A DNA stretch of 64,000 bases from Wickerhamiella versatilis. Lineage: Eukaryota. Positions within the stretch are counted from its first letter, which is position 1. The number at the start of each line of letters is the position of its first letter. The notes beneath the pieces are model-generated. The model was not told the DNA's origin. It saw nothing but the letters and a program-made list of their open reading frames with translations, and did not search any database. The DNA lies in the NCBI GenBank assembly GCA_030867685.1, contig JAQOWU010000007.1, positions 2,542,001 through 2,606,000 on the forward strand, read 5' to 3'. Shown piece by piece: positions 1 through 64,000 of this stretch. A program made the position numbers and the translations under genes.

Positions 1-212
1 TATATTTTAATAGCAGTTAATTTGCGACCACGGTAGGTTCTCGATATGTAGAACCTTGCAAGAGGTTCGGGAAAGGATTGGGACTTTAGAGGAAGTACAT
101 TGAGTTATTGACCAAGGCTGAATTCGATTAACTGCTGATAGTATCCCCAGGTTGCGAGAGCGAGCTTTCGCCGCCTTAATCTTAAAGAGGTAGCTTAGAT
201 ATATAATAGGTG

Positions 213-950
213 TTAACGCAATAGGCCATGCTGATTTATTTTAAACCACCAGAGTTGATCATCAAAGGCTTTTTCCTTAGCAATTCTGTCAACTCGCTTG
301 GTAGGATCACCACGAACTGCAAAGCCATGGCGGACACCGCTTGCCAACGTAATGTGGTAGAAAACACTATTCTCACGTAAAACTTCCTCAAACTCAACCC
401 TAATTTTCGGTGAGAAAATAGGATCCACCTCCGCTGCGCTGACAAGCAGAGGGCCACTGTCGGATGATAGCCTTTTCAGATCTACCACGTCCACAGAAGA
501 GGGATGGGCAATGGCGCCGGCCTGTAACTCACCACATGCAAGCTGCTTAATGACAAATGGTGCACCATAACAATAACCGATGGCACCAATGAATTTACGA
601 GGAGAACGTTTAACCCAGTTGATAGTAGCTTCAGATAAAGGTAGAGTGTTTGAAATACTATGCTTCTCCTTCCATTCTGGGGTGAGGGTACCACCTGGTC
701 TTAGCGAATCACCCTTAAACAGGTCAGGAACAATAACAAAATAGTTCTCTTTGGCGAAGGAGTCAGCAATCAACTGTGTATTCACGAAGCTATGGCCAAA
801 TATATCAGAATAGATAATGATGACCTGAGAAGCGGATTTGTTGCCGCTTGCATAGGCTTCAATATCTTCGATTCTGATGAATTCACCTAAAGGAGTACCA
901 GTGTGTTTGATGCCTTCTGTGCAACATTTATCGAGAGTTTTGGAGGCCAT
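213..950 (-). CDS. Dienelactone hydrolase family protein (AIM2-like)
   Basis: 245-aa ORF with GYCYG nucleophile motif, DIFG, PDLF, AHPS and HGFAVRGD, typical of fungal DLH proteins. Confidence 0.9.
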   Translation of the reverse strand: MASKTLDKCCTEGIKHTGTPLGEFIRIEDIEAYASGNKSASQVIIIYSDIFGHSFVNTQLIADSFAKENYFVIVPDLFKGDSLRPGGTLTPEWKEKHSISNTLPLSEATINWVKRSPRKFIGAIGYCYGAPFVIKQLACGELQAGAIAHPSSVDVVDLKRLSSDSGPLLVSAAEVDPIFSPKIRVEFEEVLRENSVFYHITLASGVRHGFAVRGDPTKRVDRIAKEKAFDDQLWWFKINQHGLLR

Positions 951-1076
951 TGGGGTCCGACTGGTGTGAATGTGAAGATGTAGTTTTCCTTATTCAACCA
1001 TTTATCGTAAGTTATATGTGTATGATTACATTGCTCCGCCTCCTCCTTGTTCCTCCCGTCCTGCGCTGAGGTTAAC

Positions 1077-1103
1077 TCGGAGTTATCGGAGTTATCGGAG
1101 TTA
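1077..1103. promoter_or_regulatory. 3x TCGGAGTTA tandem (CGG-N6-CGG direct repeats), candidate Zn2Cys6 binding site
   Basis: Perfect 9-bp triple repeat in the short divergent promoter between the DLH and Zn-cluster genes; fits CGGnnnTAnCGG. Confidence 0.45.
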
Positions 1104-1159
1104 TGATAATTGCTTATGAAAACTATGTCTATTGGTAAGCATAATAATTTGCTGATGTC

Positions 1160-2749
1160 ATGCCTCCTATTGCAGCCAGAACTGGCAGCAGGAGGCGTCG
1201 ACACTATGCTTGCGAACGCTGTCGTTCACAAAAATTGAGATGTTATTTTGCTACAAGAACTTCAGTAGCTTGCGCCCGTTGCATTCAGTGTAATGTTGAG
1301 TGCACTGGGCGAGGTAGCTTCGATCAAATTCAGCTACCACAAGGACAAAATCCGGGAGGGTCATCTCTGTTAAACAACTTGCTAGTATTGCGCACGCAGC
1401 TAACCAACTTAGGTGATACTCCGCTTAGAAGAGCAATAGCGGTTGGTGCCTATACTTGGGATGAGGTCGAAGAAATGTATACATTTTTTAGAACATCAAA
1501 TATGTCACTGCTATCGGATATGGGCGATTGGGGATCCATAGTAGAAATAGATACAAAATCCCCTCAGTTTGCTATTGCGATCGTGAGCGTAGTGGCTATG
1601 TCGATATCTTTGCCTGAAGTGCAGAAGCAGCATAGCCGTGAGTTCTTCCTCGGCGAAATCTGGGAGCATGTGCGCTCCGAGAACTCTTGGGACACATTTT
1701 GTGCTCTTGCGGTAATCTGTGGTTACAGATTGCCCTATGCAGAGCTTGGTATTTCGCACTTATATACCCTTAATGGTATTATGGCGGCTCTAAGTGCAAG
1801 ACTAACAGACGCACAGGTTGATCTTATGAGAAAAACATGCATTTCTGTCACGATACCTTATGCATTTCTTGATTCTTTTGTTCCTATTGCCGGACTAATT
1901 CCAGTTGAACACCCCTCGCCTGACAATGACAGTGTTGCATCACAGGTGCTACAAGCATATTATGACTTTAGGAAGTGTGTCAGAGATATAAATGAGGCAC
2001 ATAGCCCATCTGATGCAATAGAAAAATATGAAAAGTCAATGACAATAATTTTCACGTCATTGGCTTATAATTACGAAATTGGTGCCCTTCGCTTTCTCTT
2101 TTTCCTGGTGAAACTCAAGCTAATGAAATCAGTTGCCGTTAAAGTTGCAACTTCCTCCCAGCATAACAAGTTAGAGAGACAAAACCTACGATTTCTCGAA
2201 AGAGTTGTCGCAGAATCAAATGTTTTGGGGCACCAAATAGCTCGCATTTTCGGCAGGCATGCCTCTCACTCCTCTATTTTCCCAACATTCACATTGTTTC
2301 TTATTGAGGACTGTTTAGTTAACTTTCTTGCTATGCGGTTTGTTTCTTTTGCCGCTAAAATTGATGTTGATGTACGAACAGATGACTTCCTTAAGAAGAT
2401 CGAATCTATATGGTCAGACCTCTCTCAGCGAAGTTCTACAGCTCGCCAATGTTTTGTATCATTTGTAAATGTCAGGATTTTGTCTGGTCTCAAAATAGGG
2501 ATCCTTGACCGGTCTACTGGAATAGTTGGTGGATCAGGAATAATGCCATACTTTGAGATATACATCGAGTCCCCTGAATCTCGTTCATTGGAGCTTGCTG
2601 GACGGTTTACGAGCTTAGAAGCCCACGAGATTTTATGTTCTGTTATTTCTGTACCGGAAAATGAAATACCTCCCATCAATGATAGTTCGTGCTTCACAGA
2701 CAAGGGACGGTCTGTTTTGCGGGAAATATTACGAGTTTACACGATATAG
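1160..2749 (+). CDS. Zn(II)2Cys6 transcription factor
   Basis: N-terminal ACERCRSQKLRC...CARCIQCNVEC binuclear cluster in a 529-aa ORF. Confidence 0.9.
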   Translation: MPPIAARTGSRRRRHYACERCRSQKLRCYFATRTSVACARCIQCNVECTGRGSFDQIQLPQGQNPGGSSLLNNLLVLRTQLTNLGDTPLRRAIAVGAYTWDEVEEMYTFFRTSNMSLLSDMGDWGSIVEIDTKSPQFAIAIVSVVAMSISLPEVQKQHSREFFLGEIWEHVRSENSWDTFCALAVICGYRLPYAELGISHLYTLNGIMAALSARLTDAQVDLMRKTCISVTIPYAFLDSFVPIAGLIPVEHPSPDNDSVASQVLQAYYDFRKCVRDINEAHSPSDAIEKYEKSMTIIFTSLAYNYEIGALRFLFFLVKLKLMKSVAVKVATSSQHNKLERQNLRFLERVVAESNVLGHQIARIFGRHASHSSIFPTFTLFLIEDCLVNFLAMRFVSFAAKIDVDVRTDDFLKKIESIWSDLSQRSSTARQCFVSFVNVRILSGLKIGILDRSTGIVGGSGIMPYFEIYIESPESRSLELAGRFTSLEAHEILCSVISVPENEIPPINDSSCFTDKGRSVLREILRVYTI

Positions 2750-3671
2750 TTGGAAAACATGATCACATACCTACTGATAGAGGTTGAACACCCAATTCTA
2801 GAACTGTATACTAAACAATCTTGCATTGAAATATTTTTCCCTGGACGTTCTTGTTGGTGGCAGGAGCAGCAAGCTATGCTAGTGGCCTGACTATGGTCTA
2901 CAACCTGGATGGGATTATTATGGTAAGTTTGGAGTGCATGCTCTGAATAAATTAGGTAATTTGGTATGGAACTATCATCGGCTGTACATAGAATTGGGAC
3001 CAGGAATGAAGCATGAATAATTCGTTCTGGATAGATAAATAAGTCACGAAATGTCCTGAATCGACTTCCCCATGATGATACAGACAGCAAGAGTAATCTA
3101 CATCATGGAGCAAGGGACCTGAAGTTAGCTCGAAAAGTGATGCAATTTGGAGTACAGTTTGAAGTGCCGATTCAGAAAAGAGAAGGGATTTCCATATATG
3201 TAGACGAAAACAGCCAGACCACTATATTTATCTGATCTCTTTTGGGCATTAAGTCAGAGACCACAACGCCATCTTATTGATAGTCATATATAGATTTAGC
3301 AATCAAAAATATCACAGAAACAAAGCGTCTTTTTTCTCTTTTCTCTTAGAAGCGTTTATAATTTTAGTCACAGCCCAAACCCAACCCACATAATATTACC
3401 AAGCGCACAAGTACGTTATGTTTTACATAGCTCGATTACGCAATGATACTTTGTATAACATCGTACTCTTACTATATCACATTACTACAACGTCATCTAT
3501 CCTTTACCTGCAACAATCACCCCTGGTGTAAGTATTTAATGACATGATGTCAACTTAGCGATGTTGCAATAAGCAGCTATTCTGGACAGGCTTCCAAAAA
3601 AAACCCCGCTCATTCTTGCAAGATATTAGTCCTAGGTAGATATTATATGATGCTATAGCACACTGGTACCT

Positions 3672-3719
3672 GCCCACTTCACTACCTGAGACTGGTTGGG
3701 CACTGCAAGATAGCCCACT
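3672..3719 (+). repeat. 41-bp dispersed repeat, full copy with upstream tandem junction
   Basis: gcccacttcactacctgagactggttgggcactgcaagatagcccact. Confidence 0.95.
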
Positions 3720-4097
3720 GTCAGAATGGAAAGACTAATAAAAACGAAAAGCAATTCATAATTATTGTAAACGTTTGAAGATAGTGGGCTGGGCCAATTC
3801 CCTGAAATCGCTAGAAAGTTTAATGTTGTATGTCGTTATCATAATATTACCTCGTAAATCATATGTATGAAAAACACCTGGGAAAACACATTCGTATAAA
3901 ATTCTCTATTGACTAGTTTTGCGATTTGAACGGTGTTTGTTAGAACTGGTTTATCTTACTTTTTCCAACCAGTATTAGGTGGTAAGTATGTCACTGATAA
4001 CTGATAAATCATATACAGCTCTACTCTAGCATTAGCTAATTTTCTCTCCATGTTCATATAGTTGACAGGTGCCAGAGTAGTTTGCAGTGGTGAAGCT

Positions 4098-4430
4098 CTA
4101 TGTCGCTGTTGCGTCATCGGCATTGGAAGATAGGAATGCTAGAGATTTTAAAAGTAGCAGCATGATACAAACTGCATAAAAATATTTCAGAGAATATACC
4201 AGCGTCGCCACTACATTACTACCCACAAGGATAACAAGGAGCCATACGGGGATCTGTAATGTTAGTTTCAGAGCCAATACTTTTCTGATATGGTCAAGCA
4301 TATTGTTAATGTGACAGCTCTAAAGGAGCAGTATGAGTATTATATGTGCTGAGTAAACAGGTATAGCGAATACAGCAAAGATCAGCGCCCACCAAATATA
4401 ATAGTGTTCACTTAGGCTTTGAATTCTCAT
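4098..4430 (-). pseudogene. Small hydrophobic membrane-protein ORF with one in-frame TAG
   Basis: ATG at 4430 (MRIQSLSEHYYIWWALIFAVFAIP...) is in frame with the 4098-4301 ORF across a single stop; several hydrophobic segments. Confidence 0.4.
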
Positions 4431-4598
4431 TGGCTTGCAAATTAGGCCACATCAGTCTACCTAGTGCAGGTAAATTGTGAGCCATACACGGCTCCTTTTT
4501 TTTCCGCGTTGTAGGGAAAGTGAACCCAAAGATTGATCAATCAAAGCTGGCTTCTCTTCTTAGTCATTGTGTGATCACCGTGACAATGCAGGGCACTG

Positions 4599-4630
4599 CA
4601 CTACCTGTGACTGGTTGGACAACGCAAGAT
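4599..4630 (+). repeat. 41-bp dispersed repeat copy
   Basis: cactacctgtgactggttggacaacgcaagat. Confidence 0.9.
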
Positions 4631-4893
4631 GACCTCTGCTTCGGTTGACTTGTCAATAGAAACCCACAATTAGACCTAGTAAAATTATATAGTGAACCAA
4701 ATATGCCTTGTTTTTTGCGGTATAGAAGAGGTAAACGCAAGAAACTGATCAAAGTGGGGGGTATATGCTTATTTATCACGTAATCAGCATGTCAGCTATT
4801 GCAATCACATGCATATATTTTGAATTAAAATTGACAATCTTTAAAAGGACGCTGAATTTGCTGTTGTGCGTCTATTACTATATTCAATTCGGT

Positions 4894-5244
4894 ATGAATC
4901 TCTCTTGTCTTGCTTCTCTTATCTTCTGTGTTTGTTCAATAGCCTCTGCTGTGCCCACCAGCAAAGATGCGAATGACAAAGTTTCGCATTTTGTTGATGG
5001 TGTAGAAATGAAGGCATTGCTAGCACTTTATGACAGTGAATATATTGGTAAGCCTGTCGATGGGCTGCAGTCAATTTCTTACAGCTATATTCCAGCAAAT
5101 GCTACGCCCGAAGACATCTCAACCATAGTGGGGAATAAAGGTGTCAGAGTAGTGGAGCAGTATGGCAACGAATTAGAGAAAAGAAAAATATGTTGCACAG
5201 TGAGTATATGCAGTGTTGAGGTTATCAAAGTTTGCATTGGTTAA
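4894..5244 (+). CDS. Small secreted prepro-protein with Kex2-type site and Cys-rich 19-aa C-terminal peptide
   Basis: MNLSCLASLIFCVCSIASAVP signal-like N-terminus; ends ...ELEKR/KICCTVSICSVEVIKVCIG. The ATG at 4894 is preferred over 4765. Confidence 0.7.
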   Translation: MNLSCLASLIFCVCSIASAVPTSKDANDKVSHFVDGVEMKALLALYDSEYIGKPVDGLQSISYSYIPANATPEDISTIVGNKGVRVVEQYGNELEKRKICCTVSICSVEVIKVCIG

Positions 5245-5308
5245 GCAAGACTGATGATGTAGCTTTTTTCCTTCGGGTTTTTTTTGTATAGCTTAGACTT
5301 CAGTTCCA

Positions 5309-5333
5309 GTTGGACAATGCAAGATAGCCCACT
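5309..5333 (+). repeat. 41-bp dispersed repeat, right part
   Basis: gttggacaatgcaagatagcccact, perfect match. Confidence 0.9.
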
Positions 5334-5522
5334 CCATGACGAGAATCTTGGCCAAATTCGAGCTGAAATTTGATTAGTGGTTATAACAATGACATTTTGC
5401 TGGTTACCAAGCTTACCAACCCTGCAGGTCGAGCATTTCATTATATAAGCAGTATATCATTTATAATCATATATACGAATATACAGAATTGTGTGGGCTA
5501 CAAATCACGCTGATTGCATATA

Positions 5523-5897
5523 AGGGGTAGTTTGATTTTGAATAAATTTGAAATTGTTACTGGCGCAAACGAAGGTATTGGTTATGCCATGACCAAGCGC
5601 TTCGTCGAAGAAGGTGCTACCGCAGTTTTCATAACTGGCCCGAGATCAGACAAATAGGGGAAAGCTGCATCTGATATAGGTGAAGGAATTGTTCCAATTG
5701 CCGCATATTCGTCTGATGCCGCACGTCTTGATAAAGTATTCCGAGCTATCCAAGAATAACAAGGGAAGTTAGATGTCGTTTTTGTGAATGCAGGAGTTAC
5801 AAATATGGTTCCGCTTGGTACTGTACCTGAAGATTCTATGGATGCACTGTATTCTATAAACGTGACGGGTGTAGTCGCACATATAGAGAACTACTAA
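5523..5897 (+). pseudogene. Bacterial-type short-chain dehydrogenase relic (N-terminal half)
   Basis: Manual translation gives IVTGANEGIGYAMTKRFVEEGA...GKLDVVFVNAG; start ATG>AGG, two in-frame stops, truncated. Not in the ORF track. Confidence 0.85.
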
Positions 5898-6040
5898 TTA
5901 TAAGTCCATACTTATTTTCGTTAGCTCAAATGACTTCTATAGGCAGCTAGAGAACTAGAAGGAATTATTTAGTTGTAAAATAATAATAATTGATTTATAT
6001 TTTGAAAAAATTAGCTATTTGACTTTGAGTCGATTATAAT

Positions 6041-8509
6041 TCAAAAAAACAAAATTGGAACTACAAAGGCAATCAGAAACTGTAATGTAGGACCTACATG
6101 AGTTCCAGCATTGCTCAGTTCTGGAAGGTTTGCAAAAGATTCAGTTGGAGATCCAGTAAATGCTGATCCGCCTGATGTTGGTCCACCTTTCATTTCAGAG
6201 CTAAGCTCTTGGCGAGCCATCGATGGCTGCGCCATTTTCGTTGGGAGGGATGGCGTAGGTATTTCTGTATGTATAATAGATTCAGTTGGAGATTCAGTAA
6301 ATGCTGATCCACCTTTTAATCCAGAGCTATGCTCTTTGCCAGTCATAGATGGCTGCGCCGTTTCCGTTGAGAGTGATGGCGTGGGTATATCTGTACCTGT
6401 AGGCTTGGTCCCCTCTCGCTCTAAAGTAGTTGTGGCCGAATTTGTGGTCGTACGACTAAGAGTACAAGGGCAGTCAGTTACTGTGATGGTCTCGCCGCCA
6501 GTAGCAGTATATGTAACACCATTGGTGCTAAATTTCGTGGATGATGGGCACACTGTGGTGAATGACGAAACTATTGTCGTGAAAGGAGACATAATTTCAG
6601 TAGAGCTCGAAGGAATGCTCTCGGTGACCGGCCACTTGGCTGTTGGCTCACCAGAGAGCTGAGCAGCAGACGTACTACTTTGTGGCTGGCTAGGAGAGAA
6701 CCCAGCCTGACTGTTGTCCAAGTAGGAAGTCGAACTACTGGAAGCTATCTGGCTAGCAGTACTTTTGGGTGTTGTTTCCTTACTAGAAGTGGTAGAAATA
6801 TGCGACCCCAGTGGAGTGGACGAGGCTTCAACTAGACTGCTGGACCCCGTTTCCACACTCGATTCGGAAATATTTCTCCAAGACCTAATTGAAGCCATAC
6901 CAGAAGATTTTAAAATTGGTTGAGTTGAGAGCCCTGTTGGATTGATTTCTGGCACAGTGCTAATTAGAGATGAAGAAGGCAAATTAGTTGAATGAGAACT
7001 CAAGATGGTGCTACCGCTGGGTAATTTGGAGGACCGGCTAGCCATTACACTGACCTTCGATGTAGAAGTTTGCGATGATTTGGTAGTTACATGTGATGAC
7101 TTCGTGCTAGACGAAGCTAATGAAGGCAAAGTTACACTCATCTTACTCGTTATCGATGAACTACCCGTGTTTTTTTGAGAACGCGTGGACACATTGCTCC
7201 TATAACTTGAGCTTGACTTGGTTGATGTAGGTGGTGGGATACTTTTTGAAGAAACAACAGAACTAGAAAGAGACGAAGTCGGGTGCGAAATTTGTGAACT
7301 TGTAGAGGAATTCGTGTAATTACATTGATTAGGGTATCTGCGATCATCAAATGGTTGAGGAAACATACCATATTCGATCATAAGACCTAGATCGATAGAT
7401 ATGCGGTCCTCTGTCTTGTACGTCCAAAACACCCATCCTTGTCCGCTGTACTCGAATGCGTCAAGCTGGGCTTCAATGAACCTACGCGTATCATCCCGAT
7501 ACTCCTGTGACCAGTAGTCGGAGTTGATATCAAGAACACCTTCACAACCCGAGAGACCCTCTGAATACTGTGCAAGAATCCTTTCACACTCAGACCTCGT
7601 CCCTGAGAATTCTCCTACAAAGTGATGTCTAGGGTCATGAGAAAACCAAATTGGAGCATACTTGCAGACCTCTGGAACATTTTCAGAAGGTGGGTTAGCA
7701 CCTGTAAGGTTGGTGGTTGAAATATCATACCAATGGTAATCGACAGCAATTCTTTTGTTATCGAGAAACCAATTGTTCGGATCAGGAGCACCATCCCCAA
7801 AATCGTTCATTACAGGACTTATATTTTCGGGAATCACATCCATGGCTCGTTCATAGTATGAATGCAAGCTATCAAAGAATTTATCTGTGAAATTTGTTTC
7901 CCTGAAAATAATTCCGAAAGGAGCATCCAGTGGAGATAGGGGCTCATTAAGAAGCTCTATACCTGTTAAAACCCCTTGCCACTTTGTTGTGGCATTTCCA
8001 ACGATTCTGCGGACAACTTCGACAGTATCGTCAATATAAGCAGGAGTCTCAGCCCAAATTCCACTAGAGTCACCAAGATTCTCAAAATTTTCCCACCCAG
8101 GAGCTACGTGAATATCAAGCACTACCTGTATACCATATTCACGGGCCCACTCCATAGCTAGATCAATATACGGCAGCTGACCATCAATATACGGGTCATC
8201 ATCGCGTAAAAGGAAGGCGTAATAACCAACTGGCAGGCGAATAAAATTAATGCCCCACGAGGCCATTCTCTCAAAGTCAGACTTCTGAATGAAGTTCTTC
8301 CAATGCGGCTCAAGGACCTCCCGAGAACGTTCTTTCCCAAGACTCCTGGTTAAGGTGTATTCTGAAAGGGCTGAAGTACCATTGAATAGCGAAGGTGTTA
8401 AGAAAAACTCCACAGTGAGCCACGACCCGAGGGATACCCCTCTTATAGGCGTGCTATAGTCGATTAAGGCACTTGATACAGAAAATAAAGCAAATAGTAT
8501 TTTCCACAT
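6041..8509 (-). CDS. GH5 exo-beta-1,3-glucanase-like protein with Ser/Thr stalk and GPI signal
   Basis: Signal peptide, IRGVSLGSWL, IRLPVGY, IELLNEP, VGEFS, GWVFWTYKTE; Ser/Thr-rich tail with a TTVCP...TDCPC motif; hydrophobic C-terminus. Confidence 0.9.
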   Translation of the reverse strand: MWKILFALFSVSSALIDYSTPIRGVSLGSWLTVEFFLTPSLFNGTSALSEYTLTRSLGKERSREVLEPHWKNFIQKSDFERMASWGINFIRLPVGYYAFLLRDDDPYIDGQLPYIDLAMEWAREYGIQVVLDIHVAPGWENFENLGDSSGIWAETPAYIDDTVEVVRRIVGNATTKWQGVLTGIELLNEPLSPLDAPFGIIFRETNFTDKFFDSLHSYYERAMDVIPENISPVMNDFGDGAPDPNNWFLDNKRIAVDYHWYDISTTNLTGANPPSENVPEVCKYAPIWFSHDPRHHFVGEFSGTRSECERILAQYSEGLSGCEGVLDINSDYWSQEYRDDTRRFIEAQLDAFEYSGQGWVFWTYKTEDRISIDLGLMIEYGMFPQPFDDRRYPNQCNYTNSSTSSQISHPTSSLSSSVVSSKSIPPPTSTKSSSSYRSNVSTRSQKNTGSSSITSKMSVTLPSLASSSTKSSHVTTKSSQTSTSKVSVMASRSSKLPSGSTILSSHSTNLPSSSLISTVPEINPTGLSTQPILKSSGMASIRSWRNISESSVETGSSSLVEASSTPLGSHISTTSSKETTPKSTASQIASSSSTSYLDNSQAGFSPSQPQSSTSAAQLSGEPTAKWPVTESIPSSSTEIMSPFTTIVSSFTTVCPSSTKFSTNGVTYTATGGETITVTDCPCTLSRTTTNSATTTLEREGTKPTGTDIPTPSLSTETAQPSMTGKEHSSGLKGGSAFTESPTESIIHTEIPTPSLPTKMAQPSMARQELSSEMKGGPTSGGSAFTGSPTESFANLPELSNAGTHVGPTLQFLIAFVVPILFF
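6138..6394. repeat. Intragenic tandem duplication (2 copies of ~120-135 bp) in the glucanase stalk
   Basis: TDIPTPSL..AQPSM..KGGSAFTESPTES occurs twice in the protein. Confidence 0.8.
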
Positions 8510-10024
8510 CAAGAAAACGAACGTGTGCAGGAACCTGCTTTTTGATAACGGAAGGAGCTGTCACGAAAGGTGCTATGATATGACTGTAAGCGTGAAGTGA
8601 TCATGATCATCAAGGCTAGGGCGACTTTCGCTCGGAAAAGACCGAGACTGGGCTCCCGTTCATTTAGGACACTATATAGGACAAGCTTGCGTGTCATAAA
8701 CAATATGCACGTCATGAAAGTGATTTAAGACGATAGGTGGCAAGGCACCCTATTGACCATCTATGCAGCTAATAGCGGTATGTCGGAATTTAAGTGTTAT
8801 TAATCCGCTATTGCACATCAATAATATGTAATCAAATAGAATATGTTGAGCGTGCGGTTAAACAGAAGTAGTTCGTAACTGAGAGGAAAGCTACGTGGAA
8901 AATGCAAAATATTCCTCTGACACCATAACGCTGTGATCAGTATCGCGACTATGAAGTTAAAGGCTCAATCAAAATACCTAAGGTTTCTCTTCTCATGAAA
9001 GAACGCCTGTCCGTAAAACCCTAGCGTAAACCAAAGAAAACCCCTGGTACAAAATAATTACTGGCCAACACAAAATTTAGGCCATATGCAGGATCACAGC
9101 ATTTACTTGGACTGCTAGTCTAATCATATATTCCTTTTTTGAAATACTCTGCATCCGTAAATTACGCAAAGACAAGTAGGTTATATATACATATATATAA
9201 GCTGCACTGCAAGACAAAGTACTCTTTAAACCGGCAAAAGTTATCAAAGCTAATAACAATAGTGGTAGTCGCAGCCGCATGGTGATGCGCGTACTTTCAG
9301 GGAATTGCTTTGAACATTATAGAGATGATAGTACTAAGCGCATTGGGTAGAATTTCAATATTATACGATTTTATGAAGATCCAACTACCTATGGCTCCTT
9401 ATGATTATCATCCCTAGCTGTGCGTGTGTATCATCAGCCGTATTGACATCCAGTATTGAAATATGTTAGTAATGCCTGTTGTTGGTCGCCAAACGAAAAA
9501 GATATGTCTGAAACTGGTTGTACCATTGAACGTATGGTTGTATTTTAAGCTGAAATTCTTGATGTATTTTATCCTCTGTGATTCTCTTTTCATGCCTCGA
9601 TGACAGTATGAAATAATAAGGTTCTAAATAAGATTACATAATGCTACGTCATAGTATGCGTTAATTATAGGTTGGACGATATATTTATATAGGATATACT
9701 TTAATACATGTGATTACGAATCTCGTATTCAGGCTTATTGCTTGCATTGCATTTCAGCTCATGACTTTCTTGACTAGCACTATCGTAGCCTATCGATCAA
9801 CACATAACTAGACGGCTTTAGGGAAAAAAAATTCTTTTCAAGCAGATTCCGCCTAAACAATACTGCGTCTTTCAATCCATATTCTAACATAGTTGCTGTA
9901 AAGCTTACATTCTGGAGGCCCATATCTCCAAAATTATAAGAAATTGACTTGGAAAATGTATATATGGTCTGTGGGCATCAAAATGATAATATTAATACGA
10001 AATTTAAATCCCGAAACCGAGGAT

Positions 10025-10441
10025 TTATTCACCTATACACGCGAGAGGGATATCTGTGATCGATTCACAGATTCCAGCGGCCAGAGCATCTAAAAGAAGA
10101 GAAGCGGGTATTGAGAGGGGATTTATCGCATCAAGCACAATTGGGATAAGCTTTGGGCCAAGCAACACGCTGACACCCAAATTCACCACTGAAGTAGTCA
10201 CAAACGCTACAGGGAGCCCTGCCGATAATAGTAAAGTTACTGTTACTACCGCTGGTGCAGCCAGACTCGCTCCAATTTCCAATTGCATAACAGAGCTTAC
10301 TGCTGCTGCCCCTGAGGCACCTATACCTGCAGTCAGTGCTGCTCCTGTCAATGCGGTGATCCCCGTGTCTGTTGCTGCTTTCGTCACTATCGCAATACCA
10401 CCTACTAGTGCAGTGGTACCGACCACTCTAGCAGCTACCAT
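10025..10441 (-). CDS. Ala/Gly/Val-rich hydrophobic orphan ORF, possibly the 3' part of a disrupted gene
   Basis: 138-aa ATG ORF starting 2 bp from a repeat fragment; no recognised family. Confidence 0.4.
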   Translation of the reverse strand: MVAARVVGTTALVGGIAIVTKAATDTGITALTGAALTAGIGASGAAAVSSVMQLEIGASLAAPAVVTVTLLLSAGLPVAFVTTSVVNLGVSVLLGPKLIPIVLDAINPLSIPASLLLDALAAGICESITDIPLACIGE

Positions 10442-10442
10442 A

Positions 10443-10517
10443 GCAAGATAGCCACTCGTATATTGGATCGGTGATATTTGCCTCTTGTAATAGTATAATT
10501 AGCAGCCATCTGGTGTA
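10443..10517 (+). repeat. ~75-bp segment duplicated at 15061-15136, beginning with a repeat fragment
   Basis: gcaagatagc(c)cactcg...attggatcggtgat...tagtataattagcagccatctggtgta at both sites. Confidence 0.9.
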
Positions 10518-11159
10518 ACATCCGTGCTGAAAACTTTATGTAAAACCATATGTGGCCTTTCTCTGATATAGATAAGAGCAGAAGCAGCAAGCACAGAGAA
10601 AACCCCTAGCAGGCTGATCAAGCTAAGAGATTCAAGAGTGATATTTGGGGAAATTGCATTAGGCCTATCAGAAATAGCTTTGATCAACTCGCTTCCAGTT
10701 ACTTTTTTTTTGCATATTATTCAGGAGCTTGTCGGCTCATCGAATTGCCTGGCGCGTCTAGAAAGTCTTATTAGTTCAGCAATGTTCTGCAAATATACAC
10801 TCTATATTCAAAGCCAATCATCCATGAAAGGGTTCCTATTATATTACTCAGCTTGTCAGTAGCTCCTAAAATGTCATTGACACCATTGTATATGATGAGT
10901 TCGACAGCTATACTAGTGCTATATGCAATTTGTACCTCAGCTTATGAGATGTTAACCAGGTATTCTCAACAATGAAGAGTTAGATCTAGGAAATTGCCTT
11001 GTTATGTAATCAAGGTATCGCCGGTGTCGGAATTCAATATATCTTCGGTATATTTTGCGTCGTTGCGACAGTCGTTGATGATAAGATGGCATGTGAGCTA
11101 TAAATATAGTCAATATATGAATCTTAGTTATTCAAATATTCAACACAGCAAGGATATCG

Positions 11160-12374
11160 ATGACGATTCAGCCAAAGAAAGTACTAATTAGCGGTGCAGG
11201 CATAGTTGGTCTTTTGACTGCACAAGCTCTCAAAAAGAGAGGTATTGAGTATGTGATATTCGACCGAGACGTCGATGTAAATTTTAGGGAGGGAGCCGGC
11301 TGGGCAATCACATTATACTGGGCTCTAGATACTTTCATGTCTTTGTTGCCTCCCGAAATTGCTGAAGATGTTTATGATGCACAAGTACGTCAAGACTTCC
11401 ACAGGCACGATACAGGAAAATTCAAAGTAATTGATGCTAGTAATGGTGAATCTATTCTATCGATCCCGCCTTCCAATTCTAGATTGCGGGTAAGGCGTGA
11501 GCAGATAAGGCGGATCCTGCTTAAAGGCATTGATGTCCAGTGGAACTGCAAACTCACGGAAATCTCAGAAACCAGTGATAGCATTACTGTCAAGTGTAGC
11601 TCTGGTCGAGAATTTAAAGGAGACGTGCTTTTGGGATGTGATGGCTCCAACTCCGCAACTCGCAAGATTATTTGTGGTGAGAATGGGGTACTCAATCAGT
11701 TACCTTTTAGGTTTTGTGGCGCAAAAGTAAAAATGACGGGGAAAGAGATAGAAGGTATCTCCTCTCGCTTTGACCCACTTTTATTTATGGGAAATATTCC
11801 ATCAAATGAAACCTTTTTTTGGTTCTCAATGCTTGCAGCTCCCGATTACACCAAACAGGAAGATTTATATTATGCACAAGTTAATTTGTCATGGAAAGTC
11901 GACGACAAAGAAGAACCATTCGATACAAATGAAGATAAAGCTGCTGCGATGTTGAAGCGAGCAAATGGGCTTCATCCTGATCTCTATGCATTGGTGATTC
12001 GTACAATCCAGGATCCGCGTCAATTAGTTGAGGTCAAATTAGCTGATTGGCCACAGGTACAGTGGGATACTATGAATCACAAGGTACTGCTACTTGGAGA
12101 TGCAGCTCATGCTATGACTATGTATAGAGGAGAGGCTGCCAACCAGGGAATTACTGATGTAGCAGAGTTAATGCAACAGCTAGATCTGTACCAGGCAGAT
12201 AAGATACCATGGAGTGAGTTAGTGGCTAATTACTGTTATCGCGTGAAAAATAGGACGAGTGAGGCGGTGTTACGCTCCCGCAAGGCGTGTATTGATGCAC
12301 ATGACAGGACCAAAATGAGAGCTGATTCTGACTCCCCTTTGTTATGGATGAGAAGGAAGTTTGTTGATATGTAG
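11160..12374 (+). CDS. FAD-dependent monooxygenase (UbiH/salicylate hydroxylase-like)
   Basis: GAGIVG, GCDGSNS, LLGDAAHAM and GANQG-like motifs. Confidence 0.9.
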   Translation: MTIQPKKVLISGAGIVGLLTAQALKKRGIEYVIFDRDVDVNFREGAGWAITLYWALDTFMSLLPPEIAEDVYDAQVRQDFHRHDTGKFKVIDASNGESILSIPPSNSRLRVRREQIRRILLKGIDVQWNCKLTEISETSDSITVKCSSGREFKGDVLLGCDGSNSATRKIICGENGVLNQLPFRFCGAKVKMTGKEIEGISSRFDPLLFMGNIPSNETFFWFSMLAAPDYTKQEDLYYAQVNLSWKVDDKEEPFDTNEDKAAAMLKRANGLHPDLYALVIRTIQDPRQLVEVKLADWPQVQWDTMNHKVLLLGDAAHAMTMYRGEAANQGITDVAELMQQLDLYQADKIPWSELVANYCYRVKNRTSEAVLRSRKACIDAHDRTKMRADSDSPLLWMRRKFVDM

Positions 12375-13224
12375 GAATATATATTTGCAAATTCTCTTTG
12401 ACTATATACGCTATAATCATGCTTGGATATTCTAGTTATTTTGTCCAAAAAAATTACCTAAACACCAGCCACTTCTGGTAAGTCTCGTGTGGTTGCGTTA
12501 TACTTTGTCTGACAAGGAGCATCTGCAGTGGGTTTTCGCTATATAGACAATACGTATTAATGTAGAAAATATTCTCTCGGACCGTGCTTAAAGTAATCCA
12601 GCAGACTGTCTATGGTTATATAATCAAACAGAATTCCCATCTAGTGATAGAGATATCGTGGTCACTTAACTGCCCAGTCACGTAGACCAACCATGAATGA
12701 AATTGGTACTCGACTGGGACCCTAGCGTCCATTTACAGAAAAGCAATGTGTAGATGGGCCATCTTGCTGAAATTGGAGCTCTATATCTCTATAAGCTTTC
12801 CAGCTGAGTCTTTCGAATCGAAATTATTATGTGCAAGCTCGTCAGAACTTCATCTTATTAATTTATGATGAGATGACTAGCCAATGTTATAGTGCGAACA
12901 ATAGAAGAACTATTTATTTCCTCCTACCTCTATATTCTTAATCCAACCGACTCAAGAAATAAGCAAGAAAATCTAGATTTCTCAACCCCCTCAGACAAAA
13001 TAGTCCTCTCATTAGCACCTTCCTCTCAACCTACTTCTGATCTGAACACTAAACCTACTACTATTGTCGCGTGTTATTGGGTATTTGTAAATTTCTAAGG
13101 TAAATTGTATGAGCATTATTTCCCCGGTGATTTTAAGTTACAACATTATCTATTGCTCTTGTAATACACCAGTAACTGCAGCATCATGCGGGGATAATAG
13201 CAATAACGTAAGCTCATTTATTAA

Positions 13225-13246
13225 GGCTATCTTGCGTTGTCCAATC
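13225..13246 (-). repeat. 41-bp dispersed repeat, partial
   Basis: Reverse complement reads gattggacaacgcaagatagcc. Confidence 0.8.
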
Positions 13247-13291
13247 AAAGCCGCCCATCATCAAAGTCCCTTACGATACCGAATATAGACG

Positions 13292-15004
13292 ATGCTATTG
13301 ATTCCATGTATCACTGTTTTAGTTACACTGATAGAGTTCGCTACTGCAGCCACATCAGAGATTACTATTGATGACGATCTCTTATTCAACAGCCTTAAAT
13401 CTGGCGCATACGGCTATTCGATTGAGGCAGAAAGTATATTAAACGTTACAAAAACTGAGCTTGCTAGAGGCTTATTTGCCTCTATCAGAAGAATCGCAGG
13501 ATCTTCACCTCCCCTGCGAATGGGTGGAATCACAAACGACTATGTCATTGTCGACCCAGATCAGGATGAAGTGCACAAGACAGTAGGCAGTCATATTTCT
13601 GTCCGAGAAAAATGGTTTCATACCTGGGGTGACTATTGGCTGAACGATACAAAAATTATCTACACTACTAATTTCCAAGATGATAACAATGAGTGGGGGA
13701 ACGGCACTCAGCTTGCAGAATGGGCAGTAGGGAGTCTTGGTGACCGCCTCGAGGCGCTTGAATTAGGAAATGAACCCGATCACTATGAATGGGGGGATAA
13801 TCCAACCAATGAGTATGTTGCTAGATTTTTCAAGTTTTACGATAAACTGCAGAATCAGACGTGGTGGAGAGGCACTTCGATACATGCAGCTGTGTTTGCC
13901 GATCCACCGGGATTCCCAAGCATAGCATTTTATCCTGGCATGACTATTGAAAACGCTATAGACAATGGACTTAAAGATCCTAGTTTTTCCGCATATGTCA
14001 CACACAATTACCCGTTGACGGTGTGCTTTCAAGATCATCCTGAGGCTAAAGCATACCTGACTGTTGAAACTCTTTCGAACCATGATGTCGTCTGGTCAAA
14101 TATCAGCCAATTCATCCCTACTGCATCATTGGCTTTAAGCCAAAATGCGCCGTTAATAATTGGAGAAACTAATACAGCTGCTTGTAGAGGGCGAAGTGGA
14201 ATTTCAGATACAATGGCTGCAGCGCTATGGGGAGTAGATTATGCACTAACTGCCGCAGCTTTCGGAATACCCCAAGTCTACTGGCACTTGCATGCGAAAA
14301 GTGACTATTCTGCGTTTATTCCGCTAGACTACGATATTGATGGACATCATATCCAGCATGGCGTGAGAGCAAACTTTTATGGTCATTTTTTCCTGGCCCA
14401 TGTGATTTCAGGAAGCAATCAGTATAAAATCGCTGCCCTCCCGAATGCTAATGATACCGATTTTAGTGGTTTTGGCGTCTTCAATTCCAATTCTAGTGAA
14501 TCACTCCGGAAGTTAGTATTTGTGGATTTGGGGATTTGGAATACCTCAGAGCCTTATACTTCAAGTCTAGTAGCGAACCCTGAGTACAACAATTCTAGGT
14601 ACGTTTCCAATGGCAGTCGGCCTGTCCGTGACATATTTGTTACTACTCCTTGGCAGCAAAATACAAGTGTTGAAGTAATTCGCCTGATGGCAGAGGGTAC
14701 TAATGCGAAATCTGGTGTCAACGTATCTGGCACTACGTTGGATAACGATGACGGGTCAATCCAGGGAGATTTCAGCCCAGAAATATTACAGGTAGGCCAC
14801 AATGGTACTATCAAAATCGAACTACCTCAAGCTGAGGCGGTCTTAGTTCAATTGGGAAACAAGGAAGCTAATGATAGTAGTTCAATGAACCCCTCTAACA
14901 CATCACAAGGAAATGGAAAGAATGCTGCTTATGCTATAGGATGGCATTTTTCGACCAAATCTTTGTTTATGAGCATTCTTCTCCTCCTTTCATACTTTAT
15001 ATAG
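13292..15004 (+). CDS. GH79 beta-glucuronidase-like secreted, GPI-anchored glycoside hydrolase
   Basis: Signal peptide, LRMGG, ELGNEPD, GETNTAACRGRSGISDTMAAALWGVDY, hydrophobic C-terminus. Confidence 0.85.
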   Translation: MLLIPCITVLVTLIEFATAATSEITIDDDLLFNSLKSGAYGYSIEAESILNVTKTELARGLFASIRRIAGSSPPLRMGGITNDYVIVDPDQDEVHKTVGSHISVREKWFHTWGDYWLNDTKIIYTTNFQDDNNEWGNGTQLAEWAVGSLGDRLEALELGNEPDHYEWGDNPTNEYVARFFKFYDKLQNQTWWRGTSIHAAVFADPPGFPSIAFYPGMTIENAIDNGLKDPSFSAYVTHNYPLTVCFQDHPEAKAYLTVETLSNHDVVWSNISQFIPTASLALSQNAPLIIGETNTAACRGRSGISDTMAAALWGVDYALTAAAFGIPQVYWHLHAKSDYSAFIPLDYDIDGHHIQHGVRANFYGHFFLAHVISGSNQYKIAALPNANDTDFSGFGVFNSNSSESLRKLVFVDLGIWNTSEPYTSSLVANPEYNNSRYVSNGSRPVRDIFVTTPWQQNTSVEVIRLMAEGTNAKSGVNVSGTTLDNDDGSIQGDFSPEILQVGHNGTIKIELPQAEAVLVQLGNKEANDSSSMNPSNTSQGNGKNAAYAIGWHFSTKSLFMSILLLLSYFI

Positions 15005-15052
15005 CGAATGGTATATAATATATCGAATGGCGTGTATTATAGTTTTATGTGA

Positions 15053-15075
15053 GCTATCTTGCAAGATAGCCCACT
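15053..15075. repeat. Head-to-head fusion of two repeat right arms (18-bp palindrome)
   Basis: gctatcttgcaagatagc followed by ccact. Confidence 0.85.
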
Positions 15076-15245
15076 CGCATATTGGATCGGTGATGTTTGC
15101 CTCCTATCATAGTATAATTAGCAGCCATCTGGTGTATCCCTAGATCGACAGCTATTCAAGCACATGGTCAGCTGGATATAAATACGGCTCACTTTCAAGA
15201 GGAGAAAGAATTTTTGGCTACTACAGCTATAAAATATAAAATGAC

Positions 15246-16361
15246 TTATAAGGCCGCAATTCCGCCACTGGGAATGACCTGGTAATCTGATTCACCGGGG
15301 TTGAAGTTTGCCTGAGCAATACCAACTTTAGAGTTTTCCAGATCATAAACAACATACGCAGACCTTAGGAAGGAGTCGCCCAATACAACCATACCGCCCT
15401 CAAAAGAAGACGGAAATATGGTAAGCCACTTATCGTCATTACCAATAACTATTTCCCTCCATAACTCAGATGGAGGCACGGTAACATTAACTCCTTTGAA
15501 ATTGAATTCAAGGCCTCGGTCGGGTATTGGATCCGGTGCTTTCCAAAGTTCATATGATGCATTATATTCAGTAGATCCGAAACTTTCCGCAACTTTCTTT
15601 AGAGTATCAGAAGGAAGAGTTGTATAGGAAGTTCCAGTATCAATGAATCCAGCTAATTTGTCTCCAAGGATAGTATAGTCAAGTCTGTGTTGGATTTCTT
15701 CAGAATTCGACCAAAGGTATAGGTCTTGAACTGCAAGGTCTCCTACATATCGAGACTTATCAATGGCACCAAAAACCAACTCACCATTCGTATCATTGAT
15801 AGGTCCAAACGCAATAGAGTATGTAACTGCATTGATTATACCAGCATCCTTCAAAGCGTATGGATAATTGGGGTAATCTGTGAGAAGAGCTTGCAAATCA
15901 TTGAAGCCAATGCCAAAGGTACCATGAGGCGTGCCAGCATCATAAGAGGTATCAACACCAAATTGACAGTTCACTACGGCATCACCCCAAGTGATGTTGT
16001 CCTTCCAATAATCGCCACTGGCAAATGTGCCATCAGCGTAAAAAATTGTAAATGAGCCACTAACGAACTCTGATGTATCCGACTTACTAGGATTATAATG
16101 TGTGGCAGCGCTTTCGCTGTTGTAAACCCACAAATCCGAAGAGTCAGTGTCTATGGACACATTGACCTTCTGCGGGGGATTTCCGATTTCAAGAATGGTC
16201 ATATATTCCCACTGGAGGTTCTGGGCTGGGCCACTAACGGGAACTGCTCTCTTTTTACTGATTTTATGAGGGGCTGCCATCTTCTCAACTGGCATAGAAA
16301 CGAAGCCAGTGGAGGCAGTGGCGAGAGCAATTGTCGCGGCAAGGGCAGGTAAACGAGGCAT
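15246..16361 (-). CDS. Secreted aspartic protease (SAP/yapsin-like); first catalytic motif is DTD rather than DTG
   Basis: Prepro with KKR, IGNPPQ, DTDSSDLWV, YADGT, DTGTS, LGDSFLRSAYVVYDL. Confidence 0.9.
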   Translation of the reverse strand: MPRLPALAATIALATASTGFVSMPVEKMAAPHKISKKRAVPVSGPAQNLQWEYMTILEIGNPPQKVNVSIDTDSSDLWVYNSESAATHYNPSKSDTSEFVSGSFTIFYADGTFASGDYWKDNITWGDAVVNCQFGVDTSYDAGTPHGTFGIGFNDLQALLTDYPNYPYALKDAGIINAVTYSIAFGPINDTNGELVFGAIDKSRYVGDLAVQDLYLWSNSEEIQHRLDYTILGDKLAGFIDTGTSYTTLPSDTLKKVAESFGSTEYNASYELWKAPDPIPDRGLEFNFKGVNVTVPPSELWREIVIGNDDKWLTIFPSSFEGGMVVLGDSFLRSAYVVYDLENSKVGIAQANFNPGESDYQVIPSGGIAAL

Positions 16362-16858
16362 ATTCTATCCAAGAAATATCTTGAGAAGATATGACCTCTT
16401 ACACTAGGTCAATTGAGCCTTTTAAGTAGTGACCGCTGGTATGTACGTAATCTTTATCTTAGGATTATTGCAGCGCATATCACACAGTATTGTATAAAAT
16501 GAATAGTGTTAGGTTACTGAGGGCAAAGAATCCAGTTTGGTAATTACATTATCTGATATTTTCATGCACCATTAGTATGAGAACTTGCCAAAAGTACATC
16601 TATTGGAAAAACTTAGTGAGTGGTGGCTCGGGTCTTGTAAATCTTATGCATACCAAGCTTATTGGCAGAGTCAGTGTACTTAATAGCTTATAAGCAACTA
16701 AAAATAAGCCTAATGGATACTTAAAATTATCCGACACAGACTTCAGTTTAACCAGGAACCAGAGCCTTTCCCTCAAGACAATGTCGATCATATTGCAAAT
16801 CATCAGTCCGTGGTACCCCAGCCCAGGAAAATCAGGTATATTGGTGATATCCTGCGAA

Positions 16859-16886
16859 AAGTGGGCTATCTTGCATTGTCCAACCA
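16859..16886 (-). repeat. 41-bp dispersed repeat, 28-nt perfect part
   Basis: aagtgggctatcttgcattgtccaacca. Confidence 0.9.
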
Positions 16887-16909
16887 TTCGCAAGTGGCCA
16901 ATATCAACT

Positions 16910-17257
16910 CTATAGAAGAAAGCAGAAAAAGCAAGATAAATATCGGAACTCCAGCAAAACACCAAAAAAGATATAACCACTAGCGACAAACACTTTGAAT
17001 ATAGTCATAAATGGCTGATAAAAATCTTTACATTCAGCCAGATCATTGCAAGCATCGTTTCTCAAAACGCTCTCTATAGCCATGGTAGCAATACAGAGCA
17101 AAGCTATAAGCATACCAAAAGCAAACATGAACTTGCCTATATCATCACTCGGATCTTTTATGGATTCTACTGCACTGTAAGTACAATAGAGTGATGAAAA
17201 AATTATCAGGATGATTATTCCATCCCGCGAGGTGCTGATAGCTCTCAAGGAGAACAT
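16910..17257 (-). CDS. Small orphan membrane protein (about 3 TM segments)
   Basis: 115-aa ATG ORF with three hydrophobic stretches, bracketed by repeat copies. Confidence 0.45.
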   Translation of the reverse strand: MFSLRAISTSRDGIIILIIFSSLYCTYSAVESIKDPSDDIGKFMFAFGMLIALLCIATMAIESVLRNDACNDLAECKDFYQPFMTIFKVFVASGYIFFGVLLEFRYLSCFFCFLL

Positions 17258-17326
17258 ACTTGTTGTGATTATCCAGGACGGTACCTCTACTAACTAACAG
17301 AATGATACTGTAACTTGTTTTAATTA

Positions 17327-17343
17327 GGTTGGACAATCCAACC
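17327..17343. repeat. Repeat fragment with fold-back
   Basis: ggttgga-caa-tccaacc. Confidence 0.6.
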
Positions 17344-17345
17344 AA

Positions 17346-17559
17346 CCACTCCATGATGAGCATCCTGGCCAGATTCGAGCTCACATATGATCAGTGCTTA
17401 TACCGATGTCATTTTGTTGGTTACCAAGCTGACCAAGCCTTGCAGGTCGGTCATATAAGCGGAGTATCATATAATACACAGATTTGTGTGGGTCGCAAAT
17501 CACGCTAATAGCAGATAATGGGTGGGTTGCCTTTGAATAAAGTTGCAATTGTTACTGGT
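17346..17559 (+). pseudogene. Diverged duplicate of 5329-5563: SDR upstream region plus first 14 codons
   Basis: Colinear similarity to 5329-5563; ATG 17518 MGGLPLNKVAIVTG then runs straight into the repeat. Confidence 0.85.
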
Positions 17560-17568
17560 TGGACAATG
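17554..17568 (+). repeat. 41-bp repeat fragment at the SDR truncation point
   Basis: actggttggacaatg. Confidence 0.8.
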
Positions 17569-18739
17569 TAATACACTAAACCCCTGGAATTCCCATACCA
17601 CGAACCTTCTTGTTGTTACTGCTAGAGATGCTGCAGGCCAAGATCACATCTTGCACAGTCATGGCTCATTCCACACTAAACCTAGCGACCACCATCAAAA
17701 TAGTGTCTATGAAAACCAGGAATTGGTATCTAAAATTCTATAATGCAAGAATTGCTGAAGTAGATTACATGATATATCTTAGAAGTAGATAGCCCAATCG
17801 ATTGAATTGATAACTGGCGCCTTGTCTGTACGAGATGTCGAGCACTTGCTATTCGACTATCAGCATCCAAATCGGCTAACGCTGATAACGACCATATATA
17901 TAAATACAAGCAACGTTTGGATAAAATTGCATACTCAAATCTATGATTTCTCAAAAGTTACTTGTGGGGCTTTGAGAATAGAGGAGAAGCTTGTTTCAAC
18001 CACGGCTATATTAAGCTGGTCAGAGACCATCTTGATGTCTAGTATCCCAAATATTCTTTAAATTCACATCAGTACATCACATTGTTATTTAACACTAATT
18101 TTCAGGGCGATGAGGAGTTCAGAGGATCTTAGTTCAAGTGTAATTAAGGGCTGTGACACCAAGGATACGGGGCAGATGGAGCCCAGATCACGTTTCATTT
18201 CCTTATGGCATCACGTGTGATAGCGCAATTATTATTAATAAAATATGATAAGGGGGCGGGATATCGCTATGTTGCACTCTCCAACTAGCCGGTTTTTCTT
18301 CTTTCTCTTGGTCCACCATTATACCTCATTTTACTCGATTGCGCTAATTTCTTGTACTGTGTCAAGCTTACACACTCTCTTTATACTCTTAAATTGTCAA
18401 TTTTACCGAACAGATTTAATATTGCTGAACGAAATAACTATTAATAGATAGCTCGCTCATTGTCTAATGTCGTAAATGTTCAGATATATCACACATGGAG
18501 ATAAATGCATTTATTCAGCGGTTTAATGTGTAGAAACTGGGATGTCCAAGAATCTATCTCGCCACATTATACAGGGCAATAAAAGACGGCTACTTGGCCC
18601 TCTGAGACTCTTAGATTAGTTAGAGAGTTATAAAGATATAGTAGCTTTGGGCTGAACTCACCCGTTAAAGGTTTTATGGCGAAAAATAGTGAGGTTTAGC
18701 AGTAGTATTCGAAAAAAAAAGTATAACTTATTACGTAGA

Positions 18740-19795
18740 CTAGAGTTTTTTGAGAAGGTACTGAACTACAGACTCCCTCCGGATTGGTTGAACTATTTTC
18801 GATTCTCTGACTGATTCTGCAGGCTTTGCAGCAAACATCGCATTCACAACAGCTTCCTCTACGGCCTGGACGGCTGCCTCGTAGAATGGATCGAAGTTTT
18901 CATCATTCAGTGATACGATCTTGTCAAACGGTCCTCTGAGCTGCGGCAACGGCATTTTATTGGCAGTAGAAAAGGCCATAAAGATATCACCTGATCCATT
19001 TCCGCCGACAGTTCCGCCACGGCCAATTCCAATAGAGCCTCTTTTGGCCATCCGTCTTAACTGGTGAGGCATCATAGGTGCATCCGTGGCAATAATGACG
19101 ATTATAGAACCCTTATCACCAGCCGGTGTGCTTACGGGTCCAGACACATCCACAGGTATTTCTTGGCCAAGAATACGAAGCCATGGGCGGGAGCCATGGT
19201 TCGCTTGGACCAATACACCAATGGTGTATGCTTCGCCCTTAAAATCAACTACTCTCGAAGACGTACCAGTCCCCCCTTTGAATTGATAGCAGACCATTCC
19301 AGCGCCACCACCGACGTTTCCCTCGTCCACAGGCCCTGTTTTAGAATTGGATATGGCTTTAAGTGCAGTTTCTTCAGTGACATGTAAGCCTAAAATATCG
19401 TTGCAGTATCCATCCCACGTTTCTCCAACCACGGGCATTAACCAAATATAGTTTTCCTCGAGCAATTTACGATGTTTCTCTATAAGCCAGTGTTCTATTG
19501 CGGAATGAACGCGGCCCACACTATGTGTGTTAGTGATCCCTATGGGACCTACAAAGTAACCACCATCCTCAATCCAGTGCGTACCAGTCAGTTCGCCATT
19601 CCCATTAAATGCGTGGAATCCTGCAAAGCATGGACTAAGAGCATCACTTTGGCCACGCGGGAAAACTATAGTCACCCCTGTTAGGACGCCAGCTCTTGTG
19701 ATGGTTTCATAGCCTACCTCGACACCGGGAACATCGGTTATTGCATTCCAGGTCCCCGTGTTTCCAGGAAAGGGCAAAAAGTCTCTCGCGCGCAT
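18740..19795 (-). CDS. dmpA: DmpA-like L-aminopeptidase/D-esterase (peptidase S58), bacterial type
   Basis: NAITDVPGVEVG, NGNGELTG, ITNTHSVG, EGNVGGG, FKGGTGTSSR, G-S cleavage site in DKGSII, SGDIF. Confidence 0.85.
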   Translation of the reverse strand: MRARDFLPFPGNTGTWNAITDVPGVEVGYETITRAGVLTGVTIVFPRGQSDALSPCFAGFHAFNGNGELTGTHWIEDGGYFVGPIGITNTHSVGRVHSAIEHWLIEKHRKLLEENYIWLMPVVGETWDGYCNDILGLHVTEETALKAISNSKTGPVDEGNVGGGAGMVCYQFKGGTGTSSRVVDFKGEAYTIGVLVQANHGSRPWLRILGQEIPVDVSGPVSTPAGDKGSIIVIIATDAPMMPHQLRRMAKRGSIGIGRGGTVGGNGSGDIFMAFSTANKMPLPQLRGPFDKIVSLNDENFDPFYEAAVQAVEEAVVNAMFAAKPAESVRESKIVQPIRRESVVQYLLKKL

Positions 19796-20091
19796 ATCAG
19801 AAGACGCAGTCAAAGTTCTGTCCAAGGCGCTAAAACGACAACCAGTTACTAATCATTTAATTTCCAGGCTTAGGGGGGCGCTTATCTCGCGACTTTATGC
19901 ATGTCCCACCAGTATTTTTCTCGGTTTCTTCACCAATTGATTTGATATGAGCTGATAGCTTGTTATTGTTCGTGCAATATAACACCAAAATAAGTATAGA
20001 GCTTCCATTTCCCTATCAATTGCTTAATTGCACCATCATTTAGCAGCAGCCACATTTCAGGTTAATCTTAGCGATGATTATCTAAAAGGTA

Positions 20092-20106
20092 CTATCTTGC
20101 ATTGTC
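20092..20106 (-). repeat. 41-bp repeat fragment
   Basis: ctatcttgcattgtc. Confidence 0.7.
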
Positions 20107-20168
20107 AGATTTGCTGCATAAGGTTTTTACAGTATAACTATCATAGAAATTCCCATGAGATACCTATC

Positions 20169-21803
20169 ATGGGTAGCGACATTAACGAACAGATTGCAAA
20201 AGATGATGCTCTTCTGTTGAAGCTAGGCTACAAGCCTGAATTGAAGAGGTCATTCTCCCCATTTCAGGTTTTCGGCATTGCATTCAGTATCATGTCCCTT
20301 GTACCATCAATCGCAAGTTCTATGTCTTATGCGTTGAACTTTGGCGGTATTGGGTTGGTATGGGGTTGGTTTATTCCCTGTATATTTATCATGGTTGTCG
20401 GAATGGCCTTGTCTGAATTTGGTTCCGCTGAACCTACGAGTGGAGGGCTTTATTTTACGGCATTCCGCTATACTCCTGAAAACATTCGCCGGCCTGCAAG
20501 CTTCCTTTGTGGCTATGCTAATACTCTGGGGCTTATTGGTGGTACCTGTGGCATTGGGGACGGCCTGGCAGGTTTGGTTCTCAGTATACCGACGGTAGCT
20601 ACTATGGATGATCAAGGCCAGCCAGGATTCGTTCCCACTAAATTTGAAACGTACGGAGTATTCGTTGGGTTTCTAGTGCTATCATGTATCATCTGTCTGC
20701 TTACAGATGACCTTATGGCTAAACTTCAAACTTTCGCAATATTTCTTAACGTGTTTCTCGTATTTCTAGTGTGCATTGCTGTTCCCATTGGTGCATCGAA
20801 TAAGGGGATTTTGAGAAGTGGGGAGTTCATATTCACTAGCAAACAAAATGAAACTGGTTGGCAAGATGGATGGGCATTTCTTTTGTGTTTCCAAAGTGCT
20901 GTATGGACTATCGGTGCATTTGACTCGAGTATCCATGTTGGCGGTGATAGTGCGCATAATGCGCAAGTTGCTGTGCCTTTCGGAATTATTACATCCATAG
21001 CTGCGTGTTGGGTCCTCGGCTTTGCGGTCATGTGCTGCATTGGCACTGCAATGCCAGATGATTTCACCGAGATTCTGAATTCGGTAATAGGTCAGCCATT
21101 TGCTCAAATCATTTATAATGCCCTCGGAAAAAAATGGGCTATTGCTATCGTTGCACTCATGAGTGTTGCTCAATGGCTCATGTTGATTTCCATTATAGTG
21201 GCTGCCTCCCGTCAGATCTGGGCATTTGCTAGAGATGGTGCACTGCCATTCTCGAGTTATGTTCGTAAAGTACACAAGGCCAGTGGAATACCACGCTACG
21301 CTATCTTGTTCTGTGCGGTTGTTGCATCAGCGATCACTTGTCTTATCATGATAGATGCGACTGCAGGGGCTGCAGTGTTTTCACTAGGTGCATCCTCTAA
21401 TTCGCTCTCCTGGATAATTCCAATCGCAGCACTAAGTTTTGGAAAGCGTGAGGGGTTTGTTCCCGGTCCTTTCTATCTTGGCGACACACTATCACGAGCT
21501 AATGGTGCTTTGGCTACAATTTGGCTGTGCTTTATTGCATTTGTCCTTACTATGATCCCAACAAGCCGACCTGTAGCTCCTGATACTGCAAACTATACTC
21601 CACTTATCAATGGTGTAGTTTGGTTGGGCTGCCTTGCTTATTATTTTATTGATGCAAGGAAATGGTACACTGGTCCTAAGTATACGGCAGATGATTTGGG
21701 TGTGGTACAAGGTGTTGATCCTTGTCAAGGTAGTTCGTTAGATCAGGACATGTCAGCAGGATTGACAAAAGATATGGAGAAGTCATGGGATTATACTGTC
21801 TAA
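20169..21803 (+). CDS. APC amino-acid/GABA permease (UGA4-like)
   Basis: LGYKPELKRSFS..FGIAFSIM, PTSGGLY, SRQIWAFARDGALPFS; multiple TM segments; ATG at 20169. Confidence 0.9.
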   Translation: MGSDINEQIAKDDALLLKLGYKPELKRSFSPFQVFGIAFSIMSLVPSIASSMSYALNFGGIGLVWGWFIPCIFIMVVGMALSEFGSAEPTSGGLYFTAFRYTPENIRRPASFLCGYANTLGLIGGTCGIGDGLAGLVLSIPTVATMDDQGQPGFVPTKFETYGVFVGFLVLSCIICLLTDDLMAKLQTFAIFLNVFLVFLVCIAVPIGASNKGILRSGEFIFTSKQNETGWQDGWAFLLCFQSAVWTIGAFDSSIHVGGDSAHNAQVAVPFGIITSIAACWVLGFAVMCCIGTAMPDDFTEILNSVIGQPFAQIIYNALGKKWAIAIVALMSVAQWLMLISIIVAASRQIWAFARDGALPFSSYVRKVHKASGIPRYAILFCAVVASAITCLIMIDATAGAAVFSLGASSNSLSWIIPIAALSFGKREGFVPGPFYLGDTLSRANGALATIWLCFIAFVLTMIPTSRPVAPDTANYTPLINGVVWLGCLAYYFIDARKWYTGPKYTADDLGVVQGVDPCQGSSLDQDMSAGLTKDMEKSWDYTV

Positions 21804-22131
21804 TCAAGTTCCTAATCTAAGTTACTTCAACTTTGAACAATGAGGAGTTTTTGACATGCCAAAAAGTCCTAGCTGTCCTAATTTTAGGAAAGTACTACTT
21901 CGCTGACTTAAACTATTCGAATAAGCTGTACCAGCCCACACCGGTTTTCACTTTCATCATCGAAAATGACGTGTCTCTAACAGCGTATTGAAAGATAATA
22001 CTGCAAATGGTATCCGAAGACGCAAACGGTGGTCCAGAAGGTTTGGCATCTTCAAACAGAATGACAGCTCAGAATCATAGTTCTGCAGATCCAACATCAG
22101 ATACATCCGATGGAATAGATTAGTTTAAATA

Positions 22132-22165
22132 CAAGATAGCCAAATTAACTACCTGAGACTGGTTG
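22132..22165 (+). repeat. Repeat right arm followed by left arm
   Basis: caagatagcc-aaatta-actacctgagactggttg. Confidence 0.85.
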
Positions 22166-22265
22166 AAAAATCAAATGATCTTCATGCAATAAGATCACTG
22201 GCGTATGTAATTCTAAATATAAATATCAAAACACCGAGACTCGTCATCGCTTTAATAGGAGCAGC

Positions 22266-23174
22266 TCAAGCCATGAAAGCGAGGAAAATTGCACCGCCAA
22301 GACTACGTGCAATGACTACACTTGCTCCAGAGAAGAGCCAAAGCACACCACCTTGCCTTATAATCGACATGAATAATTTCGAAGAAGATTGATACCTGAA
22401 TAAATTACCGTTACAGGAAGTCATCATCATACGACGACTAATAGTATCCAATGGATATGCCGCAAGACCTGATAACACGGTTACAAGCCAGGTAGCAAGG
22501 AACTGATATTTAAACGAGTTGCGAAAAGTATCTACTGACGATAAAAAGGGTTTCAATGTGTAAAAGAGACCGAAGTAGAAGCCACCGTAAACAAGACTTT
22601 GCAAGACAGCAGCATCAAACCCGCGGTAGAACCCACGAGCTCCATCAGCCCTATAACTCTTCGAGAAAATATCAATCAATCCACGGAACTGTTGCGTGCC
22701 TGTCCGCGATGTATTCGTAACAGTAAGGCGGGTACGAGCATAATCCAGTGGATAGACGAATACTAACTTGACAGCACCAGCCATAGCACCAGCAGCAAAG
22801 TTCTTGGTGAGCGCCGTAAAAAAGTGGTCGTTGGAATCAGGCTTGAACAACGCTCTGAATCTAGCATTAAGAAGGAAGCTACAAGATTCAACAGCGAGCA
22901 AACGTATAATATTAGCCGTATTACCATTCCATAAAGATAACGCTCCTTCACTTCTCATGGTCCGCATAAAGCAATCCTCAGCTCCCTTGTACGGCCTATC
23001 GAGGTAACCTGACTTGATGTTCTCATGCTGGGTCTGCATTAATAGCTTGATACGCTCAAAAGGAGCTTGACATGATGCCCAACCAGCAGTGGAGACTACT
23101 GAGGAAGCAGCGTTAATAGCAAAAATCTCGGTCGCACTCAAACTGGCAGGATGGGAGAAAGGTCGATTACTCAT
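22266..23174 (-). CDS. Divergent ADP/ATP carrier-like mitochondrial carrier
   Basis: APFERIKLLMQ, GNTANIIR, YPLDYARTRL, YPLDTISRRMMM; short C-terminus. Confidence 0.85.
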   Translation of the reverse strand: MSNRPFSHPASLSATEIFAINAASSVVSTAGWASCQAPFERIKLLMQTQHENIKSGYLDRPYKGAEDCFMRTMRSEGALSLWNGNTANIIRLLAVESCSFLLNARFRALFKPDSNDHFFTALTKNFAAGAMAGAVKLVFVYPLDYARTRLTVTNTSRTGTQQFRGLIDIFSKSYRADGARGFYRGFDAAVLQSLVYGGFYFGLFYTLKPFLSSVDTFRNSFKYQFLATWLVTVLSGLAAYPLDTISRRMMMTSCNGNLFRYQSSSKLFMSIIRQGGVLWLFSGASVVIARSLGGAIFLAFMA

Positions 23175-23186
23175 ATTCTGAGAACA

Positions 23187-23221
23187 ACAATGCAAGATAG
23201 CCCACTTCCTGAGATTGGTTG
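23187..23221 (+). repeat. Circularly permuted repeat copy
   Basis: acaatgcaagatagcccacttcctgagattggttg. Confidence 0.9.
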
Positions 23222-23760
23222 TAAAGCATGTCTAAGTCTGTATATACAAATACGAAATATGACGCGGAATGATATCAATTATTCCGTCCTACCTATCCAG
23301 ATTCACTTTATGAGCATTTATCTAGTTATATTAGTTGTACCAAGCCAGCATCAGCTGTGGATTTAGGATGTGGTACAGGCCAAGCTAGTAAAGCTCTGGC
23401 TAGTAAAGTAGCAAGGGTCTATGGCGTCGACATCTCGGAAGCTATGATAAACAGGCGAAAGAGCAGCCTTACGCAATTCCTCGGTCTTTGACTCGGAATG
23501 GGATCACCTGTTGTGGGTTGGGCCTGCGATAAAGTGGTTCTCTATATTTGTAACCGCCATGGAGCGGATTTCATGTCCCCGATAAAGGTGGCAAAGGTAG
23601 TTTTGGTTTAAAAAAGGTTTGTTTTACACTTTATGGTGTACAAAACTAGCAAATCTTGTGACCAGAAAAAAGTATGATGCGACTCATATGCGCGACATTT
23701 CTCAAGGACTTAATGTATGCTCCTAACCCAATCAAGCCGGGGCAGGGTTAACCTAGTTAA

Positions 23761-25683
23761 TTAAATTATGTTACACTCATCCCCGTTCTGGAAAAATTCC
23801 TGAGGTAGCATCTCGGGATTGTTTTCTGTTAGGGACTGAGCGATGTCAACATTGCATAGTTCGTAATGGCGGCCCATTATATCCACCAGGGCATTCCATA
23901 TCTCTGCCGAGGGAATATTATTGTGACCATAGGGCCATCTGGAACTATGGATAGACGAGACGCTCGTTCGAAGAAAGTTGATGTCCTCGTGATTAGAATG
24001 GTCCGTTGGGTAACGGAGTTGCTTGTAGAGAAGAGTGCACACCGCAGTGGTCACAGCAGATACGGTGATCAGCGTACATTGACCCTTACTTTTGTATGAG
24101 TCGACCCCTGCCTTGCATATTTCCCGCGCAGCTCCCGAAACTTTAGCCAGCGATCCGGGAAAGCTGTCCGGTAACTGATCAGGATGGAATGCTGGTATAC
24201 TATGAAGGGCCAGCAGTATATAATGGTACCTAATTCTGATGATAGCCAGCGGAATGAGCTCCATTAGCCCTTTTATCCCCATATTGGGCTGGTAACTCCT
24301 GGTCCAATCCTCGTCGCTGATAGCCTCGCGCCACTCCGTCAGTTCTTTATCGAGATAGACAATCGCATCGCAAATTTGCCGCGTGGTGCATTTTTGGGCA
24401 TGGGGGGAGAAGACAAACGGGTAGGATTTTTCGTAAATCCTATCCAGACGCTGAGCAAGCTTGAAATACAGCATTTCTGGCCGGTCCAGCATTCCTTGGA
24501 GCCACACCGTCGACGAGTGTACTGCTGGTGGCTTCTGTGAGAGCATGATCCTAAAGTTATATGTGATGTGGCAGACAATGTACCATACCCTCTCTCTCCA
24601 TTCCGCCTCCTTGATATCGTAACGCATCCTCTTGGTGGGATTGTCCAGGCCAATTGCCTTGGACATGTCAACAATCATGTCCAGGTAAGGCATGATGCAT
24701 GGCACTGCAAACCCAAGCAGAATGAACACTAGTAGTGTCGAGAGTCTGATTTCTAGAAACCCCGGTGGGGAGAATCGCATGAAGTTAAGCGTCCTGATTG
24801 CCTGACACACCGCGGCCCTCTCGTGTTCTTCAATGCTTTCCTCAGAAAAGGTGCTATGGTCCTTACGGAGCTTTATGTCGATGCAGCCAATTAGGATGAT
24901 GGCTGCGAGCTGGCCCTTCTTCAGGGGCTCTGGCGTGGTCGGCTGTAGGCTGAAGCCCACTTCATCCACAGGCATGAGCGGACGCACAAACATATCAACC
25001 ACACCAGTATATATGCGGATACTGGCCTCCAGCAATGCTAGGCTGGGCTCGAACTCTGTGGTCTCCCCAAACATTTGCACAAACACGTTTTGGATATCCC
25101 ACCATGCCTGATGGGACGAGGCCTCGAGGCGCTGCGGAAGCATAGGGTCGCTCAGTTTACACGCTAGCGAAGATATATCCTCGGGGCTCAATATAGACAG
25201 GAAAACACTAGACATGTAGATGGAAGTGTTTTCTTGGCCCCCTACCGTATGGACCTTCATGATTGCGAGCCGGTCATTAAATAGCAGGTTACCTTTGAAT
25301 TTACCAGTATCTCCAGAATGCTCCCCACCGGAATCAATTATTTCCACAGGTCCGGCGGCCCCATTCCTCACTCCATCCCCGCCCCCACCTCCGATCACAC
25401 CCCCATTCGTGACCCTCTCTTCGCCGGCCAGCAGCTTGCCGAGAACAGCTTCAAGGCGATCGAATTTTTCTTCCATTCGGTCGAGCTTTCGGTGGACGGC
25501 GGCGAACCGCGTGTCGGAGGTGGTCTCTCGCGGTAATGGGGTGTACACGCAGACCTCGCCCCGTTGCGTGCACTGGCCGCAGGTTGGCGACGCAGAATCA
25601 CAACGAGACTTCCTCTTTCGACAGTTGTCACATGCAATTGACGACCGCAAGTGCTTCGTCTTCGGTTGAGAATTATGGGACAT
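23761..25683 (-). CDS. Zn(II)2Cys6 transcription factor with fungal middle homology region
   Basis: ACDNCRKRKSRCD...CGQCTQRGEVC, coiled coil, IGL...EWRERVWY. Confidence 0.92.
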   Translation of the reverse strand: MSHNSQPKTKHLRSSIACDNCRKRKSRCDSASPTCGQCTQRGEVCVYTPLPRETTSDTRFAAVHRKLDRMEEKFDRLEAVLGKLLAGEERVTNGGVIGGGGGDGVRNGAAGPVEIIDSGGEHSGDTGKFKGNLLFNDRLAIMKVHTVGGQENTSIYMSSVFLSILSPEDISSLACKLSDPMLPQRLEASSHQAWWDIQNVFVQMFGETTEFEPSLALLEASIRIYTGVVDMFVRPLMPVDEVGFSLQPTTPEPLKKGQLAAIILIGCIDIKLRKDHSTFSEESIEEHERAAVCQAIRTLNFMRFSPPGFLEIRLSTLLVFILLGFAVPCIMPYLDMIVDMSKAIGLDNPTKRMRYDIKEAEWRERVWYIVCHITYNFRIMLSQKPPAVHSSTVWLQGMLDRPEMLYFKLAQRLDRIYEKSYPFVFSPHAQKCTTRQICDAIVYLDKELTEWREAISDEDWTRSYQPNMGIKGLMELIPLAIIRIRYHYILLALHSIPAFHPDQLPDSFPGSLAKVSGAAREICKAGVDSYKSKGQCTLITVSAVTTAVCTLLYKQLRYPTDHSNHEDINFLRTSVSSIHSSRWPYGHNNIPSAEIWNALVDIMGRHYELCNVDIAQSLTENNPEMLPQEFFQNGDECNII

Positions 25684-25921
25684 GGTGTACCTCGCGGCCC
25701 AAATAACCGGTCCTATTGGTAAGCATATGATGGCATTTAAGTATGTTTAAAGCTGAAAAAGTAATAAATCATTTAACTACTAACCATTCACCCTAATTTG
25801 GGGTAAAATCAAACGACAACCCACTGAGCGCCTTTGTTTCCTCAAAGAACTTCTCAGTGATCTTGGGATCATCGGCTACTGATGCTATCTCGTTCCCCAC
25901 AGGATTTCCTCTCATATCCGT

Positions 25922-25939
25922 AATGCAAAATAGCCCACT
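25922..25939 (+). repeat. 41-bp repeat fragment
   Basis: aatgcaaaatagcccact. Confidence 0.7.
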
Positions 25940-26122
25940 CGAAACAGAGAGGTTATGCTATAAGCGATGCTAATTTAGAGAATCTTTAGGATATGACATA
26001 TCTTTCAACGCTAATATTGATTACCTTATAACCGTTCAAATATTATCTAATGGTATTAATGTACATTAACATTATCTAATATTACCAATATTCCAAAAGA
26101 TATTACAAGCATAGATAGTCCT

Positions 26123-26148
26123 CCTGAGACTGGTTGGACAAAACAAGA
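26123..26148 (+). repeat. 41-bp repeat, partial
   Basis: cctgagactggttggacaaaacaaga. Confidence 0.85.
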
Positions 26149-26420
26149 CACCCCCCCTACAGTTATCATTTGTATCCCCATCTTTCTCTACAAGCCGCCT
26201 TTTATTTCGGACTGATGGGTCACAGGTGCCACTGTCAGGTGGGTATAAGACGCAACAAGGTCTTCACCATGATTTTTCTTCATATGGAGCTGAAAATTTA
26301 ATTTCTTGTCTGGTTTATGGTCACAATGCGTGCATGCGTGCAACTAAACCGACTCATGGAGATAGCGTGTGAGGTGTTGCTGACAGACCTTACTTTAGCG
26401 ATAAATGCGTTACACACGGC

Positions 26421-28004
26421 TTAAAGCGCGTAGACAAATTGAGGGTTTAAGTCTCCAGCGAGTGCCTTCTGATCATCGGTCAATTTGTCCCAGTCGTCAT
26501 TTTCCGCACCCGTACTCCGGCGTTTGTTAACACGATATACTCCAAAGAAATAAACAGTAGTCACTGCAAGAGAAAATAACAGCAGTGCAAGACAAGTCCA
26601 AGCTCCCCGTGAATATTTCGGAGCATCTTGAGTCGTAAAAATGAAAGCTGAGACAATTCCACCGATATTTCCAAACCCAACAATCCAAGCGGAGCCCACC
26701 ATCTTACGATGGTGGCCAGCAAGGTTCATAATCGTCCAGCAAATCATAATTGGCATGAAACTGTATGTTCCAAGAGTCACCAAGAAGCATGCGGCATATC
26801 GAGCGTTTACATTCGTGGGGTTTCCGTCAGAATCGACAGGGGTAATGCCGATAAGCATGGCAAACCCAGCAATGGATATGATGCATGTAAGGATGGTAAA
26901 CAGATAGCGGTGCCTTAAATAGTCAGATATAACCCCAAAGATAATACTACCTCCGAAGCTCACGAGCCACGGATAAATAGAATATACCTGAACGGCAACT
27001 GGGTCCTGGTGCATGGTCTGAATGATAGATGTTGCAAAATATGCGTAGCTGTATGCTGCCACGATAGATCCAAAGTACATGACAGCCGCAGCATGTATCT
27101 TCCAGTCCTTGAAAACCGACAGCATATCTGAAAGAGTGACATCTCGACGAGCCAACGAATGGCCCTGATCTAGTTGTAGCTTGTGGACCTGGTAAGCGCG
27201 TTCATTTTCAGTTAAGAACTTTGCATCCTCCGGAAAATCAGCTATCAGGAAGAACAGTATAACTCCGCACGCACACGTAATAGCACCCTCGACGATGAAA
27301 ATCCATCTCCAGCCAGCTATCGATTGGCTTCCGTCCAATGTATTCATTCCATATGCAATTAGCCCGGCAAAAGCACCCGCCAAGGAAGTTGATGCAAAGA
27401 AGAAGCAATAACGTTTAAGAGCCTCGTCTCGCCGAAGCCAGCCTCCCAGAAGATAAAAGCATCCGGGGAACATTCCAGACTCAAGAAGCCCTAGCAATAC
27501 TCGGGTGGTATAAAGACCGCCCTTGGAAGTAACGAAACCTTGGGCGATTGTGACTGCTCCGAAACATATGATACACAGGGAAAGCCAGACATGTGGCTTC
27601 AGTTTCTTAAGCAACCAATTTGCTGGGACTTCAAAAACAACATATGGACAGAAAAACAGCGCTAGCGCAACATTAAATTGATTTCCTTCAAGGTTCGCAC
27701 CGCCCATATATCGCCCTCCTGGATCAGGCCCTTCATTCAAGCCATATGTCTTTGCATTACTGATATTAACACGGTCGATGAAGCTAAGTAAATATAAGAG
27801 ACAGATGGGGAGAACAATCCAGCAGTCTACCTTCAGCTGAAGCTTCCATGGTGTCACGCCATAATCCTTTTGCAGTTTTCGAAGAGTATCGTCCACTTCT
27901 GTTTTACTGGGTAGTCTGAAACTATCTCCAGCGTTCACGTCGCTAGCATCACTTGTTTGCGTGTCGATAGACTCCGCTTTTTCTTTCTGAGGGGTAGATG
28001 ACAT
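26421..28004 (-). CDS. MFS anion:cation symporter (TNA1/DAL5 family)
   Basis: SFIDRVNISNA, FEVPAN, ESGMFPG, GWRWIFIVEG, DAPKY; ATG at 28004. Confidence 0.92.
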   Translation of the reverse strand: MSSTPQKEKAESIDTQTSDASDVNAGDSFRLPSKTEVDDTLRKLQKDYGVTPWKLQLKVDCWIVLPICLLYLLSFIDRVNISNAKTYGLNEGPDPGGRYMGGANLEGNQFNVALALFFCPYVVFEVPANWLLKKLKPHVWLSLCIICFGAVTIAQGFVTSKGGLYTTRVLLGLLESGMFPGCFYLLGGWLRRDEALKRYCFFFASTSLAGAFAGLIAYGMNTLDGSQSIAGWRWIFIVEGAITCACGVILFFLIADFPEDAKFLTENERAYQVHKLQLDQGHSLARRDVTLSDMLSVFKDWKIHAAAVMYFGSIVAAYSYAYFATSIIQTMHQDPVAVQVYSIYPWLVSFGGSIIFGVISDYLRHRYLFTILTCIISIAGFAMLIGITPVDSDGNPTNVNARYAACFLVTLGTYSFMPIMICWTIMNLAGHHRKMVGSAWIVGFGNIGGIVSAFIFTTQDAPKYSRGAWTCLALLLFSLAVTTVYFFGVYRVNKRRSTGAENDDWDKLTDDQKALAGDLNPQFVYAL

Positions 28005-28036
28005 CGCGAAAACCCCAACCCTCAATTTCCCGGGAC

Positions 28037-28430
28037 GGTTGGATCATGCAATGGCGCCGATTTCGGCAATATTAAGCTCATCCCTGGAGTAAAGACGTAG
28101 TACCTGACCAACCGTACCAATCAATATCGACATTGATAGCACTTACTGGAAAGAAATATCAATTAGGCCCTGGAGCTAAACCATTTCCATCTTTCCCTTC
28201 GAGTGGTTGGTGTTGGATAGATCATACAATAGCTCCGATTTCGGCAATATTAAGCTAAGTCATCATCCCTGCAGTAAAGAAGTCGTACCTAGCGAGCCGT
28301 ACCAATCATTATTGTCATTAATAAAATTTACTATAAAGAAATATAATTAGGCCCTGGAGCTCAACCATTTCCATCACTTGCTTCGAGGGGTTGGATAGAT
28401 TATACAGTAGCTCCGATTTCGGCAATATCC
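28037..28430 (+). repeat. 178-bp tandem repeat (about 2.2 copies) upstream of the MFS gene
   Basis: ccgatttcggcaatat at 28057, 28235 and 28413, with conserved intervening blocks such as aattaggccctggagct. Confidence 0.9.
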
Positions 28431-28448
28431 AACCTCAACCTCAGTCAT

Positions 28449-28488
28449 CACTACCTGAGACTGGTTGGACCATGCAAGATAGCCCGCT
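28449..28488 (+). repeat. 41-bp repeat, full copy, inside a ~105-bp direct repeat (28412-28520)
   Basis: cactacctgagactggttggaccatgcaagatagcccgct. Confidence 0.95.
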
Positions 28489-28574
28489 AGTAGTAGTACC
28501 TCGGTGGTTAACACATGATAACCAACCAACCTAGGTTTTACGTCGAAATTACCCGATACGTACTTTACATAGAG

Positions 28575-29450
28575 CTACAATATTAATAGCAAGAAGGCCC
28601 CAAGGAGGCCGCACGATGAAGCAAGCTTCGTTGCTTTATCGGATATTTGAGTAGAATAGGTGCTACTAGGCTCGCTGGAAGCCGCGCTAAGCGAGGAGCT
28701 ACTTGCCTTTTCGGTGGCTGTGCTAGGTGCCTCGGTAGTGGTATCCAAAGAAGTGCCTGATGAGGACAGCGAGATGCTGGAAACGTTTTCTCCGAGGCCA
28801 TTAGGAGCTGGCCAGAAATGTATGCTGGGCAATTCCGAAAAATGGGAGGAGGCACTCTTAAACATCGACTGATGTGACGATACAATGTCTGTTATGCTTT
28901 CACCAAGATCCGAATCCAGATCCGATAAAGGTAAGTCACTGAATATCTGGTCTTCAGCATCTGCTATGAATTCTCCAAGGAACCATATATCCTCAGTAAC
29001 ATCTCCTGAAGCATTGTAATGTTCAAAGTCCTCTGCCTTATCAACCAAAGCTTCAAGTAGTCTTTGGGTTGCTGCACCAATGTTAGCAATGTTCTCGATA
29101 GTGCCTTTGATATTATCTCCATAAGAGGGCGGAAATGATTTCATCTCTCCTACAATAGAGTCATCAAGCTCTGTATCGACCTCGTAACCCAAGTCATACA
29201 ATGAGTCTAAAACGTCTAAAACGTATGAATCCTCACTTACAGATGGTAGGCTCTTGAGACAGCTCACTATGGTTGAAATACTACTTGTATAAGAAGACGC
29301 AAAGTCTTCTAATCGGGATGAGCCGTCACCGCTTCCTGAAGTACTGCTTACAGTGCGGTTACCATTTGAAAAGTCCTTCACTTCAGGCCCCAAAGAGCTC
29401 AAAGATTGAGCTGATGCTATATCAACAAGTGTAAGCGTGAATAAGTTCAT
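28575..29450 (-). CDS. Ser-rich, probably GPI-anchored cell-wall protein
   Basis: Short signal-like N-terminus, acidic helical core, Ser/Thr tail, GLLGAFLLLIL end. Confidence 0.7.
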   Translation of the reverse strand: MNLFTLTLVDIASAQSLSSLGPEVKDFSNGNRTVSSTSGSGDGSSRLEDFASSYTSSISTIVSCLKSLPSVSEDSYVLDVLDSLYDLGYEVDTELDDSIVGEMKSFPPSYGDNIKGTIENIANIGAATQRLLEALVDKAEDFEHYNASGDVTEDIWFLGEFIADAEDQIFSDLPLSDLDSDLGESITDIVSSHQSMFKSASSHFSELPSIHFWPAPNGLGENVSSISLSSSGTSLDTTTEAPSTATEKASSSSLSAASSEPSSTYSTQISDKATKLASSCGLLGAFLLLIL

Positions 29451-29972
29451 CAGGTACTCCAGAAAAATACAATTGGGCTATGTTGTATTGTCTACCAATT
29501 AGCTAACAATGCATACACTTTCTTACGTGATCAATTTCTTGGCAGTTCTTACGTAAAATAGTTTTTATCCTCTTCAGTGACAATTTGCAGCCATCTCGGT
29601 TACATGATCGAACAAAGCTTTGTTTCCAGTATATCTTTAGGTAGATTTCTTGCCTTTAGCGAGACATCTTACATTACGTGGGCTCTCCGACGTACGATTT
29701 CCAGTGGTGGGGTAATTCTTTATAAGCAACATAATTATTAAAGGTGATTGCATATATATGCCTTAATATTTTTCTTGTCACTTAAAAAACTCTTACTTTA
29801 TATACTGGAATGAAAATTCTACCTTTAGCATTTCGGGTGACTAGAAAAGACCATGGGCTTGATCCAACGGACTCTAGGGTAGCCTTACTAACAGTTCTAC
29901 CTTCCCCTTAACCATACGGATTAGGTGCTTGTCTTGGCAAGATGCCATTTGAGACATAAGCATTTTTTGAAT

Positions 29973-30296
29973 ATGCCGGGAGAGGAAGGTCCTGAGATAG
30001 TTAAGCGTAGATATTGGAGCCCACACAGGTCATGCTCCCATATCTCACATCCCACTGGACTATGTAAACCAACCGGGCTTTCCGGTGGACAAATTGCCGG
30101 TGTTGTTATTGGCTTGGTAGCAGGCCTTTTTATTTTGTCGTTATTATTGGTGTACTTGTGGGCGTACGTTCGTAGAATTTTCAGCTCGAGAGCTTCTGAA
30201 GTGGGGGATATAGAACAAAATATACCACCAACGACGTCCACTGCAAGCAACAACGAAAGTGAAATCAGGGAAGTTAATAAAGCAGAGACGGAGTGA
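29973..30296 (+). CDS. Small single-pass membrane protein or gene fragment
   Basis: GLSGGQIAGVVIGLVAGLFIL...VRR resembles the TM segment of Mid2/Wsc-type proteins; N-terminus uncertain. Confidence 0.45.
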   Translation: MPGEEGPEIVKRRYWSPHRSCSHISHPTGLCKPTGLSGGQIAGVVIGLVAGLFILSLLLVYLWAYVRRIFSSRASEVGDIEQNIPPTTSTASNNESEIREVNKAETE

Positions 30297-30803
30297 AAGC
30301 TTAGGGATCGATATCCGATGGCTTAAGATTTCCACTGGCTGGTCAGCGAAAGGTAGCTCAAAACCTGAGCACCCGGTCTCTCATAGTTGCAGGTCACGCT
30401 AGATACATATCCCTAGCCCATCAGATCATTGAGAATTTACTTGGGCATACACGATCTATCACCAAGTCTAGCAGCGTTTTGCAAGATATGCTGGCCCTGA
30501 GTCGTATCTGAGCCTAAAGCTGATTGTCGCAGCTCTTCAATGGGTGACTCTTGTTCAGGCTCAGCTTAATAGTCTGTTTGGGAATGGATACCTCGATTCC
30601 ATCGTGAAAAAAGTCCAAGATTAGACCCCAAAACGCAAGCTCGAAGCCAAATCTCGTAATGGTTAGGACGTAAAGTACACCCCCTGCATTATTGGCTGTG
30701 GCTGTGGTTATCCAGCGGTCAAGCTCACCCGTTTGAGATATCTCCACCAGTTGCTCAGACTTTAGTGCGGCAAGTGAAAAACAAAACCAAATAAGTCAAA
30801 CAC

Positions 30804-31840
30804 CTATTTACCTACCTTAACTACCAGCTTTCCATAATTTTTTTTTCTTTTAGAATACGGATAAATGCCTCTGGAGCATTCGATAAGCCCTCAACCACGT
30901 CTTCCAGGTACCTTACTTGACCACTGCTGACCCATTCGTTCATTTGGCCAATAAACTCAGGATACTCCTCTGAATGCTCTGAGATAATAAATCCCTGGAA
31001 CAGTAGACGTTTTTTGAGTATGTCGACTAGGAATGAAGGCAGCTCATTGGGTCCAGGGACTGCTGAGGTATCGGCATTGTACCAACTAACGAGCCCGCAG
31101 ACAGGAATCCTAGCAAAGTCATTTAGATGAGGCAGAACAGCCTTGGTAACTGCGCCACCCACGTTCTCAAAGTACACGTCGATTCCATCAGGTACCGCAG
31201 CAGCAAGCTTGGAGGCAAAGCCTGGGTCGTAATGGTCGATACAGGCGTCAAATCCAAGGGTATTGACCACGTGCTGGCGCTTTTTCTCACCCCCTGCCAC
31301 TCCAATAACACGGCATCCCTTAAGCTCAGCGATCTGTCCAACAGTAGCGCCCACCGGCCCGCTGGCCGCTGCAACCACCACAGTTTCACCCTGCTTGGGC
31401 TGTCCAATCTTCAGAAGTCCGTGCCAGGCGGTACATCCTGGCATTCCCAGCACACTCAGTGCCCATGAGGGATGCCTGAGCTCGGAAGGCAGCTTCTAGA
31501 CTGCCTTGCCGTCCAGCACCGCGTGGCTGCGCCACCCTGACATGGTGAGAACAAGGTCGCCAGAAGACAAGCCATCATACTCAGACTGAACCACTTCAGC
31601 AACATTGGATCCCACGATAACATTTCCGAGCTCTAGACCCTTCACGTATGACTTACCAGCAGCCATCATGCCCCGCATATACGGATCCAGTGACATCCAC
31701 AGTATCTTAACCAAGACTTGCCCCGAACCAATAGGCCCCAATTCAATCTTCTCTAGGCGAAAATTATCAGGCTTCGGCTCGCCTTCTGGCCGAGAAACCA
31801 GGACAAATTGCTCGCCAACCGTTATGGACGAACTGATTAT
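30804..31840 (-). pseudogene. NADPH-dependent oxidoreductase (CurA/YncB, PTGR-like), bacterial type, disrupted
   Basis: LVSRPEGEP..F, SLDPYMRG, LGMPG, AAASGPVGATVGQIA, DGIDVYFENVGG. ATA at the expected start, TAG at 31496-31498, poly-A frameshift before NYGKLVVKV. Confidence 0.9.
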
Positions 31841-32103
31841 GTAACTAGTGTGACCTGCGACTCAGCGAGGTGCCAAAGGGGCCAGAGGAGCCATACCTCC
31901 TCGTCTCCGTGCTTCAGAGCTTAGAGTTAAGAGGACCTGAGCATTCCACAACTATTGTCATAGCGCCTATTCCTAAATCATAAGGCTATTAAGCTTAATT
32001 TGTAGTCACCAATAACCGTCAGCATGCGGACTCGTGAAGATCTGATCGGGGAATTGTCGTAATATTCCTGTGATCCGATTCCGGCCATATCAACCTCAGT
32101 AAT

Positions 32104-32143
32104 CACTACTGGAGACTGGTTGGACCATGCAAGATAGCCCACT
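32104..32143 (+). repeat. 41-bp repeat, full copy, inside a ~100-bp direct repeat (32074-32175)
   Basis: cactactggagactggttggaccatgcaagatagcccact. Confidence 0.95.
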
Positions 32144-32265
32144 AGTAGTAGTACCTCGGTGGTTAACACATAATAAGTCCTTATTAACATTAGCTAGATC
32201 TTTGCCCTGGTTGGACTACCTCTGAATACGATCGAGTTGGGTAGGGCGTCAAAAGTATCAAATTG

Positions 32266-33027
32266 ATGAATTTTCACGACCAAATTATTCTTGTTACTGG
32301 TGGTGCACGTGGACTAGGCCTAGCAATAAGTAAAGCATTCATTGCGCAGGATGCAATGGTCGTGGTCAACTATCTAACAAGCAAGAATGCTGCAATTCAG
32401 TTAGAGCTAGAGTCGCAATCCCGAGTCCTAGCTGTTCAAGCAGATATCACAGATCCTCGACAGGTAGAATCGATGTTTGCCAAGGCAAAGGATTTCTTTG
32501 GAGCAGATATTACCGTCGTGGTTAACAATGCGCTCCCTGAATTTAAATTTAATGGGGCGGAACGATGTCGAATTGGTGACCTGAAATGGTCCGACTTCAC
32601 AAAGCAGTTTGAGGGTGCGGTTAACGGACCTTTTAATACAACTAAATGCGCGATTAACGGAATGCAGAAAAAGAGATTTGGAAGAATAATTAATATAGGT
32701 ACCAATCTCGTCCAACACCCAGTAGTACCTTACCATGATTATACTTCAGCAAAAGCGGCATTGCTTTCATTGACTAGAACCTTTGCCGAAGAGTTGGGTC
32801 CATATGGTATTACTGTGAATATGGTTTCGGGAGGGCTTCTAGCCAGCACAGATGCATCAAGTGCGACTCCTGCGCCGGTGTTCGAACATATTGCATTATG
32901 CACTCCACTGCGAAAAGTCGTTACAATAGAAGAGTTTTCCGATGCCGTTTTATTTTTTGCTAGCCCGTGGTCTCGTGCTATAACTGGGCAGAACTTAATA
33001 GTCGATGGTGGACTCGTTAAGGGCTGA
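32266..33027 (+). CDS. Bacterial-type SDR / 3-oxoacyl-ACP reductase-like protein
   Basis: TGGARGLG, VNNA, YTSAK, GTNLVQHPVVPYHDY, ITGQNLIVDGG. Confidence 0.9.
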   Translation: MNFHDQIILVTGGARGLGLAISKAFIAQDAMVVVNYLTSKNAAIQLELESQSRVLAVQADITDPRQVESMFAKAKDFFGADITVVVNNALPEFKFNGAERCRIGDLKWSDFTKQFEGAVNGPFNTTKCAINGMQKKRFGRIINIGTNLVQHPVVPYHDYTSAKAALLSLTRTFAEELGPYGITVNMVSGGLLASTDASSATPAPVFEHIALCTPLRKVVTIEEFSDAVLFFASPWSRAITGQNLIVDGGLVKG

Positions 33028-33245
33028 AAGATAATCCTAATTTTGACTGTTGATTATATAACACAACCGTGCCTTATGCATAATATACAGGTATTGTGTA
33101 TCCTAATTTGACTACATAAATGTTAGATGTTCGTCCTGGTACTTTTTTTTGTAATAAAAGCTGCATGACATCACAGTCATAGTTGTATTTCCGTGTATAT
33201 TTACGATATTAAAGGAGCTTAACAAATGTCGATAGGATTTTTTGT

Positions 33246-33280
33246 ACTACCTGATAGTGGTTGGACAATGCAAGATAGCC
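33246..33280 (+). repeat. 41-bp repeat, near-full copy
   Basis: actacctgatagtggttggacaatgcaagatagcc. Confidence 0.92.
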
Positions 33281-33442
33281 GTTTTTACATTTCAGCATAA
33301 GTGACCACTCCCTACTCTCTCCTCTTTACAAATCTATGGTGAGGAATGTGGAATTTGTTGTCACTGTATCTAGGACTATGCTTTCCCATTCATCCAATTA
33401 TGAATAGAAGTCCTATGTAACATACACATAAACGACATCAGC

Positions 33443-34897
33443 TTAGTTTGGAAGCCATACTGGCTTGCTACTCCCTAGCTCGGGCGTCGTCCCGCCCCAT
33501 TTTGGAGGCGTTTCAGTCATTTTAATGACAGGTCCTAGACTTTTCAGGTCTCCGAGGTAGGTTCCTTTATCAATGTGTGCATATTCATCAAACTCATATT
33601 GTTTCAACTTCTCGTCTGATTCCAAGAAGTCGTTCTTAAGGCCTTGTCTCTGTAAAAGCATAGCCGCTTGACAGAGTGATACTTTCACTGTATAACTGCC
33701 GCCCTCCTTAGCGCGCCGAGCCAATGCAACCATCACACCAAAACTTCCTAAGAAGCCAGCAAGAAAGTCGCATGCAAATACGGGTGTTAGTTGAGGTCCA
33801 TCTGCTCCTGTTGAAACTCCTTGGGTATGGCACATGCCAGTTACAGCCTGTGCCACCTGATCCCAACCAGCCCGGTCATGAAAAGGGCCACCGGAGCCGA
33901 AGCAGTTCACAGAGAGATGGACAATTCCGGGACGTAGCTTTACAAGATCTTCCACCCCAAACCCATGTGAAGCAACACGGTTTGGCCGGTAGCCATCAAT
34001 GAACACATCAGCTTGCGCAGCTAACTGCTTTAACTGCTCCTTCTCATCTGGTAAGTTGTAGTCGAGGAAGCAGCTCCTCTTTCCATGACTAGTATCTCGC
34101 ACGAACGCCGGCACTTGCGGGAGGTGTGGCGCAGTGACCATGAGTACATCTGCACCATGCTCTGCTAAACTGAGTCCCGCGGTTGGTCCTGCAAGAATCC
34201 TTGTTAGATCTAAAACTTTAATGCCCGAAAGAGGCTCATCACCTTCAGGTAGTGGAATTGGATCCGTATCTGAGACTTTGGTGATTTCCACTACCGGCTG
34301 CATTTGGAGGAAGCTCCCCTGTGGATGTGTGAGCCATTCTTCGGGTGTACGAATCTTTCCACCGCAAGCATGCACATTTGCTATGGCCTGTTCGAGCTCG
34401 TCAGACTTCCATTTTGCTACCGCGGCAGAAAGCGAGTCTGTCGAGCTCTCACATTGGAGTAAATCTAAAACACGGCGTTCCAGATGAGGCAGATTTGTGT
34501 GAGGAAGCAGCCAACGCCCATCAGCTGTTGGCCATGGTTGTGTCATTGCGACCATGTGCTTAAGTTCTGGCAATGGAGGTATAGGCTCGTAGGTCCCGTT
34601 TTCACTACGCCTGCACGTCATATCAGTTCCTGCGAGGGACGTTGCCGCAGCTATGCGCATATTGACTGAAATATTCTGGCGTCTACCTGTACGGATCTCC
34701 CATAGATCATTTGCAGCAACTGCCCTCGCCGCCAAGACCTCTGCACTAGTTTGGCCAACTTTAAATGGTGTGCGAAACAGATTATCTTTTCCTTCGAGCT
34801 TTACCTCGTCGATACTAATTGGAGAGCCGGCTCTTATAGCCATGAGCTCCGAAAAAGCGCTTGCAGTGGGGAAGTCATGAGACATGATTTGTAACAT
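33443..34897 (-). CDS. CaiB/BaiF family III CoA-transferase
   Basis: PLSGIKVLDLTRILAGP, HGADVL, GKRS, ADVFIDGYRP, GWDQVAQAVTG. Confidence 0.9.
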   Translation of the reverse strand: MLQIMSHDFPTASAFSELMAIRAGSPISIDEVKLEGKDNLFRTPFKVGQTSAEVLAARAVAANDLWEIRTGRRQNISVNMRIAAATSLAGTDMTCRRSENGTYEPIPPLPELKHMVAMTQPWPTADGRWLLPHTNLPHLERRVLDLLQCESSTDSLSAAVAKWKSDELEQAIANVHACGGKIRTPEEWLTHPQGSFLQMQPVVEITKVSDTDPIPLPEGDEPLSGIKVLDLTRILAGPTAGLSLAEHGADVLMVTAPHLPQVPAFVRDTSHGKRSCFLDYNLPDEKEQLKQLAAQADVFIDGYRPNRVASHGFGVEDLVKLRPGIVHLSVNCFGSGGPFHDRAGWDQVAQAVTGMCHTQGVSTGADGPQLTPVFACDFLAGFLGSFGVMVALARRAKEGGSYTVKVSLCQAAMLLQRQGLKNDFLESDEKLKQYEFDEYAHIDKGTYLGDLKSLGPVIKMTETPPKWGGTTPELGSSKPVWLPN

Positions 34898-35276
34898 GCG
34901 ACCAACTCACATATCCAGCGGACCGATTGGGGTAGATAAGACAGAACAATTCTTGCATAACTTGCCCAGCATCATTTTTTTCTAACAATAAGTATAAGTG
35001 AATTATTCTGCTAGAGGCTTGTCTGATCAGGGGAATCAGAATCCCCTGTTCGCTGGTTAGCCAGAACCAAAGAATTTTTCGATAAAAAATAGAAATGCAA
35101 GGTGATTAATACCCATTAGTGGGCTATCCAATTGCTAATCCGGTTAAGATATGCAACATGACTACAGGGAAAGCAGTATTACTGCATTGTAGTAAGCAGC
35201 CGGGTGATTCGATTTTTTGCTTACTTAGCTAGTTATATCACTGCTCATTCACGTTTCCTTGTCTTGAACTACTCAA

Positions 35277-35297
35277 ACAATGCAAGATACCACTTCA
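35277..35297 (+). repeat. 41-bp repeat fragment overlapping the first ATG of the orphan ORF
   Basis: acaATGcaagataccacttca. Confidence 0.7.
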
Positions 35298-37199
35298 ATT
35301 GTGATTGCAAGTATTTCTGCATGGATTAATCAATATGATCGGTCCCTTTACCTTTTGCTTTATTTGATGATGATATTTAAACACCTTTTCACTTATGATC
35401 AGGGGGAATTCGCTGATATTGACTACTTTGGAAAATGGAGATACCACGGGAAATTCTTTCGGAGTTGCCATATTGCGTTTTCCGATATGACACTTTCACA
35501 ACTTTCTTTCTGTATTTTATCTGCAATACTGGTTGTATTTGGAGACAGAATGCCACATTTTGTAGGTATGCTTCTGCTTTCTTCACTGCAATTATGTGGC
35601 TATTTGTCTACCATTCTTTTCGTGAGTTCAAATCAAGACAGCGCGCCAGCAGTTCGTGAGACACTCGAGTGCACGGCAGTAATATATGCCACATTGAACA
35701 TACTCCCTACAGAAGTGAGAGCTGGCTTGTGTTATTGGCGCCATCTTTATTTGACCCTAACTCTTGTTTCCAGCTTTCTATGGGTAGTGTCAATGATGCA
35801 AAATACATTCAACCGAAGCTACTTGGCTGATATCTTACCTTTGGGAGGGGTTTGCGCCACCTCGCTCATAATATTAGGACTCAAGGCGGTTGGGGTTCAA
35901 AGCACACTAACCGACAGATATGACATGTTGCTGAATATTTTTAACTTATTATGGATATTTATTAGTACCATTACTCTGTATTCACAACTGTTTACGGAAG
36001 CCCCTGCATCTACTGATAACAAATACCGCCCATGGTATTGGTTCGCACGCAATGATTGCCGACTTGGCTGTTATCTCGATTTTATTCCCTTTAGACCTAG
36101 AATGGCTTGGGTATATTCCATCTTATCATGCGTCACGACAATGTATACTTTCAATTTACTCAGCTCCTGGCGTGGTGAGTTTGAATCTCCAGAACAAATT
36201 ACTGGTGAATATTCGGAAAGAGGCGTTATGGAAGGACGAAGTTTGGATTATTGGCTTTATTTCATGACTGTTTTTGCATTAGTCGGATACAGTTACATTC
36301 ACGTGTACGTATATCTACCGGTGAAAAGGGCCTATAGACGGTGGCATAATCCGACCATAGATGATGTTACGTATGATAATGACACCATCGATCATGATGA
36401 TGTCAAAGATGATGGTTCCAGCGATGATGCAGTATCTGTATCAAGCGCCGACGATCCTTATTGGAAATTTTACTTTCCGGCGAGTCGATACAGAGAAAAC
36501 TTTAGCACTATATTAATATTCGGCGATTGGATTCTTCTATATTTTGCATCTATGCTAATGTCTTTTGAATGCTCTATTCCCGGTGATCTTATTGTTGTAC
36601 CACTTTTGTTACTTGAGATGACCGGGTATATTGCAACGATTTCGTTAGCTCCAGTTTTTCGCTCGTCGGATATGAGTCGCTATATATTAACACATGTGAG
36701 CATTCACAGCGCTTTTCTCAATGTGCTATCGCCGTACAGCAAGTATTGTCTTTCTCAATGGAAAAATCTTTTTTTGATTCTTTCAGAACTAACTGCAAAA
36801 GTTTTTTTCATCTTGCAATCGTATTCAATGAATAACATGTTGAACAATGCGACCTTATATTTGATGTTATGTGCTCTGATGGTGGCAGAGGGGCTTGGGG
36901 TGGTCATGGTGTTAGGGTATTTGAATAACGATAAAGTCATCGGGAAGATATTATTGAAGAAAGTAATTACTTATCTTTATGGATATGACTGCGGGTTTTT
37001 TTTTGTCTCAGTTTGTTTTGAGATTGGCCATAATATATTATCCGAACGAGACATCCCTGTATTTTTCAAGAAATTCTGTCGAATTGCGATTGGGTCTATC
37101 ATGTTTCACCTTGGGCCAATGCTCATGTATAGTCTTCTGAGTACCTGGTACCTCCAGTATGAAAATAATACTGGACAACAAAAGCAGTTTTATATATGA
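35280..37199 (+). CDS. Orphan polytopic membrane protein with internal duplication
   Basis: 639-aa ORF with many TM segments; two homologous halves separated by an acidic linker; start uncertain. Confidence 0.75.
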   Translation: MQDTTSIVIASISAWINQYDRSLYLLLYLMMIFKHLFTYDQGEFADIDYFGKWRYHGKFFRSCHIAFSDMTLSQLSFCILSAILVVFGDRMPHFVGMLLLSSLQLCGYLSTILFVSSNQDSAPAVRETLECTAVIYATLNILPTEVRAGLCYWRHLYLTLTLVSSFLWVVSMMQNTFNRSYLADILPLGGVCATSLIILGLKAVGVQSTLTDRYDMLLNIFNLLWIFISTITLYSQLFTEAPASTDNKYRPWYWFARNDCRLGCYLDFIPFRPRMAWVYSILSCVTTMYTFNLLSSWRGEFESPEQITGEYSERGVMEGRSLDYWLYFMTVFALVGYSYIHVYVYLPVKRAYRRWHNPTIDDVTYDNDTIDHDDVKDDGSSDDAVSVSSADDPYWKFYFPASRYRENFSTILIFGDWILLYFASMLMSFECSIPGDLIVVPLLLLEMTGYIATISLAPVFRSSDMSRYILTHVSIHSAFLNVLSPYSKYCLSQWKNLFLILSELTAKVFFILQSYSMNNMLNNATLYLMLCALMVAEGLGVVMVLGYLNNDKVIGKILLKKVITYLYGYDCGFFFVSVCFEIGHNILSERDIPVFFKKFCRIAIGSIMFHLGPMLMYSLLSTWYLQYENNTGQQKQFYI

Positions 37200-37694
37200 A
37201 ATATTTTCAGTATATCTCAGTGAGTTATTCTTTTAGAACACAGATGCATGCAGAAAGATCTCCCATATAAGGAATTGTCATGAGATACAAATGGTGATTT
37301 TATGGTGATGTTAGATAAGATGCACAAGTCAGCTTAAGCATATAGTCTGTTCCGAAACATAAATACCTCTTGTGCCTCTGCGCTAATTTTATTTGGTCAT
37401 GGTTAAATTTTCGGATGATAGAAACAAAAAAAATCTACTGAGGCATGTGTCAGTGGAGCGACATGCTCCATGATCAATGGTCTATTACCACAGTAGTACA
37501 AAATACTGTGTATTTTAATTTGGCAATATAAGTATGAACCATTCACTTTATGTAGCATTAATTAATTAATGGCGCTTATTGTCATAGTTACATAGATATT
37601 TCCCGCATGTACTCACGGTATTAAGAGAAATGAAGGAATCTTGATAGGATTTGGTCATTTGATTATTCAGAGGAATTATTGTGCCCATCTTAAT

Positions 37695-38525
37695 ATGCCG
37701 AAGTTGCGTGACATTTCGAGTCTTATTACAGGGTCAGTACCCGAAGAGGTGATCGATATGCTTGAAAGCTATTCGATCTATCGGATTAGTTGGCTTAATA
37801 TAGGATTTTCAGTTGTTATGGGATTGAGCTTCTATCTGTGTACATGGCTACGCTCGAAGACCATACCCCGGAGACAGGTGGTGTCTAAGGAAGGAGCAAT
37901 CGAGAAAGAAAATCAAAATGGCATGGAGAGTAATAGCGATGGTATGGATATTTTATTAAGTGCCGTGGGTGGCATATTTTCAGCTAATTCCATTATGGTG
38001 GCAATTATGCTTGGTGCTTATCATTTGGGCGTCAATAAACGGGAGTGTATTAAATTTCACCTTGATATGATGAAGTTTGTATTGAATTTTTTGCTTCTTG
38101 TTGGCTCTATTGGGGTTCTACACAAGACAAATGTTCTTAAGCCTATCGCAAACGTTATTTTTGGGCCACCATCGAAGCGGATTATTGAGGTATTGGAACA
38201 GTATAAGATGAGATATTCTCTCGCACTATGGTCAATATTTTCAGTTGCCATGGGCTGCATCTGTTGTCTGTACAGGCAAGCTAGATGTGCAACTGGGAAT
38301 ACATTGGGCAACAGCAGAGGAAATAATGATTCCAACGAGCGCGGAGGAATTAAAAATGTTTTGCTACTTTCCTTGTCCGATTTTTTTATCATTCATCCTT
38401 TCTCTTTAATTTTTTTGCTAATTTCTGACCGAAAAAGTGAACAGAGTCGGCGGGAAAGGCTTTCATTTTGCTTAACTTTAATAAAGGGTTTCTTTTTGTC
38501 TTTTCTGGTTATTAGGAGTATATAA
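37695..38525 (+). CDS. Orphan multi-TM protein
   Basis: ATG 37695 MPKLRD...; about 6 hydrophobic segments; no recognised family. Confidence 0.6.
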   Translation: MPKLRDISSLITGSVPEEVIDMLESYSIYRISWLNIGFSVVMGLSFYLCTWLRSKTIPRRQVVSKEGAIEKENQNGMESNSDGMDILLSAVGGIFSANSIMVAIMLGAYHLGVNKRECIKFHLDMMKFVLNFLLLVGSIGVLHKTNVLKPIANVIFGPPSKRIIEVLEQYKMRYSLALWSIFSVAMGCICCLYRQARCATGNTLGNSRGNNDSNERGGIKNVLLLSLSDFFIIHPFSLIFLLISDRKSEQSRRERLSFCLTLIKGFFLSFLVIRSI

Positions 38526-38583
38526 TATGCCCCTGCATCTTAATATTAATTAGGGTGTAAATAAGAGTTTGAATGCTTACTTA

Positions 38584-38609
38584 ACTACCTGAGACTGGTT
38601 GGAAAATGC
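38584..38609 (+). repeat. 41-bp repeat, left part
   Basis: actacctgagactggttggaaaatgc. Confidence 0.9.
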
Positions 38610-38621
38610 TAGTTTCCTGTC

Positions 38622-39517
38622 TTATTCAATAGAGTGTTCAGAATTCTCTGACTGTAAGGTTTTTGAAACCTGTTCTTGAGAACTTTCTGTAGAGTCTGGG
38701 GGAGATAAATCAAGTTCATCTCCGATAATTCCAATAATCACCATCATATAGCAGAGAGTACCAAAGAGTCCACAAATGAAGATAAAAGTGCCATCAAATT
38801 GAGCAAAAGACCACGTATTGAGCAGTGCTAGTAACAATGAACTTACAGAAAGAATGATTTCGAACCACTTACTCACAGAATAGAGAGATAAACCAAAAGA
38901 GATTGCAGACGTAGAAATGAATGTTTGCAATGGACGCAAGGCGCGAAATAAGGAGCTAGGTACCAAGGAAACAGGTAAAACAAGCCAGATTGTGAGGAAT
39001 GATGCGACGTTTGTAATTATTATTGTTCTTTGACGGGAATTCAATGCAATCAGTAGGACAGCAAGCAAAAAGAAAAAGACTGCGATTGACCCAACTAGAA
39101 TAAATAAGCCAATAATAATGAAAAAAGGTTCACAATTTGAATTTCTCCACTCCCAGCAGCTGCTGTATTCATGACAAGTGTATACCCCCATTATTAGCAT
39201 TGCTTTTATCTACCAAGTGTGCAACAATTAAGACCAGTATAATACATACCCATGCAAGCAGTGCATGCTGAACTGCAAAATACGACCTTAGTGACCACTT
39301 ATGGTTCAAAAAGAGGTATTAATGCGGAAAGCAGCAATAAAAGTCTTGATTTGATAGGAAGATGGGTGCTCTCAGGAATAGCTGTAGACATGATGGCAGG
39401 CAGGGTAAACACCGCTGCCACTAGGAAATCTAGTTCAGCAAGAGAATTCTCATTTGGATTATGGTGTTTTTGAGTATTGCTCAGCTCTTTATCAGCTGCT
39501 TTTCTCCCCTCGTTCAT
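38622..39517 (-). pseudogene. Disrupted paralog of the 41728-42546 membrane protein
   Basis: Split ORFs 39299-39517 and 38622-39200. LRPLQTFIST vs LRSLQVIIPT; FICGLFGTLCY vs FVSGLAGTLAY. Confidence 0.7.
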
Positions 39518-39566
39518 ATCAATATTATAAAAGCAGAACTAATAGTTTAGTCATCAATTGATCTTG

Positions 39567-39617
39567 CTACCTGAGACCAGTCCGAGATTGGTTGGGCAAT
39601 GCAAGATAACCCACTTC
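39567..39617 (+). repeat. 41-bp repeat with internal stutter
   Basis: ctacctgagaccagt-ccgagattggttgggcaatgcaagataacccacttc. Confidence 0.9.
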
Positions 39618-39791
39618 TATCAACCCGCATAATCATAATTCGCTTTTTTCTAATAAATAATTGGTCTCGGATTCCTCATTATCTAACCTGAAAACTGTGA
39701 CTCGTGCGAGGCAGCCCTATAACGTCACAAATCATATATTACCATTATTGGTAATAGGTGATAGTAGGTGATTCTACAAACCTTCAAGCAC

Positions 39792-41426
39792 ATGAAAGCG
39801 ATAATATGGCTCTTCAGGCTAGCTCTACTAGGTAACTTCGGGAAATCATTAGCCCAGTCTGATATGGCACCGGTTGTGGATCTGGGATATGCGAAATACA
39901 GGGGGCAATCTTTTGATGAAAGTGGAGTAAGTCAATGGCTTGGAATTAGGTATGCCGCTCCACCGCTGGGGAATCTCAGGTATGCTGCACCTGAAGATCC
40001 GCTTGAAGAAGATGACACTGTAGATGCATTCCAACATGGACCGTTATGTTTGGCTACTGGTGACGACCCTTTCAATCCAAATAGTTCTGAGGATTGTCTT
40101 TTTTTGGATGTATATGCACCTAGCGATGCGAATGAAAGCTCAAAGTATCCGGTTTTTGTATTCATTCAGGGTGGTGGCTTTGAAGTTAATAGTGATCCTA
40201 ATCTCAACGGAACAGGCTTGATCAATGCTTCTGGAAATAAGATGGTCATTGTAAATTTCAACTATCGAGTAGGAAGTTTCGGTTTTCTTGCCGGAAATGT
40301 TATGGCAACCAGGGCGAGCCAAAATAATGGCCTTAAAGACCACCGAAAGGTGTTCGAATGGGTTCAAAAGCACATCTCTAAATTTGGTGGCGATCCTGCG
40401 CATGTAGTTATTGGTGGAGACAGTGCTGGAGGAGGCGCAATAGCTCTTCATCTGACAGCATATAGGGGTAAAGATGAAGGTTTCTTCGTTGGAGCGGCTG
40501 CCGAATCTCAGTCATTTCCTAGCATGCTGGATACTCAGGAGGCCAACTTCATATATAATAGTTTGGTCATGAGAACTGGTTGTGTGAACTCCAATGATAG
40601 TCTAACTTGTCTGAGGTCTCTGAATGCCTCATTTATCCAGTCTGTGGACATGAATACTGTACTTCCTGGAGCCCAAAATCCTACTTTGTTTATGTATGCT
40701 CCGACAATTGATTATGACCTTGTTCCTGATTATACCGTACGATTATTTGAGCAGGGACAATTCATTCGAGTTCCTACAATATGGGGAGATGCTACAAATG
40801 AAGGAACGATTTTCACACCTGAGTCTACAGGGTCGTATGCAAAAAGCACTGTGTTTCTGCAAAATAATTATCCTACGTTGACACCGGAAATTGGGTATAA
40901 ATTGATTCAATTATATCCGCAAAATGCAACCCCGCAGTTTCCAGATAGTGGGTCTTATTGGAGACAGGTGAGTGATGTTTACGGAGAAATTCGATATATC
41001 TGCCCGGGAATACATATACCAGATATGTATACTCGCTATGGCTATGAAAATGTTTGGAATTACCACTACGATGTCCAAGATCTTATGGATATGCATAAAG
41101 GATATGGAGTCCCTCATGTAGCAGAAATTAATAGCATCTGGGGTCCTGATAACGTGTTTAACAAGACTCCACCTCAGTCTTACTATGGTATCAATGCACC
41201 GATAATTCCGGTTATGCAAGGGTACTGGACAAGCTTTATTACTGCTCTTAATCCCAGCTCTCTAAGACACTGTACCAGCCCGCCATGGACCCGATGGACG
41301 GACAGCCAATCGACTGCGAATCGAATTTACATTCAAACGAATAATACCCATATGGAAAAGGTACCGCCAGATCAGCGGCACAGATGCCAATATTGGACCT
41401 CGATAGCCCTGGAACTAAAACAATAA
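39792..41426 (+). CDS. Secreted type-B carboxylesterase/lipase
   Basis: Signal peptide, PVVDLGYAKY, LGIRYAAPPLGNLR, SEDCLFLDV, GGG, GDSAGG, NEG. Confidence 0.92.
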   Translation: MKAIIWLFRLALLGNFGKSLAQSDMAPVVDLGYAKYRGQSFDESGVSQWLGIRYAAPPLGNLRYAAPEDPLEEDDTVDAFQHGPLCLATGDDPFNPNSSEDCLFLDVYAPSDANESSKYPVFVFIQGGGFEVNSDPNLNGTGLINASGNKMVIVNFNYRVGSFGFLAGNVMATRASQNNGLKDHRKVFEWVQKHISKFGGDPAHVVIGGDSAGGGAIALHLTAYRGKDEGFFVGAAAESQSFPSMLDTQEANFIYNSLVMRTGCVNSNDSLTCLRSLNASFIQSVDMNTVLPGAQNPTLFMYAPTIDYDLVPDYTVRLFEQGQFIRVPTIWGDATNEGTIFTPESTGSYAKSTVFLQNNYPTLTPEIGYKLIQLYPQNATPQFPDSGSYWRQVSDVYGEIRYICPGIHIPDMYTRYGYENVWNYHYDVQDLMDMHKGYGVPHVAEINSIWGPDNVFNKTPPQSYYGINAPIIPVMQGYWTSFITALNPSSLRHCTSPPWTRWTDSQSTANRIYIQTNNTHMEKVPPDQRHRCQYWTSIALELKQ

Positions 41427-41449
41427 GTCAGTGTAAGTATATTTGTCTC

Positions 41450-41493
41450 TTCACTACATGGGATCGGTTGGACAATGCAAGATAGCCCACTAC
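41450..41493 (+). repeat. 41-bp repeat, full copy
   Basis: ttcactacatgggatcggttggacaatgcaagatagcccactac. Confidence 0.92.
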
Positions 41494-41727
41494 TATCTTG
41501 AAATAGAGTGATAGGTTTCCTTATGTCTAAGCCCAGGAAGAATTAGCGCATATCTCTTTTCATATATTCTGCGGATGGAACATACGGTACTAAATTTGTT
41601 CCTGTCTTATATTTATTGGGGAATAGCCTTAGACCAAGCAAAGCTCTTATGTCAAAACCTCTTGGAAATGTTTCACAGCTAAGAACCATATATATGCTTA
41701 TGAAGAAAAAGATGCTACTATTTTCAA

Positions 41728-42546
41728 TTAAGGCTTACTGTCATGTTCCTGGATGGGAATCAGTAGCAGATAAGCAAGGGTTCCCGCAAGTCCTGAAACG
41801 AAAAACTCGCCCTTGTTAGTATAAATACCAGACCAAAGGCTAAGAGGGCCTTGTACCACAAAAACTACTGCAAATATTTTTGAAGTCCATTTCTGCATAT
41901 TCGCTGGCAATGAGGTGGAAATAGATAATAAGATGGTGGGGATTATAACTTGCAGTGAACGAAGCGACAGAAAGAAAGGAAAAAGTGGAGCAAACACCGA
42001 GTCCGGAATAAAAACAGGTAAAATAGAGAAAGCCCCTAAGATGAAAAAAATAAAGGGAAATGACGTATTCTTGTACTTTCCGGCGTTATATTCATTCACG
42101 AAAATCAATATTCCGATAAATGTTATGACAACCAGGCTTAAACCACCACCAAAGAGGGCAAACAAGGGAATATCACCCCAAGGATTCGGAGAAAAACTAC
42201 ATATATTACCAGTACAATGCTTTCCGCGCTTGGAATAGTCTTCACGAATGATAAATGAAATTCTAAGAATGACCGCGTTACACATCCATATGGTTGCTGC
42301 TCTATAAGTAGCGCGGTAACCATATGGATTATAAAGGCATTTTACCATGAATGGCAAGGCCGCTACTAACAGAGGCAGCCATTTAAAGGTAATAGTGGTT
42401 CGCGCCACTTGAGGAATTAAAGCAGAGGTGAGACTCGCAATAGTCAGAGCGAATATTCTCATAGGTTGAAAGTCAACAAGCGTATCTGAGTGTGAAGTAT
42501 TGTCCTTTTCTCGGTGCAGCTTGATTTTTTCAGAAGTGGTACTCAT
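41728..42546 (-). CDS. Orphan multi-TM protein
   Basis: ATG 42546 MSTTSEK...; many hydrophobic segments; paralog at 38622-39517. Confidence 0.7.
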   Translation of the reverse strand: MSTTSEKIKLHREKDNTSHSDTLVDFQPMRIFALTIASLTSALIPQVARTTITFKWLPLLVAALPFMVKCLYNPYGYRATYRAATIWMCNAVILRISFIIREDYSKRGKHCTGNICSFSPNPWGDIPLFALFGGGLSLVVITFIGILIFVNEYNAGKYKNTSFPFIFFILGAFSILPVFIPDSVFAPLFPFFLSLRSLQVIIPTILLSISTSLPANMQKWTSKIFAVVFVVQGPLSLWSGIYTNKGEFFVSGLAGTLAYLLLIPIQEHDSKP

Positions 42547-42795
42547 TGTGATAGAGCCAATTGGCAAGTGTTATTTGTCATCCGTCAAGCTAGCCCACTT
42601 AAGATTAATGTTCTGTTTGCGGATGATTTTTACGAATTATTCCGCATAACATTATTTTGGTGTTCCCTGCAAATAGAGAACAGATATTTGCTGTTCCCTA
42701 TCACGAACATCCTTCGCATAATCTCCTCAGCACAATTGTTCGTCTGCTTACAGATATGACGTATGACGCAATGCCACGCTTGCATTGTTGACAGC

Positions 42796-42832
42796 ACCTG
42801 AGACTGGTTGGACAATGCAAGATAGCCCACTT
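42796..42832 (+). repeat. 41-bp repeat, 37-nt perfect copy
   Basis: acctgagactggttggacaatgcaagatagcccactt; further fragments at 42586-42600 and 43040-43064. Confidence 0.95.
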
Positions 42833-43262
42833 AGTTTATATAGGCGTAAAGTAAGCTACGAGATAGCGTTATATTATCCCTTAACATGCAGTTTGCAATT
42901 CCAAAGTGACCCTATATGAGTTTACTGGTTGATGTCATGATTCGAAATCCATAAATACCGGTGTTTATTCCTTATTGACATTGTGCATTGGCAAAGACGA
43001 AAAGTGCTAAAACTTTTTGTCTCATAAGGCTTAGGCCTTGATTGGTTGGACAAGGCAAGATAGCTTAAACCCGTGAATTAATCTATCCCATAAAGAAGTA
43101 TAGTCATATCAAAAGTGGTGAGAGACAAATCTAAATCGTCCTCGTCCATTGACCAGTTCAATATACTGAGGTAGCTTCATAGCATCAGACAAAGTACATT
43201 CACTCACGTCTCATCACTATGAATTCTGTTTAAAATTCTTAGTGAGTCATCTAAATGGGTTG

Positions 43263-44612
43263 TCAAACAATAGTGAATAAATAGTTGCGTGTGAGCAGCT
43301 GTCGACAACCTAGAAATGTGACAGCACTGGCAGTCATAAGTAGTGCGCAGTAAAGCTCAGTCCAAAACCAGCCATGATTCAACTCCATCATTCCGGCAAA
43401 AGAAGGGCCGAAGATGACTCCAGTCCCTTCGAATAAAAATAGGAAGGCCATGCGAATACCCAGACGACTAAAGTCACTTGTCAATGAAGCAACCATGGGT
43501 CCTGGTAAACTCATGGTGGGACCTGTGCTGCATCCAAAGAGTATTCCAAGAGTAATGATTGCTCCTTCAGATTGTGCTGGTATCCAGCACCATGCAATTA
43601 TTGCCGAGCAAATCAATGTAAAAGCAAGCACATTAGCCTTACCATAACTTCCTGAGACCAAACCGAACACAATCCTGCCCACGGCTGAGCCCACATTCAC
43701 AATTGCCGTAACAAAATACGGATATTGTTTACCAGGATGTTTGGAAAGTGCATATGACTCGAAATGGAAGAAAAAAGTGATGATTCCTGCAAAGGCAAAT
43801 AAGTTAGCCACCGAGAACAGCATGAACTTAGGCTCATCAAAGCATTCAAATGCTATGAGTCCCGCTTTTTGATTTGGTATCGAGCGCTGCCTTAGTATGA
43901 TACACATGATCAAGGATGTCCCTAGTTGTACAAATGCTGTAGCTCGAGTAGCCCAGGTAAAGCCCACGGTATCTATTAGCTTCCGAGCCATACAGGAATA
44001 AATCACGGCACCTAATGCAGCACCAGATGTACCAATACTCATGGCCAGAGGTCGCTTTTTGGAAAAATAAGGGGCTACACACCCGAGACTGACGATATAA
44101 AATATGCTGCTATTAACGCCAACAAATGCACCGTGGACTAGCATAATCGACCAAAAGCTTCTACAGAAGCTAGCAAGAAGCATCAAAGCTAAGAACTGCA
44201 GGAAAGTTGCAGCAATAGCTAGTGGCTTCATATAGCCCAGGTCCATTGGGTATGCGAAAATGATTGTCCCAAAAAAGGAGACAGAGAGTGCAAGGGCTCC
44301 AATCCACGAAATATCTCCCGGAGACCTATTAGATAAAAAAGAAGACTCATAATATTCTTGGTAGACGCCGAACATGTTCACAATACCCCAACTATTCATA
44401 TTAAGAATCCAGCATGCAACAACCTGAAGCCACGGCACTAGTCCACCATCGGGTGGTCGGGCCATTTCAGGCGCTGCTTCAGGTTTTTTCCCATAGTGAC
44501 CAAAATCTTTCTCATCTTGATCGGTAGATCGACTTCGCCTTATTTTAAGATCCGAAAAATCATTACTAGTATCACAAACGCCTTCAATAAGAACTGAATC
44601 CTTAAAGAACAT
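43263..44612 (-). CDS. MFS monocarboxylate porter family (MCH4/MCH5-like)
   Basis: PPDGGLVPWLQV, WGIVNMFGVYQEYY, ISWIG, YFSKKRPLA, VGFTWATR. Confidence 0.9.
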   Translation of the reverse strand: MFFKDSVLIEGVCDTSNDFSDLKIRRSRSTDQDEKDFGHYGKKPEAAPEMARPPDGGLVPWLQVVACWILNMNSWGIVNMFGVYQEYYESSFLSNRSPGDISWIGALALSVSFFGTIIFAYPMDLGYMKPLAIAATFLQFLALMLLASFCRSFWSIMLVHGAFVGVNSSIFYIVSLGCVAPYFSKKRPLAMSIGTSGAALGAVIYSCMARKLIDTVGFTWATRATAFVQLGTSLIMCIILRQRSIPNQKAGLIAFECFDEPKFMLFSVANLFAFAGIITFFFHFESYALSKHPGKQYPYFVTAIVNVGSAVGRIVFGLVSGSYGKANVLAFTLICSAIIAWCWIPAQSEGAIITLGILFGCSTGPTMSLPGPMVASLTSDFSRLGIRMAFLFLFEGTGVIFGPSFAGMMELNHGWFWTELYCALLMTASAVTFLGCRQLLTRNYLFTIV

Positions 44613-45020
44613 AATAAATCTTCTTACAATGCAAATACAAATATATTATCAGCGTTGCGGGTGTGAGTCTTTCTGGTACAGTTAGAATGAGTAAGCATAG
44701 CTCATCGGGCGTTAACGGGGGCATGGGTCAAGAGCCGAATTACGGAATAGTCACGAGAGGAAGTTTTTCGAAAATTTTCGAATCACAGAGGAATGAATAT
44801 TCTTATTATGACTTCCCATATCAATACTGGAGAGCTGGAGTCTCGTGACCAGCAAGGCGGGCATCCGTAAGTTGCATATCTAGGTGAGTGCATGAGATAT
44901 ACAGCATTAAAGCTCCTAGCGGTCTATCACGTAGTTTTAAACTTCATTAAGTATCCAATTATGTTGTAGCGAGTCTGTACCATCATTTCTCCAAGGTTAG
45001 GGTTATAGCACGGGGTGCGG

Positions 45021-45047
45021 GGGATCGGTTGGCCAATGCAGGATGGC
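45021..45047 (+). repeat. Degenerate 41-bp repeat
   Basis: gggatcggttggccaatgcaggatggc. Confidence 0.65.
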
Positions 45048-45196
45048 TAACTTTTGACTAAGGCCAAAAATCGATTGCCTATTTTCTCCCGAGTTGTGAT
45101 GCTCGCTAACTAATAGTTGGCATTGACAGCCGAGGTCCCTTATACTACATGGAGTGTACACAAACCGCAAAATTATGCTATAGATTCACGTAATAA

Positions 45197-45691
45197 CTAT
45201 GAATATTGAAATTCGAAGAGCTTCATGGGAGTGAGCGATAATATTTTTTCCCAGTCAATAGGATCAGTGATTAGTTCATCAAACACAAGACAGCATTCTC
45301 GGACAAGTGGATAATTCTCATGCTCTGTGTGAGGCCAATCACTTCCATAGAGTAGCCTACTTGCACCGATGGGCTGCAATATCCTCCTCGCCACTTCCTT
45401 TGCCAACTTCAAAGCCACTGTATAGGAACTTGAAAGACGGTACCACGCAGATATTTTCACCCAACCTCTTCCCGATTCAGCGGTCTTCAAAAAGTATTGG
45501 AATCCTGGACAATCTAGGCCTTTATCGTCACTGATTTGCCCAAAATGATCAACTACAATATTAACATCGGCCTCAGTCAACATAATGGCATACATATCGT
45601 TTGTAGCATTGTAATCCACAGTATACAATACATCAGCGACAGTTAGCAGTTGGTTCGTAAACACGCGGGCATGAGTATCGACTTCAGCCAA
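45197..45691 (-). pseudogene. Bacterial-type amidohydrolase (LigI/Amidohydro_2-like) with internal deletion
   Basis: N-terminal VDTHARVF joined closely to VVDHFG, WVKISAWYR and LLYGSDWPHT; TTG start; much shorter than the usual fold. Confidence 0.8.
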
Positions 45692-46179
45692 TTGTTAAGT
45701 TCGAGAGGAATCAATGGGCATCAGAAGGATACTGTAGAGATGTATCGTAAGGTAATTGGTTCTCTAAGTGATCGGACTGACGCGTACCAAATATCAGGGA
45801 GAAGCCAAGGGTGAATTAATAAAGAAGTATGTGGTTACTTTTTTACCTCTGTAGAAAATAGGTTAGACAAATTTACAAGCAAAAAAATCCGTATTGCTGA
45901 TTTGCTTGAATACAACTGGGATCTGTCGTTAGTCAGGTGAAATGTTTCGTCCCCAAAACCACACATATCTTGATGCAGCTCAGCTTAGTGAGCACATCGG
46001 GTTGAGCTAGCAACTGCATCGCTATGAGAGAGTTATAACCTCGCTTTTCTCAACCTATCACATTATGGAGTGCTATTGCTACTATAAATTTAGCAATTAA
46101 AATAGCCATGGATGGGGATAATGACGCCTCGGTTCACCATGAGGACCCTATGTAAAAAAGTTTTTATATAGAAAAAAGC

Positions 46180-46200
46180 TGGACTATCTTGCATTGTCCA
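46180..46200 (-). repeat. 41-bp repeat, partial
   Basis: tggactatcttgcattgtcca. Confidence 0.8.
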
Positions 46201-46738
46201 GCCCGCTATCCTTTCTCAATGGCCACGAGCATCACCCGTCACACACATATACCGTTTGTAATCGCCATCTAATTGGGTATCTCATCCGAGACTTATCTTA
46301 TCTTCTGTTTACAAATCGAAACCTTGCTGAAATCACTGCTCCCACGTATTAATCACGGGTATATAGGAGGCGAAAAGCGAGGACGATGAAACCTTCTCTT
46401 GGGTTCATATATAAAGCGCTTTCATTTAGAAAGTGTTGAAAGAGCTCTAGTGTTTACGGAGATGGTCTTAATACCCTTGACCTGTCTTTCATCGCCTAGT
46501 CAAAGTAAATGTTACAAGGTAGCGGACCTTGAAAAATATAAATTGTGATTAAAAAGTTGCGGTAGATTAAACCTTATCGTCAGAATACTGGAGTACCTGA
46601 TGCACCAGGCTGCTTGATTTGAGGCAGTATAGTTCCACATCGCCTTAGATAGTGGACCTGTTAAAAATGATGGAGAGATTTTAAGAGAATGGCCTATTAA
46701 GGGGAACACCACAAATTACGAAATAGTGGACAAATCTC

Positions 46739-48319
46739 TCACACAACCCGCATCTTTCCATATAAGTGCCCCTCTGAGAGTTCACCGTCGTCGCTCCAAG
46801 TGCCATTTTCAAAGCGCTGAAGCGGGTCGCAAGGCGACCTCAAGCGCCGTTCGCGAATCCTATCAATCATCCAGCCTGAAGTTGCCTGCTTGTAAAACCC
46901 TTTCTTCCTGGGGTTCATTGCAGCACCGCGATATATCACACCAATTTCAAGTTGACAGTGGCCTGGCTCAAAAACCCACATGACACACTCCTGGTCATCT
47001 TCGCACTCCTTAATACACCTTTCTTTGCTAATTGCGCGCTCATCTTCGTCCCAAAACATACGAGCGGTTGCTCCTTCCCAGGGTCCGCCGTAATGTTGCA
47101 AAATCGCATTCCAATTGTCGTGCTCCTCAACAACGTAAGGCATGATGAAATCGCGGTATATATCCACGAATGTAACATGGCTCACCGAGAGCGGTATGGT
47201 TTGCTCATATTCATATATGAGGTCAACTTCGGCAGACTCGAGATGGTGCCACGAGATATATGGCATGCACCATCCTTCGGAAGTAACCGCCACATCTCTA
47301 GTATTTGATCCCTGGAACGGGGTCTCATAACGAGCATATCTACCCCATGGCATCTCGACGAGCAACTCGTCTACGTACTGAAACAACATCACAGCAACTA
47401 ATGCGTCCCCTGCTATATTAGGATCTGCTAAATCCATAAATTCGTCTAGCACCATATCCATTCTGCTACGATCGGCATGAGGATCTGGCCCAAACATCGC
47501 ACTCATAGCCCCCCGGCTTACAGCTACCCCAGAGCCGCCGTGTGCAAATGGTATTGGTACACTCTCGCCCTCCTTATTACGAGCTCTTTGTTCCCAATCT
47601 GCAGCGCGGCCAATATAATGAGGTTCAGAAGAGTTATATCCCTTTAAAAGCTCGAGCAGGCCTTTCTGCATAACATACGAGTCGGCATCGATGAATATAA
47701 ACCATTCCATATCCGGTGGAGCATTCATCCAGGCATGGGCAAGCATAGGCACATTCTTGTACTTGTCTAGGTGCCACCCTGGATAACCCTCCACCTCATC
47801 CAGCTGCCACATCCATTTACCTTCCACAGCCTCTCGAAGGTCAAAATAGCTGCCAAGGTTTGGGCGGTGCTTTTCAACTAGTTCCTCTGGCATCCACTTC
47901 AGGATATCAATAACCTTGACGCCACAAACCTGAGCCTCAACATCCGCATAGATGGCGCTATGTGGCCATCTTTGGAGTGTCGTATGTATATGGACAGGGA
48001 GCCTGCTGTGAAGAACCGTGGCCCCTGTTTTCAGCATCATGAACACCTTGTAGGCATAAGGGTCAAGAGGCCCCTCCACGTGGCTCGGGCCAGAAGCATT
48101 GCCTCCATAGTAAAACAAAGAATTCTGTGGGGTGTCTTGGCTAACTCCCAATCCAATATTTTTCCCTGGTTTAAAAGTTTCCACCGGACGCCCTGGGCCG
48201 GCATGTTGACCGCGCTGGAGAGGATTCTGTCTAAGTACATGCGAGTTTCCAGCTAAAAGTATGATGACAAGAGCCACCAACACAATCGTGGTTAAAAACT
48301 TGATTCGCCTGGTGAACAT
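46739..48319 (-). CDS. GT31/Fringe-like glycosyltransferase, type II membrane protein
   Basis: N-terminal anchor, KTGAT..RLPVH, GWHLDKYKN, WFIFIDADSY, FAHGGSG, SWHH; ATG at 48319. Confidence 0.85.
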   Translation of the reverse strand: MFTRRIKFLTTIVLVALVIILLAGNSHVLRQNPLQRGQHAGPGRPVETFKPGKNIGLGVSQDTPQNSLFYYGGNASGPSHVEGPLDPYAYKVFMMLKTGATVLHSRLPVHIHTTLQRWPHSAIYADVEAQVCGVKVIDILKWMPEELVEKHRPNLGSYFDLREAVEGKWMWQLDEVEGYPGWHLDKYKNVPMLAHAWMNAPPDMEWFIFIDADSYVMQKGLLELLKGYNSSEPHYIGRAADWEQRARNKEGESVPIPFAHGGSGVAVSRGAMSAMFGPDPHADRSRMDMVLDEFMDLADPNIAGDALVAVMLFQYVDELLVEMPWGRYARYETPFQGSNTRDVAVTSEGWCMPYISWHHLESAEVDLIYEYEQTIPLSVSHVTFVDIYRDFIMPYVVEEHDNWNAILQHYGGPWEGATARMFWDEDERAISKERCIKECEDDQECVMWVFEPGHCQLEIGVIYRGAAMNPRKKGFYKQATSGWMIDRIRERRLRSPCDPLQRFENGTWSDDGELSEGHLYGKMRVV

Positions 48320-48744
48320 AGCCGGGAAAGCCACGCGCGCGTCTCTCTGCTGATCCTTAATAATTACCAGGGTCTATATAATAAGATAGTTCCCTATTCT
48401 AGAGCAACTAAAATATCGCAGTATTGATGAGTATCTGATGATATATGTAACTGTCGAGGCAATACAACACCTCCTGACCTGTGATTCCACGATGATTATT
48501 ATCAGGTAAGGGTTACGAGCCGGGGGGAGAGGTTGGAATACGCCATTGACAAGGCCTCACATGCCATTAATGTCTTATGTATTAACCGATAGAAGCCATT
48601 ATGGCTTTCTAAAATAAATAATGTGTATAGAGGTGTTTGTTCGTATGTTTCTTTTGTTGGAGTGTTGATACCGTGTTCGAATCACCCTAGCCCAGTTTAT
48701 ATCATGGAAGCTGATTAGCACAGTATGTTACCTGTTCCAATCCC

Positions 48745-50270
48745 ATGCTTGACGAGAAACCGGTAATTATTGCATGTGCATGTCCATTCTAAGGAGATGT
48801 CTCGCCCATCCTGGAGCTTAGTCGCGTTCTCATTTGTCGGGGATACGAAGTAACGGTAGTAACAGGGACGACATTCAAAAATAAGGTAGAAGCAATTGGT
48901 GCTAACTTTGTGCCTCTCAAAGGCAGGGCGGACGTTTCAGAGTATGATTTCAACAGCAGATTTGCCGGTCGTTTAGAAGTTCCTCCTGGATTGCCTCGTC
49001 TTAGTTTTGATTTTCGTGAAATATTCATTGGGGCATTGGTTGAGCAGTATGATGCGTTACAGATAGCGATGAGAATTGCACATCGGGAAAAAACAGTGGT
49101 AGTGTCTCAGATGTTTTTTCACAGGCGTTCATCCTCTCAAGCTTGGCGCTCCAGGCATTAAGCCTGATGGACTCATCACTATTGGTATATGTCCAATTCT
49201 GGGACATAGTCTTGAGGCTCAAAGTAGCATGAGAGTGAATGATAACACTGCACATAAGTTGGGAGAATCCCAGGTGAATGGCATTAAAGGAGCATCAGAC
49301 CAATATTTTGCACCTGCCCACAGCAAGCATGTTGAGCTTTCGAAACAAACCGGCTGCAAGAAGCACCCACGATATTTAATGGAACAGAGTTGCTATGGTG
49401 GAGACGTTTGCCTCCAGCTGTGCTCTCCATCCTTCGAATACCCACTAACCAGCCTGCAGACCCCTACTGTTAAGTTTGCAGGTCCATTACCTTAACCCGC
49501 GACCCCTATATCTTCCAGTGTTCCAGAATGGTGGATCAGATGCTTTCTGCTCGCAAAGTTGTCATGGTTTCACAGGGAACAATTGCCACCGACTATACCC
49601 ATCTGGCTATTCCCACCTTGGAGGCTCTGAAGTCTGAATCAGACATATTTGTTGTCGCTCTCCTTGGCCGTCGTGGAGCCACGTTATCTGAAAACTATCA
49701 AGTACCGTCAAATGCCCTGGTCCTGGATTTTTTCCCATATCAACTTTTGTTTTCTCTCATGCCGATGCATTCGTTAGCAACGCTGGATATGGGGGAGTTC
49801 AGCAGAGCATCTGTCATGGTGTGCCAATGGTGCTGGCAGGATCCACAGAGGACAAACCATTCGTTGCTGAACGGGCTGAATGGGCTGGTGTAGGTATCAG
49901 TCTCAGGACAGGAGAGCCCTCTTCAGAGCAGATAAAACATGCAATCGACCAGATCTTGAGCCAACAGAAATATCGACAGCGTATTGATGAAATCAAGAAG
50001 GAAATAGTGGATTACAATTGTCATGATATTCTGGAAGATACAATTAAGGAAATGGTTTATTCAAGTTATGTAAATGCTGCACGGGCGGAACAGGGGGGTG
50101 AGGGTGGTTTCGAGACGTTTATGCCATTGACAGAGCGCACATTAGGTGAGCTCGGCAAGATATTGACCCATTATAAGTGCCAAATTTGTAGTGCTGAAGT
50201 TCAACTGGAAGAAGAAGAGCACAAATGTCACAGCATGCTTCAAGAATATATAGGAGATACAACCACCTAA
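48745..50270 (+). pseudogene. GT1 UDP-glucosyltransferase pseudogene resembling Starmerella sophorolipid UgtA1/UgtB1
   Basis: MLDEKPVIIACACPF*GDV.PIL...RGYEVTVVTG..F..KV...GA.FVPLKGRAD; LQLCSPSFE; WW..MLSARKVVMVSQGT; EDKPFVA.RAEWAGVG. Several stops and frameshifts. Confidence 0.85.
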
Positions 50271-50429
50271 ACCCGATTCCACATGCCTAACCGTTGGATC
50301 TTGACAAGCAATGGATGCTTAGACCAGATTATTGATTTTCCTGCAACTAGTGTAACCGCCTAAAACTCTTTTTGGACACAGCAACCCATCAAATATAGGT
50401 TCGGTCGGATAGTCAACGGGCCGATGTGT

Positions 50430-50492
50430 CTGGTTGGACAATGCAAGATAGCCCACATCACTACCTGAGACTGATCGGGTGATGCAAGATAG
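50430..50492 (+). repeat. Tandem ~1.5-mer of the 41-bp repeat
   Basis: ctggttggacaatgcaagatagcccacat-cactacctgagactgatcgggtgatgcaagatag. Confidence 0.95.
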
Positions 50493-51369
50493 AAGACTCC
50501 CTATATTAAATTGGTCTACTAATTCATCTTATTATTTTCGGAGAATTTTCTCAGTCTTTTGGCTCTTACGTACTCAACTCCTGTCTGAAGGTGATGAACC
50601 AGACTTATGATGACATCGCTCGAAAAGCAAGCAAATATTATCCAGAGAATTTTGTAAGATAGCAACATTGCTGCAATCATCAAAAATATACCAGCAACAG
50701 TATCTATGGCAAATGTCGTGGGCTGCGTTGAGCAAAGAGGTCAGATGGAGAGTAAGGACGATAAGAGCCTGGATTCTGAGCCTAGGCATTCTGGTTAACT
50801 TAGGAGAGAGGACTTCTTTCCGGTAGCATTTTTTGTTTCTCAGAAATGTCAAGTACTTATGACCTCGATTCCCTAGTTTACATCCGTTGCATTATACTAA
50901 TTCATAGACTTCTACTCTAGAGCTGTTGGTGAACCAATATTGGTCCTAGGGTAGGCTTTTCAATTACGCCATCAACCAGTGCTTCTCGTAGTCGGTAATC
51001 ATTTTCTGATATTTGCGTACGCTAGTATCAATCTGCGTGACTTGGTATTCGCATTTGTTCCTGTGGTGCTGACATATTGTCCGGCAGTTTAGTAATGTTA
51101 AGCTGCACAGTGAACTCCGGACCCGCATCACGTTTGTAGGTCCTTACCCATATCTGTGAGGTCGGAGGTAAACTACACTAGCAGAGTTTAACACCCAAGA
51201 TGAGGAAGCGTAAGGAAGAGAGACGCATCGTTGTGACTATATCTAACGGCAGAGATTTAGGAGAAGCTTATAAAGAGTAAGTGAGGTACCGAAAGTAGTT
51301 TTGCGAGGCATCAAATAACAAAGGAAACCACAAGATATATAAAGGTCATACCTGTGGTATATTGTAGTT

Positions 51370-51780
51370 CTAGATATCTGATCCCACTTCAGCCTCCTTC
51401 TGGCGTCTGGCAGTTTGTGCAATCCAATCATTAAAAGAGCCTTTGTAGTTATACCTTTGGACATATCCGTATGAGAGGGCAGCTCGCTCTGCAGCTAAAG
51501 CCCGGTTACCACCCTGACAATAAAAAAGTACAGGTCTGTCTGACAGGGGCTTTACAACATTGTATTTACGAACAAAATCAGAGGCCTCTAATCCCAGCGC
51601 TTCAGGATCTGATCGGAAAGGAACATTAATGGCACCAGGAACATGGCCTGAAGCATATTCGTCTGGCTCCCTCACATCAATAATGGTGATGTCTCCAGGT
51701 GTTTTGAGCCAATAACAAACATCATCGTAGCTCACTTCAATTGCTTCTCCAGATGAACGAAAATCAGTAGAAGGAGACAT
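51370..51780 (-). CDS. Single-domain rhodanese (RDL1-like)
   Basis: IIDVREPDEY..GHVPGAINVP, FYCQGGNRA, YKGSFNDW. Confidence 0.92.
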   Translation of the reverse strand: MSPSTDFRSSGEAIEVSYDDVCYWLKTPGDITIIDVREPDEYASGHVPGAINVPFRSDPEALGLEASDFVRKYNVVKPLSDRPVLFYCQGGNRALAAERAALSYGYVQRYNYKGSFNDWIAQTARRQKEAEVGSDI

Positions 51781-51924
51781 GGCTATTTGCTGATGAAAGG
51801 AAGCGGTAGGAAGGTCAACCAGGAATTATATAGAGTGAGATAAGCAATGCAGTGTAATAGGTAATATGATTTGTCAGACATGAGCATCTCTCACAGAACC
51901 CTAGCTGCAATAAGCGGTCAGCAC

Positions 51925-51956
51925 ACCCGAGACTGGTTGGACAATGCAAGAATAGC
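51925..51956 (+). repeat. 41-bp repeat copy
   Basis: acccgagactggttggacaatgcaagaatagc. Confidence 0.9.
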
Positions 51957-52162
51957 TCAATTAGTAGCACAGAATGCAGCGTGAAAGGCGACTGGGAAAT
52001 ACTATTTACCATGCACTGATGGACTGCTATCGTGGGTTGGAGCTTCTCTCTCTGCTATATGAATCTCATTAGACTGTAGTTCATGGAATCCATCAGAGGT
52101 ATCCCCTTGAGGGTTAAGCGCTTCTTCGAGCAGATATTGGCATATTTCAAGCCATAAATTGT

Positions 52163-52196
52163 GCTACCTTGCATTGTCCAACCAGTCTCAGGTAGT
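52163..52196 (-). repeat. 41-bp repeat, near-full copy
   Basis: gctaccttgcattgtccaaccagtctcaggtagt. Confidence 0.95.
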
Positions 52197-52516
52197 TCAA
52201 TTGCTTTGGATCTGGACTGATTAAGGCTTTCTATAACACCCCCGTATCAGTTAAGCCTCGGTGTCGGCCAATCAGCCAATCACAATGATGGGAATAAGTA
52301 GATATCGTAAAACGTAGCGTTAAGCTCAAAAACAGGTACGAAACCATCTTTAATATTTATTATATATTTCGTTGCATATCTGTCAGGTTAATATGAAGGT
52401 AAAAAAATAAAATTAGCGGAGTTGGGCATACACCGAATACCCTTAACCTCGATTAAGATAAACGAAATCGTACTTGGAACTCTGGAGATTGGTGTAATCT
52501 GAGCTCAGCATTTACG

Positions 52517-55030
52517 ATGCCTGAGGTAGGAACGTACGATCCAAAGTACTATGACCTTGTTAGACAAGATGTCCCAGTGACTGGCGACCCCCTTCCGGTG
52601 GATGCTAAGACAAGAGATAAACATGTCAAGCGCGACGAGCGGCTTATTCGTCTCACAGGCTCCCATCCATTAAACTGTGAGGCGCCTCTTTCGTTATTAT
52701 TTGATCAAGGATTTATTACACCTCACCAGCTTCATTTTGTTCGGAATCATGGGCCAGTCCCTGAGGTCTCTGATAAAGAGGCAGAAGACTGGACTTTCAG
52801 CGTTGAGGGAATGGTTGATAACCCACAAAAAATAAGCTTGAAGAAAGTAATGGAATTAGAAACAATCACATTGCCTGTGACACTTGTTTGTTCAGGTAAC
52901 AGGCGAGGTGAGCAGAACGAAGTCAAAAAAGGAAAGGGGTTTAACTGGGGATCTGGAGGGGTTTCAACAAGTTTATGGACTGGAACCTTGCTCAGGAACA
53001 TTATCAATATTGCAGGCATCAAGGATGGTGCACGCTTTGTTCATTTTGAAGGAGCGGAGGTACTTCCCAACGGTAACTACGGAACATCAATTCGCTTGGA
53101 AATAGTCATGGATTATCATAAAGCAGTTATGGTGTCATGGAAACAAAATGGACTTCCCTTAACCCCCGACCATGGGCGTCCTGTTCGACTTGTTATTCCA
53201 GGAATGATCGGAGGTCGATCAATTAAGTGGCTGAAGCGCATTATCCTGAGCGATAAACCATCAAGCAATTGGTACCATTACTACGATAATAGGGTACTAC
53301 CAACAATGGTATCTGATGAGCAAACAAGAAATGAAGATATCTGGTGGAGAGACGAGAGATACTGCATATATAACCTCAATGTTCAATCAGTTACAGTTTA
53401 TCCCGAACACAATGAGAAGTTGCTAAAGGAGCGAGAAGGGTCTTACAACATTAAAGGTTATGCATATGCTGGAGGAGGGGCACGTATAAGTCGTGTTGAG
53501 ATATCAATGGACCGCGGTCGTAACTGGCGTCTAGCGAATATACGATATCCCGAAGATGAATATGCAAAGCTTGGCATCACGCAACTCTTTGGAGGAAAAG
53601 TAGACTTAGACAAACGCTATCTCTGCTTCTGTTGGTGTTTTTGGAGTTTGAAAATCCCTATCTCTGATATTATAAGTGCTAAGGACATTGTTGTCAGAGC
53701 AGTGGACGAGAATATGGCCATTCAACCTCGAGATATGTACTGGAACTTACTTTCCATGGTTTCCAACTCTTGGTTTCGTGTTGCTATCGTAGATGAGGGT
53801 TCTAACGTTAAGTTTGAGCATCCTACGCACCTCCACCATACCGATGGCTGGATGGATAGAGTTCGTCAGAAGGGAGGGAATTTATTGGGGCAAGATTGGG
53901 GTGAGGATTCCTTGCCTGGAAGTCGGGAATCACAGCAACCTCCCAAGGAAGAAGTTAAAATGACTCTCGACGAGAAAAAGGATGTTGTGATCACTCGAGA
54001 GGAGCTTGCTAAACATTCTGGTGAAAATAACCCATGGTTTATTGTCAATGGCCAAGTTTACGATGGCACTAAGTATTTAAACCAGCACCCTGGTGGCGCT
54101 GATAGTATTATCATGACGGCAGGAGCTGATGCTACTGATGACTTCATGGCCATTCATTCGGATACGGCAAAAGAAATTCTACAGCAATTCCATTTAGGTC
54201 GTCTTGAGAATTCAGATGTTGAGAAGAATGGTTCTCTAGTTGATGAAATCGATGAAAGACCCCTTACAACTTTCTTGAATCCTAAAAAATGGAAGGCTGT
54301 AAAGCTTTTGAAACGGTCTGAGCTCTCCAGAGATGTTAGGCTCTATGAATTCGCTTTTGATACGCCAGATCAAACATCAGGTCTCCCTGTGGGTCATCAT
54401 ATCTTTTGCCGCATTAAGAATGCATCAGGACAGGCTATTGTTCGTGCATATACGCCATTGAGTGATCATCGAACAAAAGGAATACTCAAATTACTTGTCA
54501 AAATTTATTTTCCCACAGAAAATCTACCTGGGGGACGTATGGGGGGATTATTGGAACAGTTAAGTATTGGTGATGAGCTAGAAATCAAAGGCCCAATTGG
54601 TTCCTTCACATATTTTGGTAATGGCGAGTGTTGCCATAAAGGTGAGGAGATAAAAGCATCTTGTATCTATATGGTAGCAGGTGGATCAGGCATCACTCCT
54701 TGTTACCAAGTACTCAAGGAATTAGCACGCGAGGGTGATCCAACAAAAGTTATTCTGATGTTTGGTAATCAAACAGTTGATGATATTGTGTGTCGTGATG
54801 AGCTAGAGACTTTCGCGGCTAATGATCGAGTGAAAATCAAGTACTGGCTCGCGTCACCACCTCCCGATTGGAAGGGTGAGAAAGGATATATCACACCAGA
54901 TTATCTCGATGCTACAATTACAAATAAGGACTCACTTCTACTTGTTTGTGGGCCACCAGGAATGATCAATTCCGTGAAGAACTGGGTGGAAAAATCGAAA
55001 TATGATCCCAATCGGTTGGTGGTATTTTGA
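52517..55030 (+). CDS. YNR1: Assimilatory NAD(P)H nitrate reductase
   Basis: Moco domain (RLTGSHPLNCEAP, FVRNHGPVP, VCSGNRR), cytochrome b5 (HPGG) and FAD/NAD domain (RAYTP, GGSGITP, CGPPGM). Confidence 0.95.
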   Translation: MPEVGTYDPKYYDLVRQDVPVTGDPLPVDAKTRDKHVKRDERLIRLTGSHPLNCEAPLSLLFDQGFITPHQLHFVRNHGPVPEVSDKEAEDWTFSVEGMVDNPQKISLKKVMELETITLPVTLVCSGNRRGEQNEVKKGKGFNWGSGGVSTSLWTGTLLRNIINIAGIKDGARFVHFEGAEVLPNGNYGTSIRLEIVMDYHKAVMVSWKQNGLPLTPDHGRPVRLVIPGMIGGRSIKWLKRIILSDKPSSNWYHYYDNRVLPTMVSDEQTRNEDIWWRDERYCIYNLNVQSVTVYPEHNEKLLKEREGSYNIKGYAYAGGGARISRVEISMDRGRNWRLANIRYPEDEYAKLGITQLFGGKVDLDKRYLCFCWCFWSLKIPISDIISAKDIVVRAVDENMAIQPRDMYWNLLSMVSNSWFRVAIVDEGSNVKFEHPTHLHHTDGWMDRVRQKGGNLLGQDWGEDSLPGSRESQQPPKEEVKMTLDEKKDVVITREELAKHSGENNPWFIVNGQVYDGTKYLNQHPGGADSIIMTAGADATDDFMAIHSDTAKEILQQFHLGRLENSDVEKNGSLVDEIDERPLTTFLNPKKWKAVKLLKRSELSRDVRLYEFAFDTPDQTSGLPVGHHIFCRIKNASGQAIVRAYTPLSDHRTKGILKLLVKIYFPTENLPGGRMGGLLEQLSIGDELEIKGPIGSFTYFGNGECCHKGEEIKASCIYMVAGGSGITPCYQVLKELAREGDPTKVILMFGNQTVDDIVCRDELETFAANDRVKIKYWLASPPPDWKGEKGYITPDYLDATITNKDSLLLVCGPPGMINSVKNWVEKSKYDPNRLVVF

Positions 55031-55245
55031 AAGCCTACTATAATACTATAAGAATATTTCTTAGACTAAACTATTGAGCCTTGTAAAGATATCCTAGAAG
55101 AGCTTGGCAATTATATCTTTAATAAACGTCTGTTTGTTACAGTCCATGATATGTGTATGATGGTTTGATAATAAAGGGTTATTATGGGTAGTGCTTAGGA
55201 AAGGCCCAATATATCGATATCTAGTGTTATAACGAGTGGCAAGTC

Positions 55246-55274
55246 CTGGTTGGACAATGCAAGATAGCCCACTT
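55246..55274 (+). repeat. 41-bp repeat, 29-nt perfect part
   Basis: ctggttggacaatgcaagatagcccactt. Confidence 0.92.
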
Positions 55275-55920
55275 TGCTTGGTGCTTCGCTATATGATACC
55301 ACTCACTTCAGTGTTACTTTATTTCTCATTTTGATATCTTATAGGAAATTGATAGAACAAATCAAGTATACGGCTATTCCACTAGGAATACAACATATTC
55401 AATAGCATACGACAGCTTTTAGATAAATAGTAACAGAGGTCAACAATCAGAGATCTAAAACACCACAAGGCGATCAAGATGGGAGTGGCATTCAGAACAG
55501 TCGTGAAAAACAGATCCCAGGGAAAAGGCTCAACAATTTCGATGTTGAAGCCTCGCCGTTGCATCATATAGACTAAGTGGTCTATCCAATCGTTCGAACA
55601 ACAGGAGTTCAGAACATGTTGCATTGCCCAACTGGACCAACTACAAGATAGCCCGTTATCCCTATGTCTTTCCCACTCTGATGTCATTGACTCAGCTAAA
55701 TGTAATTGCTTTTTGCCATTAGCATAAGGCCAATAGAAGACAAGACTTCTCTCAGGTACCCTAGTATGTCCCATTCTCTGAAAATTATCGGTAGCATTTT
55801 CAATATCCGCTATTACGAAATAGAGCCCATCTCCAGCTGAATGCTGTTGAATCCAATTTAACGCGACAAAAACGAAAACGAAAACTAGATTTAATAACTA
55901 CTTATTTCAAAAAAGGTCAT

Positions 55921-58900
55921 CTATATCAGTCGAAGAAGATGCAAGCCGTTAGCATACTTACCGATCAAGGGCTTATCTATATATGGGCTCTGAAAATCTG
56001 AAGTAAACTTTTTCTGATGCAAAGCTTCCCAAAAGCGCCTTGTTGAAGCAATAGATCCACACGTAGGTTTTAATGGCTTCCTATAGCTGTGTAAAAGTGG
56101 CAATAAGGACGCAGATTGTTGCCGAAGCGGTAAATCATTGAGGTTGTTTTCAAATTGCTGAAGCCAATCCGAATACTCAGCTACACGCTCTATATCGTAG
56201 CCATAGGCAATCAACCAATCAACAAACTCATCTAGCCCAATCCCGTCGTCATGGGGATTCATCACATGATATGTAGCAAACCCCTCTTGTGATAATGCCA
56301 GCGAACAAATGGCTCTCGAAACAAAATCAACCGGTAGCCCATCATAGTGAGCCCGCTGTTTCATGCCCTCAGTATCTAATTCATAGAAAGAATGTGGTGC
56401 TTTTCCTGTAGCAATCAAGCTGAAAACAAGACGAGTAAACATATCTTGCTCATTCAGCTGGCCTGAGTATGTCGTATTTGCCAGTATCATTCCACACCGG
56501 AATACTGACACAGGAAGCCGTAATTGGTCATGCGCTTGTCTTAGCAAGACCTCACCTGCCCACTTACTATGACCATAACCACTGGCATAACTATTGTCAA
56601 TTTTTCGTGAAGGACACATGTCTATGACGTCTATATCCTCCGTAAAATTGTCACGTGATACACCGTTTCCAACTGCTACTGATGAAACATGCACAAACTG
56701 CTTGAGCTTTGAGGTAATCGCAAACCGAATTAATTCAGCTGTACCTACCACATTCGGTTCAAATAGCTGATCATAGGGCAGTACATGATTTACCATAGCA
56801 GCTGAATCGACGATCATATCGACATCGCATGATAGTCTCTGCCAGGTGTCATTCTCTAAGCCAAGTTGTTCTTCAGACTTATCACCAGCTACCACCTCAA
56901 GAGTATTAGTCGCTAAGTCACGGAAATGTGCTAACAGACTTGAATCGCCCTTATCAAAAGACCGATAGAGTCGGTCTAATCCCTCTGAAGCATTTTTCGC
57001 CCGGATCAAGCAAATAAGCTTACCTCCAATTCTTTCCAACTGTTGCAATAATTCGAAAGCAAGATGTCGACCAAGAAATCCAGTGGCTCCAGTCAACAGG
57101 ATAGTGCGAGGTTCGCCTTTAACATTAGGCAAAGACGAGGCGCGCAAAAGAGTTTCGCTGTCTACAAACTTGTCCAAGGCTAGGTCTGTGGAAAAAACTT
57201 TTTCTACATTCCTACCATGAATCGTAGCATATGTTGGTTTTCCTGTTCCACCGTTCTGCTGACTTTCGATATAATCCGCAAGTGACTGGAAATCTGAAGT
57301 AGGAGAAACTATCAAGGCAACGGGTACCGATATGTCATAGATTTCTTGAAGCATGTTAGAAAATGTTAAGGCAGAAAGTGAATCGCCGCCAATTTCAGTA
57401 AAATTCGATTTACCGCTCAAATTTTCTATGGAACCTAAGATCCCGATGGATACACGAATCACAGTTGTCAGTACTGATTTCTGCTCGATATCATGTGTAA
57501 GGTCATGAATCAACTTCCTTCGGTCCCCATCAGGCACTGCGCCCTTGATTTCTTCGGGTGGGATACTGGTATCTCGAAGGATGCGGCGCAAAATCTTACC
57601 GGATGCGGACTTAGGCACCTTATCAACAACGACAACGCCACCTGAAAGGTTTTTGTGTTGTGCAACCCTTTCCTTAAACCACCTAAGTATCTCGTTAACG
57701 TCTGTATCTGGTTGAAGCACCAAAAATGCCCGAGGGTGCTCAGTAGTCTGGGTGGCATCTGGAATGCCAACAACAGCAGCGTCTAAAACATTAGAGTGTG
57801 ATATTAGCACATTTTCAAGCTCTGCTGGCGCTACTTGGTGCCCTTTTGACTTGATAAGCTCCTTGATACGGTCAACAATTTGGAATTGTCCACTCTCATC
57901 CACAACGGCTACGTCGCCTGTCTTGAACCACCCACCTTCACTGAACGCCTCTTTTGTTGCTTTTTCGTCATTCAAGTAACCTCTCATGACCTGGGGACCT
58001 CGAACCCACAATTCACCCCTCCTTGAGTCCTTACCAGTTTCAGGATCGATGAGGCGAGCCTCAGTCCCAGGTAATAGCCAACCAACTGTAGCGGAGTCGT
58101 GTTCTGTCTCAAGCTGAGACCCTGAATGTGTACAGGGGGATGTTTCGGTAAGCCCATATCCTTGCAGAATAACGCAATTAGGAAATCTCTTCTTGAGAAG
58201 TGCTTGTGTGGATACTGACAATGGTGCGGCACCACACCTCAAATATCGTAGGTTCTGCTTGAGTTTAGGATAGTTATCCAGTAATGGGTGTTTTCCAAAG
58301 AGCAGCGCCATAGGTGGCACGAGCGTAATGACATCCACGTCATATTCGGAACACTTTTCGAGGAACGTGACAAGGTCAAATTTGGGAAAAACCACGATTG
58401 TTTGCACTCGGTAAACAGCGGCCCAAATGAAGGTGTTAAGACCAAATATGTGGCTCATTGGTAGTACGGCACCTACACAATGTTCACTTTTAATGGATGG
58501 GGTATCATGGTCGAAATACAGCTGGAGGATGTTTGTCAAAATATTCCTATGAGTAGTTATCACACCTTTGGGTAATCCTGAAGTTCCAGACGAGAAAGTA
58601 TAATATGCAGGATAATGGGCAGAATCTACTTCAACCGGTAAAGCCATTGGCGCCGAGGGAGCTTTAAGAAGGGCTCTAATTTTCGGTAGCAGTTCACTAA
58701 ACGTAACTATCTGTATCTCACTGACGGTGCCCTCTTTGATTGCCTCTCTGGCCGTTTGAGACCCCTCGTCAGATGTTATCAGAATACGAGGAGAAGTCAT
58801 CCTGAGTTGATGAGCAAGCTCTGTTGCATTGTACATAGAGCTAGCAGGACTCAGTATAGCTGCCAAGGCGATTGTGCCAAAATGAATCCCAGCCGTGTAA

Positions 58901-59148
58901 ATTGAATTTGGTGCGTATAAACAAACAACATTTCCTTGCGAAATACCATAATCATTGCGGAAAAGAGCAGCAATACGGAATACGAGGTCTTTGTACTCGC
59001 TGAACGTTATACTCTCTGACGTGATACCATCAACGTAAAGTACTCGGTCCAGTCTTTCTGAGGTTTGAAAGGGGGACTCGAAGAGTCTATTGATAGCATT
59101 TCCATCGGGAAATTCCGCTAATTCACCAAATGGGCATTTATAGATCAT
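55921..59148 (-). CDS. Carboxylic acid reductase-like A-T-R enzyme (fungal 4CL-like A domain plus actinobacterial CAR-type T-R)
   Basis: SSGTSGLPKGV, QGYGLTE, GWFKTGD, PKSASGKILRR; GGDSLSAL carrier motif; TGATGFLG, VNHVLPY, GYGHSKW, RAHYDGLPV. ATG at 59148. Confidence 0.92.
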   Translation of the reverse strand: MIYKCPFGELAEFPDGNAINRLFESPFQTSERLDRVLYVDGITSESITFSEYKDLVFRIAALFRNDYGISQGNVVCLYAPNSIYTAGIHFGTIALAAILSPASSMYNATELAHQLRMTSPRILITSDEGSQTAREAIKEGTVSEIQIVTFSELLPKIRALLKAPSAPMALPVEVDSAHYPAYYTFSSGTSGLPKGVITTHRNILTNILQLYFDHDTPSIKSEHCVGAVLPMSHIFGLNTFIWAAVYRVQTIVVFPKFDLVTFLEKCSEYDVDVITLVPPMALLFGKHPLLDNYPKLKQNLRYLRCGAAPLSVSTQALLKKRFPNCVILQGYGLTETSPCTHSGSQLETEHDSATVGWLLPGTEARLIDPETGKDSRRGELWVRGPQVMRGYLNDEKATKEAFSEGGWFKTGDVAVVDESGQFQIVDRIKELIKSKGHQVAPAELENVLISHSNVLDAAVVGIPDATQTTEHPRAFLVLQPDTDVNEILRWFKERVAQHKNLSGGVVVVDKVPKSASGKILRRILRDTSIPPEEIKGAVPDGDRRKLIHDLTHDIEQKSVLTTVIRVSIGILGSIENLSGKSNFTEIGGDSLSALTFSNMLQEIYDISVPVALIVSPTSDFQSLADYIESQQNGGTGKPTYATIHGRNVEKVFSTDLALDKFVDSETLLRASSLPNVKGEPRTILLTGATGFLGRHLAFELLQQLERIGGKLICLIRAKNASEGLDRLYRSFDKGDSSLLAHFRDLATNTLEVVAGDKSEEQLGLENDTWQRLSCDVDMIVDSAAMVNHVLPYDQLFEPNVVGTAELIRFAITSKLKQFVHVSSVAVGNGVSRDNFTEDIDVIDMCPSRKIDNSYASGYGHSKWAGEVLLRQAHDQLRLPVSVFRCGMILANTTYSGQLNEQDMFTRLVFSLIATGKAPHSFYELDTEGMKQRAHYDGLPVDFVSRAICSLALSQEGFATYHVMNPHDDGIGLDEFVDWLIAYGYDIERVAEYSDWLQQFENNLNDLPLRQQSASLLPLLHSYRKPLKPTCGSIASTRRFWEALHQKKFTSDFQSPYIDKPLIGKYANGLHLLRLI

Positions 59149-59214
59149 AAGGAGGAGTTGGTCGTTCAATCACAGAAAGACTGGTAACGGTTGTGAGGGG
59201 TGCTTATAAATCCT

Positions 59215-59240
59215 GTTGGGCAATGCATGATAGCCCACTA
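59215..59240 (+). repeat. 41-bp repeat, partial
   Basis: gttgggcaatgcatgatagcccacta. Confidence 0.85.
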
Positions 59241-59680
59241 TATAACAGGATTTGTCTCGACTTATCTTTGCATTCATAGATCATTTCAGATTAAATATGC
59301 ACACTTGCACTGGTGTATAAGCCATTGCCGTAATACAACGGTTTCGAAAGCAATGTTAAGCCTTCTTCACCTAGAAACATATACAGGTATGTTGACATCG
59401 ATTCACGAATAAGTAATTTTAATTGTTGGATGAAAAAAAGCAAAACATTCGTCCATTATGGATTATATATAAGTCTTTTAGGTGGATTTGGTGTTCCTTC
59501 ATATAAGGCTAATATGATAATTTAAGATGGTAGTAGGAAACATAGGATGCCATTTGACTACGTAATGACAAATAAAGTGAAGAAGGTTCCAGTGCCTAAT
59601 GGTATTCAATATAATAGTGAAGTCCAACTACATGTTTCCCATACAACAGAGGTTCCTACACTAAGAAGTAACGAAGAATA

Positions 59681-59699
59681 CAAGATAGCCCACTTCACT
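59681..59699 (+). repeat. Repeat fragment spanning the tandem junction
   Basis: caagatagcccacttcact; another fragment at 61623-61638. Confidence 0.8.
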
Positions 59700-62119
59700 T
59701 GGTTAATTGTAATCAAGACATATGACGCATACCGCGAGGCGGTGCTATAGTCACCTCAGGCTATTAAAATTGACATCAATATAACGATACTTTAAGTATG
59801 GATTGATTTACGCCACAGTTGTGAGTTACATGTGCATATACTGGCTTTTCCTACGGAAGGAGGTCGTGATATAGATCAAGGAATCTAAATTTAACACGAA
59901 GGGTGGAAGAATTCATTCAACGCTTGATATCTACTCAAATTGAGCGAGGAAGATGGCATCAATGCTGTCGTATCAAAGGGAACACTAGGGCCAGTGCACC
60001 AACATTATTGATACGTAGACACTCGCCTCAGTAGTTGGGCCGTCTAAATTTTTAAGGTATGACTCAGTCCTAACGTGTGACCAAGCCATCCGTGTTACTC
60101 ATCCGAGCACAACCTCACATAAATGTATAGATCCAACATCGGCAAAAGATAATTGAAACCAGAGCGGCCTTAATGTGATTAAATTTGACAGGAATGCAGC
60201 ATATAGATCCAGAAACCCCATTAAACAAAGCACGCATATCTTATTATGATTTACCCCCTTTCCTCATTACTTATTCATATATAAAAGGAACTTAATGAAG
60301 CGATATCGCTCACTTTCTTGGTTACACTGAAGGTATATCACGATAGCTATCTCACTCCTCAGCATCAGATTAGATCCGAACAAAAGTTTAGATATTCCCC
60401 TCATACTTTCTATACTGTACATTTCTGCGACGGTCTGCGACAGCCAGAGTTCAACCGCATAAATAATCATAACCGTCCATTTTCGTATGATATACAGACA
60501 ATAATAACAGTGATCTTAAAACTTCCTGCAACATCAGAGCTAGTTTGCAGCTCTAGATCGGGCATTAGTCATGGATATTTGTATGACCTAGGGTTTAGAA
60601 ACGCCCACCAAAAAAACCCGCATTAGGGCACTAAGACAAGCCTGGAGAATAAAACTGCACCTGACCATCTTAAAAGAGGCTCTAAAGACCACGATTGCGG
60701 GACGCTTATCCTGATTTCTCTTAGATTTTGACTTGCTACAATGTGTCGAGCAGAGAAGTTTATGCAAGATACCATTTGTAAATGCCTCAAATGCCTCATT
60801 GTCTTGTCCATCTCACCCATCCCATCATTAATGAGCTAGGTTAATAGAGGACATGATCGCCGGATTAAGCTCAATGTAACGTTAGTGCTTAGTGCTTTTC
60901 AATGTCCAAAAGCATAGTTTTTTATGGTACAGGTCAAGCTTACGCTGCCCTTTGATACACCTTAGGACATCTCGGGGAAACGAAGTGAAACGTCTAAAAA
61001 AGAAATGCAAAATTATCCAAGGTTTTCTAGGCATCTAGAAGCCACAAATCTCAGCAGTGCGTCCGCATCAAGGCCACAATCTCAAATCTACTGGGAAACT
61101 CCAATATGCACACCAAGAAACGACTAAAAGACTACTTTACGGTGGTTTTGTGAAAATTCAACATTACTTACAGCATAACTTGTCAGTTTTTGCCCATGTT
61201 CGTGTGGATGTGCCAACAGTAATATAACCCTACTCCATATGCAGGGATTTTCTAACTCCTTTGTCAGTAGGTGCACACCGATGAAATAGATATTGTTGTC
61301 GACAAGATTTTGACTTAGGGCGTGATGATAATACGGTGACAATACCTTTCCTAGTCAGTGAGTATCCTGTATAAAGGATAAGCAGCTTGATAACCGGTAC
61401 TCTACGTGTCATGGGCCCATCATATGGTGGCGTCCAAGTTGTGGATATTACATCAAACAAAAAGATCTATGCAATTAATCGCATGGTATTCAGGTAGAAC
61501 TAACGGTTTTCATGGTCTACTTCGTAACCATGGCAATACGGATTTCCATTTTATTCCTAAACGACTTGAAAAGACTCTGGTTCAGGCATTTTTTGACACT
61601 TTTCGCAAGGAGCTCAAGAAGAGCAAAATAGCCCACTTTAGGATATTTTCAAGTTAAGGGTTTTGAGTGCGCCATACATAACAGGAAAATAGGACTTGCC
61701 GTAATGAATAAGAAGACTGATGAGACGAGCCCGCCCATCCCACATAAAGATTTATTTTTGATTTGTTCATTTTTGTTATTTCCACCAAACCACTTACAGG
61801 CTGTAAGTAGAGGATGCCATTTGGGCGATGCAGCAAAATGTATATATAGTCAGTTTATACAGGGTACGGGGTTGCGCCCTTGCTGATTTTGCATATGTAG
61901 CCAGATGCTAAAGATCTCCTTCTGAGTATAGTAGATTGTACTTATAGACTATGTGTTAGGCGTAAAAAAATTTTTTGTGCGTTGAGCTGAAACTTCTGGA
62001 CACAGCAACTCTTATGGTAACGGAATATCTTAATTCGTTCAACATACAGCCTGCAGCTTACTTAAATACCAAAAAGAGTTTATAAAAAGCGGGAATTCTC
62101 AGCTAGGTAATATCGGAAT

Positions 62120-64000
62120 ATGAGTTCTTTGCCGACCGACCGAGTTCCAGCGGAAGCTGCGTTGGATAAAGTGCCCTCGGATTCATCTAGGTATGCTTCG
62201 CTTGATGAGAAGCTGTCTAAGAGTGATCCAGAGGAGATCCGGAGTTCGGACTCTGATGATGCGTATGTGGACAAATACGACAAGGGTGGTCACCGTGGTG
62301 TGATGCGTATTTCTGCTATAAATAGGATTTTGAATACTTACGGTACTATTAAGCTATTTGGCCGCGATATCCACACCTTGAGAATAACACTTCTGTTCTT
62401 CTTGTTTCTGCAAGGATATGTTACTGGTTTAGATGGTAACATGTCCATGGCGATGCAGCAACCACTCATCTCTATTTTTGGGCACAATGGTGATACATCC
62501 GCGGTTACCACTGTGAAGTCCGTGATTGCCTCTGCAGTGTTTATTCCTTATGCCCGCTTGTCAGATAGGGTCGGGCGTATGGAAATTTGGTTGGCAGCAT
62601 TGGCTCCGTTTCTTGCTGGACGGATAGCTACAGCGGCAACTCCCACATTTGCAGGCCTCTTCGCTGGTGTAGTTGTTGAGGAGTTCGGCTACGCTGCGTT
62701 TCGTTTTTTGTCGGGAATTCTCCCATCTGATATATCCTCTCTTAAGGACCATACGTTCACGATTAACATCTACGAGCTACCGGAAATTATCAACTTCTGG
62801 GCGGGATCGTACATTTCACAGTCCTTGATAGGTGCTGAAGCTAAGGAGTACCAACAACATGAAACCCAAATTCGATGGGGATTCGGTATGTTTACTATTC
62901 TTGTACCATTCACCACAGTTTTGCTAGCCAGTGTTTATCTCTATGCACAGTTCGTGTCGTACCGCCGTAAAGAACTACCCAGCCTGCGTAATCCCGACTC
63001 TGGAAAATCTTTTGCTCGGAGCCTATATGATCTTTTGAAAGAGCTAGATATCGTGGGTGTCATCCTGTATACCACGGGAATGGTTCTTCTATTCCTTGCG
63101 TTGAGTTTGGGTGGTGGTAAAGAAAACGAGTGGCATAGTGTACACATCATTGTAATGATTGTTATCGGTGGTGCATTGATACCTATCTGGGTTGTATGGG
63201 AAATGTTCTTTGCCACATCGCCGATTCTTCCAAAGCGCTACTTTGGAACCACATTCGCGTCTGCCATACTTATTATGTTCTTCGTCCGTGCCTCTATGTC
63301 AACCCTCTTAGGTCAAGGTCGTACGAATCTTCTTATCGCATATGGTCAATCCACCCAGCATACTCAATGGTTAAGTTCAATGGTTCTTTTCGTAGGTGCT
63401 ATTGTGAATCTCGTTATGGGCATTATTTTGCACTATTGGCCCCATCCTAAGTTCTTTATAATGACTGGTGGATATATTTTCTTGCTCGGCGTAGGTCTTT
63501 TTGTTAAGTACAGGGTGGACTACTTCGATAGCGGTATCCATGGATATGTCGGAGCTCTCGTTATTATGGGTCTCGGTGCTGCTTTCATCAGGTATCCCCT
63601 ATGGACTTTAGTACAAGCTTCTGTCCCTCACAAAGACATGGCTTCTGCTATTGGTCTTTTGATGTCTGCTTATCAGATTGGTGCCTCTGTCGGATCTTGT
63701 CTTGCTTCGGCTATTTGGCAAAACACAATCTTAAAGGATCTTTTGAAGTATGTTGGGCCTATCGAGGAAGTAACTTACGTGGACCCTAAAAAGAAGGAAC
63801 TCGTTAGTGTTCCTGGAAAGAAGTTTGCTATGCGATTCTTTCAAAATCCAAACAAACTCATGTCCGCGTTTAAACAAAAGAATGGTAAAGAAGTACATGA
63901 AGCTGTTCTAAAAGCTTATGAACACGGTAATTGGGTTACTGCGGTTGTTTCTGTTGCACTTGCTGGGGTTGTTGCTGTTTTGGTGTTTCTCCCATTCCCT
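62120..64000 (+). CDS. ENB1: Siderophore-iron MFS transporter, ENB1/ARN4-like (runs off the window end)
   Basis: Frame from ATG 62120, absent from the ORF track and in the same phase wherever checked to the end: FLQGYVTGL, TVKSVIAS...PYARLSDRVGR.E.W, AATPTFAGLFAG, RWGFGMF.ILVP. Confidence 0.8.
   Translation, partial: MSSLPTDRVPAEAALDKVPSDSSRYASLDEKLSKSDPEEIRSSDSDDAYVDKYDKGGHRGVMRISAINRILNTYGTIKLFGRDIHTLRITLLFFLFLQGYVTGLDGNMSMAMQQPLISIFGHNGDTSAVTTVKSVIASAVFIPYARLSDRVGRMEIWLAALAPFLAGRIATAATPTFAGLFAGVVVEEFGYAAFRFLSGILPSDISSLKDHTFTINIYELPEIINFWAGSYISQSLIGAEAKEYQQHETQIRWGFGMFTILVPFTTVLLASVYLYAQFVSYRRKELPSLRNPDSGKSFARSLYDLLKELDIVGVILYTTGMVLLFLALSLGGGKENEWHSVHIIVMIVIGGALIPIWVVWEMFFATSPILPKRYFGTTFASAILIMFFVRASMSTLLGQGRTNLLIAYGQSTQHTQWLSSMVLFVGAIVNLVMGIILHYWPHPKFFIMTGGYIFLLGVGLFVKYRVDYFDSGIHGYVGALVIMGLGAAFIRYPLWTLVQASVPHKDMASAIGLLMSAYQIGASVGSCLASAIWQNTILKDLLKYVGPIEEVTYVDPKKKELVSVPGKKFAMRFFQNPNKLMSAFKQKNGKEVHEAVLKAYEHGNWVTAVVSVALAGVVAVLVFLPFP

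Follow-up and report, generated by a model that had tools for sequence, protein, structure and literature searches.

A 41-bp motif recurs between the genes of a 64-kb window (the whole stretch of DNA analysed), and its best reading is a member-rich repeat family of the whole genome rather than the boundary mark of a special array. With moderate confidence, we regard it as an undescribed short interspersed repeat that would have been inserted at DNA breaks by copying of a unit-length template and would then have decayed.

An nhmmer profile trained on 11 good copies and run on the 64-kb window recovered 32 copies at E ≤0.1 and 53 at E ≤10 (Table). Searches with the consensus itself gave three matches at up to three mismatches, against none in 100 shuffles, and 25 at up to 16 mismatches, against 0–1 in each of five shuffles; eight copies in the window reach at least 35/41 identity. 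The repeated motif put forward in the original prediction is therefore real, and of the 36 sites listed there, 29 were recovered at E ≤0.1. Five others fell between E 0.1 and 1 (10443, 17327, 28037, 35277 and 61623) and two at chance level (35117, E=1.2; 42586, E=3.6). Absent from that list were 3952(-), the second tandem unit at 50460, 29472(-) and 55642(+).

Placement is strongly intergenic, as had been proposed from the coincidence of the motif with most gene boundaries: 31 of the 32 copies lie outside ORFs of at least 100 aa, which occupy 62% of the window (P=2e-12), and the sole exception falls in an ORF of 130 aa that has no match in Pfam. Copies occur in 8/8 convergent, 5/9 divergent and 9/13 tandem gaps, at about one per gap and up to three in a single gap; convergent gaps make up 15% of gap length but hold 11/32 copies, a 2.3-fold enrichment (p=0.005). 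The distance to gene starts and stops is not fixed (13 to >500 bp), and either orientation is found beside both starts and ends. The predicted plus-strand excess regardless of gene orientation was confirmed (24 plus, 8 minus; n=32; p=0.007), motif strand being independent of the flanking genes, and it proved to be regional, with 5:5 in 1–21 kb and 19:3 in 21–64 kb (p=0.0009).

Table. Motif copies in the window, followed by weaker matches (last six rows); pos, position within the 41-bp unit.
Feature	Position	Strand	E-value
Full-length copy (38/41), 8 nt of preceding unit's end in front	3681..3719	+	1.8e-13
Full-length copy, decayed	3952..3983	-	0.0059
Copy with decayed 3' part	4600..4630	+	2.1e-8
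Right part only (pos 16-40, perfect); left border of duplicated segment	5309..5333	+	
Partial copy (pos 14-36), ATG 45 bp further on	13225..13247	-	7.6e-5
Head-to-head palindrome of two core pieces	15049..15075	15049-15063 -, 15060-15075 +	
Full-length copy with diverged left part	16859..16897	-	3.7e-13
Partial copy (pos 12-29); right border of duplicated segment 17327-17568	17550..17568	+	
Core remnant (pos 20-34) in S58 peptidase/permease gap	20092..20106	-	0.011
Phase-shifted copy: pos 23-41, then pos 1-19	22128..22165	+	
Phase-shifted copy: pos 21-41, then start of next unit (short deletion); 13 bp from ATG	23187..23221	+	
Right part only (pos 23-40)	25922..25939	+	0.058
Copy with decayed 3' part	26121..26148	+	4.5e-5
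Full-length copy, then decayed second unit; adjoins 185-bp tandem repeat	28450..28488	+	
Full-length copy; flanks shared with 28450 copy (94% over 87 nt)	32105..32143	+	
Near full-length copy between convergent genes	33246..33281	+	5.1e-12
Copy in 97-bp gap of convergent genes, 3' part decayed	38584..38609	+	
Copy (pos 9-41) between divergent genes	39581..39616	+	1.8e-11
Full-length copy, stop codon 27 bp before	41453..41491	+	6.1e-13
Best copy (39/41); main pile-up of reads and contigs	42793..42832	+	1.4e-14
Partial copy (pos 11-35)	43040..43064	+	5.6e-6
Decayed copy; three variants in common with 41453 copy	45022..45044	+	
Right part only (pos 15-38)	46180..46202	-	5.8e-5
Head-to-tail pair, period 41; first unit pos 13-41, second decayed	50424..50492	+	
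Copy carrying 1-nt insertion	51925..51961	+	9.4e-9
Full-length copy (37/41), upstream of nitrate reductase	52158..52196	-	2.1e-12
Pos 13-41 perfect; left part unrelated	55240..55274	+	
Two weak pieces in 130-aa ORF without Pfam hit	55619..55657	55619-55632 -, 55642-55657 +	
Right part only (pos 16-40)	59215..59239	+	4.1e-6
Right part only (pos 23-41), then 'CACT'	59678..59695	+	
Weak core remnant; left border of duplicated segment 10452-10517	10443..10453	+	0.87
Weak decayed copy; left border of duplicated segment	17327..17340	+	0.39
Weak remnant at start of 185-bp tandem repeat	28036..28051	+	0.38
Weak copy (pos 20-41)	29472..29492	-	0.33
Weak core remnant at ATG	35277..35293	+	0.11
Weak remnant of right end (pos 26-41)	61623..61638	+	0.85

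Beyond the window, the motif reaches a depth of roughly 2,700–6,000 among DNA contigs of another sample, against ~5 for flanking single-copy DNA. Among the DNA contigs of run X11, bins with good copies have mean depths of 342, 140 and 109, against about 3–6 for single-copy bins, and at position 50457 the consensus letter reaches a depth of 2,718 across 17 contigs. Contig depth on the motif, which exceeds single copy hundreds-fold, implies hundreds to more than 1,000 near-consensus copies and a genome-wide motif; the estimate adds up contig depths from a metagenome in which the organism is covered only ~5x, and comes to roughly 500–1,300 near-consensus copies in a ~11 Mb genome. The window density (eight copies with at least 35/41 identity per 64 kb) scales to about 1,400 per genome. 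The motif thus looks like a repeat family dispersed over the whole genome at about the density of the window, and chromosome-end regions may carry more. It is also present in poly(A) RNA from many loci: 1,120/1,228 poly(A) RNA reads fit the window only in part, as do 980/1,100 from a second RNA run, and these partly fitting reads enter varied flanks, with a loose-end agreement of 0.57–0.73 at the motif edges. Scans of metagenomes and prokaryote genomes for the motif returned chance matches only.

This genome-wide density bears directly on the idea of a special integron-like array, in which the motif would delimit serially captured gene cassettes, an interpretation that is now extremely improbable and close to refuted. 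A copy does stand at nearly every gene boundary, the genes are of accessory kinds (transporters, hydrolases, Zn-cluster factors) and at least one gene is of bacterial origin; among the 120 matches listed for the S58 peptidase, all named ones are bacterial (53–61% identity), three near relatives excepted. The original description of genes as bacterial in type accordingly holds for this peptidase, the one gene tested. By best named protein matches, the host is a Dipodascales-like budding yeast. The local gene-capture array nevertheless fails because motif density across the genome matches that of the window. Copies also occur on both strands and at two to three per gap, and no recombinase, transposase, integrase or reverse-transcriptase domain was detected by Pfam in the 38 ORFs scanned, in agreement with the earlier remark that a recombinase is absent. 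A relative has counterparts of both the peptidase (86% identity) and the permease (82% identity), reported from a contig of one and the same length, 13,800; the pair, which has a motif remnant between its members, is therefore probably old and syntenic.

Nor does the motif form the hairpin that an integron-like site would carry. The imperfect dyad symmetry claimed for the core has no counterpart in folding, which is no better than that of shuffled sequences and rather worse: the motif folds with z=+1.55 and +1.11, with 198/200 and 178/200 shuffles at least as good, and DNA folds of four copies and a tandem pair span z -0.94 to +1.55, the best copy being worse than 198/200 shuffles. No stable stem-loop of REP type was seen in the folded copies, no Rfam family matched at the gathering score, and no tRNA was detected.

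The structure of individual copies points to how they may have arisen. A copy consists of one 41-bp unit, commonly preceded by 4–8 nt that repeat the unit's own end. None is longer than one unit, where the 5' limit is sharp. Within the window, units also follow one another head to tail in arbitrary phase (50424/50460, 22128 and 23187). Joints that step back 37 bases with 'CACT' between were found in 39 and 97 reads of the two RNA runs and in DNA contigs of two runs (depth 11.6 and 20.7), and joints that step back 41 bases in 32 and 124 RNA reads. At least three of the four bases of 'ACTT' precede 5/11 intact left ends (background 0.058; p=0.0002), two of these five being tandem junctions; reads and contigs likewise show ACTTCACT in the consensus of their loose ends. 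Since the unit itself ends in ACTT and, in some copies, the match in front runs on to 8 nt of unit sequence, the bases before a copy may be tandem redundancy.

Copies also appear to be polar. Exact 10-mer counts climb from 4–8 at unit positions 1–10 to 13–17 at positions 24–31, and 12/23 right-half matches lack a left half against 2/11 left-half matches that lack a right half; among pieces matched for identity (at least 81%), right-only and left-only pieces number 6 and 2, a difference that is not significant. The polarity is therefore no more than suggestive, and selection might just as well account for the retained 3' core. Perfect right parts abut unrelated sequence at 5309, 23187, 50424 and 55240, and the limits of the retained part shift from copy to copy (positions 13, 16, 21, 23 and 25). 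Sharing of variants among neighbouring copies is weak (permutation p=0.06) and would fit local copying as well.

These features are those expected of the preferred reading, insertion at breaks from a template. New copies would be written into DNA breaks from a unit-length template with short terminal redundancy, by a reverse-transcriptase or telomerase-like step or by capture of pieces of a tandem array; such copying would account for products of unit length, for shifted phases and for one end being fixed and the other ragged. As the motif is everywhere, breaks in it and ectopic copying within it would also give rise to duplications bordered by it. Copies would survive only between genes, most densely between convergent genes, where insertions should harm least, and would then decay by mutation. 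Of the two options originally offered, templated patches at repair joints is thus the one that the structural features fit, namely unit length, preceding-unit bases, head-to-tail and phase-shifted copies, a ragged end and duplication borders in the motif. Neither a clear target-site duplication nor a source RNA or enzyme came to light for the motif, and six young copies show no tail of poly(A) or simple repeats and no duplication in their flanks.

A related proposal, that the 41-mer is the yeast's own telomere repeat and each intergenic copy a telomerase addition of one template round at an internal break, is decidedly unlikely. Unit length, the redundancy of 4–8 nt, the fixed and ragged ends, the shifted phases (k to 41 followed by 1 to 19) and the head-to-tail units all suit a single round on a template that has a short terminal repeat. 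Some yeasts do have very long telomere motifs; one report gives a putative 43-nt telomere motif in a Pichia species (PMC7857110), which is pertinent only if this yeast belongs to that clade. However, the one cleanly readable tandem-junction contig has low depth (11.6 in X11, where single-copy depth is ~5, and 20.7 in X16). Long terminal arrays of perfect units should have given more, unless short contigs across junctions went unreported. The consensus moreover lacks a G/C strand skew. Thousands of such scars would be, to our knowledge, without precedent.

The conserved 3' part invites a different explanation, in which the motif, or its 3' core around GCAAGATAGCCCAC, would be a selected site of an abundant DNA-binding protein. 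This is fairly unlikely. The bound protein could serve as an insulator, as a general regulatory factor, as a roadblock to transcription or its terminator, or as a polar barrier to replication forks, and the gaps would keep the site for its usefulness. The presence of about one copy per gap and the enrichment in convergent gaps would suit such a site, as would the regional 19:3 strand bias, which could mirror fork direction. The core is the best-kept part, many remnants consist of the core only, and it holds what we take to be a GATA-type word and an ACAATG word. Conservation in young copies, however, covers the whole 41-bp block, far beyond the usual size of a site; the varying borders of the kept part are unlike a fixed footprint, many copies are plainly in decay, and there is no fixed distance or orientation to starts and stops. 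Head-to-tail and phase-shifted copies would not be expected either.

Duplications raise the further possibility that a mobile system acting on DNA has the motif as its joined ends or as its recombination site; it might be a very small non-autonomous transposon that targets ACTT, or a site-specific recombinase that moves segments bounded by the motif as cassettes. The 255-bp segment 5309–5563 is duplicated at 17327–17568, starting and ending at motif position ~16 as if cut or recombined at one point, and a second duplication (10452–10517) begins in the motif; the 'ACTT' on either side of full copies could likewise be a target duplication. Such a system is nonetheless very unlikely. The unit has no terminal inverted repeats, since its ends are not complementary and it contains no arm pairs, and it forms no hairpin; the scanned ORFs encode no transposase or recombinase domain, the flanking 'ACTT' is tandem-like where it runs to 8 nt of unit sequence, and the duplicated segments are non-coding. 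We know of no element of this kind as small as 41 bp.

Among known systems, the short interstitial telomeric sequences of vertebrates are unit-scale pieces of a templated repeat at break-repair sites, often beginning at a few bases of homology and with no target duplication. The yeast motif resembles them in forming short, unit-scale tandem pieces at internal sites without clear target duplication; it differs in its 41-bp unit and its frequency of about one per gene gap, and telomere identity is only a candidate here. Bacterial REP and BIME elements are likewise ~40 bp long, present in hundreds of copies, strictly intergenic, common past 3' ends and sometimes clustered, but REPs are imperfect palindromes that fold, whereas this motif does not fold and its host is a eukaryote. 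With integron attC sites it shares recurrence between genes and, over 43 kb, one prevailing orientation; unlike attC, the motif has no folded site and no integrase, and it occurs in several copies per gap, on both strands and genome-wide. MITEs and 5'-truncated LINE/SINE tails are similarly high-copy, non-coding and tolerated near genes, and truncated retroposon tails share the ragged end; the motif nevertheless lacks inverted ends, poly(A), a clear target duplication and longer copies, and its unit is several times shorter than any MITE or LINE/SINE tail known to us. Finally, like the sites that general regulatory factors of the Reb1, Abf1 and Rap1 type bind in yeast promoters and terminators, it occupies a large share of gene gaps in either orientation, but those sites are 8–15 bp long and selected, whereas here a whole 41-bp block is copied and then decays.

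The 41-bp motif matches the window far more often than chance would allow. At three or fewer mismatches to the consensus of the original prediction, three matches were found against none in 100 shuffles, and at 16 or fewer mismatches there were 25, compared with 0–1 in each of five shuffles. Profile searching, seeded with 11 good copies, recovered 32 copies in the window at E≤0.1 and, at the looser limit of E≤10, 53. Every one of the 36 sites originally listed was matched (29 at E≤0.1, five at E 0.1–1 and two, 35117 and 42586, at chance level), the described range from perfect to decayed copies was borne out, and four further copies came to light (see the table of features). Outside the unit, the copies in the window share no likeness with one another except in three small duplications, while variant sharing between neighbouring copies showed a weak trend (p=0.06).

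As the original prediction held, copies are kept out of coding domains, with 31 of 32 lying outside ORFs (P=2e-12) and distances to start or stop codons ranging from 13 to >500 bp. Copies occupy 8/8 convergent, 9/13 tandem and 5/9 divergent gaps; convergent gaps are 2.3-fold enriched, holding 11 of the 32 copies in 15% of gap length (p=0.005). This enrichment is the expected residue of purifying selection against promoter hits, and it fits equally a selected role in stopping read-through, the main rival to the insertion-based origin favoured below. The claimed plus-strand bias (24 versus 8, p=0.007) held irrespective of neighbouring gene orientation, but it is regional: the first 21 kb are balanced (5:5) and the rest is skewed (19:3; p=0.0009), a pattern expected if copies spread locally or if fork direction influences their insertion or survival.

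Features of the window discussed in the text (window coordinates; ORF, at least 100 aa)
Feature	Coordinates (strand)	Description
Copies absent from the original list	3952(-); 50460; 29472(-); 55642(+)	50460 is a second unit
Sole copy within an ORF		130-aa ORF without family match
Head-to-tail pair	50424/50460	Period 41
Unit-length, shifted-phase copies	22128-22165; 23187-23221	Positions 21/23–41, then 1–19
Copies with decayed second unit behind	28450; 32105	
First duplication	5309-5563 / 17327-17568	255 bp, ~84% identity
Second duplication	10443-10517 / 15045-15136	92%; starts in palindromic pair of core pieces, ends at CTGGT word
Third duplication	28435-28521 / 32090-32176	94%; motif inside
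Head-to-head core pieces	15045-15075	Near-perfect 26-bp palindrome; diverged version at 10430-10453
Tandem repeat	28042-28428	185-bp unit, 2.2 copies, 81% matches, directly upstream of copy 28450; each unit holds a degenerate motif piece plus motif flanks
S58 (DmpA-type) aminopeptidase	18740-19795 (-)	
Amidohydrolase fragment	45197-45595 (-)	Only the C-terminal 119 positions of Amidohydro_2
RNA-matched segment	45309-45351	43 bp inside the amidohydrolase fragment; hundreds of RNA reads, differing at five fixed positions and flanked by uniform foreign sequence
Zinc dehydrogenase	30821-31444 (-)	C-terminal domain only
Glycosyltransferase-like ORFs	49528-50270 (+)	Weak pieces in two overlapping frames
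Direct repeats	6134-6395	83–93% identical, spacing 126–141 bp, in an 822-aa glycoside hydrolase family 5 (GH5) ORF
Stretches without ORF	2750-4764; 59170-62119	2 kb and 3 kb; first contains three motif copies

The dyad symmetry initially ascribed to the unit is not real. Of 200 shuffles per strand, 198 on one strand and 178 on the other folded more stably than the best copy, and folding z values for three further copies ran from −0.94 to +0.29; hairpin-based models (attC, REP) therefore fail. The suggestion that the copies are recombination sites of an integron-like cassette array falls on its tested defining features, given the lack of a fold and of any integrase domain in 38 ORFs. The accompanying statement that the window holds no recombinase stood, none of these 38 scanned ORFs having a recombinase, transposase or reverse-transcriptase domain.

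The motif is instead a tandem-type unit, occurring in head-to-tail, phase-shifted and partly decayed double forms. RNA reads contain joints that go back 41 bases (32 and 124 reads) or 37 bases with 'CACT' between (39 and 97 reads), and one-unit-back joints also occur in DNA contigs of two runs at depths of 11.6 and 20.7. At least three of the four bases of 'ACTT' precede 5 of 11 intact left ends, two of these five being tandem junctions (background 0.058; p=0.0002). In front of copy 3681 the unit-end match extends to eight bases, and the same ACTTCACT is seen at the loose ends of reads and contigs that originate at other genomic loci. These unit-end bases indicate that a typical copy is slightly longer than one unit.

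The two ends of the unit are unequally preserved. Exact 10-mer counts are 4–8 at unit positions 1–10 and reach 13–17 at positions 24–31; 12 of 23 right-half matches have an unrelated left half, and 2 of 11 left-half matches lack the right half. Perfect right parts stand beside random sequence at 5309, 23187, 50424 and 55240, which slow decay does not explain. Among identity-matched pieces, six are right-only and two left-only, so that the one-end raggedness, or polarity, of the copies is suggestive and not proven; the better-kept core could also stem from selection. No target-site duplications were seen by eye in the flanks of six young copies.

The motif is also linked with duplicated segments, all of them small and non-coding. 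The 255-bp duplication starts at position 15–16 of the left motif copy in both instances and ends at position 16 of the right copy, which is complete only at 17550. The placement of duplication borders within the motif indicates that breaks or template switches do occur there.

Genome-wide abundance was estimated from X11, a food metagenome whose DNA contigs were aligned to the window at 32–52 kb; like those of a second DNA run, X16, they are short and match the window wherever they overlap it. Single-copy pieces had depths of 3.3–6.1, bins with good motif copies had mean depths of 342, 140 and 109, and the consensus letter at position 50457 was present in 17 contigs with a summed depth of 2,718. 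Distributed over the 26–40 bases within reach of such a contig, the sum corresponds to a depth of ~2,700–6,000 and to 500–1,300 near-consensus copies per genome, a rough estimate from summed contig depths in a low-coverage metagenome that leaves room for moderately higher density at chromosome ends. Eight copies in the 64-kb window reach 35/41 identity or better, scaling to ~1,400 per 11 Mb, a genome size taken from the ~11 million letters of contigs in runs labelled with one organism. Copy density in the window is thus close to that of the genome as a whole, an outcome that the original prediction had itself named as refuting a special array, and its reading of the window as a gene-capture array is not supported.

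RNA runs were chosen by species label, and the strain they were read from differs by a few percent. In 1,120 of 1,228 poly(A) reads, and in 980 of 1,100 from a second RNA run, only the motif fitted and varied flanks followed, with the two directions equally frequent; many genes therefore have the motif in their transcripts, in keeping with a place in untranslated regions. Depth was zero in 14/22 (run X24) and 10/22 (run X21) bins across 35335–50008, where the genes are either silent or absent in the RNA strain; genes at 33–35 kb were covered, with fixed differences. A 22-base degenerate motif word had no match in public metagenome contigs. One match of this 22-base word in prokaryote genomes and 13 of an 18-mer in metagenome contigs were all discarded as chance, since likeness never went beyond the query word itself (best 25/41).

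The window consists of compact fungal DNA with hardly any introns, ORFs making up 62% of its length, and tRNA and Rfam scans of it gave no match. By ORF family scan, its genes are accessory or metabolic: Zn-cluster factors, MFS transporters, a GABA-type permease, glycoside hydrolases, an aspartyl protease, a carboxylesterase, a CoA-transferase, nitrate reductase, an NRPS-like reductase, a mitochondrial carrier, dehydrogenases and a rhodanese protein. The nearest relatives of window proteins show 81–86% identity, and the best named relatives of the permease come from Wickerhamiella, Blastobotrys, Trichomonascus, Geotrichum and Starmerella (47–51%), which marks the source as a Dipodascales-like budding yeast whose close relatives lack annotation. 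Genes of bacterial type had been proposed, and this is supported for the one examined: beyond three near relatives of the S58 peptidase, all named sequences among the 120 matches listed are bacterial (53–61% identity), making horizontal acquisition from bacteria likely on sequence similarity. Counterparts of the peptidase (86% identity) and of the permease (82%) in a relative are each assigned to a contig 13,800 long, probably one and the same; at least this gene pair, with a motif remnant between its members, is thus probably old. The partial-family ORFs at 45197-45595, 30821-31444 and 49528-50270 may represent pseudogenes, or else genes interrupted by an intron or a frameshift. The reads matching the amidohydrolase fragment, by their differences and uniform flanks, indicate a highly expressed paralogue elsewhere in the genome. 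The repeats inside the GH5 ORF suggest a repetitive protein segment.

Block-wise identity of young copies and the perfect-to-decayed range, together with variable borders, tandem and shifted forms and free position and orientation, speak for recurrent insertion with subsequent neutral decay rather than for a conserved regulatory site. New copies could arise at DNA breaks if a template one unit long, bearing a short terminal repeat, is copied into them, which would fit the lack of inverted ends, hairpin and tail, the apparent lack of target duplication, the sharp one-unit limit, the few-base redundancy and the seemingly single ragged end. The inserted sequence might come from reverse transcription or from fragments of a tandem array. 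The originally proposed telomerase-templated patches at repair joints survive as a hypothesis. Telomerase is a known enzyme with exactly such unit-wise template-copying habits, and interstitial repeats made by it at repair joints have been described in vertebrates. It could be the source here, as unit-length products, few-base redundancy and one ragged end all fit, but the one cleanly readable tandem-junction contig is shallow in depth and the motif has no strand skew. Very long telomere units exist in yeasts. A putative motif of 43 nt is reported for a Pichia species (PMC7857110). We consider it improbable that the 41-mer derives from a 45-nt RNA template, possibly that of telomerase, in a lineage with long telomere units and weak break repair, written round by round into thousands of breaks; if so, nearly every gene gap would preserve the dated mark of an earlier break, these marks would be the places where foreign or rearranged DNA was joined in, and break repair by templated patching would be a leading force in shaping the genome.

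The interest of the motif lies in its density in a yeast and in its telomerase-like anatomy. Budding yeasts have compact, repeat-poor genomes, and about one unit per gene gap extrapolates to thousands of copies, or ~2% of a ~11 Mb genome, which would be unusual; standard transposon pipelines would miss such a 41-bp unit. Should the copies be scars left by templated repair of breaks, they would constitute a readable record of chromosome break sites and their direction, in a lineage noted for foreign gene uptake; should they be bound by a protein, a novel factor acting across the genome would be implied.

The literature on short yeast repeats and MITEs held nothing leading to the motif, and seven of its sequence words were found in no relevant paper, relevance being judged from titles and the openings of abstracts. 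A 2026 paper on related yeasts reports transposable elements at only 0.2–1% in two Wickerhamiella species, three chromosomes and long end regions in which expression is low and foreign genes are plentiful; a search of its main text gave no instance of 'intergenic' or 'repetitive' (PMC13376923). With at least one foreign gene and many bins without RNA reads at 35–50 kb, the window resembles the setting described there. Bacterial REP repeats are alike in size, number and placement, whereas this motif has no fold. Interstitial telomeric repeats are alike in structure, but the density here is unmatched and a telomere source is only a candidate. MITE and SINE families are similarly spread, while this motif is several times shorter and lacks their ends, and the tested defining features of integron cassettes are absent from it. 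The motif is best filed with the short interspersed intergenic repeats, as a previously undescribed variant.

Follow-up and report, generated by a model that had tools for sequence, protein, structure and literature searches.

A probable 41-nt telomeric repeat of Wickerhamiella versatilis and its short copies dispersed through chromosome-end regions

The window, a 64,000-nt stretch of the Wickerhamiella versatilis genome (C7:2542001-2606000), lies on the 2.64-Mb contig C7, with 33.6 kb between its last base and the right end of that contig. An intergenic segment within it, at 50430-50492, is flanked on one side by a broken glycosyltransferase-like gene, present in two overlapping frames just upstream (window:49528-50270, plus strand), and on the other by a rhodanese gene. 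This segment matches a circular 41-nt unit from unit position 40 to position 20 of the lap after next, and five of its six mismatches fall within the final 20 nt. In total, 32 segments of the window match the unit at a score of at least 13 (25 on the plus strand and 7 on the minus strand), as compared to 0, 1 and 0 segments in three shuffles of the window, and Tandem Repeats Finder returned no period-41 array in it. The positions of these segments are collected in Table 1. Among the genes of the window is one (window:55921-59148, minus strand) whose 1075-aa product combines adenylation, carrier and reductase domains in a carboxylic-acid-reductase layout; the two halves of this protein may differ in origin. 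Also represented is a family of ORFs for membrane proteins of no evident class; it is repeated in the end regions, and its copies share 68% DNA identity.

The original prediction, made from the letters of the window alone, described the repeat as circularly permuted and joined end to start at 3672, 50451 and 59688. The junction at 3672 is complete, the one spanned by 50430-50492 carries one mismatch at 50451-50465, and the one at 59688 breaks after ~4-5 nt and does not stand as a full junction. Of the two shortened junctions that had been described, 23201 is as stated, with five letters missing between two CACT words, while 41487 fits a fold-back better: the eight letters after the copy are the reverse complement of part of that same copy. 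The stutter reported at 39567 is partial, with part of the unit repeated. Short fold-back inverted repeats edge some copies (window:41470-41500; L036:4751-4765 on C8), which suggests template switching during repair. The same C8 stretch encodes a glycogen phosphorylase (L036:1425-4151) whose best named matches are from Scheffersomyces/Candida (63-65%) and not from Wickerhamiella, a possible yeast-to-yeast transfer judging by similarity. Elsewhere in the window, the downstream flank of 59215-59239 is common to C7:2636558 and to the DNA distal to the C8 array, and each of these is preceded by a different length of repeat.

Table 1. Matches to the 41-nt unit in the window, tandem arrays of the unit, and members of a membrane-protein ORF family. 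Positions without a prefix are window positions.
Feature	Position	Strand	Remarks
Near-complete single template pass, 48 nt	3672..3719	+	positions 20 to 26, 2 mismatches
Degenerate copy, 29 nt	3952..3980	-	
Copy, 37 nt	4594..4630	+	positions 23 to 18
Exact copy, 25 nt	5309..5333	+	end at position 26; second copy of downstream flank at 17351
Copy, 20 nt	13225..13244	-	
Exact copy, 16 nt	15060..15075	+	end at 26; downstream flank duplicated at 10457
Exact copy, 28 nt	16859..16886	-	end at 27
Exact copy, 15 nt	17554..17568	+	
Exact copy, 15 nt	20092..20106	-	
Junction-crossing copy, 38 nt	22128..22165	+	4 mismatches
Copy with shortened junction	23187..23221	+	junction 5 nt short
Copy, 18 nt	25922..25939	+	end at 26
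Copy, 26 nt	26123..26148	+	upstream-flank paralogue without repeat, 3 letters in register
Copy, 38 nt	28448..28485	+	within 87-nt duplication shared with 32090
Degenerate copy, 19 nt	29474..29492	-	
Copy, 41 nt	32103..32143	+	positions 27 to 26
Copy, 35 nt	33246..33280	+	upstream paralogue without repeat
Exact piece, 13 nt	35277..35289	+	weak
Copy, 31 nt	38579..38609	+	
Stuttered copy	39567..39617	+	partial unit repeated, then 34 nt to position 28
Copy, 43 nt	41449..41500	+	end at 26, then 8-nt fold-back
Exact copy, 37 nt	42796..42832	+	end at 27
Copy, 22 nt	43043..43064	+	
Copy, 21 nt	46180..46200	-	
Match to circular 41-nt unit, 63 nt	50430..50492	+	1.5 units, 6 mismatches
Copy, 27 nt	51925..51951	+	
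Copy, 34 nt	52163..52196	-	upstream of nitrate reductase
Exact copy, 29 nt	55246..55274	+	end at 27
Copy, 25 nt	59215..59239	+	end at 26
Copy, 23 nt	59677..59699	+	crosses junction by ~4-5 nt; upstream paralogue without repeat, 2 letters in register
Copy, 16 nt	61623..61638	+	end at 27; weak
Tandem array, 5.5 units	C1 right end		runs to last base
Tandem array, 11.4 units	C4 right end		runs to last base
Tandem array, 3.4 units	C7 left, 1760-1899		1.8 kb from contig start
Tandem array, 12 units	C8 left, 3142-3635		3.1 kb from contig start
Membrane-protein ORF family	35280-39200		
Membrane-protein ORF family	41728-42546		
Membrane-protein ORF family	L024:3227-5998		C7 right end

The genome amounts to 9.88 Mb in eight contigs, one of which (C2, 19% GC) is probably mitochondrial. 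Overlaps between contig ends join C4-C3-C1 and C8-C5, from which we infer three chromosomes. Contig C6 (L016:1-2172) consists entirely of Thr/Ser-rich tandem-repeat coding sequence resembling an adhesin fragment. Read toward the chromosome end, the 41-nt unit at the right end of C4 (L005:1501-1541) is GGTTGGACAATGCAAGATAGCCCACTTCACTACCTGAGACT. A genome-wide pattern search found tandem copies of it at four places only (Table 1), with none inside chromosomes. The four arrays contain zero substitutions and, in total, four 1-nt deletions and one 4-nt insertion, and the outward-reading strand is identical in all four. This strand has 9 G and 11 C in 41 nt and no TTAGGG-like word, whereas a G-rich outward strand is usual, although not universal in this clade.

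The C4 and C1 arrays form the two ends of one inferred chromosome, and two of the six inferred chromosome ends, the right ends of C7 and of C8/C5, are without an array in the assembly. Beyond the C7 array lies 1.76 kb that repeats interior sequence as a noisy fold-back (63% identical) and looks like the product of a noisy read. The 3.1 kb beyond the C8 array (L018:91-3189) matches the right end of C7 (L024:2900-6000) at 99.9% identity; this results either from a misjoin or from a recent exchange through the repeat, in which a former telomere recombined with the C7:2636508 copy. Arrays start abruptly in genes and at differing unit positions: a short-chain dehydrogenase-like frame (L005:1321-1500; Pfam E 1.5e-4, below cut-off) gives way to the C4 array after 60 codons, and the final third of an amine oxidase gene (L018:3638-4159) directly adjoins the C8 array. 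Both of these look like new telomeres on broken ends, as if recently healed. Head-to-tail joints of the unit were also found in 286 raw reads of run X24 and in one contig of run X14; because X24, an RNA run, is unstranded and has intergenic background, its 286 reads cannot separate telomeric transcripts from DNA carry-over and were not counted as evidence of expression.

The telomerase reverse transcriptase (TERT) is encoded by a single intact frame of 766 aa, with RNA-binding (PF12009) and reverse-transcriptase (PF00078) domains above cut-off and catalytic Asp motifs visible in the sequence, and it has a 73%-identical relative. The gene adjoining TERT finds its best named match in Wickerhamiella sorbophila (42%), followed by Blastobotrys, and the first of these places the host in the clade of Wickerhamiella and Starmerella (W/S clade). 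At C8:2.92 Mb lies the gene for a 467-aa protein that contains two Myb domains and has TRF1 and TRF2 as its best PDB matches; it is likely Tay1, a name assigned by way of the accessible part of PMC12449055. A search for Rap1 detected none of the controls.

Since the arrays are terminal, outward-reading and substitution-free, with none internal, and since this yeast of the W/S clade carries an intact TERT, the 41-nt unit is very probably its telomeric repeat. The original prediction had proposed as much and had suggested inspecting contig ends, at or near which the arrays proved to be. The outcome that it named as refuting, a different repeat at the ends with no tandem array of the unit anywhere, did not occur; its range of 36-41 nt for the unit narrows to 41 nt, as all four arrays have this period and no 36-nt array was seen. 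A centromeric satellite was considered for the 41-nt repeat and rejected. As separate observations, the C3/C1 join (L022:586-6000, L011:1-3700) consists of several kb of diverged, AT-rich tandem repeats (36-37% GC) and is a possible centromere, and exact interior copies of the unit on C7 (G000:C7:848249-2404298) are predominantly minus-strand as far as 2.38 Mb and predominantly plus-strand from 2.40 Mb onward, a switch that may mark a centromere.

Published telomere tracts of W. versatilis measure 410, 121, 329, 410 and 206 nt (PMC13376923, in the accessible part). Four of these five lengths can be written as 41n or 41n+1, no other unit between 6 and 60 nt fits as well, and two other species in the same table fit their known 30- and 20-nt units likewise; the published lengths thus support the 41-nt unit independently, if indirectly. 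Neither the motif nor dispersed copies are printed in the main text and most supplements of that paper, whose figure PDF may hold the motif, and a full-text literature search with pieces of the 41-nt motif gave no match. Known long units in Saccharomycotina include those of C. albicans (23 nt), K. lactis (25 nt), Tetrapisispora (25-29 nt) and W. domercqiae (30 nt) (PMC7857110 and PMC8211666, both in part). The 41-mer is absent from the Saccharomycotina motif rows in parts 1-2 of the three-part table of PMC7857110. The same rows list a putative 43-nt motif for Pichia norvegensis, with the next longest at 33-34 nt, so that the expectation of a unit longer than any known does not hold and 41 nt ranks second among them.

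The original prediction also called for a telomerase RNA locus with just over one unit as its template. No such gene holding more than one unit was found in the assembly by two exhaustive half-unit searches combined with BLAST, in which 40 of 78 BLAST candidates were scored. Three perfect non-array matches of at least 42 nt were recovered, at C8:309256, C7:2636508 and C7:2634272. The first, a perfect 50-nt match in a 1.35-kb spacer, was rejected as the telomerase RNA: it is absent from a contig of run X20, and RNA depth in its flanks is ~5-40 in run X24, as compared to ~400 in neighbouring genes. The two C7 matches are unlikely candidates, as they lie in subtelomeric spacers of 1.0 and 0.5 kb and one is at the edge of a duplication. 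A gene-free spacer at L073:2345-3226 (C7:1.224 Mb) was rejected as well, because no more than 9 nt of it match the repeat and Rfam gave no hit, which indicates that no template lies inside; a stretch near L073 position 2862 presumably resembles the 5' end of U1 snRNA. Repeat-bearing reads are abundant in run X24. Three flanks of such reads had no true match in G000 (among them were one match at control level and one chance match inside a coding region), and a fourth had no match in the loci examined; the three flanks may come from a telomerase RNA gene in unassembled DNA or from strain-specific insertions.

Copies of the unit outside the arrays were surveyed in 383,957 bases near chromosome ends, leaving out the arrays, the noisy stretch and the contig overlaps; this yielded 135 segments at a score of at least 16, from a sample in which two stretches had first been chosen because they held matches. 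The copies range from 16 to 63 nt, and unit positions 9-26 are the best covered. Their starts fall in 39 of the 41 phases. By contrast, 48 of the 135 end at unit position 26 or 27 (p ~1e-28), and almost none end at positions 28-12; the many phases at which copies were originally said to begin and end are therefore a property of the starts and not of the ends. Indeed, 113 copies fit one linear 50-nt template running from position 18 to position 26, compared to a mean of 70 and a maximum of 91 in 3000 trials with randomised starts. The other 22, including 50430-50492, do not fit one pass and cross the inferred template end, which for 50430-50492 means that two rounds or two events are needed. 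The original contention was that copies stem from a tandem array or a reiteratively copied template and not from a fixed-ended element. Its second half stands, in that a MITE or SINE with fixed ends was rejected for want of fixed termini and of a fold, the unit folding worse than all 200 of its shuffles; as to its first half, most copies look like single passes along a linear template with a fixed end.

Most copies face outward (105 of 135); C4 shows this bias weakly (13 of 23), and copies at 100-350 kb show none (4 of 11). A single copy lies inside an ORF of at least 150 aa although such ORFs cover 55% of the sequence; the remaining 134 are outside. Counting 56 exact 18-mer matches outside the arrays, with four dropped as overlap duplicates or noise, the density is 58 per Mb at less than 100 kb from an end, 7.3 at 100-350 kb and 1.3 beyond 350 kb, and near the ends copies reach one per 2-3 kb and separate most genes from their neighbours. 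The same perfect 50-mer, with identical ends, occurs in two unrelated loci, and some dispersed copies are common to more than one run.

We examined the sequences that adjoin the copies. The site at C8:309256, 309 kb from the contig start, is empty in one contig of the related run X20, where 53 nt are absent. A 7-nt word flanks the filled allele on both sides and is present once in the empty allele, and its last three letters are in register with the start of the repeat; with one contig to go by, this difference may also represent a deletion between the 7-nt repeats rather than an insertion. In 30 of 135 cases a copy sits at one boundary of a duplicated segment, compared to 60 of 1200 intergenic control points, although reciprocal pairs are counted twice among the 30 and the independent number is somewhat lower. 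The same paralogue was found on both sides of 0 copies, versus 57 controls. Of the 15 paralogues that share the upstream flank, 10 are without the repeat and five have it, whereas of the 15 that share the downstream flank, 13 include the repeat end and have another neighbour upstream. At seven of the ten repeat-free upstream paralogue junctions, two to four letters are in register with the repeat (p ~5e-6); among the upstream junctions two are unclear and one needs a 1-nt shift, and at one a paralogue with three in-register letters was taken over another with none.

From the terminal arrays, the intact TERT, the anchored ends of the copies, the empty site and the position at duplication edges, all of which were directly observed, we propose that telomerase adds one template pass at breaks and that the patch is then either joined on or recombines with another copy, a model that we consider probable as a whole. 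The 41-nt unit would be made by telomerase from an RNA template of ~50 nt, comprising one unit plus ~9 nt of redundancy and ending at unit position 26; in the accessible part of PMC8211666, telomerase RNA templates exceed the unit by 1-10 nt. At a break, telomerase would pair two to four terminal bases with the template, as the junctions suggest, and copy to the template end, usually once. The short patch would fail to become a telomere and be rejoined to the other broken end; alternatively, it would pair with one of the dispersed copies already present, and whatever DNA follows that copy would be copied or joined on. Through such joining or copying, the copies would mark, and probably promote, gene-by-gene rearrangement of chromosome-end regions. 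Copies within genes would be removed by selection and the remainder would decay by point mutation.

The copies might instead be remnants or captured fragments of existing telomeres, with eroded ends mended through end-joining or recombination and no telomerase action at the internal site. Their outward facing, subterminal enrichment and links to duplications match the relics of Pyricularia oryzae (PMC8381367, in part), and both the 22 copies that cross the inferred template end and the 12-unit C8 array with 3.1 kb of C7-like sequence beyond it would fit. Random fragments should, however, end anywhere, which is at odds with the concentration of ends at 26/27 and their near absence at 28-12, and the empty site has the form of a clean, template-length insert with a short duplication, far from the contig start. 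The fragment reading could be rescued if native ends all stopped at 26, but that invokes the same template boundary, and we regard it as unlikely. We judge it somewhat less likely again that the arrays, though terminal, are maintained independently of telomerase, whether through recombination, by rolling circle or by a different reverse transcriptase that carries its own RNA, and that this route would also make the patches. The template locus was not found in the assembly, the strand is not G-rich, and telomerase-negative yeasts with long terminal motifs do exist (PMC13234504, in part); on the other hand, an intact, conserved TERT is present, the arrays set in abruptly within genes and at different unit positions, and one homogeneous unit is present at all ends, whereas the motifs of the telomerase-negative Microstromatales are mostly end-specific in the accessible part of the same source.

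Selection for binding sites of a telomere protein, with the copies kept as silencer or promoter elements, would account for the 134 copies outside long ORFs, for the better coverage of positions 9-26 and for copies common to different runs, and a Tay1-like protein is encoded. Lengths of 16 to 63 nt with free starts, an orientation that follows the chromosome end, a site that is empty in a related run and the position of copies at duplication edges all argue against it, and selection against insertions in genes also explains the intergenic position; we hold this very improbable as the origin of the copies, while the best model leaves room for regulation as a secondary role. Least credible of all, to the point of being nearly negligible, is the reading of the copies as a fixed-ended short mobile element or recombinase site, or as an artefact of assembly. 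One 7-nt duplication and the noisy read sequence at the left end of C7 speak for it, and it is contradicted by the terminal arrays, by starts in 39 of 41 phases, by a unit that folds worse than its shuffles and by head-to-tail joints in the X24 raw reads and the X14 contig.

The proposal that telomerase patches breaks can be set beside known systems. Like other long Saccharomycotina repeats, as far as the sources cited above are accessible, the unit is long and homogeneous, forms short terminal arrays, is accompanied by TERT and has an inferred redundancy within 1-10 nt; unlike them, its outward strand has more C than G, and its template RNA was not found in the assembly. The W/S-clade motifs listed in the accessible part of PMC7857110 are weakly G-rich. 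Short interstitial telomeric sequences of primates and rodents were inserted in register at double-strand breaks (Nergadze et al., PMC2246262, in part), and the copies described here resemble them in an empty orthologous site, in-register break bases and an occasional target-site duplication. They differ in that the long unit makes each insert readable as a single pass with a fixed end, in a density of up to one per 2-3 kb, and in that many copies join two different segments. Telomere/MoTeR relics of Pyricularia oryzae are likewise subterminal, outward and at segmental duplications, and include long internal arrays that border subtelomeric repeats (PMC8381367, in part), whereas the copies here are mostly shorter than one unit and far denser; unlike the case with MoTeR, no telomeric retrotransposon was seen among the ORFs of the window. 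Telomerase-negative Microstromatales share long non-canonical terminal motifs in a yeast (PMC13234504, in part) and differ from the present case, where TERT is intact and one motif is found at all ends. The 41-nt repeat extends the known long and complex telomeric repeats of budding yeasts, and the new aspect is the dense, single-pass, junction-marking internal copies.

A homogeneous 41-nt unit implies a template of ~50 nt, longer than the confirmed yeast templates compared in the accessible sources, on a strand that is not G-rich, and this bears on the limit to what TERT can copy and on what telomere proteins need to recognise. Chromosome "end domains" in the W/S clade, to which the host belongs by best named match, are rich in horizontally acquired genes (PMC13376923, in part). 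A more far-reaching and doubtful idea is that telomerase serves this lineage as its routine enzyme of break repair and DNA joining, placing the same 20-50-nt patch on any free end, including foreign DNA, with the patch acting as a universal homology tag that stitches single, putatively foreign genes into chromosome-end regions. If true, this would explain how the clade gathers and shuffles many horizontally acquired genes with few transposons. The long unit lets telomerase priming and stopping be read base by base, which six-base repeats cannot show. With more than 100 such records in a small genome of a culturable yeast, the action of telomerase at internal breaks becomes directly testable, and the same records make its part in subtelomere shuffling and gene uptake testable as well.

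Follow-up and report, generated by a model that had tools for sequence, protein, structure and literature searches.

A two-kingdom gene near a contig end of Wickerhamiella versatilis and its putative carboxylic acid reductase product

Introduction

A stretch of 64,000 nucleotides of W. versatilis DNA (the window; contig JAQOWU010000007.1, positions 2,542,001 to 2,606,000 of the forward strand) contains one reading frame in which a fungal ligase appeared to be joined to a bacterial reductase. The locus raises the question whether this is a real gene assembled from two kingdoms, how it came about, and which reaction its product would catalyze. CAR (carboxylic acid reductase, EC 1.2.1.30) was understood in the functional sense, as a holo-enzyme that uses ATP and NADPH to reduce an acid to the aldehyde. 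The gene is explained here as a two-kingdom CAR, putative in activity and substrate, and this explanation is considered probable. New in this analysis are the split grouping of core and subdomain within the adenylation (A) domain, a Gly at the position of the switch Asp in all eight fusions, and the recognition of the flanking repeats as pieces of a 41-bp chromosome-end repeat.

Gene and domain organization

The gene (L001) occupies 55921..59148 on the minus strand as a stop-free frame from ATG to the stop codon at 55921-55923, without a hint of an intron, and encodes an A-T-R protein of 1075 aa. Pfam domains were AMP-binding (residues 32-392), AMP-binding_C (443-518), PP-binding (570-627) and NAD_binding_4 (685-947). 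The A core (aa 1-430; 57859..59148, minus strand) is of the yeast 4CL-like/acyl-CoA ligase type and has intact adenylation motifs; it is followed by the A subdomain (aa 431-527; 57568..57858, minus strand), which carries the adenylation lysine K518 and Ser502. The junction lies between residue 527 (57568) and approximately residue 546 (~57510), within a linker (aa 528-555; 57484..57567, minus strand) that stands in place of the C-terminal tail of the host ligase, and the second half of which aligns to the CAR helix preceding T. Linker length was equal across the fusions aligned. The carrier (T) domain (PF00550; aa 556-632; 57253..57483, minus strand) is of the bacterial CAR type, with the phosphopantetheine Ser590 encoded at 57379-57381. 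The thioester reductase (R) domain (aa 656-1075; 55924..57183, minus strand) is of the Mycobacteriales CAR type and contains the NADPH motif at 686, Ser823, Tyr858, Lys862 and Gly886, the last of which (codon 56491-56493) occupies the CAR switch Asp position.

In a search of solved structures, residues 556-1074 matched the Mycobacterium marinum CAR (5mso) with 634 bits, whereas the three N-terminal pieces scored only 8-18 bits; the best match of residues 30-525 was a plant 4CL (E 1e-77). The AlphaFold2 model, calculated from an 87-row alignment because single-sequence folding gave a pLDDT of 35, had a mean pLDDT of 87.7 and a pTM of 0.53, which suggests that the individual domains are modelled with confidence and their relative placement is not. 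The model was superposed on the CAR PCP-R structure 5msv with an rmsd of 1.5 A over 518 columns.

Origin of the two halves

The sequence-only reading had described about 530 N-terminal residues as fungal 4CL-like and the remainder as an actinobacterial CAR-type T-R part, quoting motifs that were all found in the translation. Separate trees bore out both assignments. Residues 1-527 were placed among yeast 4CL-like ligases, with 60% identity to the stand-alone host ligase L005 (G000:C8:3945552-3947138), 44% to L006, and 41-46% to named ligases of Sugiyamaella, Trichomonascus, Geotrichum and Magnusiomyces; scores against the A domains of the 117 close bacterial T-R matches did not exceed 80 bits. 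Residues ~546-1075 were placed among Mycobacteriales CARs, at 55-59% identity to these 117 matches, the named ones of which belong to Mycobacterium, Mycolicibacterium or Nocardia. The lead-in to T is of the CAR type and not of the NRPS type. A full-length fungal or bacterial family containing both halves, which the same reading had named as refuting evidence, was not found in homologue comparisons. Host and foreign intervals, as identified by separate trees, share one frame, one mark of an HGT-chimera, and by these trees L001 is a cross-kingdom chimera. Its base composition is host-like, with a GC3 of the T-R part of 0.37 versus 0.82-0.91 in four bacterial loci.

The fusion set comprised eight proteins, namely four copies encoded in this genome (L001-L004; 52-100% identity, same junction) and four from databases, i.e. 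three close ones and the distant P0359, which is absent from this genome. In the T-R tree all eight formed one clade (support 100) within a group of mostly Mycobacteriales rows supported at 99, which points to a single capture, and an R-only tree under a mixture model likewise united the 5/5 fusions included (100/100). The yeast T-R rows have a deviating composition, which can help to draw them together in the T-R tree. A metagenome scan with P0359 gave 62 pattern matches with no relative among them, and in an Atlas search the fusions had no cluster of their own, all clusters retrieved being A-T-R clusters of bacteria or ascomycetes, from which neither novelty nor absence follows.

Between L001 and L002, dN/dS was 0.17 at a dS of 0.41 and even along the gene (T 0.17, R 0.12); for L003 and L004 it was 0.27 (T 0.48). 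Judged from these ratios, L001 is under purifying selection.

Grouping within the A domain

Core and subdomain gave different trees. The A core was sister to L005 (support 100/99), and a single clade of all fusion A cores was rejected (p-AU 0.027, LG+G4). The A subdomain grouped with the other fusions (one clade, 96/92), and its grouping with L005 was rejected at p-AU 0.046. Nineteen rare residues of the L001 A domain, all within aa 7-325, were common to L005, and five to the other fusions. Along the domain, the sign of the site likelihoods changed (permutation p 0.0027 under LG+G4 and 0.0066 under the mixture model). Since core and subdomain group differently, a second swap is suggested, in which the A core of the L001 lineage was later exchanged with the L005 lineage by a crossover within aa 400-480, leaving the older part, from the A subdomain over the linker to T and R, in place; we lean towards this scenario. 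The trees fit either direction of exchange between L001 and L005. The subdomain signal comes from ~97 columns, mostly from aa 480-520, and could also reflect convergence for docking on T.

It is, however, quite conceivable that no second swap took place, and that a single fusion was made with an L005-like ligase, the A cores of the other fusions looking separate only through fast evolution, or that the L005 core came from the fusion instead of the other way round. The other fusions are on long branches, and for the whole A domain one origin was not rejected (p-AU 0.14 and 0.136). Among three fixed trees, the one in which the L001 group plus L005 forms the sister group of the other fusions had the best likelihood, which fits either direction. 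A history without a second swap must nevertheless accommodate that each of core and subdomain rejects the grouping of the other, and that the change of signal held under both models in the permutation test. The earlier proposal that a host ligase replaced the A domain of an acquired CAR stands as regards the cross-kingdom chimera, but a single replacement seems too simple a history.

Catalytic residues

K518, S590, Y858 and K862 are present in L001, and a Ser occupies the phosphopantetheine position 590 in all eight fusions. The essential residue types of NcCAR are His, Glu, phosphopantetheine Ser, Tyr and Lys (PMC5826065); His233 and Glu441 of L001 were found within the expected motifs by eye and without alignment to NcCAR. 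The switch position, at which the Asp of CARs makes the reaction stop at the aldehyde, was set by alignments and corresponds to D984 of NiCAR and D998 of SrCAR. It holds Gly in 8/8 fusions and in 45/149 distant relatives, versus Asp in 116/117 close bacterial CARs. Gly is also present there in aldehyde-forming fungal CARs (PMC5826065) and in aldehyde-releasing NRPS R domains (PMC8024701). Residue 823 is Ser in L001 versus Thr in the other seven fusions and in 117/117 close CARs. Residue 502 in the A subdomain is Ser in 8/8 fusions and Trp in 35/42 stand-alone ligases. The genome contains three matches to PPTase families, one of them an EntD-type gene; a Lys5-type PPTase was not picked up in a loose search, which is weak evidence.

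Chromosomal setting and expression

L001 is located 38-42 kb from the contig end. Upstream, a short stretch with a TATA-like word (59149..59211, minus strand) is common to L002 and may be the promoter. The likeness to L002 ends at 59211, exactly where a degenerate piece of the 41-bp chromosome-end repeat (59212..59239, plus strand) adjoins. By sequence match, an exact 29-nt piece of this repeat was found at 55246..55274 (plus strand) and more degenerate pieces at ~55620-55655 and 59677-59699. The 27-nt core of the repeat occurred at 108 places in the genome with at most two mismatches, versus none for a reversed control. The repeat copies reported earlier at 55246, ~55620 and 59212 are thus real, but they are scattered chromosome-end pieces and not special to the gene; their interpretation as element ends was rejected, as they are dispersed pieces of the 41-bp terminal array.

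RNA runs X22 and X24 are one sample, of which approximately a quarter of each run was read (11 million records each) and the strain of which may lack this copy; depth was zero in 16/17 (X22) and 15/17 (X24) bins overlapping the gene, the remainder showing partial reads. The tail of the adjoining nitrate reductase was likewise bare. As to a contiguous chimeric mRNA, the other mark of an HGT-chimera, no RNA read covered the junction in either run, with the same reservation on the strain, and the run index lists no RNA run for the gene.

Evaluation of alternative explanations

Paralogues and a dispersed repeat might mislead an assembler, and the fusion could then be an assembly artefact or a contamination. 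This has a practically negligible probability. Single contigs from two independent studies (X3, 57072-57871; X6, 56782-57871) span the junction without a difference, which refutes an artefact, the other ground for refutation named with the sequence-only reading; the four copies have the same junction, and GC3 is host-like. The claim of an intact fusion gene, with an open frame of 1075 aa, was upheld. Acquisition of the whole gene at once, from a bacterium not yet sampled, e.g. of cyanobacterial type, or from a fungus, is very improbable too. Among 120 matches listed, 23 non-yeast proteins combine a 4CL-like A with T-R, the named ones being cyanobacterial, but their T-R parts are only 25-29% identical and their A domains are placed with bacterial ligases. 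A 4CL-like A domain was present in 0/117 close bacterial matches and in 1/150 T-R representatives, the latter being the yeast-type fusion P0359. Whole-gene transfer from cyanobacteria or Actinobacteria was rejected by the homologue comparisons and the A-domain tree.

L001 might instead be a near-silent chromosome-end duplicate that starts to decay, whatever its paralogues do. Besides the scarcity of RNA reads and the position near the contig end, this would fit the Thr-to-Ser change at the catalytic position and the terminal branch of L001 in the A tree, which is the longest of its group (0.10 versus 0.02-0.06); chromosome ends are poorly expressed in this yeast clade (PMC13376923). Decay seems unlikely, though, for a gene with 1075 codons open at the dS and even dN/dS given above and with the same DNA in runs of eight studies besides the possible source, and fungal CARs normally have Ser at the catalytic position (PMC5826065). 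Slightly less likely still is a real fusion working through CoA, with A making acyl-CoA, R weakly reducing free thioesters and T being passive. The A domain does come from a CoA-ligase family and has kept the motifs, T is less constrained in L003/L004, and, as stated in a review (PMC10947199), unbound surrogates can also be reduced by thioester reductase domains, though less efficiently. The conservation of Ser590 in all fusions, the constraint on T in L001/L002 and the Trp502-to-Ser change common to all fusions argue against it.

Proposed origin, mechanism and significance

For the two-kingdom CAR preferred here, sequence and trees show that a yeast ancestor took up the linker-T-R half of a Mycobacteriales CAR in a single event, and that this half was joined in frame to a 4CL-like acyl-CoA ligase of the host directly behind its last catalytic motif; with this fusion point the peroxisomal-type tail of the ligase was lost. 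The fusion gene then multiplied near contig ends. The product of L001 is most likely an ATP/NADPH-dependent acid reductase, as judged from its residues. By family chemistry, a host PPTase would prime Ser590, the A domain would adenylate the acid with ATP and pass the acyl group to the phosphopantetheine thiol rather than to CoA, and R would release it with NADPH as aldehyde in the cytosol. It is possible, on a tentative view, that R with Gly886 reduces further to the alcohol; otherwise host dehydrogenases would do so. By likeness to the ligase family, the substrate would most likely be a medium-chain fatty or aryl-aliphatic acid, and an altered acid specificity of the fusion is plausible. The use might be, at a guess, to clear weak acids from fermenting food on occasion. 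A more speculative and rather unlikely extension would regard the captured T-R as a reusable reducing cartridge, loaded repeatedly with different host ligase cores near the A-core/A-subdomain hinge, which would yield a small reductase family with different acid ranges, the shared Asp-to-Gly change allowing acid to alcohol in one chain.

The gene is a natural example of cross-kingdom enzyme domain swapping and a counterpart of what engineers aim for, a CoA-ligase-type adenylation domain ahead of a CAR carrier-reductase. If the enzyme is active, L001 marks a workable junction behind the last A motif, and possibly another at the core/subdomain hinge, and would offer eukaryote-adapted CARs for aldehyde or alcohol production. 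With eight natural variants, the parts played by Ser502 and Gly886 can be tested directly. For yeast evolution, the gene illustrates that horizontally acquired DNA became part of host genes and was afterwards shuffled anew at chromosome ends; such genes may be overlooked by whole-protein HGT screens.

Comparison with known systems

The A-T-R order of L001 is also found in bacterial CARs of type I, i.e. those of M. marinum (5mso/5msu) and Segniliparus rugosus (5msp/5msv) and 5msc, which we take to be the Nocardia iowensis CAR. Linker helix, T and R are 48-59% identical to these and superposable, and, as in the type I lineage, the phosphopantetheine Ser, the Tyr and the Lys are present together with the NADPH motif. 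The A domain, however, belongs to another ANL family and groups with yeast ligases instead of the CAR/FadD9 lineage, Gly886 and Ser823 replace the switch Asp and catalytic Thr, and the protein is ~100 aa shorter. Against the type I CAR model NF041592, L001 scored 851.5 bits (best stretch 546-1075), below the cut-off of 1300, with P0126 as control at 2135 bits.

A sequence, fold and adenylation motifs are those of Dipodascales-type yeast 4CL-like ligases (L005, L006, Sugiyamaella 'Pcs60p', Trichomonascus, Geotrichum) and plant 4CL (5bsm, 3a9u). The peroxisomal Aal fatty-acid ligases of Yarrowia are a related type. Unlike L001, the chain of which runs on into T-R and has a different end, the yeast ligases stand alone, mostly end in SKL-like peroxisomal-type tripeptides, transfer acyl groups to CoA and have neither T nor R.

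Fungal CARs of types II-IV (NcCAR, AtCAR, TvCAR), Lys2 and the A-T-R-R protein L007 of this genome have A-T-R chemistry like that predicted for L001, and fungal CARs also combine Gly at the switch position with Ser in the triad (PMC5826065). L007 is only 26% identical to L001, the best T-R matches are bacterial, and the halves do not both group with fungal NRPS-like proteins. No fungal CAR was among the best matches of either half; type II-IV sequences were outside the trees and direct comparisons.

The terminal R domain of an M. tuberculosis NRPS (4dqv) is 54% identical in R and shares Gly886, Ser758 and Ser782 with L001; it is a four-electron reductase (PMC8024701). Derivation of T-R from the end module of an NRPS, hinted at by these three residues, was supported neither by the linker nor by the R-only tree, and in the R tree, from which 4dqv itself was left out, the yeast R domains were placed outside the main NRPS-terminal clade.

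Cyanobacterial 4CL-like A-T-R 'thioester reductase' proteins (Nostoc, Calothrix; P0028 group) have the same build and are an independent architectural precedent, separate in the tree and with 35-41% identity in A and 25-29% in T-R. HGT-chimeras of arthropods have been described (PMC13389597) that, like L001, combine a host and an acquired part in one frame under purifying selection; those are genes of animals, whereas L001 encodes a yeast enzyme, the two parts of which would serve one reaction chain.

Domain architecture and authenticity of the fusion

The gene at 55921-59148 (minus strand) is a single open frame of 1075 aa counted from its ATG, in which Pfam places AMP-binding, AMP-binding_C, PP-binding and NAD_binding_4 domains in that order. 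In a solved-structure search, residues 30-525 matched plant 4CL, insect acyl-CoA synthetase and luciferases; residues 556-1074 reached 634 bits against M. marinum CAR, whereas N-terminal pieces of the protein reached 8-18 bits against CAR. With one frame, ordered domains and cleanly separating halves, the intact fusion of a 4CL-like A domain to a CAR-type carrier and reductase (T-R) proposed by the sequence-only reading was borne out. An AlphaFold2 model from an 87-row alignment (pLDDT 87.7, pTM 0.53; confident inside domains) was compared with known structures. Superposition of the modelled T-R on 5msv, a CAR PCP-R didomain, gave 1.5 A, and the modelled A domain superposed on 4CL; since the model derives from its alignment, this match serves to check consistency rather than as independent proof.

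An assembly artefact at the junction would have spoken against the chimera. The junction was bridged, without a difference, by single contigs from DNA runs of two studies (57072-57871 in X3, 56782-57871 in X6). In at least 14 sequencing runs (8 studies, possible source excluded), half or more of the sampled words were present; several runs containing this DNA are food-fermentation metagenomes. Position 58932 is T in the window and C in both DNA runs (Asn73 to Asp), so either the strains differ here or the window sequence is wrong.

Four full-length fusion copies were found in the genome (9.88 Mb, 8 contigs): this gene, L002 (86%), L003 (53%) and L004 (52%). The database fusions P0002 and P0003 show 84-86% identity, and P0010 is 93% identical to L003. 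The more remote P0359 (55-58% to L003, by domain) was not found in this genome.

Origin of the two halves

The A domain is 60% and 44% identical to the stand-alone host ligases L005 and L006, and its named relatives are from Sugiyamaella, Trichomonascus, Geotrichum and Magnusiomyces. In a 105-row tree, from which P0239 and P0253 (near-copies of L005 and L006) were omitted, all seven fusions then known were nested among yeast ligases, apart from bacterial 4CL-like, cyanobacterial and CAR A domains.

T-R is 55-59% identical to the best 117 non-fusion matches listed of 5329, the named ones being from Mycobacterium, Mycolicibacterium or Nocardia. A genome scan, with 80 loci kept of 390, gave nearly all Actinomycetota by title. 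A separate T-R tree of 73 rows (35 of the 80 scan loci, 10 of the 117 matches, 20 of 150 representatives and 8 fusions) placed all eight fusions in one clade (100) within a 99-supported, mostly Mycobacteriales group, with yeast rows of differing composition and an outgroup that was not clean. An R-only mixture-model tree names no donor genus and joined all five included fusions (100/100) outside the main NRPS-terminal clade. The residues preceding T are CAR-type. Both claimed origins, fungal 4CL-like ligase and actinobacterial CAR, were upheld in separate trees.

Derivation of both halves from one full-length bacterial protein was also considered. None was found: a 4CL-like A domain was present in 0 of the best 117 listed close T-R matches and in 1 of 150 T-R representatives, P0359, itself a fusion. 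Among 120 matches listed, 23 other 4CL-like A-T-R proteins, cyanobacterial where named, had T-R only 25-29% identical.

The P0028 group consists of cyanobacterial 4CL-like A-T-R proteins. Further T-R fusions are P0496, a CoA-ligase-type A-T-R of 1038 aa, and P0389, a ketosynthase-T-R that shares 44% identity with this gene in T-R. T-R modules are re-used behind many front ends.

GC3 is 0.37 in the T-R half, 0.41 in the A half and 0.38 in the adjoining nitrate reductase, and 0.82-0.91 in four bacterial loci. By Nei-Gojobori counts, this gene and L002 differ with dS 0.41 and dN/dS 0.17 (A 0.21, T 0.17, R 0.12); for L003 and L004, dN/dS is 0.27 overall and 0.48 in T. The gene is a real, old and selected cross-kingdom chimera.

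Probable second exchange in the A domain

Replacement of the A domain by a host ligase had been claimed; the domain is of host type, and its history probably includes a later exchange of the core. When the A domain was analysed in full, the group containing this copy was sister to L005 (99/99 and 96/99 in two trees), yet a single clade of all fusions stayed unrejected (p-AU 0.14 and 0.136); this tension is explained by a signal that changes along the domain. This copy has 19 rare residues in common with L005, all in aa 7-325, and 5 with other fusions, including Ser502 (Ser in all eight fusions, Trp in 35 of 42 stand-alone ligases). The domain was then cut close to the hinge between core and subdomain, after residue 430 had been picked with the shared-residue pattern in view. 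The core grouped with L005 (100/99; clade of fusions p-AU 0.027) and the subdomain with other fusions (96/92; grouping with L005 p-AU 0.046). Permutation tests on 16 rows, corrected for free breakpoint choice, gave p 0.0027 with the best break after 401 (LG+G4) and p 0.0066 with the best break after 420 (mixture model).

The subdomain grouping could possibly reflect convergence, and transfer from a fusion into L005 is a possible source of the core likeness. On the simplest reading, a single fusion was probably followed by an exchange in which the A core was swapped with that of the lineage of L005.

Predicted activity

Adenylation motifs, K518, Ser590, an NADPH motif, Tyr858 and Lys862 are present. 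By analogy to CAR chemistry, described as acid adenylation, loading on phosphopantetheine and aldehyde release (PMC5826065, PMC10947199), the A domain would adenylate an acid and the acyl group would be loaded on phosphopantetheine before aldehyde release. Candidate PPTases for priming are an EntD-type and a small ACPS-family protein. The chimera most likely works as a CAR, and by membership criteria it falls outside the type I CARs; its acid substrate cannot be read from sequence. The fusion point cuts off a tail that in most stand-alone ligases carries a terminal SKL-like tripeptide, and the protein is accordingly predicted to be cytosolic.

In alignments, Gly886 stands at the position of an Asp, D998 in S. 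rugosus CAR and D984 in Nocardia CAR. This Asp is reported to have been proposed to turn R off after the first reduction (PMC5826065, PMC8024701). Asp occupies this position in 116 of the 117 close matches listed and in 75 of 82 genome-scan frames (4 of them without coverage), and Gly in all eight fusions. Gly886 is not to be over-read, because Gly is also described in aldehyde-forming fungal CARs (PMC5826065) and NRPS R domains (PMC8024701) and occurs in 45 of 149 distant relatives.

The EntD-type gene lies between entB-like and entF-like frames (L091, G000:C1:795051-798323), which is a bacterial enterobactin operon in a yeast. Such an operon is characteristic of the Wickerhamiella/Starmerella clade. 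Two loose genome searches picked up no Lys5-type PPTase. A 1292-aa host A-T-R-SDR protein (L007, G000:C3:392013-397667) is organised like fungal glycine betaine reductases (family name from PMC10510592).

Chromosome-end setting and expression

The claimed flanking repeat copies are real and not particular to this gene: they are parts of a 41-bp unit whose outward-pointing tandem arrays lie at contig ends or close to them, and the repeat core matches at 108 genome places. Arrays occupy the very ends of C4 (G000:C4:85228-85695, 11.4 copies) and C1 (L102:1131-1356, 5.5 copies) and lie less than 4 kb from where C8 (C8:3142-3635, 12 copies) and C7 (C7:1760-1899, 3.4 copies) begin; no array turned up at the opposite end of C8. 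Positions 50000-64000 hold 6 pieces, against 0 in five shuffles; pieces of the unit lie at 50430-50473, 51925-51951 and 52163-52196. Likeness to L002 ends at 59211 and a repeat piece begins at 59212, which ties that piece to the gene. Contig depth of the unit was about 1600, against 28. The unit is very likely an unusually long telomere repeat; W. versatilis telomere arrays given as 410, 329 and 206 bp fit it, and the fit is poorer for a 121-bp array (PMC13376923).

The gene lies 38-42 kb from the C7 end. In two RNA runs of one sample, which bears the species label of a DNA run containing the gene and whose strain may or may not carry this copy, the gene was almost bare of reads: partial reads near 56321-56352 continued into other sequence, and depth was 0.09 in one 5'-end bin. 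The adjoining nitrate reductase tail was likewise bare. Chromosome-end domains of this clade are described as low in expression and rich in acquired genes (PMC13376923). The same source lists W. versatilis PTHR24096 gene 05423, labelled native, at 0.07-2.9 TPM. This gene, which has AIM2-like and glucanase genes close by, is possibly one of the fusion copies.

The complete nitrate reductase (52517-55030, plus strand) is possibly a second, chromosome-end copy; neither nitrite reductase nor nitrate transporter was among the window's long ORFs. Two short overlapping frames at 49528-50270 (plus strand), the second of them matching an EryCIII-like glycosyltransferase C-terminus, look like a frameshifted glycosyltransferase gene. 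By eye, bacterial-looking frames lie at 18740-19795, 32266-33027 and 33443-34897 (DmpA-like peptidase, short-chain reductase, CoA-transferase). Blocks also appear by eye to be common to several chromosome ends: L002 and L003 each have nearby one and the same pair of small genes that look secreted (L094:7890-9797, L096:3-1897), and the C7-end frame L093:8638-9606 resembles 35280-37199.

Comparison with known systems

A literature search with most subscription journals outside its coverage yielded no publication on a CAR in Saccharomycotina or Wickerhamiella and no title or abstract opening on a yeast CAR chimera. The main text of PMC13376923 has no mention of fusion, chimera, carboxylic or Mycobacter- terms, and its readable supplements have no CAR term (text terms checked in 11 of 16 files and KO/PANTHER terms in 15 of 16, one incomplete); three further files may bear on the point. 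Host-foreign chimeric genes are described as a class in arthropods (PMC13389597), and the yeast fusion, like these HGT-chimeras, joins a host-derived and a horizontally acquired part in one reading frame.
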